Part shown: in pieces, positions 1-28,121 of the stretch
How the letters are laid out: every line of letters begins with the position of its first letter
Numbering within the stretch: position 1 is the first letter of the stretch
Source of the DNA: a virus
Lineage: Duplodnaviria; Caudoviricetes
Virus record (IMG/VR): IMGVR_UViG_3300030376_002572
Coordinates: 1-28,121 of that record
Length of the DNA stretch: 28,121 nt
Reading direction: 5' to 3' (one strand)
The notes under the pieces: generated by a model
What the model was told of the DNA's origin: nothing
The model's input: the letters and a program-made list of their open reading frames with translations, nothing else
The model's database searches: none
Made by a program: the position numbers and the translations under genes

Positions 1-96
1 ATAGCAGGCGTAGATTATTCACAATTAGATAGTACAGAATTTACAGATAATATGCCAAAAGAGCATGTCGCAGATACAGAAACACTTAAATTATAA
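1..96 (+). CDS. 3' end of a small hypothetical protein (partial): IAGVDYSQLDSTEFTDNMPKEHVADTETLKL*
   Basis: Frame 1 is open to TAA at 94-96; similar to the C-terminal part of the ORF running off the right end of the window. Confidence 0.6.
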   Translation: MAGVDYSQLDSTEFTDNMPKEHVADTETLKL

Positions 97-165
97 AGTT
101 GTAAGTCCTGTGTGACCTTCTAAAAGGAGATTGCCATTTCCTTAATTCCAGGCACACAGGCAACC

Positions 166-173
166 GATAAATA
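166..173 (+). promoter_or_regulatory. GATAAATA box (T4-late-like promoter)
   Basis: Intergenic; the 13-mer caaccgataaata (161-173) recurs exactly at 25274-25286. Confidence 0.55.
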
Positions 174-267
174 TTATTACATTATAATATAGACAGTTAA
201 AGAGGTAAAGTGTCCACTAACAACTGTCGGTAGTAAAGATGGGTCTTTACATTATTATATTTTCCTT

Positions 268-300
268 AAAGCCGGATAAGTCAAGCGATCCGGCTTTTTT
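268..300 (+). terminator. Rho-independent terminator
   Basis: Stem aaagccggat (268-277) / atccggcttt (288-297), T-run 295-300. Confidence 0.8.
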
Positions 301-307
301 ATGAGCC

Positions 308-339
308 AAAAAAATACCCACGTAATTGTGGGTATCTTT
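308..339 (-). terminator. Rho-independent terminator on the minus strand
   Basis: Minus strand reads atacccac-aattac-gtgggtat followed by a T-run. Confidence 0.7.
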
Positions 340-386
340 AACCGTTGTTTTACATCGGTGTTTGCAAGTTAGGACAAGCAATATTA

Positions 387-414
387 ATTATAACATGTTT
401 TAATGATTTGTCAA
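387..414 (-). promoter_or_regulatory. Sigma70 consensus promoter, leftward
   Basis: Minus strand TTGACA (414-409), 16-nt spacer ending TGT (extended -10), TATAAT (392-387). Confidence 0.7.
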
Positions 415-440
415 CAAAAGTGGCAAAATATTGCTAAAAG

Positions 441-448
441 GATAAATA
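441..448 (+). promoter_or_regulatory. GATAAATA box upstream of the portal/head operon
   Basis: The 16-mer aaaaggataaatagta (436-451) is identical at 15528-15543; 36 nt before the portal start. Confidence 0.65.
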
Positions 449-484
449 GTAATACCATATGACAATGTAGCACGGAGATAACAA

Positions 485-2191
485 TTGGCGAAACAAAATT
501 ATCACGAATTCATAACTAGCAGAAATCCACTGTACCACAAGTACTATCAGGACTGGGAACTAGCAGTTCGCAGTTACTATGGAGGACAGTCCTACAGAGA
601 TGGCAAGTATCTCAAGGCTTATGCTAGTGATTATAGCACTAATTCAGAAACAATCAATACATACGATCTAGACGGTGATGGTAACACTATAGGTGTTAGA
701 AAAGCAGTTGCACACAATGTAAACACACCACAAGAAGCAAACAGTGGTGTTGATTTAAGTAACTACTACCAGGAAAAGTTAGCCAATGTGCCAGTATTTC
801 CGTATACTAGATTATACATATCAGAATATAACGCAATGTTGTTTAGGGTACCACCACAACGTACATTGCCAGATACACCAGAAGTAAATGAATTCCTAAA
901 CAATTCAGACGGAGATCAAAACAGTCTGAACGAGTTCATGAGTATGGTAGACACATTTACAAGTGCATTTGGTGTTGTATGGGTAAGTTGTATCAAGCCC
1001 ACAGACAGCCAGTATCCTAAATGGAGAATGCATAAACCAACAGATGTAACCAATTGGAGTTACAAGTACACCACAAGCGGAGATCTTGTTTTAGACCAGA
1101 TCGTAATACGCATAGCAGAAGATTATAACGCAGAAATTTATCAAGTAATATCAGACGATTACATAGACACCATATTCATTGCAATAGATCCGGAAGAAGA
1201 TATCAGAGTACCAGAAGGTGCTGAATACATTCCGGGAGACGATGATTATGATGGATATCACAGAATACGCCAGCCTAATGAGTTAGGTACGGCCTCAATC
1301 GTAAGACCCGTGTATCAGAGTACGCCCATCGTGCAGGGCATAGGCCATACGCCTATCTTTGATATCGCACAAATACAACGTAGTGTTTACAGTCTCGCTG
1401 GAGAGCAATATAGTGCCGTGTCATATGGCCTACATCCTGTAAACGTAGTTGATGAAGAAACGTTTAATCGAAATGGATCGAGCGTGGGTGCAGAGCCTGG
1501 ATCACTAGTTATAACTGGTAACAGTCTCGACGGGCAACCTAATTACACATATGAATTTGTTAGTCCTGATTTAAGTAGTCTGTCAGAGATAAGAACTATA
1601 ATGGATCAGCAAATTGATAAAATGAACCAGGTTGCAATGATTAGATCAGAAGATCTAATAAAAGCCAGCCGTTCAGGTGCACAAATAGAGCAGTATGATA
1701 GTAAATTAGAAGCATTTATCCGTAAAAAAGCAACCAGCATGGAGAATGCAGAATATAACTTATGGAATATATGGTTTGCCTGGATGGGACAGGATATGCC
1801 AGAAGACTTTGCAATAAGTTACAACAGATTATACAATCAGAAAGGATTGGAAACAGAAATTAAAGAAATAGATACATTGTTAAATGTATATGAAAGATAC
1901 TCACAAGTATTTACAGAACAAGAATTTACAGCCATGTCCTACCCTACAGAAGCAGAAGCACAAGCAGAAGCAGAAAGATTAGGCGGTTCAGGCACACATA
2001 GCCATGAACAAGAGGACGGTTCAGTAATTTACATGCCATTCACTACACATGAAGAGTATGAGTTAAGAATGGAAATGCAAACAGGTGTTGATATGACAGA
2101 AACACCACAATTTAAAACAGAATTACAAGATAAGTTGAAAGCCAGGTTAAAACAACTGGTAGATTCAACTTATACTAATAATAGCCTGTAA
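485..2191 (+). CDS. Portal protein (SPP1 gp6-like)
   Basis: 568 aa, TTG start with GGAG RBS, first gene of the head module; portal-like motifs (SYYGG, LFRVPPQR, DIAQIQRSVY, SGAQI, MENAEYNLW). Confidence 0.85.
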   Translation: MAKQNYHEFITSRNPLYHKYYQDWELAVRSYYGGQSYRDGKYLKAYASDYSTNSETINTYDLDGDGNTIGVRKAVAHNVNTPQEANSGVDLSNYYQEKLANVPVFPYTRLYISEYNAMLFRVPPQRTLPDTPEVNEFLNNSDGDQNSLNEFMSMVDTFTSAFGVVWVSCIKPTDSQYPKWRMHKPTDVTNWSYKYTTSGDLVLDQIVIRIAEDYNAEIYQVISDDYIDTIFIAIDPEEDIRVPEGAEYIPGDDDYDGYHRIRQPNELGTASIVRPVYQSTPIVQGIGHTPIFDIAQIQRSVYSLAGEQYSAVSYGLHPVNVVDEETFNRNGSSVGAEPGSLVITGNSLDGQPNYTYEFVSPDLSSLSEIRTIMDQQIDKMNQVAMIRSEDLIKASRSGAQIEQYDSKLEAFIRKKATSMENAEYNLWNIWFAWMGQDMPEDFAISYNRLYNQKGLETEIKEIDTLLNVYERYSQVFTEQEFTAMSYPTEAEAQAEAERLGGSGTHSHEQEDGSVIYMPFTTHEEYELRMEMQTGVDMTETPQFKTELQDKLKARLKQLVDSTYTNNSL

Positions 2192-2261
2192 AAAGGCAAG
2201 GTAGGGAGTAGCATTACACCCGTAAACGAAAATACGTTTACTTCTACGATAAAAGGAGATA

Positions 2262-3107
2262 ATGATGGAAGCATCAAATGACACGGCAGTTCAGCCCGAA
2301 ATAGTTGAACCAGTAACAGATTCTGCAAATCCTGTCGCTACTGAGCAATCAGTTGCAACTGAGACTAAATCTGATAATAACACAACACCTAGTGTTGAGG
2401 TCAAGGACGGTAAAACATTTGTTAATGGAGTCAGAGTATATACTCGAGACGATACTAACAAGATTGCCGCTAATGCTAAAAACGAGGTTCAAAAGAATAT
2501 TCTTAATGAGCTTAATGTAGACAGCATAGACCAAGTGAAACAAGTTGTTTCTACCCTTCAAGAGGTTAATCCTAATGAAGGTAGTAGCCTAAACGTTGAC
2601 TCATTGAGAGATGCAGTTAAAAAACGTGAAGCAACAGTAGAGGAACTTAAATCGCAAGTAAACAGTCTAAAGACTGACTTGATGTTGAAAGACCATATGG
2701 GTCAATTGCAAAGTGCTATGCCAGGTAACTGGTCAGCACAACAGAAAGAGTCTGTAATCAAATTAATGAAAGCAGATGGTATGTTAGCAGTTGAAGGTGA
2801 TACATTTGCTATAAGAAACGGAAACGACTTCTTAACAACAGATGGAGAAACACCAGATTATGCTAAAGCAATTGAACTTGTAGGTAAGGATAAATTAGGT
2901 TTATCTTTTGGTAAAAAAGGTGTTGACGTACAGTACGGTGAAACCGGCGTAAGTGAAGCAGGACAAGGTCCTAAAGCATATAACGTTGATAAAGTAACAA
3001 CCGATACTGAATACAGATCGGCGTATATGAGAATACGTCAAAATCAGCCTGGTCTGAACAAATCTAAAATAACCGACGCAATGGTTAAAAAGGAAATGCA
3101 AAGATAA
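2262..3107 (+). CDS. Capsid scaffolding protein
   Basis: Between portal and capsid genes; acidic low-complexity N-terminus, YTRDD motif, coiled coil, basic C-terminal helix; AAGGAG RBS. Confidence 0.75.
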   Translation: MMEASNDTAVQPEIVEPVTDSANPVATEQSVATETKSDNNTTPSVEVKDGKTFVNGVRVYTRDDTNKIAANAKNEVQKNILNELNVDSIDQVKQVVSTLQEVNPNEGSSLNVDSLRDAVKKREATVEELKSQVNSLKTDLMLKDHMGQLQSAMPGNWSAQQKESVIKLMKADGMLAVEGDTFAIRNGNDFLTTDGETPDYAKAIELVGKDKLGLSFGKKGVDVQYGETGVSEAGQGPKAYNVDKVTTDTEYRSAYMRIRQNQPGLNKSKITDAMVKKEMQR

Positions 3108-3121
3108 GGCAGGATATAACC

Positions 3122-3180
3122 GAATTAGATTAATCTAATTCATACATAAAATAGAAAAATAGTTAATTATAATTAACTAT
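3122..3180. repeat. Two perfect AT-rich palindromes (20 bp and 22 bp)
   Basis: gaattagattaatctaattc 3122-3141; atagttaattataattaactat 3159-3180. Confidence 0.9.
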
Positions 3181-3196
3181 CTACAGGAGAAATATT

Positions 3197-4102
3197 ATGG
3201 CCTATTCAACAGGTTCAGATACAATTGCTCAAATGTATGCAGATATTGTCCAAGACTTAGTACCTTACTATCTTGACAAAACGTTACTACAGAACTCTGC
3301 TATCATCAGAATGCAATTAAACGTAGAAGGACAAGGCGGTGGACAAATTAGAATTCCAGTTGCTACAGTCCCAACAGCGGCGGCTACTATTGCGGAAGGG
3401 GATTCAATCCTTGCCGGTTCAAATGGTAACTTAACGCCAGTAGCGGCAAATGTCGTATTTGCTAAAAGAGGAGCGGCTTCAGACGTAACTCAAGAAGCAG
3501 TAGAAGATGGATTATTTGATAACGTAGTTGGTGCTACACTAGACAGATTGTCAGGTGTTTTAGCAACAGGTACAGACTCAGCAGGTACAGCCTTAATGAA
3601 AACATCTTTCACAAATAACGATGGTGTAACAGGTGCTAACGTTAAGTTCACACAATCATTTATTATGTCACCAGACGCTATGGCATTTGGTACAGCCAGA
3701 ACTCCAACAGTCAACACATGGTTCAACCCTAACCTTGACCTACATGAGTTCAGAGCAACAACAAGAAATGGTTTCACAGTACTAGACAGCAGATTTGGTA
3801 GAACAATTGTATCTAAGAAATTAGGTGAGACAACAGCTCAACCAGAAGCAAACGTAGAAGCGATTGCAACATCAGTTGCTAACTTAAGAGCCGTAAATGC
3901 ACCAGTAGGCGCAGATGGAAATTACGTTGGTGTTATTGATGCAGGACTAGAACTTGCAATTAATAAACAAATCGCAGGTGTAGGTGGATCTACAGTTGGA
4001 GCACTAAGTGATATTGGTAACAACGCATTGAGAAATGCTTTTGCATCAGTATTAGCAGGATGTACTCTATATAGAAGTAATCTATTACCAGACGCATCTT
4101 AA
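3197..4102 (+). CDS. Major capsid protein (HK97-like fold, apparently permuted element order)
   Basis: 301 aa after the scaffold; E-loop GGQIRIP..IAEG, spine helix LDRLSGVLATGTD, A-domain NLRAVNAP..NYVGVID and LAGCTLYRSNLLP; AGGAG RBS. Confidence 0.85.
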   Translation: MAYSTGSDTIAQMYADIVQDLVPYYLDKTLLQNSAIIRMQLNVEGQGGGQIRIPVATVPTAAATIAEGDSILAGSNGNLTPVAANVVFAKRGAASDVTQEAVEDGLFDNVVGATLDRLSGVLATGTDSAGTALMKTSFTNNDGVTGANVKFTQSFIMSPDAMAFGTARTPTVNTWFNPNLDLHEFRATTRNGFTVLDSRFGRTIVSKKLGETTAQPEANVEAIATSVANLRAVNAPVGADGNYVGVIDAGLELAINKQIAGVGGSTVGALSDIGNNALRNAFASVLAGCTLYRSNLLPDAS

Positions 4103-4119
4103 TTTGAGGAGATGATTTA

Positions 4120-4692
4120 ATGGCATTTATAACAGACGGCGGTGGTACAGTAATTTCTTTTGCAGAATACACTGATGTAGTACAAAAAGACCAACGTATA
4201 TTCGAGAGTAATAACCTTAAGATACCAGAGGAATCAGGTTTCGTAAGTGTACAAGACTATGTAGAAAATATGTTGCAAAAAAGTACTGATCGTATACTGT
4301 TAAAAATGAAAACATCAGCATGGTGGAGTACTTATAACAATTATGTAGGCAGTTCCTTTGAATTTAACAACTTACCCAGTGTAAACCCAAATCGTATAGA
4401 TCCAAGTAACACACTAGGTAGACAGCAACAATTCACAGATATGACTGTTTACTATTGTATTAAGGAATACATCGCGCCTTTGTTTGCCGAATTTGGTAAC
4501 GACGAGTCCCCAGAAGTAGCAAAAATACAATACTATGACGCTAAATTTAATGACATCTTTCAGGAGTTATTAAGTGTTGCAGATTGGTATGATGCTGACG
4601 GAGACGGTACAGTTGAAACCAATGAGAAATTAACAACATTTGCCAGAACAAGACGATCAAGGTCTAAAAACACTATTGTGGTGGTAAGATAA
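4120..4692 (+). CDS. Head-tail adaptor/connector (putative)
   Basis: Directly after the capsid gene, 190 aa, helical; C-terminal DADGDG motif. Confidence 0.6.
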   Translation: MAFITDGGGTVISFAEYTDVVQKDQRIFESNNLKIPEESGFVSVQDYVENMLQKSTDRILLKMKTSAWWSTYNNYVGSSFEFNNLPSVNPNRIDPSNTLGRQQQFTDMTVYYCIKEYIAPLFAEFGNDESPEVAKIQYYDAKFNDIFQELLSVADWYDADGDGTVETNEKLTTFARTRRSRSKNTIVVVR

Positions 4693-5090
4693 TGAGTAAA
4701 AGATCAGATTTAATAACTCAGATCACAACTAACTTATCTGCACACAGCAATTCTGTTTCAATAAGTCAGGAGTTACCATTCGATTCGGGTGGTAACCCTC
4801 TTTATGAGAAAAACCCTAACGTCATATATGTAGATGAGCAACAATTAGCAGTAGAACAGTTGTACAGAACCCTGGATCAGGGCGATGTTAACCAGACTAC
4901 TACAACTATTAATGCTTATTTTACAACAGATGCCAAAAATCAGCTCAGTGATATTAATACCGTTGTTTCAAATCTGTTAATTGCCAGGAATGCAATTACA
5001 TCAGTTACAGATAGTAACAGTGATTACGAGACTGAAATAACAGATGACAAAATAACTTATACGTTCGCGTATAACTTCATAACCATATAG
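4692..5090 (+). CDS. Tail terminator/completion protein (putative)
   Basis: 132 aa immediately before the tail tube; N-terminal helix then beta-rich; TAATG coupling. Confidence 0.55.
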   Translation: MSKRSDLITQITTNLSAHSNSVSISQELPFDSGGNPLYEKNPNVIYVDEQQLAVEQLYRTLDQGDVNQTTTTINAYFTTDAKNQLSDINTVVSNLLIARNAITSVTDSNSDYETEITDDKITYTFAYNFITI

Positions 5091-5100
5091 GAGAAATAAC

Positions 5101-5580
5101 ATGGCAGGAGTAATTAATGTAACTAGCGGTTCACAAGCGATCCTCACATTAGGTAACAGTATAACACTAGCGGCTCCAGGAGCAACTAACGGATTTGTCG
5201 TACCCTTGGTACAAGACATTTCGGTTTCAACCGCTCCAGGAACTGTAAGATATTCAACTTTAGACAGCACATCAAGTAGTGCTTTCACAACAGTTGTAGA
5301 GAATGAAATATCATTTAACATGTTGTTAGATGACGATGCATTCTTTGGTCTTACTAATGCCCATAATACAGTAGCAGATGCTGGATTATGGACTACGTCA
5401 AATAGCAAAACAGAAGTATTCTTCAGTGTTGCATTTGAAGGCGCAGACTCTAGTGATTATTACTTACACGGTAAAGGCTTCATTGGCGGATTGGCACCTA
5501 GTGCTAGTATCGACCAAGCAGTCTGGATCTCACCGGGATCAATTATCGTTAATGGTGATTTAACCAAAGCAACCGTTTAG
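5101..5580 (+). CDS. Major tail (tube) protein
   Basis: 159 aa; tube-like pattern VQDISVS..GKGFIGGLAPSASID..IIVNGD; AGGAG RBS; followed by a terminator. Confidence 0.8.
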   Translation: MAGVINVTSGSQAILTLGNSITLAAPGATNGFVVPLVQDISVSTAPGTVRYSTLDSTSSSAFTTVVENEISFNMLLDDDAFFGLTNAHNTVADAGLWTTSNSKTEVFFSVAFEGADSSDYYLHGKGFIGGLAPSASIDQAVWISPGSIIVNGDLTKATV

Positions 5581-5594
5581 TAATTAAACATAGT

Positions 5595-5622
5595 ACACCC
5601 TCAGCAATGGGGGTGTTCTTTT
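5595..5622 (+). terminator. Rho-independent terminator after the tail tube gene
   Basis: acaccctca-GCAA-tgggggtgt followed by tctttt. Confidence 0.8.
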
Positions 5623-5634
5623 AAAGGAATTATT

Positions 5635-5895
5635 ATGGAAGAACAAGTACATAAAATAGCAAACAGATGTATAGTTGATGGTAAATGGACCATGGACACA
5701 TACGATGTTGTTATAGATGGAGAGACACATGATTTTAGAGATCTTGCAAAACAGCATGGTATTAAAATGGGCTCAAAATCTAAAAAAACAATAAATACAG
5801 ATATAGAGGAAGAAAGTTATGGAGATATGGGACAAGCACCAGACTCAGGAAGTGCTGAAGAGCATGGAAACGGAGATAGCGAAGGCTCAGAATGA
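5635..5895 (+). CDS. Hypothetical protein, 86 aa
   Basis: AAGGA RBS; its 3' part overlaps the next ORF in another frame. Confidence 0.6.
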   Translation: MEEQVHKIANRCIVDGKWTMDTYDVVIDGETHDFRDLAKQHGIKMGSKSKKTINTDIEEESYGDMGQAPDSGSAEEHGNGDSEGSE

Positions 5896-5995
5896 ACTTA
5901 GATGTGCAGGCGGTGATATAACCAAAGCACACAAACGTATTGCATTTTGTTTAAGTGCATTACACAATTTGAAAAAAAGAGATATAAAGGAATAA
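5819..5995 (+). CDS. Small coiled-coil protein, 58 aa (not in ORF track): MEIWDKHQTQEVLKSMETEIAKAQNELRCAGGDITKAHKRIAFCLSALHNLKKRDIKE
   Basis: GAGGA RBS at 5806-5810; ATAAATA at 5791-5797 upstream; ends 4 nt before the chaperone gene. Confidence 0.7.
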   Translation: MEIWDKHQTQEVLKSMETEIAKAQNELRCAGGDITKAHKRIAFCLSALHNLKKRDIKE

Positions 5996-5999
5996 AGAT

Positions 6000-6296
6000 A
6001 TGAAATTAAGCGAATTAGCAAAACAACCACAATTACAAAAAATTGTCATAACTGACAAACCCATAGTAGAAAAATATGGTGAAGAGTTAGAATTTTTTAT
6101 TTATGACAGACAACCATTAGATATATTCACTAAATTAGCGGCCGCTAGTACAGAAAATACTGGCAGTTATATTGATTTATTGGCAGATATAATTATGGAC
6201 GAAGAAGGTAATAAAATTATAAGTGATAATCACGTGTTACCCATGGATGTGTTAACAGAAGCACTTAAATTAATTGGCGAACATCTGGGAAAGTAA
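6000..6296 (+). CDS. Tail assembly chaperone (gpG-like)
   Basis: Upstream of the tape measure gene; ends ...L-G-K* over the slippery site G GGA AAG. Confidence 0.85.
   Translation: MKLSELAKQPQLQKIVITDKPIVEKYGEELEFFIYDRQPLDIFTKLAAASTENTGSYIDLLADIIMDEEGNKIISDNHVLPMDVLTEALKLIGEHLGK
6287..6293 (+). promoter_or_regulatory. -1 programmed frameshift site GGGAAAG
   Basis: Same heptamer as the lambda G/GT site, in the correct phase just before the stop; the -1 frame stays open for 84 codons. Confidence 0.9.
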
Positions 6297-6547
6297 CATC
6301 GCATTACATTTCCGTAGAAGGAGATCCAAGTACTAATGCATTACTCTTAATAGATAGTGTATGTAGAAGATATGGTGTTTTACCTAGCAAGTTGTTGTTA
6401 GAAGCAGATTCTTTTGATGTAATGGTATTTGATGTAGCATTAAAATGGGAAAGAATGCAACAAAGCCAACAAGATGGTAAGGTAGATACATCAATGTATA
6501 GCCAAGAAGAATTACAGAGCATTATGAAAAAGGTTAAAGGAAAATGA
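6293..6547 (+). CDS. gpT-like extension of the frameshifted chaperone (fusion about 182 aa, 6000-6547)
   Basis: -1 frame VTSHYISVEGDPSTNALLLIDSVCRRYGVLPSKLL...VKGK*; its TGA overlaps the next ATG. Confidence 0.85.
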   Translation, partial: VTSHYISVEGDPSTNALLLIDSVCRRYGVLPSKLLLEADSFDVMVFDVALKWERMQQSQQDGKVDTSMYSQEELQSIMKKVKGK

Positions 6548-6837
6548 AAGTTAAAATAAACACTAAAGGATTTTTTAATTTAAAAGATAAGTTAGAAGAT
6601 TTACCTGATGAAAGTATGAAAGATGCTTATAAAACATATTTGGAAAATACTCCTGTACGATCTGGTAATGCTAGAAATAAAACAAAATTAGATACAAGGA
6701 ATAATACAATTAACAGTAATTATGATTATGCAAGTGCGTTGAACTCAGGCAGAAGTAAACAATCTCCTAAAGGCTTTACAAATCCTGCAATAAAAAAATT
6801 ACAACAAGTTATTTCTCAAAAAATAGGTAAATTATAA
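6544..6837 (+). CDS. HK97 gp10-like neck/tail component
   Basis: Basic 97 aa with TPVRSGNARN and YASALNSGRSKQSP motifs. Confidence 0.75.
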   Translation: MKVKINTKGFFNLKDKLEDLPDESMKDAYKTYLENTPVRSGNARNKTKLDTRNNTINSNYDYASALNSGRSKQSPKGFTNPAIKKLQQVISQKIGKL

Positions 6838-8885
6838 TGGCTAAAGAAAGTATAAAAGTAGCATTACAACTAAATAATGGTCAATTTGATAAAGCACTAA
6901 GTTCAAGCACACGAAATGTGCAAGATTTTGAACAATCAGGCATAACATCATTTACTAAGGTTGCCGCGGCAATAGGTACAGTTGTAGCCGCCGCAAAATC
7001 ATTGCAAAGTATTGTAGAAGTAGGTGCTTCATTTGAAGACTTACAAAATTCTTTAAATGTTGTATTTGGTAGTATCCAAGAAGGTGCAGTAGCATTTGAA
7101 AGAATAAAAGATTTTGCAAAAACCACACAATTCAGTGTACAAGATTTAACAAAAGGTTTTATACAGTTAAAAGGTTCTGGTGTTGAACCTACAAATGACT
7201 TAATGAGCACATTTGCCAATACGGCAAGTATTACTACAGACCAATTAGGTACTTTCCAAGCAATGCTGGATTTAGTTAGCAGAACTACAGCAGGTGGTCT
7301 TAATTTACAAGACTTAAACAGATTAGGAGACAGAGGTGTTCCTGTATTTGATATTCTAGAAAAAAAATTAGGTAAGACAAGAAAAGAATTGACTAAAATG
7401 GGTCAATCAGCGGATGGTGCCAAACAAATAATAGATGCTTTAACAGAAGGATTAAATGAAAGATTTGGTACAGCATTAGATTCTGGTGCTAATAATATTA
7501 GCAGGTTAACTAATAACCTAGGTGATGGCTTTGATGAATTAAAAGATTCTTTGTTTAAATTATTTGACGATGAATTAAAAACAGCAATTAAAGGATTTAC
7601 TACTGTAATTGAAAATTTAACAACAGCAATTAGCAATCTAGATAAAGAAGGTAGAAATCTTATAGAAGGTCTAGCAATATTGGGTGGTATAGCAGTAGCA
7701 ATATTTAATCCGTTTAATAAATTAAGATTAGCATTTGGTGGACTTAAAAAAGGCGCGGCCACAATAGGCACGCCAATAAGAACAGCCGCTACAGAAATGG
7801 TTAAACAAAAAAATTCTGCGGCCAGACTTAAAACAGCAATTCTAAGTCTAGGAGCAGGTTTACTTACTTATTTTGGTATACAAAAAGCAATAGAACCTGT
7901 TATAGAAAAACAAAATGAAGAGTTAAAGAAAAATGCAGACAATTTAGAAGTAGTTACAGAAAGAGTTAAAGAATTTGTTGTTGCAACTACTGAAACACAT
8001 CCAGAATTAGATTTAACTTTAACTAAATTAGAATTTTTAAGGAAAAAATTAGCAGGAGTAAGCCGTACAGATTTTGGAACTAAATTTAAAGAACAAATAT
8101 TATTAGCAACAAAAAGTACTGGAAATTTTGAAGACTTTTTAACGTTCTTAAGAGAATTTTTCGCAGGTAAGGAAACAATAGGGGATATAGAAGAATTTGT
8201 AGAGTTATTTGACAGATTAAAAAATGCATTTGGTGTTACTCCTTTTGATGATTTTATACAAAGTCTAGAAGGTTTATCTTTAAGTACAGATGAGTATAAT
8301 ATAAAATTAAAAGAATTAAATGCATTAATACTAAAATATCCAGAATTAGCAAAAGAAGCCGCTGAAGCACAAAAAGTATTAGACCAAGCCTTAAGTCAAA
8401 ATGAAGGATTAAATAACTTTTTAGAAACATTAGGTTCAGCACAAAAAGCCTTGAGTGAAGATTTAGCAACAGCATTCCTTGAAGGACAAAAAGCCGGAGA
8501 CGTATTTAAAAATTTCTTTAAAACATTAGTAACACAAATAATAGCAGACGTCATAAGATTAAGTATTATACAACCTATTCTAGGTGCATTACTATCACCA
8601 TTCGGATTTGGATTTGGATCAGGCGGTAATATAGTTAAATTAGCAACAGGTGGTCCAGTTATGGCAAACCAACCTTATATAGTTGGCGAAAGAGGTCCAG
8701 AATTATTTAGACCTACAGGTGCTGGTCAAATTATACCTAATCATCACCTAGGTGGCGGTGGTGGGGGACAAGTTACATACAACATCAATGCTGTAGATGC
8801 CGCATCATTTAAAACACTGGTTGCCAGAGACCCAGAATTTATTTACAATGTCACCAGAGCAGGTGCCAGAAGGGTGCCAGGATAA
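6837..8885 (+). CDS. Tail tape measure protein
   Basis: 682 aa, helical; N-terminal FAKTTQFSVQDL..DLNRLGDRGVP domain; C-terminal ATGGPV..YIVGERGPELF. Confidence 0.93.
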   Translation: MAKESIKVALQLNNGQFDKALSSSTRNVQDFEQSGITSFTKVAAAIGTVVAAAKSLQSIVEVGASFEDLQNSLNVVFGSIQEGAVAFERIKDFAKTTQFSVQDLTKGFIQLKGSGVEPTNDLMSTFANTASITTDQLGTFQAMLDLVSRTTAGGLNLQDLNRLGDRGVPVFDILEKKLGKTRKELTKMGQSADGAKQIIDALTEGLNERFGTALDSGANNISRLTNNLGDGFDELKDSLFKLFDDELKTAIKGFTTVIENLTTAISNLDKEGRNLIEGLAILGGIAVAIFNPFNKLRLAFGGLKKGAATIGTPIRTAATEMVKQKNSAARLKTAILSLGAGLLTYFGIQKAIEPVIEKQNEELKKNADNLEVVTERVKEFVVATTETHPELDLTLTKLEFLRKKLAGVSRTDFGTKFKEQILLATKSTGNFEDFLTFLREFFAGKETIGDIEEFVELFDRLKNAFGVTPFDDFIQSLEGLSLSTDEYNIKLKELNALILKYPELAKEAAEAQKVLDQALSQNEGLNNFLETLGSAQKALSEDLATAFLEGQKAGDVFKNFFKTLVTQIIADVIRLSIIQPILGALLSPFGFGFGSGGNIVKLATGGPVMANQPYIVGERGPELFRPTGAGQIIPNHHLGGGGGGQVTYNINAVDAASFKTLVARDPEFIYNVTRAGARRVPG

Positions 8886-9649
8886 TGAGTAATTATCAAT
8901 ACGTTATAGACAATGCGACGTCCCTGCAGTTAACATATCAGGATATAACAAACAGTAGTATATCCAGAAGTTCAGAAATAACTACAGGCGTAGTGTTTGG
9001 TATTAGGCCATATTCATTAACTGTGACGTTACCTCCTGTGTTAGATGCTACAGATCCTGATGTTAGAGGCTTACTTGCGTATATAGATAAAAATGCAAAG
9101 GTCACATCAGAAATTATTAATATTGGTAGTACAAATACAGGATTAGATTATATACTAAAATACAGAGGTAACGCAACTACTACAGCAATTAATAATTTAG
9201 ATTTAAGTACATATGGCAGACCAGGACAAGCAAATACTAGCAATCAATCGCCTCCTGTACAATTAACACCCAGTACTAAAGTGTTAACATTAAGTACAAA
9301 TCAAAACAATATACAAGCAGATGCCCTATATTTTAAGAAAGGTGATTATATACAATTAAATGACACAGATAATGAAAATTTAATGGTGATAGCAGAAGAC
9401 AGATCAGCAAGTGATTTTTATGGAGGTATAGGAACAAAATATTTAGACATTCCTTTAGAACGTGTATACACAACCAAGTCAGGAGGTTATGCATCGCTAA
9501 GTTCACCTAATGTGTTAACAGGTACAGATGTAAGAATGACATTTACACTAATAAACCAGCCTAGGTATACCCTAGTGCCAGGAGGTCCAGGTAATGTTAC
9601 AGTACAATTTCAGGATGCTTTTGAATTCGCGGAGGTATTATACACATGA
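8885..9649 (+). CDS. Distal tail-like protein, copy 1
   Basis: Directly after the tape measure gene; KKGDYIQL motif, ends FEFAEVL. Confidence 0.6.
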   Translation: MSNYQYVIDNATSLQLTYQDITNSSISRSSEITTGVVFGIRPYSLTVTLPPVLDATDPDVRGLLAYIDKNAKVTSEIINIGSTNTGLDYILKYRGNATTTAINNLDLSTYGRPGQANTSNQSPPVQLTPSTKVLTLSTNQNNIQADALYFKKGDYIQLNDTDNENLMVIAEDRSASDFYGGIGTKYLDIPLERVYTTKSGGYASLSSPNVLTGTDVRMTFTLINQPRYTLVPGGPGNVTVQFQDAFEFAEVLYT

Positions 9650-10275
9650 GCGTAGCAAGTGCATTCGGTAACGTAATGTTGCCAGAAACATATCTTAAGA
9701 TAGTGTTAAACAAGCCTGTAAATAGAAGCACAGGATTAAGTGGTCAATATGCCGCAGAGCATTATTCAGCAAATGTTATATATCAATTCGAAGTAGGTAT
9801 AAGTCCAGGTTACTCTTATAGCGAAAACAGAAACGATATTTTAGATATAGAACAGGGTATGAAAGATCATACACAATTTCAATATACATTAAATTTATCA
9901 GGATTTACAGCATATCAGGGAGATGTAACTGATTTAGCAAATGTAACTCATACTAGCTCAGTCCATGGAGAATCTACTGTATATGTAAATACTACAGCAG
10001 TTACAGGAAGTCCATCAGGTAATTTAGTTAGAGCAGGCGATTGGGTAAGAGTTGGAAATAAATTTGCACAAGCGTCTGAAGATGTTACATATAGTTCAAG
10101 CAGTAATATAGCAATACCATTATCAAGACCTAATATAGATACAGGTTCTGTATCCTTAGTAGCAAATGCTCCGTTTTTTAATGTAAAATTTGCAGAGTAT
10201 AATCCATACACTATACAGCCTTATGACAGGTTACAATACAAAAACCCTAGTGTAAAATTAATTGAGGTAATATAA
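9646..10275 (+). CDS. Distal tail-like protein, copy 2
   Basis: RAGDWVRV motif, ends KLIEVI; same architecture as the preceding gene. Confidence 0.55.
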   Translation: MSVASAFGNVMLPETYLKIVLNKPVNRSTGLSGQYAAEHYSANVIYQFEVGISPGYSYSENRNDILDIEQGMKDHTQFQYTLNLSGFTAYQGDVTDLANVTHTSSVHGESTVYVNTTAVTGSPSGNLVRAGDWVRVGNKFAQASEDVTYSSSSNIAIPLSRPNIDTGSVSLVANAPFFNVKFAEYNPYTIQPYDRLQYKNPSVKLIEVI

Positions 10276-10937
10276 TGAGCACAAGTATACCAGAAGTAGC
10301 AAATCCTAGTGTTAATCACGCATTACTAGTAGACTTAACTTTGGGTGGGACAACATACAAATTAACTAATGGCTATAAAATGCCTGTAGCAACAGCCACA
10401 GATCCAGCATTTGGATATCAAGCACTAGGCGGATTTTTACAATGTGGAACTATTACAGAAAACATTAAAGCAACTACAGGAGATTTACAATTATCTTTAA
10501 GTGGTGTGCCTGTAGATAGTAATAATTATTTAACTACAGTATTAGGCACAACAGTAAAAGGTGGTAATGTAGTAGTACAAAGGGCTTTCTTCGATACTGA
10601 TACTGGTGAGACAACTAATGTATATCAACGTTTTAAAGGTATAATTACAGGTTTCTCTGTAGTAGAAGAATTAGATGTACTGGATGGAGAAAATACAGCA
10701 ACAGTAAGTATTACAGCGGCAAGTACACTAAGTATTTTAGAAAACCAAATTACAGGACAAAGAACAAATGAAGTAGACAGAAAACGTTACTTCCCCACAG
10801 ATACAATTATGGACAGAGTAAAAGATTTACATAATGTACAATTTGACTTTGGTAGAGAGTTCAGTTCCTCCGGAGGCGGTGGCGGAGGCGGTGGCCGTGG
10901 CGGAGGCGGTGGCCGTAGAAGGAATATACAAAGATAA
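10275..10937 (+). CDS. Tail tip/baseplate hub protein (DUF2163/gpL-like position)
   Basis: Motifs LQLSLSGV, VQRAFFD, RFKGII, GQRTN, FDFGR; Gly/Arg C-terminal tail. Confidence 0.65.
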   Translation: MSTSIPEVANPSVNHALLVDLTLGGTTYKLTNGYKMPVATATDPAFGYQALGGFLQCGTITENIKATTGDLQLSLSGVPVDSNNYLTTVLGTTVKGGNVVVQRAFFDTDTGETTNVYQRFKGIITGFSVVEELDVLDGENTATVSITAASTLSILENQITGQRTNEVDRKRYFPTDTIMDRVKDLHNVQFDFGREFSSSGGGGGGGGRGGGGGRRRNIQR

Positions 10938-11389
10938 TGATAAGACGAGCAGGAATAGGAGATTATGAAGTCATTATGGAAATGATGATTAATTTTGCCA
11001 ATGCGGCTCCTTTCAGTGCATTTCATAATCCTCAATATAATGTAAATTATATAACTAATTTAATTACAGGATTTATGAAAAAAGGTGTCATACTTATAGC
11101 AGAAAAAGACGATAAACCTTTAGGTATGTTAGTTGCAGGTATAAGTCCAGATCCCTGGCTACCTCATGTACAAATATTAAGAGAATATGCATGGTGGGTA
11201 GAACCAGAAGCAAGAAACACAACACTAGGTTACAAATTACTAGTAGAATATGTAAAATTTGGTAAAAAATTAAAAGAAAAAGGCATAATAGAAGCATTTA
11301 CACTAACAAACATGGTAGAGTCACCAGATTTTGACTTACAAAAACGTGGTTGGAGAGAAGTAGAAACAAATTATGTATATGAGGGATAG
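10937..11389 (+). CDS. GNAT-fold acetyltransferase-like protein
   Basis: MIRRA start, LIAEKDDKPLGML, WWVEPEARNTTLGYKLL (motif A-like), KRGW. Confidence 0.8.
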   Translation: MIRRAGIGDYEVIMEMMINFANAAPFSAFHNPQYNVNYITNLITGFMKKGVILIAEKDDKPLGMLVAGISPDPWLPHVQILREYAWWVEPEARNTTLGYKLLVEYVKFGKKLKEKGIIEAFTLTNMVESPDFDLQKRGWREVETNYVYEG

Positions 11390-11392
11390 TAT

Positions 11393-13543
11393 ATGGCAAT
11401 TTTTACAGCAATAGCGGCCGCAATAACAGGTGCAATTACAGGAGCCGGATTCGCGGCAGCCTTTGCCGCGGCAGGAACATTAACTGGTTTAGGTATTGCT
11501 ACCTCTTTACTAGCAGGTGGTATTGCTATAGCAACAGCAAAAGCATTAGGACCAGGCGTACCCAGTATACAATCAGCAAAAGACCCTGGTGTTAAAATAC
11601 AATTAGATCCCAGTACAGATAATAAGTTACCAGTATATTATGGCGAATCGTTTTTAGGCGGAATAGCCATAGATGCCATGATTAAAAATCAAAATAACAC
11701 AATGGTGTATGCCTTTGCTATTGGTGAACAAACAGACTCAGGTACTGTAACTATAAGCGACGTTTATAGGGGAGACAGTAAATTAAATTTTGGAACAGGT
11801 GCATTAGCACACCAAGTAGTTAGTCTTACAGATCCTAATGGTACAGCAGTAACAAATGTAAATGGTAAAATACGTTGTAGAGTATACTCAGGTAACACTC
11901 ATGCAAATGCACAAATATTTCCAGCACCAGGAGGCAGTACAACAGCCGTAGCGGCAAATACAATGTTTACTAACTGGGCAGGAGATCCTAATAAATTAGG
12001 TAGTAATGCTATAATCAGTATTGTGGAAGTAGATTACGATGCAGGTAATGGATTGCAAGGATTAGGCACAATAAGTTATGATTTTAAAAACAGTCTGGAT
12101 AATCCTGCAAATGTTTTATTAGATTATCTTAAGAATGACCGTTATGGATGTGGTTTAACAGATGATGATTTAGATTTACCATCGTTTACAGACATGTATG
12201 ATTATGCAATAGAAGATGTTGCATATGTCACTAGTTCAGGTACTACTACATCACATCATAGATGGAAAATTAATGGTGGTTTAAGTACATTCCAACCTAA
12301 TTTAACTAACATAGATCAGATATGTCAAAATAGTGCAACATTCTTTACATATAATCCCAAAGCAGGAAAGTATGCAGTAGTACCAAACAGACTTGTTACC
12401 ACAGCAGAATTTGCCAATGCTTTTGTATTTAATGATGATAATATAGTAAGCAGTATAACAGTAGCAGATCCTGAATTATTTACAACGTATAACCAAGCAG
12501 ATATAGAATATAGTAATGGTGAAGCAAAAGACCAAACAGATAATGTATTTTTAGAAGTACCTACATTACCTAGCGGTAGTTCACAAGGGTTTCCAGGATA
12601 CAGCAGACTTCATAATGAGCCAACAAATACTTTAAGTACAAGATTGTTTTTAACTAATGACAAGGCTCGTGCTACAAATTTAGGTAACATAGATTTACTA
12701 CAAGGCAGAGTGGGTAGAACATTAGAATTTGAGGCTAATCATACAGCACTCACAGTGGATGTGGGAGATATAGTTAAAGTTACAAATGCCAGATACGGAT
12801 TCAGTAATCAGGCATACAGAGTTATGCGTGTAACAGAAATGGATAATGGTGACGGTATTATTACAGCAAAAGTAGTGCTAATGTTTCATGATAGTGGTAT
12901 ATATAATCACACAACAGCTCAAAATGAAGGAGAAATGGGTAACAGCGGTATTCCAAGTATACCAGTAGTAGCATTGCCTGTTCCTGGTGTATATACAGGA
13001 GAATATGCTAATTTAAATCTTAATAATCAGTTATATGGTGGAATTGTAGTTAATGATGCTATGAAAACGTTTGGTGCAGGAACGCAGTTAGCAGATAATC
13101 CAAATAACACAATTTCTTTAACAAATAACGGTACATTCCAAAATTTACATACACCTCAACTATATGACACAACAGGAGTCAATTTGGGAGATTATGAATT
13201 AACAAGTATAGGCCAATTAACAGGTACTCTAACAACTGACGTTAGTTATAACTATGGTATGAAAACAGTAGCAAATGTTACTTGGGCAAATGCAACAGCA
13301 ACGCATGTACAATCAGTAGATACCAGTATGCAATTTAATGGACTTATAAATACAGTACCACCAGCAGTATCTTTAGCAAAAAAATTGCCTTTAACTATTG
13401 CAGGTTCGGGTGGAGCGGCATCAGATATGTTGCCATCTAACATTACTTTAGTACAACAGGGTTTAACTAATAGTGGTGTTACAGGTCCTGGATTTGCAAA
13501 TATGGGATATCAATTGTTAAGAGTTACTAAGGGAGAGTTATAA
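11393..13543 (+). CDS. Central tail tip/hub protein (gpJ-like)
   Basis: Ala/Gly hydrophobic N-terminus, LPVYYG, NPANVLLDYLKNDRYGCG, VDVGDIVKVT..YRVMRV. Confidence 0.85.
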   Translation: MAIFTAIAAAITGAITGAGFAAAFAAAGTLTGLGIATSLLAGGIAIATAKALGPGVPSIQSAKDPGVKIQLDPSTDNKLPVYYGESFLGGIAIDAMIKNQNNTMVYAFAIGEQTDSGTVTISDVYRGDSKLNFGTGALAHQVVSLTDPNGTAVTNVNGKIRCRVYSGNTHANAQIFPAPGGSTTAVAANTMFTNWAGDPNKLGSNAIISIVEVDYDAGNGLQGLGTISYDFKNSLDNPANVLLDYLKNDRYGCGLTDDDLDLPSFTDMYDYAIEDVAYVTSSGTTTSHHRWKINGGLSTFQPNLTNIDQICQNSATFFTYNPKAGKYAVVPNRLVTTAEFANAFVFNDDNIVSSITVADPELFTTYNQADIEYSNGEAKDQTDNVFLEVPTLPSGSSQGFPGYSRLHNEPTNTLSTRLFLTNDKARATNLGNIDLLQGRVGRTLEFEANHTALTVDVGDIVKVTNARYGFSNQAYRVMRVTEMDNGDGIITAKVVLMFHDSGIYNHTTAQNEGEMGNSGIPSIPVVALPVPGVYTGEYANLNLNNQLYGGIVVNDAMKTFGAGTQLADNPNNTISLTNNGTFQNLHTPQLYDTTGVNLGDYELTSIGQLTGTLTTDVSYNYGMKTVANVTWANATATHVQSVDTSMQFNGLINTVPPAVSLAKKLPLTIAGSGGAASDMLPSNITLVQQGLTNSGVTGPGFANMGYQLLRVTKGEL

Positions 13544-13929
13544 TGTATAGAACATTATATAGCAAAACAACTGGCCAAATAGAAATATCTAGAACAATGT
13601 CTGCAGATATATTAGCACAAATGTTGGCTAGTAATACGGATTTAGCATATCTGGATGTTTTTACAGACGATATACAAAATAAAATAGTTAATTTAGATAC
13701 ATTAGCAATAGAAGATAATGTACCTGTTTTTGACTTTGATAGATATTTAAGAACATATAGAAATAATGCCTTAATGGCTAGTGATTGGACACAAGGCGTA
13801 GATAGTCCATTGTCTGACAGCAAAAAAACAGAATGGCAAACATACAGACAAGCACTAAGAGACTTGCCTAGTACACATGCCACGTTAACAGATATAAATG
13901 ACTTAGTAATGCCAAATAAACCGGAGTAA
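13543..13929 (+). CDS. Tail fibre assembly chaperone-like protein
   Basis: RNNALMASDWTQ..DSPL..WQTYRQALRDLP motif. Confidence 0.8.
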   Translation: MYRTLYSKTTGQIEISRTMSADILAQMLASNTDLAYLDVFTDDIQNKIVNLDTLAIEDNVPVFDFDRYLRTYRNNALMASDWTQGVDSPLSDSKKTEWQTYRQALRDLPSTHATLTDINDLVMPNKPE

Positions 13930-13932
13930 GAT

Positions 13933-15519
13933 ATGCCAAGTAAAAGAGTAGGTTTTTTTAGAACAGATGAAGGCAATGTAGAGGCATTATTTGATGAACC
14001 TGTATACGCAATAAATGAAGTAATATCTGATACAAACAACTCTACGGTTACATTTAACGTAACAACTAATATTACACAGGCATCTGGCAGAACAGTTATG
14101 CCTACTGTTATATGGAATATAACAGGAACAGCATCTGCAAGTGATTTTATAGATGCTGAGGGAATGACAAATACTTTAATATTGCCTACAAGTGGTAATT
14201 TAAGTATAACAAAAAATTTAGATATAAATTCAGACAGTAATGTAAATTTTACATTTAACTTGTATACTAGTGATGTCAATACTACGCCAGTAGTAACTAG
14301 CAATGTGATAAATGCTAGTGCATTAGCACCTATAACAGCAACAGGTGGTACTATAAATGTGACAACTAACACATTCCATAAATATCACACATTTACATCT
14401 AATGGTACTTTCGATATTACGTCAGTAGGCGATGCGTCAATAGATTCCAATATGGGTAATGTAGACGTACTAGTAGTAGGTGGTGGCGGAGCAGGTGGAT
14501 TTTCCAATCAATCAATATGGGGAGAAGAACGTGAGAATTGGAGCAACGATGAGATATTAACAGCACGTGGAGATTATTATCCAGAACCAGCAAATGCTTC
14601 ATACGGCAGTGGAGGCGGTGGCGCAGGTGCAGTAAATGTGTTAACAGATGTTGCAGTTGGTGTAGGTTCAAATGCTGTAGTTATAGGCGCAGGTGGTACA
14701 TGTACTTTAGCAAATGCAACCAGAGACGGTAGTAATACTACATTTATGGGAAATACAGCACCAGGTGGTGGTGGAGGCGGTAATGGATTCCTGGGTTGGC
14801 CAGGAGGTGCACCATTATCTGCAGTCTCATATCATAATTCACAAATACCTGGATTCGATGCAAACATAATGTTATCTGTGAAAGATTATAATGTAGCACC
14901 TTATAGTAATGTAAATTTATATACTAATAATGGTAGGGATGGCACAGGCCCTGGAGCCGGAGGCGGTGGTGTTGGATTAAGCACAAAAGATACAGATGAA
15001 GGATTTACAACTAGTATACCACCCCCATTTCCTAGAACAGGAGACGGCATAGCAGGTGTACCAGGTACAGGCACAGGCGCAGGTAATGGAGGATTTGGAT
15101 TATTAAATGATAACAATGACAATGATTGGCATGCCATCCAGGCCGGAGGTGGCGGAGGCGGATCTGTTGGCAACGGACAGGCTGGCCATTTTAATGGCAC
15201 AAGATATGACAGAGGTAATGGCGGATTAGGTACTAATGCTTCAGTTACCGGTAATGTAGTATTATATGGCGCAGGAGGACAAGGTGGATATGGTCCTCTA
15301 GTGCAAAATTCTAACCCAAGTGCTAACACAATATTTATGGTAAGTGGTGTATTCGGAAATGAAAGCCATGATGGCTTATATGATAACACCAGTGGTGCTA
15401 ACGTAGAAGTTGCAGGTGCGCCTAATTCAGGCCATGGTGGAGGTGCTGGTGCTAATGGTGGTAGCGGATTTGTAGCAGTAAAATACATTGCTAAACGTAG
15501 ATATCTAAATATAACCTAA
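13933..15519 (+). CDS. Glycine-rich virion/tail protein
   Basis: ATGGT..HTFTSNGTF, VLVVGGGGAGG, many GGGGG runs, terminal GGSGFVAVKY. Confidence 0.8.
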   Translation: MPSKRVGFFRTDEGNVEALFDEPVYAINEVISDTNNSTVTFNVTTNITQASGRTVMPTVIWNITGTASASDFIDAEGMTNTLILPTSGNLSITKNLDINSDSNVNFTFNLYTSDVNTTPVVTSNVINASALAPITATGGTINVTTNTFHKYHTFTSNGTFDITSVGDASIDSNMGNVDVLVVGGGGAGGFSNQSIWGEERENWSNDEILTARGDYYPEPANASYGSGGGGAGAVNVLTDVAVGVGSNAVVIGAGGTCTLANATRDGSNTTFMGNTAPGGGGGGNGFLGWPGGAPLSAVSYHNSQIPGFDANIMLSVKDYNVAPYSNVNLYTNNGRDGTGPGAGGGGVGLSTKDTDEGFTTSIPPPFPRTGDGIAGVPGTGTGAGNGGFGLLNDNNDNDWHAIQAGGGGGGSVGNGQAGHFNGTRYDRGNGGLGTNASVTGNVVLYGAGGQGGYGPLVQNSNPSANTIFMVSGVFGNESHDGLYDNTSGANVEVAGAPNSGHGGGAGANGGSGFVAVKYIAKRRYLNIT

Positions 15520-15532
15520 AATCTGTAAAAAG

Positions 15533-15579
15533 GATAAATAGTACTACAAATTAAGGTTATATGCGATCACGCATATAGC
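15533..15579 (+). promoter_or_regulatory. GATAAATA box plus leader hairpin before the fibre module
   Basis: Box 15533-15540; hairpin gttatatgcg-atca-cgcatatagc 15556-15579; AGGAG RBS follows. Confidence 0.65.
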
Positions 15580-15603
15580 AAGTTCCAATAGGAGACGAGC
15601 ATC

Positions 15604-16110
15604 ATGAGTGGAAGACTTTTATCATTTTCAAATTACGTAGGCGGAGCCGATAACGTACAAGTTATCGAACTTTTTCCTTCAACGCAACAAACGTTTACAT
15701 ACAATTATAACACTAGTATAGTAGGATATACTTTTGAAGCAGACAAGCAAACAATAATTGTAGATCAAATGACATATAATACAACAGATGGACAACCTAA
15801 TTTTACAACAAGTTCTGTAACAGGCAGTTATGCTAATTCAGAGATAGGTGCCTCAAATATAGTTGTACAAAATGCCGCAACAGGTACTGTTAACTTTACA
15901 ATACCTAGTCAACGTTATACAGGTAATATTATACCAGATGCTCGAACAAATGTCCCAATAACAGTAGTCTCATTTAAATGGACTAACACAAATGTTACAC
16001 CTCCCACAACAGAATCACACAGATGGGCAGTAATTGAACGTTATGAACCAGATGTAACTATTGGAGACCCAACTTTAGGTGCAGGATATACCGTAATACC
16101 AACTTCATAG
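15604..16110 (+). CDS. Beta-rich virion protein, possible fibre adaptor
   Basis: 168 aa, Thr-rich, NAATGTVNFTIP motif, precedes the fibre gene. Confidence 0.55.
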   Translation: MSGRLLSFSNYVGGADNVQVIELFPSTQQTFTYNYNTSIVGYTFEADKQTIIVDQMTYNTTDGQPNFTTSSVTGSYANSEIGASNIVVQNAATGTVNFTIPSQRYTGNIIPDARTNVPITVVSFKWTNTNVTPPTTESHRWAVIERYEPDVTIGDPTLGAGYTVIPTS

Positions 16111-16119
16111 GAGACTAAA

Positions 16120-19100
16120 ATGGCATTAAGCAATATAACAGTCACCACTTCAGAAGCAAATGTATCGGTAGACTTACAAAATACAACAGTATCAGTTACT
16201 AGTGTTCCTAGTAATATTATAGTAGGATCTGCATCTTTTGTAAGTGATTCTGCTATTAGGGAAGCAATTAGTAATGTTAGCCCGATTTTATACGATAATT
16301 CCACAGGCGTAATATCTTTTGATGGCGTCGCGGCTTTTGGTGCTAGGACAACAGATGATTTAGCACAAGGCAGTACAAATTTATACTTTAAACAAAGTGC
16401 AAATAACACAACGTCAGGCACTATCACAGCAGGTGCTTTTGTAGGAGACGGTTCTGGGCTAACTAATATAGATGAATTAACAAATGCACAAGTTCTTGCT
16501 CATATAGCCTTAAATCCACTTACAGTAGGCGGTAATTTAACAGTAAATGGTAATTTAAATTACGAAAATGTAGCAGATTTATATGTTACAGACCAAAAGA
16601 TTACACTTAATGCAAATGCAACTACAGATGCAGATGTAGAAATTATATCTAATAGACCTCAATCAACTAGTACAAAAATTAAATGGAATGAAACCACAGA
16701 TAAATGGACATTTACTAATGATGGAAGTACATTTTATGAATTAATTGAAAAAAATACATCCGATTTAGTACATATTGCAGGAACACAAACAATCACCGGT
16801 GATAAATCACATACTGGTAAATTAACTGTAAAGAATTTTGTAGAAACACTATCTGATCAGGGAAATGTAGCAAGTGGTACAGTAACATTTGACATAAACA
16901 ATGGTACCATGCAAGAATTTAACTTGGTATCTAATGTATCAACGTTAGCAATGAATAATTTTGTAGCAGGTAACTCTGGTACAATGATTTTAAAACAAGA
17001 TGCAGTAGGACACAGAATATTCACTAGTGATTTCTCTCCAACATGGAAATGGGTAAATAACGATTCTACATTAAGTACAAACCCAAATGCAGAAGATGTA
17101 ATTACATTCTTTTATGACGGCACTAATTTTTATGGTAGTATCAATACCATGGACGAGGAAGGAGAAATACAAAATAGCTCATTAGCAAACAGTAATGTTG
17201 TAGTTAATGGTGTTACTATTGATCTAGGAGGATCTGGTACTATAGTAGCAAATGCTAATTTGTCATCAATAAGTGTTAATACAGCATCGCCTTCAGGAAA
17301 TGGTGCTTTAGCATTTGATAGTGCAACTAACGTATTTTCTTTTACACCAGCAGACACTAGTCTAGCAACTAAATCTACAAGCAATTTAGCAGAAGGCACA
17401 AATTTATACTATACTGATGCCAGAAGCAGAGCGGCAGTAAGTGTATCACAGGCAAGTGCTAGTGGCTCAGGTACTTTAGCATATGACAACAGCACAGGTG
17501 TAATTACATATACACCTCCTGCATTATCTGGTTTTATAGATCTTACAGATTTAAGTGTATCGACAACAACTGCCAGTAGTGGTGGTTCATTAGCATATGA
17601 TGACAGCACAGGTGTATTTACATTTGCACCAGCAGTACCAGGTATTGGATTAGCAAATTTAAGTGTATCAACAACAAGTGCAAGTAGTGGTGGATCTTTA
17701 GCATACGATAATAGTACAGGTGCATTTACATTTGCACCAGCAGTACCAGGTATACAATTAACAGAATTAAGTGTAACTCAAGCAAGTGCTAGTGGTTCAG
17801 GCACATTAGCATACGATAATAGTTCTGGTGTATTTACATATACCCCACCAGATTTATCAACGTTTGGTTTAACAAACGCACAGGCACAAGCCTTTATACA
17901 AAGTAATGGCTTGGCTATGACTAGCAACCTTACTAGTAACAGTCTTATAAGCACTACTGGTAATGTGCAAATAAATTCAGGAACTGCCGTAGATGGTATA
18001 ACAGGATTTACATTTGATGCCACTACTAATGGTATTGGATTAGGAACAGTAACTCCTACAGCACAAATACATGTAGTTAGAGATACAACAAGTGCATCAA
18101 CACCACCAGACATTTTATTAGGTGAATTTTCAGACAGTAGCACAAACGGTAACATGCTACGATTTAAACGTAGTAACGGTTCTACAGCATCGCCTACAGT
18201 TATAGGAAACAACGATTTAGTAAGTATTACTAACTATGAAGCACATGATGGTACAGCATATATTGACCAATTTGCAGAATTTGTATATCATGACAACAGT
18301 ATTCAATCAGCATCAACAGGCAATGTTGCACTAAGTAAAGAATTTGTAACCAGATTAGATAACGATGAATTCTTAAATCCTGTCATGACTTTAATGGGTA
18401 ATGGTACTATAAGATTTAACAAATCATCACAAAAGAACTTTGGTTCAGGTAGTGCACCTTTTGGTACAGCAAATTTAGATATAAACGGTAATTTTGTAAC
18501 AGCAGGTACTATTACAGCAACTGGTAACATCACAGGTACCAGTAACATAGCAGGCGGAAATATAAGTGCTACAACAAATGTAGGAGCCGCAATTGTTTCA
18601 GCATCTAGTAGAGCAGAAGCACCTAAATTATATGGTGGTAATATCACTGTAGATTTAAGTCTAATTTTAGGTTCCACACAAAGTGGTGGCGGACAAAGTT
18701 ATATACAATTTAGTAGTGCTAATGATCCTGATGTGCCAGACGGAACAAAATTGTTTATACAGGATTCTAGTGCAACTAATCCATTTGCTAATGGTTCTAT
18801 AACATCAGATAATGTATTCTTTACAAGGAAATTCAGTGGTGGTGGCGGATATTATCTGCTATACACAGACGAAGCATGTCAAAATTTAGTATCTGCCAGT
18901 ACAGTAGATATAAATCCAACAACAGCAAATGTAACATATGCCATGTTACAGGCCAGAGATGCTATAACATTAGGGCCGGATAGTGCGGCAAGAAGTTCAA
19001 ATGTATATTTACAAAAAGCCAGAATAAGGTATGATGTAGATATTGGTGAAGTTAATTTAAGAAATAGTAAAGTAGATATAAGTGGTGATACCACAATGAC

Positions 19101-20880
19101 TAACTATAGTGGTAATGCGGCACTTACACTGGTAAACAACAGAAACGACTCTGTTATACCTACACAATTGGTAATGAAGCAAAACAAAAATGCTGGTTTT
19201 ACCGCAGGTGTGGCAGGTGATCAGTTAAGTGTGTTAAACACACAGGGTATGACCACAAATACAGGTTCTGGACTAAAAACATACGCAAATGTTTTAGCAA
19301 AAATTACAGATCCTACAGATGGTGCAGAAGACGGTGAGATAGACTTTAGATTAATTAAAGCAGGTACTGAAACAAGTACAATGTTGCTAAAATCTACTGA
19401 AATGGACTTAAATGTACCACTAACTAGTAACAGTAATATAACAACTAGCGGTTCATTCGTTGGAGATGCTAGTGGTTTAACTAATGTACCAGGCGGTACA
19501 TCTTTTGGTACTATTACAGTATCAGGTCAAACAAACATACAAGCCAGCCAATCAAATGCTATATTTGACATAGCAAGTACAGGAGATATTACACTATCAA
19601 CATCAGGCAATACACTGACTATTGGTGGTTCAGGTGCAGGTTATGGTAATGCAGAAGTAACAACTTATTTGGCTTCAGGTACAAGTACTGGTAATATTGC
19701 TTACACAGGTAATTTAAATATAGAATCTGGCAATTCATCCTTAACTATAGACAATTACTTTGGTAATGTTAACACAGGCAGTATAGATCAAATATTATTT
19801 AATAGTGATCCAGGCTTGTTTAATGGACAACCTATAACATTTAGCGGTACTATAAACAGTGATTTAGTATTCCTAAACGGTAACACATATTTTGTACAAG
19901 GTGCAGGTGGAGGATTTTACAGATTATATACAGATGCTGGCACACTAACTGGTCTCACTAGTGGATTAGGACAAGAAGATCCACAAAGTCTGGTAGGAGC
20001 AGTCAGAAATCCAACAAATTGTGAAGCACTAGTACAAGGTAACGTAAAAGTAGGTCAGGGTGGTACTTTACACGCAGATGCATTTAAACCTACTACATCA
20101 GGAGGCACAATATCCTTCTCAGGTGTAAGAATGTCAGATGTTGGACTAGGCAGTGGTGGTGCTAACTTCTTCTTCCCAGAAACAGGCGGAAATACAGAAG
20201 GTGCACTACTTACAGCACATAGTGATAACGTTGGTACTTGGGAAAACACTATTGACATAGAATATGACGATGTGTCAGGTCCAGAAGCACTAAAATATAC
20301 AAATTACAGAAATACTTCAGTTGCTATTGAAACAATGTTCAAAAGGGCAAGAGGTACCAAGGCATCTCCAGCCGCATTAGATGGAACATCTAGTGGTGGT
20401 GGAGGAGATCGTGTTTGGGAACAAGAGTACTATGGACATGATGGTACTGATTTCCAAGTCACAATGGGAGAACATGTCTACGTAGATGAAGCAACAAATA
20501 GTGTTGCTACAGGTGTTGTGCCATTAGCAAAAGAGATATATGTAAGATATAACGGTGATACCAGTGTTAGCCCAATACAAAGTATTGTAAAATACAGAGC
20601 CAATAAACATATTGAATTTAATGCCCCTACAGGTACTAGAGGATATGGCACACAGGGTAACGCAAACATACAGATGGATGGTAGCATCTATAGTGCTCAA
20701 GACATTGACGCACTAAATGTTGCACCCAGACAGTACTTACAGTTAAAAAATTATACAACAACAGAAATAAATGCACTAAGTGGTATGGCCGCAGGATATA
20801 TGGTGTTTAACACAACATTATCATTAGTATGTGTTTATAACGGGTTAGCATGGCGTAAAATAAACGACGCCGCAATGTAA
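16120..20880 (+). CDS. Long mosaic tail fibre/adhesin
   Basis: 1586 aa, S/T/G/N-rich; TTDDLAQGSTNLYF and LAYDNSTGVFTYTPP repeats; C-terminal YTTTEINAL..GYMVFNTT..VYNG.AW module. Confidence 0.85.
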   Translation: MALSNITVTTSEANVSVDLQNTTVSVTSVPSNIIVGSASFVSDSAIREAISNVSPILYDNSTGVISFDGVAAFGARTTDDLAQGSTNLYFKQSANNTTSGTITAGAFVGDGSGLTNIDELTNAQVLAHIALNPLTVGGNLTVNGNLNYENVADLYVTDQKITLNANATTDADVEIISNRPQSTSTKIKWNETTDKWTFTNDGSTFYELIEKNTSDLVHIAGTQTITGDKSHTGKLTVKNFVETLSDQGNVASGTVTFDINNGTMQEFNLVSNVSTLAMNNFVAGNSGTMILKQDAVGHRIFTSDFSPTWKWVNNDSTLSTNPNAEDVITFFYDGTNFYGSINTMDEEGEIQNSSLANSNVVVNGVTIDLGGSGTIVANANLSSISVNTASPSGNGALAFDSATNVFSFTPADTSLATKSTSNLAEGTNLYYTDARSRAAVSVSQASASGSGTLAYDNSTGVITYTPPALSGFIDLTDLSVSTTTASSGGSLAYDDSTGVFTFAPAVPGIGLANLSVSTTSASSGGSLAYDNSTGAFTFAPAVPGIQLTELSVTQASASGSGTLAYDNSSGVFTYTPPDLSTFGLTNAQAQAFIQSNGLAMTSNLTSNSLISTTGNVQINSGTAVDGITGFTFDATTNGIGLGTVTPTAQIHVVRDTTSASTPPDILLGEFSDSSTNGNMLRFKRSNGSTASPTVIGNNDLVSITNYEAHDGTAYIDQFAEFVYHDNSIQSASTGNVALSKEFVTRLDNDEFLNPVMTLMGNGTIRFNKSSQKNFGSGSAPFGTANLDINGNFVTAGTITATGNITGTSNIAGGNISATTNVGAAIVSASSRAEAPKLYGGNITVDLSLILGSTQSGGGQSYIQFSSANDPDVPDGTKLFIQDSSATNPFANGSITSDNVFFTRKFSGGGGYYLLYTDEACQNLVSASTVDINPTTANVTYAMLQARDAITLGPDSAARSSNVYLQKARIRYDVDIGEVNLRNSKVDISGDTTMTNYSGNAALTLVNNRNDSVIPTQLVMKQNKNAGFTAGVAGDQLSVLNTQGMTTNTGSGLKTYANVLAKITDPTDGAEDGEIDFRLIKAGTETSTMLLKSTEMDLNVPLTSNSNITTSGSFVGDASGLTNVPGGTSFGTITVSGQTNIQASQSNAIFDIASTGDITLSTSGNTLTIGGSGAGYGNAEVTTYLASGTSTGNIAYTGNLNIESGNSSLTIDNYFGNVNTGSIDQILFNSDPGLFNGQPITFSGTINSDLVFLNGNTYFVQGAGGGFYRLYTDAGTLTGLTSGLGQEDPQSLVGAVRNPTNCEALVQGNVKVGQGGTLHADAFKPTTSGGTISFSGVRMSDVGLGSGGANFFFPETGGNTEGALLTAHSDNVGTWENTIDIEYDDVSGPEALKYTNYRNTSVAIETMFKRARGTKASPAALDGTSSGGGGDRVWEQEYYGHDGTDFQVTMGEHVYVDEATNSVATGVVPLAKEIYVRYNGDTSVSPIQSIVKYRANKHIEFNAPTGTRGYGTQGNANIQMDGSIYSAQDIDALNVAPRQYLQLKNYTTTEINALSGMAAGYMVFNTTLSLVCVYNGLAWRKINDAAM
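17260..17856 (+). repeat. Five copies of a 36-39-aa repeat within the fibre
   Basis: LSV..ASSGGSLAYDNSTGVFTFAP units; tttacatttgcaccagcagtaccaggtat recurs at a 108-nt spacing (17617, 17725). Confidence 0.9.
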
Positions 20881-20895
20881 TAAAAGGAGTATACT

Positions 20896-20979
20896 ATGCC
20901 AATGGGTAAAGGACAAAGAGGCGGAAAGAAAAAGAAGAAGAAAGGCCAAAGAGGTGGAAAAGGTTCTAAAAGAGGATAA
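20896..20979 (+). CDS. 27-aa highly basic peptide MPMGKGQRGGKKKKKKGQRGGKGSKRG
   Basis: AAGGAG RBS 6 nt upstream; too short for the ORF track. Confidence 0.7.
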   Translation: MPMGKGQRGGKKKKKKGQRGGKGSKRG

Positions 20980-21325
20980 GTGGGCTACTTATTTTGCGAA
21001 AATACGCAAAGTATGTCCATGGAGTCTAACCGCTTTTATGAAAGATAAAATATTGTTTGTAGAAACAAATGGCAGTTGTTTAGATACATACGCAAAATTG
21101 TTTCCGCATACAGAATATGAGGCTGTTGTTTATAAATGGCCCGATGCCAGTGTAGAATGGTTACAAACCATGTGTGATGGCTTAAATGAAATATACGACA
21201 CAGAATGGCTATGGAGCCACCCAGATGAAGGTGGAGATAGCACACACATACCAGTATTGATACAACAAGATGCTACACAATTAGCATTACTTAGGGAGAA
21301 AATAGGATATGTGGACGAAGATTAA
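20954..21325 (+). CDS. Hypothetical protein, 123 aa
   Basis: GTG start; CPWS and WLWSHP motifs. Confidence 0.7.
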   Translation: MEKVLKEDKWATYFAKIRKVCPWSLTAFMKDKILFVETNGSCLDTYAKLFPHTEYEAVVYKWPDASVEWLQTMCDGLNEIYDTEWLWSHPDEGGDSTHIPVLIQQDATQLALLREKIGYVDED

Positions 21326-21378
21326 AGAACATATAAAAGCATTTTGCCAAAAATGTAAAGATTTATTAGGAATGTAAA

Positions 21379-21498
21379 ATGGAAGAACAAATTGCAGAAT
21401 TAAAACAAAAATTATACAGTAATGAAATTACTATAGCAGAATATGATGCTCAATTACATACTATATATGTAAATAATAATGCTTTTGGATCATTATAA
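21379..21498 (+). CDS. Small hypothetical protein, 39 aa (MEEQIAELKQKLYSNEITIAEYDAQ...)
   Basis: AGGA upstream; TAATG coupling to the next gene. Confidence 0.55.
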   Translation: MEEQIAELKQKLYSNEITIAEYDAQLHTIYVNNNAFGSL

Positions 21499-21722
21499 TG
21501 GCCAAACGAATAACAACACAAGAACTCCATAATGAGATTGAGCAGATCAGAAATCATGACCTAAATCATCTACATAAATGTACTCATAATTTATGGGAAG
21601 ACGTCAAAGACAACAGAAAATATTTTGAAAGCAGATTAGATCGCCTAGACAATCGAATTTGGGGTCTTGTGTTACTTACTATAAGTACATTGGGTGCAAC
21701 AGTAGCCAGTATGATGATATAA
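21498..21722 (+). CDS. Coiled-coil protein with a C-terminal TM helix (XhlA/holin-like)
   Basis: RLDRLDNR followed by hydrophobic IWGLVLLTISTLGATVASMMI. Confidence 0.6.
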   Translation: MAKRITTQELHNEIEQIRNHDLNHLHKCTHNLWEDVKDNRKYFESRLDRLDNRIWGLVLLTISTLGATVASMMI

Positions 21723-22027
21723 TGCCAGTAGCACCAGATTACATAGCCAAAGTAGCCAGAGAGGCACTGGAAATACGTGAAACACTACCTAAAAGTCGTC
21801 AGGCAGGCACACTGGTAGGACTTGCAAGAGCAAACCAGTTAGCAAACGGCGAGAACTTATCACAACAAACACTAATCAGAATGCGTAGTTACTTAATACG
21901 AGCTAGAGAGAACTACAGACAAGCAAAAAGAGCCGGCTTAGATGCCAGCAACAGCAAAGCCATACAGGCATATATGTTATGGGGCGGTCCTCGTGCCTTA
22001 ACATGGGTTAACAGCCAAATCACTTAA
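21722..22027 (+). CDS. Conserved phage domain of unknown function, 101 aa (start reassigned to 21722)
   Basis: GTLVGLARANQLANGENLS..RMRSY..AYMLWGG motif; TAATG coupling. Confidence 0.75.
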   Translation: MPVAPDYIAKVAREALEIRETLPKSRQAGTLVGLARANQLANGENLSQQTLIRMRSYLIRARENYRQAKRAGLDASNSKAIQAYMLWGGPRALTWVNSQIT

Positions 22028-22083
22028 AAACATACCTTATACCTTATTATTTACCTGTTTTCTATACTTATTTTAGCGAATAA

Positions 22084-22120
22084 GATAAATAAAAGTGTAG
22101 CAACAATTAAGTTACTACAC
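22084..22120 (+). promoter_or_regulatory. GATAAATA box plus 5' hairpin
   Basis: Box 22084-22091; gtgtagcaac-aattaa-gttactacac 22095-22120; AAGGAG follows. Confidence 0.65.
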
Positions 22121-22133
22121 AAAGGAGAACAAC

Positions 22134-22316
22134 ATGGCAATAGAATTAGACAACTTAAAAATAGAACAATTAATGGGATCAGATGGAGACATGTGGCACT
22201 CAGTAATAGATACAGATACTGACGAAATATTGAAGTCCTTCAAAGAATTAGAATCTGCAATGAATTATGCAGAATTAATTTTAATGGGACAACAAATTAA
22301 GAAGGAGGAGGCGTAA
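22134..22316 (+). CDS. Small acidic hypothetical protein, 60 aa
   Basis: AAGGAG RBS. Confidence 0.75.
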   Translation: MAIELDNLKIEQLMGSDGDMWHSVIDTDTDEILKSFKELESAMNYAELILMGQQIKKEEA

Positions 22317-22340
22317 GCCTTCTCTATATAGGAGACCAAA

Positions 22341-22844
22341 ATGGCAACAGATAAAGGAAAATGGATAAAAGGATCTGGCAAATATACTGAATACAGGTAT
22401 AGATCAGAATCAGACAAAAATTATACTACAAGGCAACATAGTAATCTTACACTAGGTGAAAACCCAGACTCATTTTACAGTAAATGGGGCATACATGCAG
22501 TAGACTTAGCAAAACAGGAAGGCGTACACCCTGCAACTATACACATGAGAGTACAGAACTATGGCACACCCTTTCAACGCAAAGCAAAGCCTACTTTAGC
22601 GGAAAAATTACATCACAAAACAGATTATGAACTGGGTTTAGAGTTAAATCTACATCCACAAAGTGTTAGACGTAAAGTAAACAAGTATAAAGATGCTTAT
22701 TACGAGAACCCACGTCAACAACACCCACTAAGAGGCAAAGTAATCAGTGCAACAGATGACTGGAGAGCAAATACTAAGCGAACTACGTTTTGGTTACATC
22801 CTTTACATGAAAATTATCCACATGAAGCCAGGAAGGGACTATGA
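22341..22844 (+). CDS. Putative DNA-binding protein with two HTH-like segments
   Basis: AVDLAKQEGVHPATIHMRV and DYELGLELNLHPQSVRRKV; AGGAG RBS. Confidence 0.6.
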   Translation: MATDKGKWIKGSGKYTEYRYRSESDKNYTTRQHSNLTLGENPDSFYSKWGIHAVDLAKQEGVHPATIHMRVQNYGTPFQRKAKPTLAEKLHHKTDYELGLELNLHPQSVRRKVNKYKDAYYENPRQQHPLRGKVISATDDWRANTKRTTFWLHPLHENYPHEARKGL

Positions 22845-23326
22845 GTGTAAGCACACAAGACGTACCTCTAAAAACAGATAAAGGTAAATTTGAACAAATA
22901 GCATTTAGACCTAAAACAACATCAGAAGGCAAAGAAACAGGTTATGTGTTCATACAACCAGAAGACCTGGATTATATTATGTACTGGATGCAAAGGTTTC
23001 TGATAGAAGGCGCTAGTCGAAGTGTTCAGGAAGATGATACCTGGAAGGTGTTAAATAATTTAAATGGTGAAGGTGTAGGTATATCGTTACCTAAAAGCAG
23101 TTATTTTAGCAAAGCAGAAAACAGTATAATAAGTTATGTGGGCGGTATTTTAAGCAATCATTACAGAAGCAATGCTGACTTAAACAAAAACCAACTTAAA
23201 AAAATAACAGAAGTATGGAATAAATTAATTGTACCACTGTTTGACAGCGCCTGGACACCAGGTTACAACTATAAAACAAAGGCAGACATACAACCTCCTA
23301 AAAGAATATCGTTTAAGGTGCATTAA
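22841..23326 (+). CDS. Hypothetical protein, 161 aa
   Basis: ATGA overlap with the upstream gene; no recognised motif. Confidence 0.7.
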   Translation: MSVSTQDVPLKTDKGKFEQIAFRPKTTSEGKETGYVFIQPEDLDYIMYWMQRFLIEGASRSVQEDDTWKVLNNLNGEGVGISLPKSSYFSKAENSIISYVGGILSNHYRSNADLNKNQLKKITEVWNKLIVPLFDSAWTPGYNYKTKADIQPPKRISFKVH

Positions 23327-23414
23327 GATAAATATTATTTGAAGTAGGCGACTATCATATATCTGACGATTGGTCTCCGAAGATGTTACAATTAGCATTT
23401 AGCGTCTACTTCAA
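23327..23414 (+). promoter_or_regulatory. GATAAATA box plus structured leader
   Basis: Box 23327-23334; 12-bp stem ttgaagtaggcg (23339-23350) / cgtctacttcaa (23403-23414). Confidence 0.6.
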
Positions 23415-23427
23415 CTTAGGCAACTAT

Positions 23428-23757
23428 ATGACAGAATTACAAACATATAAACACGAACGCAGAGTCAAGAACTTCCTGCGAACTAAACAGTTGCCCGTAA
23501 AGTATTTAGACTATGACAATGTAGTGATATATACTAAAGCAAAACAAACAGTTAATCTTAATATTATATCTGAAAAAGATAAAAAAATATTAAACAAATT
23601 TACTAAAAATTGGGTAATCGCTAAAGGTGATGTAAAACCCAGTTATGTGAAACGTGTGTCAGGTATGATAAAACATTATGCCTACAAGATGCAAAATTTA
23701 GCATTGAGAAATGCCAGATTACAAAGGAAGAACAACCTTAAATTGAGTAAGGCCTGA
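23428..23757 (+). CDS. Basic hypothetical protein, 109 aa (likely start 23428)
   Basis: K/R-rich; begins after the leader stem with AGG upstream. Confidence 0.65.
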   Translation: MTELQTYKHERRVKNFLRTKQLPVKYLDYDNVVIYTKAKQTVNLNIISEKDKKILNKFTKNWVIAKGDVKPSYVKRVSGMIKHYAYKMQNLALRNARLQRKNNLKLSKA

Positions 23758-24210
23758 ATAAGCCTGTAAATATGCCTGAGGCACATGAAGATGCTAACAC
23801 CTCAGGACACTGAAGCAATGCTACTACTAGAAGTATTGTGGATATATGTGTGAGAGCGACCAGCCTGTTATAGCCAGGTGAAGATGATAGACAACTCCTA
23901 ACTTAAATGGTTCCTAGTAGACTCAGCCCGAGGTGCACTTAATTGTGTTATACCGCTATAGGCTATCTTTTTTTTGTTTATAAAAAACAGTTAGCACTCT
24001 TTTGATTTCATTTCATTCATCAGCCCCCATGAGGTGTTCGATTTTCGAAGAAGGAATGTCTTATAAGACATGAAGTTAAATCAAGTAACGACATCGGAGT
24101 TACTTGTTTATCGAATGTCGTTGTAAATGCGAAGCATTTGCAAGAATATAGTCCGGATACTTACATAATCCACTTAACTGTGGATTTCTTCGTGAGTTGT
24201 ATTTCGGGTA
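23758..24210. other. Largest non-coding region, rich in inverted repeats (candidate ncRNA and/or origin)
   Basis: About 450 nt with no ORF in the track; several stems, a T-run, a 16-bp palindrome and a GCGAAGC hairpin. Confidence 0.55.
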
Positions 24211-24238
24211 TTGACAATTCCGGGTTTCAGTGTATAAT
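24211..24238 (+). promoter_or_regulatory. Sigma70 consensus promoter
   Basis: TTGACA (24211-24216), 16-nt spacer, TATAAT (24233-24238). Confidence 0.8.
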
Positions 24239-24244
24239 AGTATT

Positions 24245-24547
24245 ATGAGACAAGCAAAACATAAGTGTGATACACATCAGGTAGATATAGATTTAGATAC
24301 AGTTAATAATGCAGGATTACCTGCCATAGTGTGTGCTGAGTGTATAACTAAAAAAGGTCCTCGTAAAGGTAAACCCAAATTCATATGCTGGATTAACACC
24401 AGAGACTATTGTAAAATGCAATATGGAGACAAATGGGAAATAAAATATACCGAAATGATGTCTGAAATGCAACAGCAAAACACAGAACAAGCACAGGATC
24501 ATTATACAAATGCTGATACCCCAGGCAATTATACAGCCTATACTTAA
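24245..24547 (+). CDS. Cys-rich hypothetical protein, 100 aa, probably leaderless
   Basis: ATG at the expected +1 of the promoter; CDTH and CAEC motifs. Confidence 0.65.
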   Translation: MRQAKHKCDTHQVDIDLDTVNNAGLPAIVCAECITKKGPRKGKPKFICWINTRDYCKMQYGDKWEIKYTEMMSEMQQQNTEQAQDHYTNADTPGNYTAYT

Positions 24548-24591
24548 CCACTAAACCAGTCGGAAATACCGCACATACTGTAAATATCAGT

Positions 24592-24885
24592 ATGGAAGTA
24601 ACACCTGAACAAAGAAGACAATTGCTTACTATGAATCAGACAGCGGATCATATGTTTACCTGGGTATATGATGTATTACAGAGTAAAACAGTCACAGTAA
24701 AGCAATACAACCTTTTAATTAAAATAATAGACATGAACCCACAAGAACAAATGGGTTATGTTATACACGAAAATACCCTATATCCAGTACCCAGAAAAGT
24801 AAAGAGATACCAGAAAACAGCAACCGGCTGGAAATTTACCAAGAGATACAGTGGCATAACCAAATCACGCAGAAAGGATAAATAG
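24592..24885 (+). CDS. Hypothetical protein, 97 aa, basic C-terminus
   Basis: No SD; ATG starts 6 nt after GTAAATA. Confidence 0.65.
   Translation: MEVTPEQRRQLLTMNQTADHMFTWVYDVLQSKTVTVKQYNLLIKIIDMNPQEQMGYVIHENTLYPVPRKVKRYQKTATGWKFTKRYSGITKSRRKDK
24877..24884 (+). promoter_or_regulatory. GATAAATA box upstream of terS
   Basis: aaaggataaatag context matches the boxes at 441 and 15533. Confidence 0.6.
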
Positions 24886-24931
24886 ATATACGCAAACAGT
24901 AGCGACGATACTGATTATACAGGAGATGCAA

Positions 24932-25336
24932 ATGTCAACTGAAGATAAAGCACCAGAACAGCAAACACCATACAAAGTTAAAAATATAAAATACGGCGAT
25001 AAAACCGTACGTGGCAGAGTTGTGGGCCGAAACAAAACAGTTATACCAGAACAAGAATTTGAGAAATTAGCAGAACTTCATTGCACATGGCAAGAGATAT
25101 CAGATTGGTATAGAGTGCCAGTCAGTACCTTACGGGATAACTTCGCAGATTTATACGAAAAAGGAACTACCGCAACGAAACAGAGACTCAGAAAAGCACA
25201 ATTAAAGTTGGCCTTAAACGGTGACAGGACAATGCTTATATGGTTAGGCAAGAATATCCTGGGTCAAATGGAACAACCGATAAATACTACTGAGGACAAA
25301 GTCCTCCCATGGTTAGAAGAATCTGGTGAATCCTAA
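24932..25336 (+). CDS. terS: Terminase small subunit
   Basis: HTH (CTWQEISDWYRVPVSTL) and LRKAQ..ALNGDRTMLIWLGKNILGQ; upstream of terL; AGGAG spacing favours the ATG at 24932. Confidence 0.85.
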   Translation: MSTEDKAPEQQTPYKVKNIKYGDKTVRGRVVGRNKTVIPEQEFEKLAELHCTWQEISDWYRVPVSTLRDNFADLYEKGTTATKQRLRKAQLKLALNGDRTMLIWLGKNILGQMEQPINTTEDKVLPWLEESGES

Positions 25337-25408
25337 ATATGCATAGCAATATGCTGTTCTAATGATAGTTGCCAAACGTTCAATCACACAGATGATTCTA
25401 TTAAGACA

Positions 25409-25447
25409 GGGCACCAATACCCCGGTGCCCGGTCACTTCGAGGGGTA
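25409..25447 (+). promoter_or_regulatory. Predicted H-type pseudoknot covering the terL RBS
   Basis: Stem 1 gggcacc/ggtgccc; stem 2 tacccc (25418-25423) / ggggta (25442-25447). Confidence 0.65.
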
Positions 25448-25452
25448 AAGAT

Positions 25453-26682
25453 GTGCAGTTAACAGATATACAAAAATCAATATTATCAGACGATACCAGA
25501 TTTGTCGTTTTAGTTGCAGGTCGTCGTTTTTCAAAAACATTTATAGCAATCAATTCATTAGCCAAACATGCCAGACATCCTGGTAAAAAGTGTATGTATG
25601 TTGCCCCCACATACAGAATGGCCCGCCAAATAGCCTGGGAAGACTGTAAATCCATGCTGAGAGAACGCAACTGGATAAAGAAAATTAATGAAAGTAACTT
25701 GGAAATAACATTAGTAAATGGCAGTATGATAATGATGCGTAGTGCTGACAACAAGGACAGTATACGTGGTATAGGTTTAGACTATGTTGTTATAGATGAA
25801 GCCGCTGATATACCAGGCCTACAGGAAACCTGGCAAGCCGTAATAAGACCTACTTTATCTGACCGTGAAGGCGATGCTATGATAATAGGTACACCCAAAG
25901 GAAAAGGGTTTCTGTTTGATTTGTTCAATACAGCAAAAACCAGTAAAGACTGGAAGAGTTATCAGTATACCACAGCACAAGGCGGACAAGTAAGTGAAGA
26001 AGAATTAGCACAGGCTAAAAGAGATCTTGATGAACGAACTTATAAGCAGGAATTCGAGGCAGGATGGGTAGAGTTCGCAGGCAGTATATACTATGCTTTT
26101 GGAGATCACAACGTAATCAGTAAGTCAGTACCGTTACAGCAAGGTACTCCTATACAAGTAGGAATGGACTTTAACGTTTCGCCAATATGTGCTGTATTGG
26201 CCTACAAAACAATGACTGGCTTACACATATTCGATGAGATAGAGATATACGGATCAGATACACAAGAAATGTGCAACGAAATACGCCAGAGATACCCAGA
26301 CCAACGTTTTATAGCATATCCAGATGCTAGTGGTGCCAGAAGGCAAACCAGTAGCGGAGGATTGAGTGATCACATTATTATAAAGAATGCTGGCTTTAAG
26401 GTAATATGTGGTACCCAGAATCCACCAGTTAAAGACCGTATAGCCAGTGTAAATAGTGTATGTAAACAGGATAATATTAGATTGACAATAGATCCAAAGT
26501 GTGCTAAAGTAATTAATGGTTTAAGAAAGCATACATACAAGGAAGGTACCAGACAACCAGAAAAGGACGGTGCTACAGACTTCAGTCACTTTAATGATGC
26601 ATTAGGATATATGGTATATGCCAATTATCCAGTTAGACCAGATGTAAAACAAACATATGGTAAAGTAAGTAGAACACTATAG
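25453..26682 (+). CDS. terL: Terminase large subunit
   Basis: Walker A-like AGRRFSKT, Walker B YVVIDE, GTP coupling motif, nuclease GMDFN..DASG..HFNDALGY. Confidence 0.96.
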   Translation: MQLTDIQKSILSDDTRFVVLVAGRRFSKTFIAINSLAKHARHPGKKCMYVAPTYRMARQIAWEDCKSMLRERNWIKKINESNLEITLVNGSMIMMRSADNKDSIRGIGLDYVVIDEAADIPGLQETWQAVIRPTLSDREGDAMIIGTPKGKGFLFDLFNTAKTSKDWKSYQYTTAQGGQVSEEELAQAKRDLDERTYKQEFEAGWVEFAGSIYYAFGDHNVISKSVPLQQGTPIQVGMDFNVSPICAVLAYKTMTGLHIFDEIEIYGSDTQEMCNEIRQRYPDQRFIAYPDASGARRQTSSGGLSDHIIIKNAGFKVICGTQNPPVKDRIASVNSVCKQDNIRLTIDPKCAKVINGLRKHTYKEGTRQPEKDGATDFSHFNDALGYMVYANYPVRPDVKQTYGKVSRTL

Positions 26683-26691
26683 GAGTTAAAA

Positions 26692-26868
26692 ATGGCAAAA
26701 CAAGTAGAATATGTTATAAGTGTAATAGAACCAGAACAGGAATACTTAAAGTATTTCCGTAACAGTACATTAGATAACTGTAGGCAAAAAGCACAGGAAT
26801 ACTTATGGGGGTGTCCAGAAGGCACAAAATACATTTATATCACAACGAGGTTAGCAGATGCAGAATAA
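26692..26868 (+). CDS. Small hypothetical protein, 58 aa (MAKQVEYVISVIEPEQEYLKYF...)
   Basis: AGGAG RBS at 26681-26685; not in the ORF track. Confidence 0.75.
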   Translation: MAKQVEYVISVIEPEQEYLKYFRNSTLDNCRQKAQEYLWGCPEGTKYIYITTRLADAE

Positions 26869-27106
26869 ACATTCATTCAAAGTATGGGATAAACAGGGAC
26901 AATTTATGACAAAGTATACCACAGAAGAAGTATATAAAATTACAGTCAATTACCCACATACACACAGAACACTAGAATTTATAGGCATGGACCGTGGTAG
27001 TTGCATACTACAGGCCGAGGTTGCTAAAGAAGAGGACGACTCAGTTATGCTTATGATATCAGAAGATACAGTTAAATTATTACAAAAGGAGAAAATGAAG
27101 ATATGA
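26858..27106 (+). CDS. Hypothetical protein, 82 aa
   Basis: GAGG upstream; overlaps both neighbours. Confidence 0.6.
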   Translation: MQNKHSFKVWDKQGQFMTKYTTEEVYKITVNYPHTHRTLEFIGMDRGSCILQAEVAKEEDDSVMLMISEDTVKLLQKEKMKI

Positions 27107-27288
27107 AATTACCAGAATATATGACAAAAGAAAGCACACATACCACAATTGGTGTTAACACAATGAGCTTAGTAGGACTTAGCCTTATGTGGGGACACAT
27201 GACAGATATGATATCATTATGGTTTTTACCACTTACTATACTATCACTGTTAGCAGGATTTGGTAACGAAGTACGCAAAAGAGATTAA
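27103..27288 (+). CDS. Small membrane protein with two hydrophobic segments (holin candidate)
   Basis: 61 aa, two TM-like stretches, charged C-terminus EVRKRD. Confidence 0.55.
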   Translation: MKLPEYMTKESTHTTIGVNTMSLVGLSLMWGHMTDMISLWFLPLTILSLLAGFGNEVRKRD

Positions 27289-27290
27289 TT

Positions 27291-27557
27291 ATGGACGAAT
27301 TTACAAGGAAGTCAACCGCTCATATGGATCAGAAGTTAGTCAAACAGGCTATAAAGGCTATTGACAAGTCACCAGAACTTAAAAAGATCAGAAGTATTAA
27401 AGACGGTATGCAGTATAGTGAGATCAATACAGGTGTTAATGATCAGCAATATAAAGATAACTATGATAAAATAAAGTGGACTAAAGATAAGGATAAACCC
27501 AAACCCAAGTTCAAAGTCAGAGTTAATGGCAAGGTTATAAACGATGAAGAAGAGTAA
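27291..27557 (+). CDS. Hypothetical protein, 88 aa, QYKDNYDKI motif
   Basis: ORF track; tightly packed with neighbours. Confidence 0.7.
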   Translation: MDEFTRKSTAHMDQKLVKQAIKAIDKSPELKKIRSIKDGMQYSEINTGVNDQQYKDNYDKIKWTKDKDKPKPKFKVRVNGKVINDEEE

Positions 27558-27711
27558 TTGGCATGGCGGAAAGGGCAGTACACCAAGAACAGACACTAAC
27601 AGTAAACAATATCAGGATAATTGGGAAAAGATATTTGGCAAGCCTAGAGATAACATAAGCACCAGAGATAAGGAAATAAAAAATGGCAAAAACACAAACA
27701 AAGACAAGTAA
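27544..27711 (+). CDS. Small basic protein, 55 aa (MKKSNWHGGKGSTPRTDTNSKQYQDNWEKIFGK...)
   Basis: Fills the gap between annotated ORFs; AAGG upstream; shares a motif with the preceding ORF. Confidence 0.75.
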   Translation: MKKSNWHGGKGSTPRTDTNSKQYQDNWEKIFGKPRDNISTRDKEIKNGKNTNKDK

Positions 27712-27931
27712 CAAATATGGAGAGATACCTAAAGGTAGCCAATTGGGCTTCTTTAAATTTGGAACAGCAGTATATGATGCACCTATAACATACAGTTATG
27801 GTTATATAACAGCACCTACAAAAGAACACATGGACTTGGCAGTACTTAATCATATAACAAAGTATGGACTAAGAGAAATAGAATCAATAACACAGGAAGA
27901 ATATGAGAGCAAAACACAAATACAATCCTAA
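27683..27931 (+). CDS. Hypothetical protein, 82 aa
   Basis: AAGGA RBS. Confidence 0.7.
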   Translation: MAKTQTKTSNKYGEIPKGSQLGFFKFGTAVYDAPITYSYGYITAPTKEHMDLAVLNHITKYGLREIESITQEEYESKTQIQS

Positions 27932-27965
27932 AACACGAGAAGGTGCTAGGAGAATAGCACAAAGT

Positions 27966-28121
27966 ATGGGATATAAGCATACTATATATGATGATCCCAA
28001 AATGATCGCATTGTTATATCGTGCTGGTATAGTAATGCAGGGCATAGACTATGGAGCAGAAGCAACATATGTTGATGATAACCCTGTACTAGATACTGAT
28101 CATATAGCAGATACAGAAACA
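27966..28121 (+). CDS. Hypothetical protein (partial, runs off the window end)
   Basis: 52 open codons MGYKHTIYDDPKMIALLYRAG...HIADTET; AGGAG upstream. Confidence 0.6.
   Translation, partial: MGYKHTIYDDPKMIALLYRAGIVMQGIDYGAEATYVDDNPVLDTDHIADTET

What the first reader, a model, noticed from the sequence alone, without database searches (positions are those of the whole stretch)
1..28121. Candidate virion-autonomous satellite of a T4-like phage: full head and tail, but no recognisable replication, sigma, integration or endolysin genes
Seen: the genome appears to close on itself at about 28 kb and encodes a full siphovirus morphogenesis and packaging set. The remaining ORFs are all under 170 aa, and none looks like a polymerase, primase, helicase, integrase, repressor, sigma factor or endolysin. 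Module starts carry (G)ATAAATA with no -35 box. Known: T4-type late promoters (TATAAATA) are read only by host core RNAP plus phage gp55, activated by gp33 and the gp45 clamp. PICIs, P4 and PLEs borrow structural parts from their helpers. Inference: this element does the reverse, making its own particle and borrowing late transcription, replication and lysis from a co-infecting T4-like myovirus.
Basis: partly seen in the sequence, partly recalled or inferred. Interest (0 to 1): 0.9.

Follow-up and report, generated by a model that had tools for sequence, protein, structure and literature searches.

The report
Tailed satellite virus of jumbo phages
This complete 28-kb marine virus genome encodes its own head and tail but no recognisable copying, late-transcription or cell-bursting enzymes, and because it carries the late-gene signal of PA5oct-type jumbo phages and most of its relatives carry a copy of those phages' likely replication origin, it is probably a parasite of jumbo phages rather than of T4-like phages.

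Summary
The genome closes as a 28,037-bp unit with a full siphovirus head, tail and packaging set. No polymerase, primase, helicase, integrase, sigma factor or endolysin was recognised in it or in near-complete relatives. The box is GATAAATA, not T4's TATAAATA. It is the box found before structural genes of PA5oct-type large myophages, which encode a gp55-like sigma; classical marine T4-likes mostly use the T form. New here: 20 distinct family sequences carry a ~450-nt non-coding element otherwise found in PA5oct-type phages (106 of 120 motif hits). In one such phage it sits where GC skew and gene direction switch, as an origin would. Best reading: a widespread family of virion-autonomous satellite viruses that likely borrow late transcription, replication and lysis from ~360-kb jumbo phages. 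Caveats: this window has a different cassette in that slot, found in no large phage; the conserved small proteins have no assigned function; co-infection was not shown. Closest known system: MiniFlayer/MulchRoom.

The parts
1..69 (+). Alternative allele of the 3' end of ORF 27903 (assembly bubble); 70-84 duplicates 28107-28121
166..173 (+). GATAAATA box ahead of a candidate small RNA
   Evidence: same place in L001, L003, L007, L008
174..302 (+). Candidate structured small RNA: two stems and a terminator-like hairpin
   Evidence: 82-84% conserved in close relatives; 9 of 27 predicted pairs with a two-sided change in 6 related sequences; no Rfam match
387..414 (-). Perfect sigma70-type promoter, back to back with the portal box
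441..448 (+). GATAAATA box ahead of the head-tail operon
485..2191 (+). Portal
   Evidence: phrog_145 E 8e-27
2262..4102 (+). Scaffold (by position) and major capsid protein
   Evidence: major head PHROGs E 2-3e-4; same order as HTVC111P and DSL-LC06
4120..6837 (+). Head-tail joining, tail tube, chaperones, neck
   Evidence: phrog_5 E 2e-9 for 6544-6837; the rest by position
6837..8885 (+). Tape measure protein
   Evidence: PF20155 E 2e-22
8885..15519 (+). Distal tail, hub, GNAT acetyltransferase, tail tip, fibre chaperone, glycine-rich protein
15533..15540 (+). GATAAATA box ahead of the fibre module
   Evidence: conserved in G001 and G002
15604..20880 (+). 168-aa conserved protein and 1586-aa fibre-like protein
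   Evidence: short matches to tail fibres of marine myophages
22084..22091 (+). GATAAATA box ahead of the small-ORF block
22341..22844 (+). Family-conserved protein with two helix-turn-helix-like repeats (pattern read by eye); candidate DNA-binding or helper-hijack protein
   Evidence: alignment; 148 homologs, the 120 listed all on contigs of 33.5 kb or less
22841..23326 (+). Family hallmark protein of unknown function; confident model, beta-hairpin plus helical bundle
   Evidence: 239 cluster representatives; no family or PDB sequence match; pLDDT 94.7; fold search did not return
23327..23334 (+). GATAAATA box ahead of the exchangeable cassette
23428..23757 (+). Basic 109-aa protein always found beside the type-A element; candidate initiator
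23760..24230 (.). Structured non-coding element, type A; fills the slot where most relatives carry the jumbo-phage-like type-B element; candidate origin
24211..24238 (+). Perfect sigma70-type promoter ahead of two small ORFs (candidate early genes)
24877..24884 (+). GATAAATA box ahead of terS
24926..25336 (+). Small terminase (by position)
   Evidence: precedes terL in relatives
25279..25286 (+). GATAAATA box inside the terS end, ahead of terL
   Evidence: conserved in L001-L005, L007, L008
25453..26682 (+). Large terminase
   Evidence: phrog_2 E 2e-43
26692..28121 (+). Seven small ORFs of unknown function; 27103-27288 is hydrophobic (holin-like by composition only)
   Evidence: no family hit at E<0.03; conserved in relatives

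Best explanation
This is a complete 28-kb tailed-virus genome that encodes its own head, tail and packaging motor and is likely a satellite virus of PA5oct/Atu_ph07-type jumbo myophages, from which it would borrow late transcription, DNA replication and lysis. Shown: closure, gene content, the GATAAATA box at module starts, the same box before structural genes of the large phages, their gp55-like sigma, and a shared ~450-nt non-coding element in most relatives. Inferred steps: (1) the particle infects the same marine bacterium as the helper; (2) host sigma70 reads a few early genes; (3) the helper's late sigma on host RNA polymerase reads the boxes and switches on head, tail, fibre and terminase genes; (4) the helper's replisome is recruited at an origin-like cassette, a copy of the helper's likely origin in most relatives and an unmatched variant here, perhaps with help from the 22341/22841/23428 proteins; (5) the helper's lysin frees both viruses.
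For: No sigma-like ORF: a profile of 50 PA5oct-type sigmas finds nothing among 11,715 family and window ORFs (best E 0.88), and 12 small-ORF profiles score 1.6% or less against it. Box usage upstream of ORFs, G form of all NATAAATA: window 5 of 5, seven close relatives 23 of 28, PA5oct 25 of 41, 55 loci with the PA5oct-type sigma 116 of 145, against Melnitz 6 of 31, ACG-2014i 4 of 18, HTVC008M 1 of 11, Mosig 3 of 13 and four HTVC111P-like genomes 3 of 17. PA5oct: GATAAATA 32 vs 11 control, TATAAATA 38 vs 60; boxes lie just ahead of sheath, baseplate, fibre and portal-operon genes; gp137 is a late sigma (phrog_12791, E 8e-82). An 18-nt motif of the relatives' element gave 120 loci: 106 in PA5oct-type context, 3 family, 11 unassigned; 18 of 20 long contigs that I picked carry the sigma. 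20 distinct family sequences carry the element; 8 tested match large-phage copies at 66-83% over 45-425 nt, and G012 matches the G030/G031 variant best. In G037 the element lies in the 10-kb bin where cumulative GC skew turns from its minimum and genes flip from - to +. L004, with an identical terS, has type B where the window has type A. G021 shares a gene with PA5oct gp330 (44%), which follows a GATAAATA box. Tetranucleotide correlation with the window: G031 0.76, G030 0.73, T4-likes 0.39-0.60.
Against: The window's own type-A element was found only in family contigs (5 of 19 motif hits; the other 14 look like chance matches in genes), always behind a 23428 homolog, and in no large phage: it could be a self-sufficient initiator plus origin. 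The profile of type B does not hit the window. Type B was not found by BLAST in PA5oct, Atu_ph07 or three complete ~350-kb relatives. GC skew follows gene direction, so the origin call is indirect; in PA5oct the same slot is only a local minimum; the element could be an RNA. Classical T4-likes also use the G form at a minority of sites (14 of 73), and several hits of the window's 16-nt portal-promoter motif were in T4-like contexts. Atu_ph07 is only weakly enriched (26 vs 17). Pooled sigma loci correlate at only 0.46. Protein sharing is slight: no window protein hits the 236 kb of G037. Autonomous kin such as HTVC111P manage with small replication genes and a lysozyme, so tiny initiators can be missed. 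G021 has a weak holin hit (E 5e-4) and G020 a weak DnaC-like hit (E 7e-4). G007, G016, G020 and G021 have only 1-2 boxes. The loci counted are related, so the counts are not independent.
Confidence: 0.6

Rival explanations
1. Partial dependence: the virus needs the jumbo phage's late sigma (and probably its lysin) but replicates by itself, with the 23428 protein or the 22341/22841 pair as initiator at the type-A element and the host replisome.
For: Type A always follows a 23428 homolog and occurs in no large phage; a perfect sigma70 promoter directly follows it; the kin HTVC111P carries only a DnaD-domain protein for replication.
Against: The commoner cassette in the same slot is the large-phage element (20 distinct type-B sequences vs 2 type-A among the same loci); 23428 has no initiator family hit; it lies behind a GATAAATA box, so it would itself be helper-induced.
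Confidence: 0.2
2. An ordinary autonomous lytic siphovirus like HTVC111P: unrecognised small proteins start replication, activate GATAAATA promoters and lyse the cell; the box and element are relics of gene exchange.
For: Closest isolates by terL and portal are HTVC111P-type pelagiphages, described as isolated on Pelagibacter (search listing); about 18 small ORFs are unassigned; 22341 looks DNA-binding.
Against: HTVC111P-like genomes have a lysozyme or primosomal gene and do not place the G box upstream (3 of 17); no sigma-like ORF; 22341/22841 were not detected in G012 and G015, which keep the boxes; keeping a 450-nt large-phage element in 20 divergent copies is hard to explain as a relic.
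Confidence: 0.13
3. One reading: the helper is a classical T4-like myovirus (gp55/gp33/gp45, TATAAATA), for example a T4-like pelagiphage.
For: These phages use the G form at 14 of 73 upstream sites; short fibre segments match Melnitz and cyanomyophages.
Against: The T form is never upstream in the window or seven close relatives (0 of 7 sites); the shared element and gene trace to PA5oct-type phages; the type-B profile hit none of the T4-like stretches held.
Confidence: 0.05

Closest known systems
MiniFlayer and MulchRoom satellite viruses of Streptomyces phages (PMC10690885, passages read)
   Same: Own capsid and packaging genes, no recognisable replicase or primase, virulent helper, composition resembling the helper's; MiniFlayer lacks integration.
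   Different: Here a complete siphovirus tail with tape measure and fibre is encoded (MulchRoom uses the helper's tail, MiniFlayer has short fibres that grip the helper's neck); the predicted helper is a jumbo myophage; the link is a shared late-promoter box and origin-like element; dependence is inferred, not cultured; homology to the Flayers was not tested directly, and they did not appear among the top terL or portal hits.
Capsid-forming PICIs, P4, PICIs, PLEs (as summarised in PMC10690885 passages)
   Same: Exploit a helper phage's gene products.
   Different: Those integrate, carry their own replicases and borrow tails or whole virions; this has no integrase and makes its whole virion.
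HTVC111P-type pelagiphages
   Same: Best isolate matches for terL (42-43%) and portal (23%); similar head-tail order and size.
   Different: They have divergent genome arms, a DnaD-domain or primosomal gene and a lysozyme, and do not use the G box upstream.
Phage DSL-LC06, proposed 'Nanhuiviridae' (PMC10611076, passages read)
   Same: 29.8-kb circular genome, terL 42%, a 22841 homolog, no replication or lysin gene annotated, 4 of 4 GATAAATA upstream of ORFs.
   Different: Distant; the paper treats it as an ordinary phage and never uses 'satellite' or 'promoter' in its main text.
ATAAATA late motif of CBB/GAP32 jumbo phages (PMC5259590, passages read) and T4 late promoters
   Same: A -10-only box ahead of structural genes in a phage with a gp55-like sigma.
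   Different: Here the box is used by a genome that encodes no such sigma, and the first base is G.

Membership tests
Satellite virus (Flayer/Mulch type) | Encodes own capsid and packaging machinery | tested here: met
Satellite virus (Flayer/Mulch type) | No replicase or primase | tested here: inconclusive
   no family hit, but small ORFs are unassigned and the fold search did not return
Satellite virus (Flayer/Mulch type) | Cannot propagate without the helper | not testable with these tools
   uncultured; host unknown
Satellite virus (Flayer/Mulch type) | Direct terminal repeats | tested here: inconclusive
   circular map; physical ends unknown
PICI / cf-PICI / P4 / PLE | Integrase and chromosomal residence | tested here: not met
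   no integrase; best of 17 terL relatives in bacterial genome contigs is 43% identical
PICI / cf-PICI / P4 / PLE | Borrows tail or whole virion from the helper | tested here: not met
   tape measure, hub, tail tip and chaperone encoded
HTVC111P-type autonomous phage | Own replication initiator and endolysin | tested here: not met
   present in HTVC111P or G022, not detected in the window
T4 late transcription system | TATAAATA consensus | tested here: not met
   1 site, inside a gene
T4 late transcription system | -10-only box without -35 | tested here: met
   7 of 7 boxes with 2-4 mismatches to TTGACA
T4 late transcription system | Needs gp33 and gp45 activation | not tested
   papers differ for this phage group
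PA5oct-type late regulon | GATAAATA upstream of structural genes in genomes with a phrog_12791 sigma | tested here: met
   (sequence evidence only)
PA5oct-type late regulon | The sigma actually reads the box | not testable with these tools
   needs start-site mapping or in vitro transcription

The most novel reading that the evidence does not exclude
A large aquatic family of ~30-kb siphoviruses are non-integrating hyperparasites of ~360-kb jumbo phages. They build a complete virion of their own and carry copies of the helper's cis signals, its late promoter and its replication origin, swapping the origin cassette to track different helper lineages. The same comparison would locate the undescribed origin of the PA5oct-type phages.
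Probability: 0.5. Interest if true: 0.92.

Novelty: new variant of a known kind. Interest (0 to 1): 0.83.

Why it matters
A 2026 review says it is unclear how common satellites of large phages are and that few systems are known (PMC13359090, passages). This would add a widespread family (414 portal relatives in IMG/VR; not all were shown to share the lifestyle) that looks like ordinary small siphoviruses and that satellite finders built on integrases would likely miss. It offers a sequence-only route to pair satellites with helpers through shared non-coding signals, and a direct test in a cultured system, since PA5oct grows on P. aeruginosa PAO1.

Tried and rejected
ATAAATA as the motif: below chance. 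A clean terminal repeat: absent; the overlap is 15 nt plus an allele bubble. tRNA and Rfam at gathering threshold: none; E-value scans of both elements gave only sub-threshold hits. ESM Atlas: no usable hit for 22841 or 23428. PDB sequence search with the 22341 and 22841 profiles: nothing below E 0.06. A 22841 homolog found no phage isolate. CHIPS-like hit on 23428 (E 3e-4, far below cut-off): treated as chance. Host from prophages: no close relative among 17 genome hits; these contigs were not annotated. No RNA holder listed. Co-occurrence with a helper was not tested: both read-laying runs went to the junction. The fold search for 22841 did not finish; 23428 and 22341 were not folded. The metagenome-contig scan was not used. 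Literature searches listed no description of this family as satellites or of the shared element; subscription journals and supplements (PA5oct Table S3, CBB Table S7) were not seen and may hold the box.
Full report
Observation. The window is the whole record G000. Real genes all lie on the + strand: portal, head, neck, tape measure, tail tip, fibre and terminase. Outside these the largest ORF is 167 aa, and none matches a replication, sigma, integrase, repressor or endolysin family in PHROGs, Pfam or NCBIfam. The ends overlap by 15 nt, and nt 1-69 are a second allele of the last gene. Contigs of runs X3 and X4 bridge 28121 to position 70 onward, and four relatives are collinear across the join. 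The unit is 28,037 bp, so no module is missing. The best holders are marine metagenomes of one study.

The box. ATAAATA is below chance (12 vs 19.1) and TATAAATA occurs once. GATAAATA occurs 7 times vs 2.7 expected, all on the sense strand, 5 of 7 in the 6.5% non-coding fraction, none with a good -35. The sites recur at the same places in relatives. Over 163 partly redundant family loci it occurs 259 times on the sense strand and 41 on the other. Two perfect sigma70 promoters also exist, so some host-read transcription is likely.

The family. Portal and terL profiles gave 414 and 549 relatives in IMG/VR (the second scan stopped early and includes HTVC111P-like phages). I read near-complete genomes G001, G002, G006, G007, G012, G015 and G021 and several others and scanned 117 ORFs, most of them without a window match, against PHROGs (short and antisense ORFs were left out). 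The close relatives add only methyltransferases, HNH nucleases and a glycosyltransferase; G021 has a weak holin hit and G020 a weak DnaC-like hit. The HTVC111P-like G022 has a primosomal gene, and HTVC111P has a DnaD-domain protein and a lysozyme. No close relative lies in bacterial genome contigs (17 hits, 43% at best).

Which helper. A gene of G021 matched only PA5oct-like, Atu_ph07 and Phosso jumbo phages (14 records, 42-44%). In PA5oct GATAAATA is enriched (32 vs 11) and TATAAATA is not (38 vs 60). The boxes sit just ahead of sheath, baseplate, fibre, portal-operon and other virion genes, and gp137 is a gp55-like late sigma. Among upstream NATAAATA sites the G form makes up 28 of 33 in the family, 36 of 58 in PA5oct, G030 and G031, 116 of 145 in 55 sigma loci, but 14 of 73 in four classical T4-likes and 3 of 17 in HTVC111P-like phages (related genomes, not independent). 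A profile of 50 such sigmas finds nothing in 11,715 family ORFs. The window's 16-nt portal-promoter motif also hit large phages with this sigma and similar composition (G030, G031), along with T4-like and unrelated contigs. An ATAAATA late motif is already predicted for CBB and GAP32 (PMC5259590, passages); the PA5oct paper lists only sigma70-like motifs in its main text (PMC7318152, passages); three other papers gave no promoter passage.

A shared non-coding element. Behind the conserved 22341/22841 genes all relatives examined have a 400-600-nt non-coding stretch. An 18-nt motif from its common form (type B) gave 120 loci, about 530 estimated: 106 beside PA5oct-type genes, 3 in family contigs, 11 unassigned. 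18 of 20 long contigs picked from them encode the sigma; their completeness estimates imply genomes near 360 kb; one of the two negatives is a complete 30.5-kb family-like genome. 20 distinct family sequences carry type B, and 8 tested align to large-phage copies at 66-83% over 45-425 nt. In G037 it lies where GC skew turns from its minimum and gene direction flips. I infer a replication origin; skew is confounded with gene direction, and an RNA role is not excluded. BLAST did not find it in PA5oct, Atu_ph07 or G034-G036.

The window's variant. The window has instead a 109-aa ORF plus a different element, type A. It was found in five other family contigs and in no large phage. Its near-identical sibling L004 has type B in the slot, so the slot is exchangeable. 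Type A may copy an unsampled helper or be a small replicon of its own; this is the main open point. The 22841 protein folds confidently (pLDDT 94.7), but the fold search did not return.

Mechanism. Most likely the virus co-infects a marine bacterium with a PA5oct-type jumbo phage, expresses a few early genes from host promoters, has its virion genes switched on by the helper's sigma, is copied by the helper's replisome at the cassette and leaves by the helper's lysis (0.6). Partial dependence, late sigma only (0.2), full autonomy (0.13) and a classical T4-like helper (0.05) are the rivals. No step of dependence is shown experimentally, and co-occurrence was not tested.

Comparison and novelty. 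It works most like MiniFlayer and MulchRoom, which encode capsids and lack replicases (PMC10690885, passages), but has a full tail, a predicted jumbo helper and visible helper-type cis signals. It fails the tests for PICI, cf-PICI, P4 and PLE. DSL-LC06 looks like a distant member published as an ordinary phage (PMC10611076, passages). Other papers seen: PMC7824862 and PMC13359090 (passages), PMC13587820 (abstract and outline), others as search listings only. Searches listed no prior description; subscription papers and supplements were not seen. An earlier scan note on a jumbo coliphage (e1-328740) points the same way for the box and led me to the CBB paper; it is not independent support. Verdict: new variant of a known kind, interest 0.83.

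Noticed in passing
window 174-302: Candidate small structured RNA between a GATAAATA box and a terminator-like hairpin, conserved in close relatives with some two-sided base changes; no Rfam match.
   Followed up: partly
window 414-387 (-): Perfect sigma70 promoter pointing away from the portal operon into hairpins at about 300-340; may make a short antisense RNA.
   Followed up: no
PA5oct (L213, L220-L222): 25 of 30 GATAAATA sites in 174 kb lie within 120 nt upstream of genes, many structural; gp137, annotated hypothetical, is a gp55-like sigma.
   Followed up: partly
L422-L541; G037 about 156.2 kb; PA5oct 75.8-77.2 kb: Conserved ~450-nt non-coding element near the sigma-gp47-gp46 cluster of large phages; candidate origin or RNA, no Rfam match at threshold for the family copy tested.
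   Followed up: partly
G001 and G002 (L027, L030): DNA methyltransferase and ParB-methyltransferase genes inserted at different places around terS/terL.
   Followed up: no
G006, G012, G015, G005: HNH endonuclease genes in the small-ORF and terminase regions.
   Followed up: no
L176 (27,961-bp contig) and L188: Family-like contigs inside bacterial MAGs (Porticoccaceae, Fonsibacter); possibly mis-binned viruses, not usable as host evidence without checking.
   Followed up: no
window 17432-17869: Four ~108-nt repeats in the fibre gene; the region matches fibres of marine myophages such as Melnitz.
   Followed up: no
window 20897-20980: 27-aa lysine/glycine-rich ORF, possibly a DNA-condensing peptide.
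   Followed up: no
window 21498-21722 and 27103-27288: Small proteins with hydrophobic segments; possible holins although no endolysin was found.
   Followed up: no
L151 7433-8499: A more distant family-like contig carries folE- and QueD-like genes similar to those of PA5oct (36-42%).
   Followed up: no
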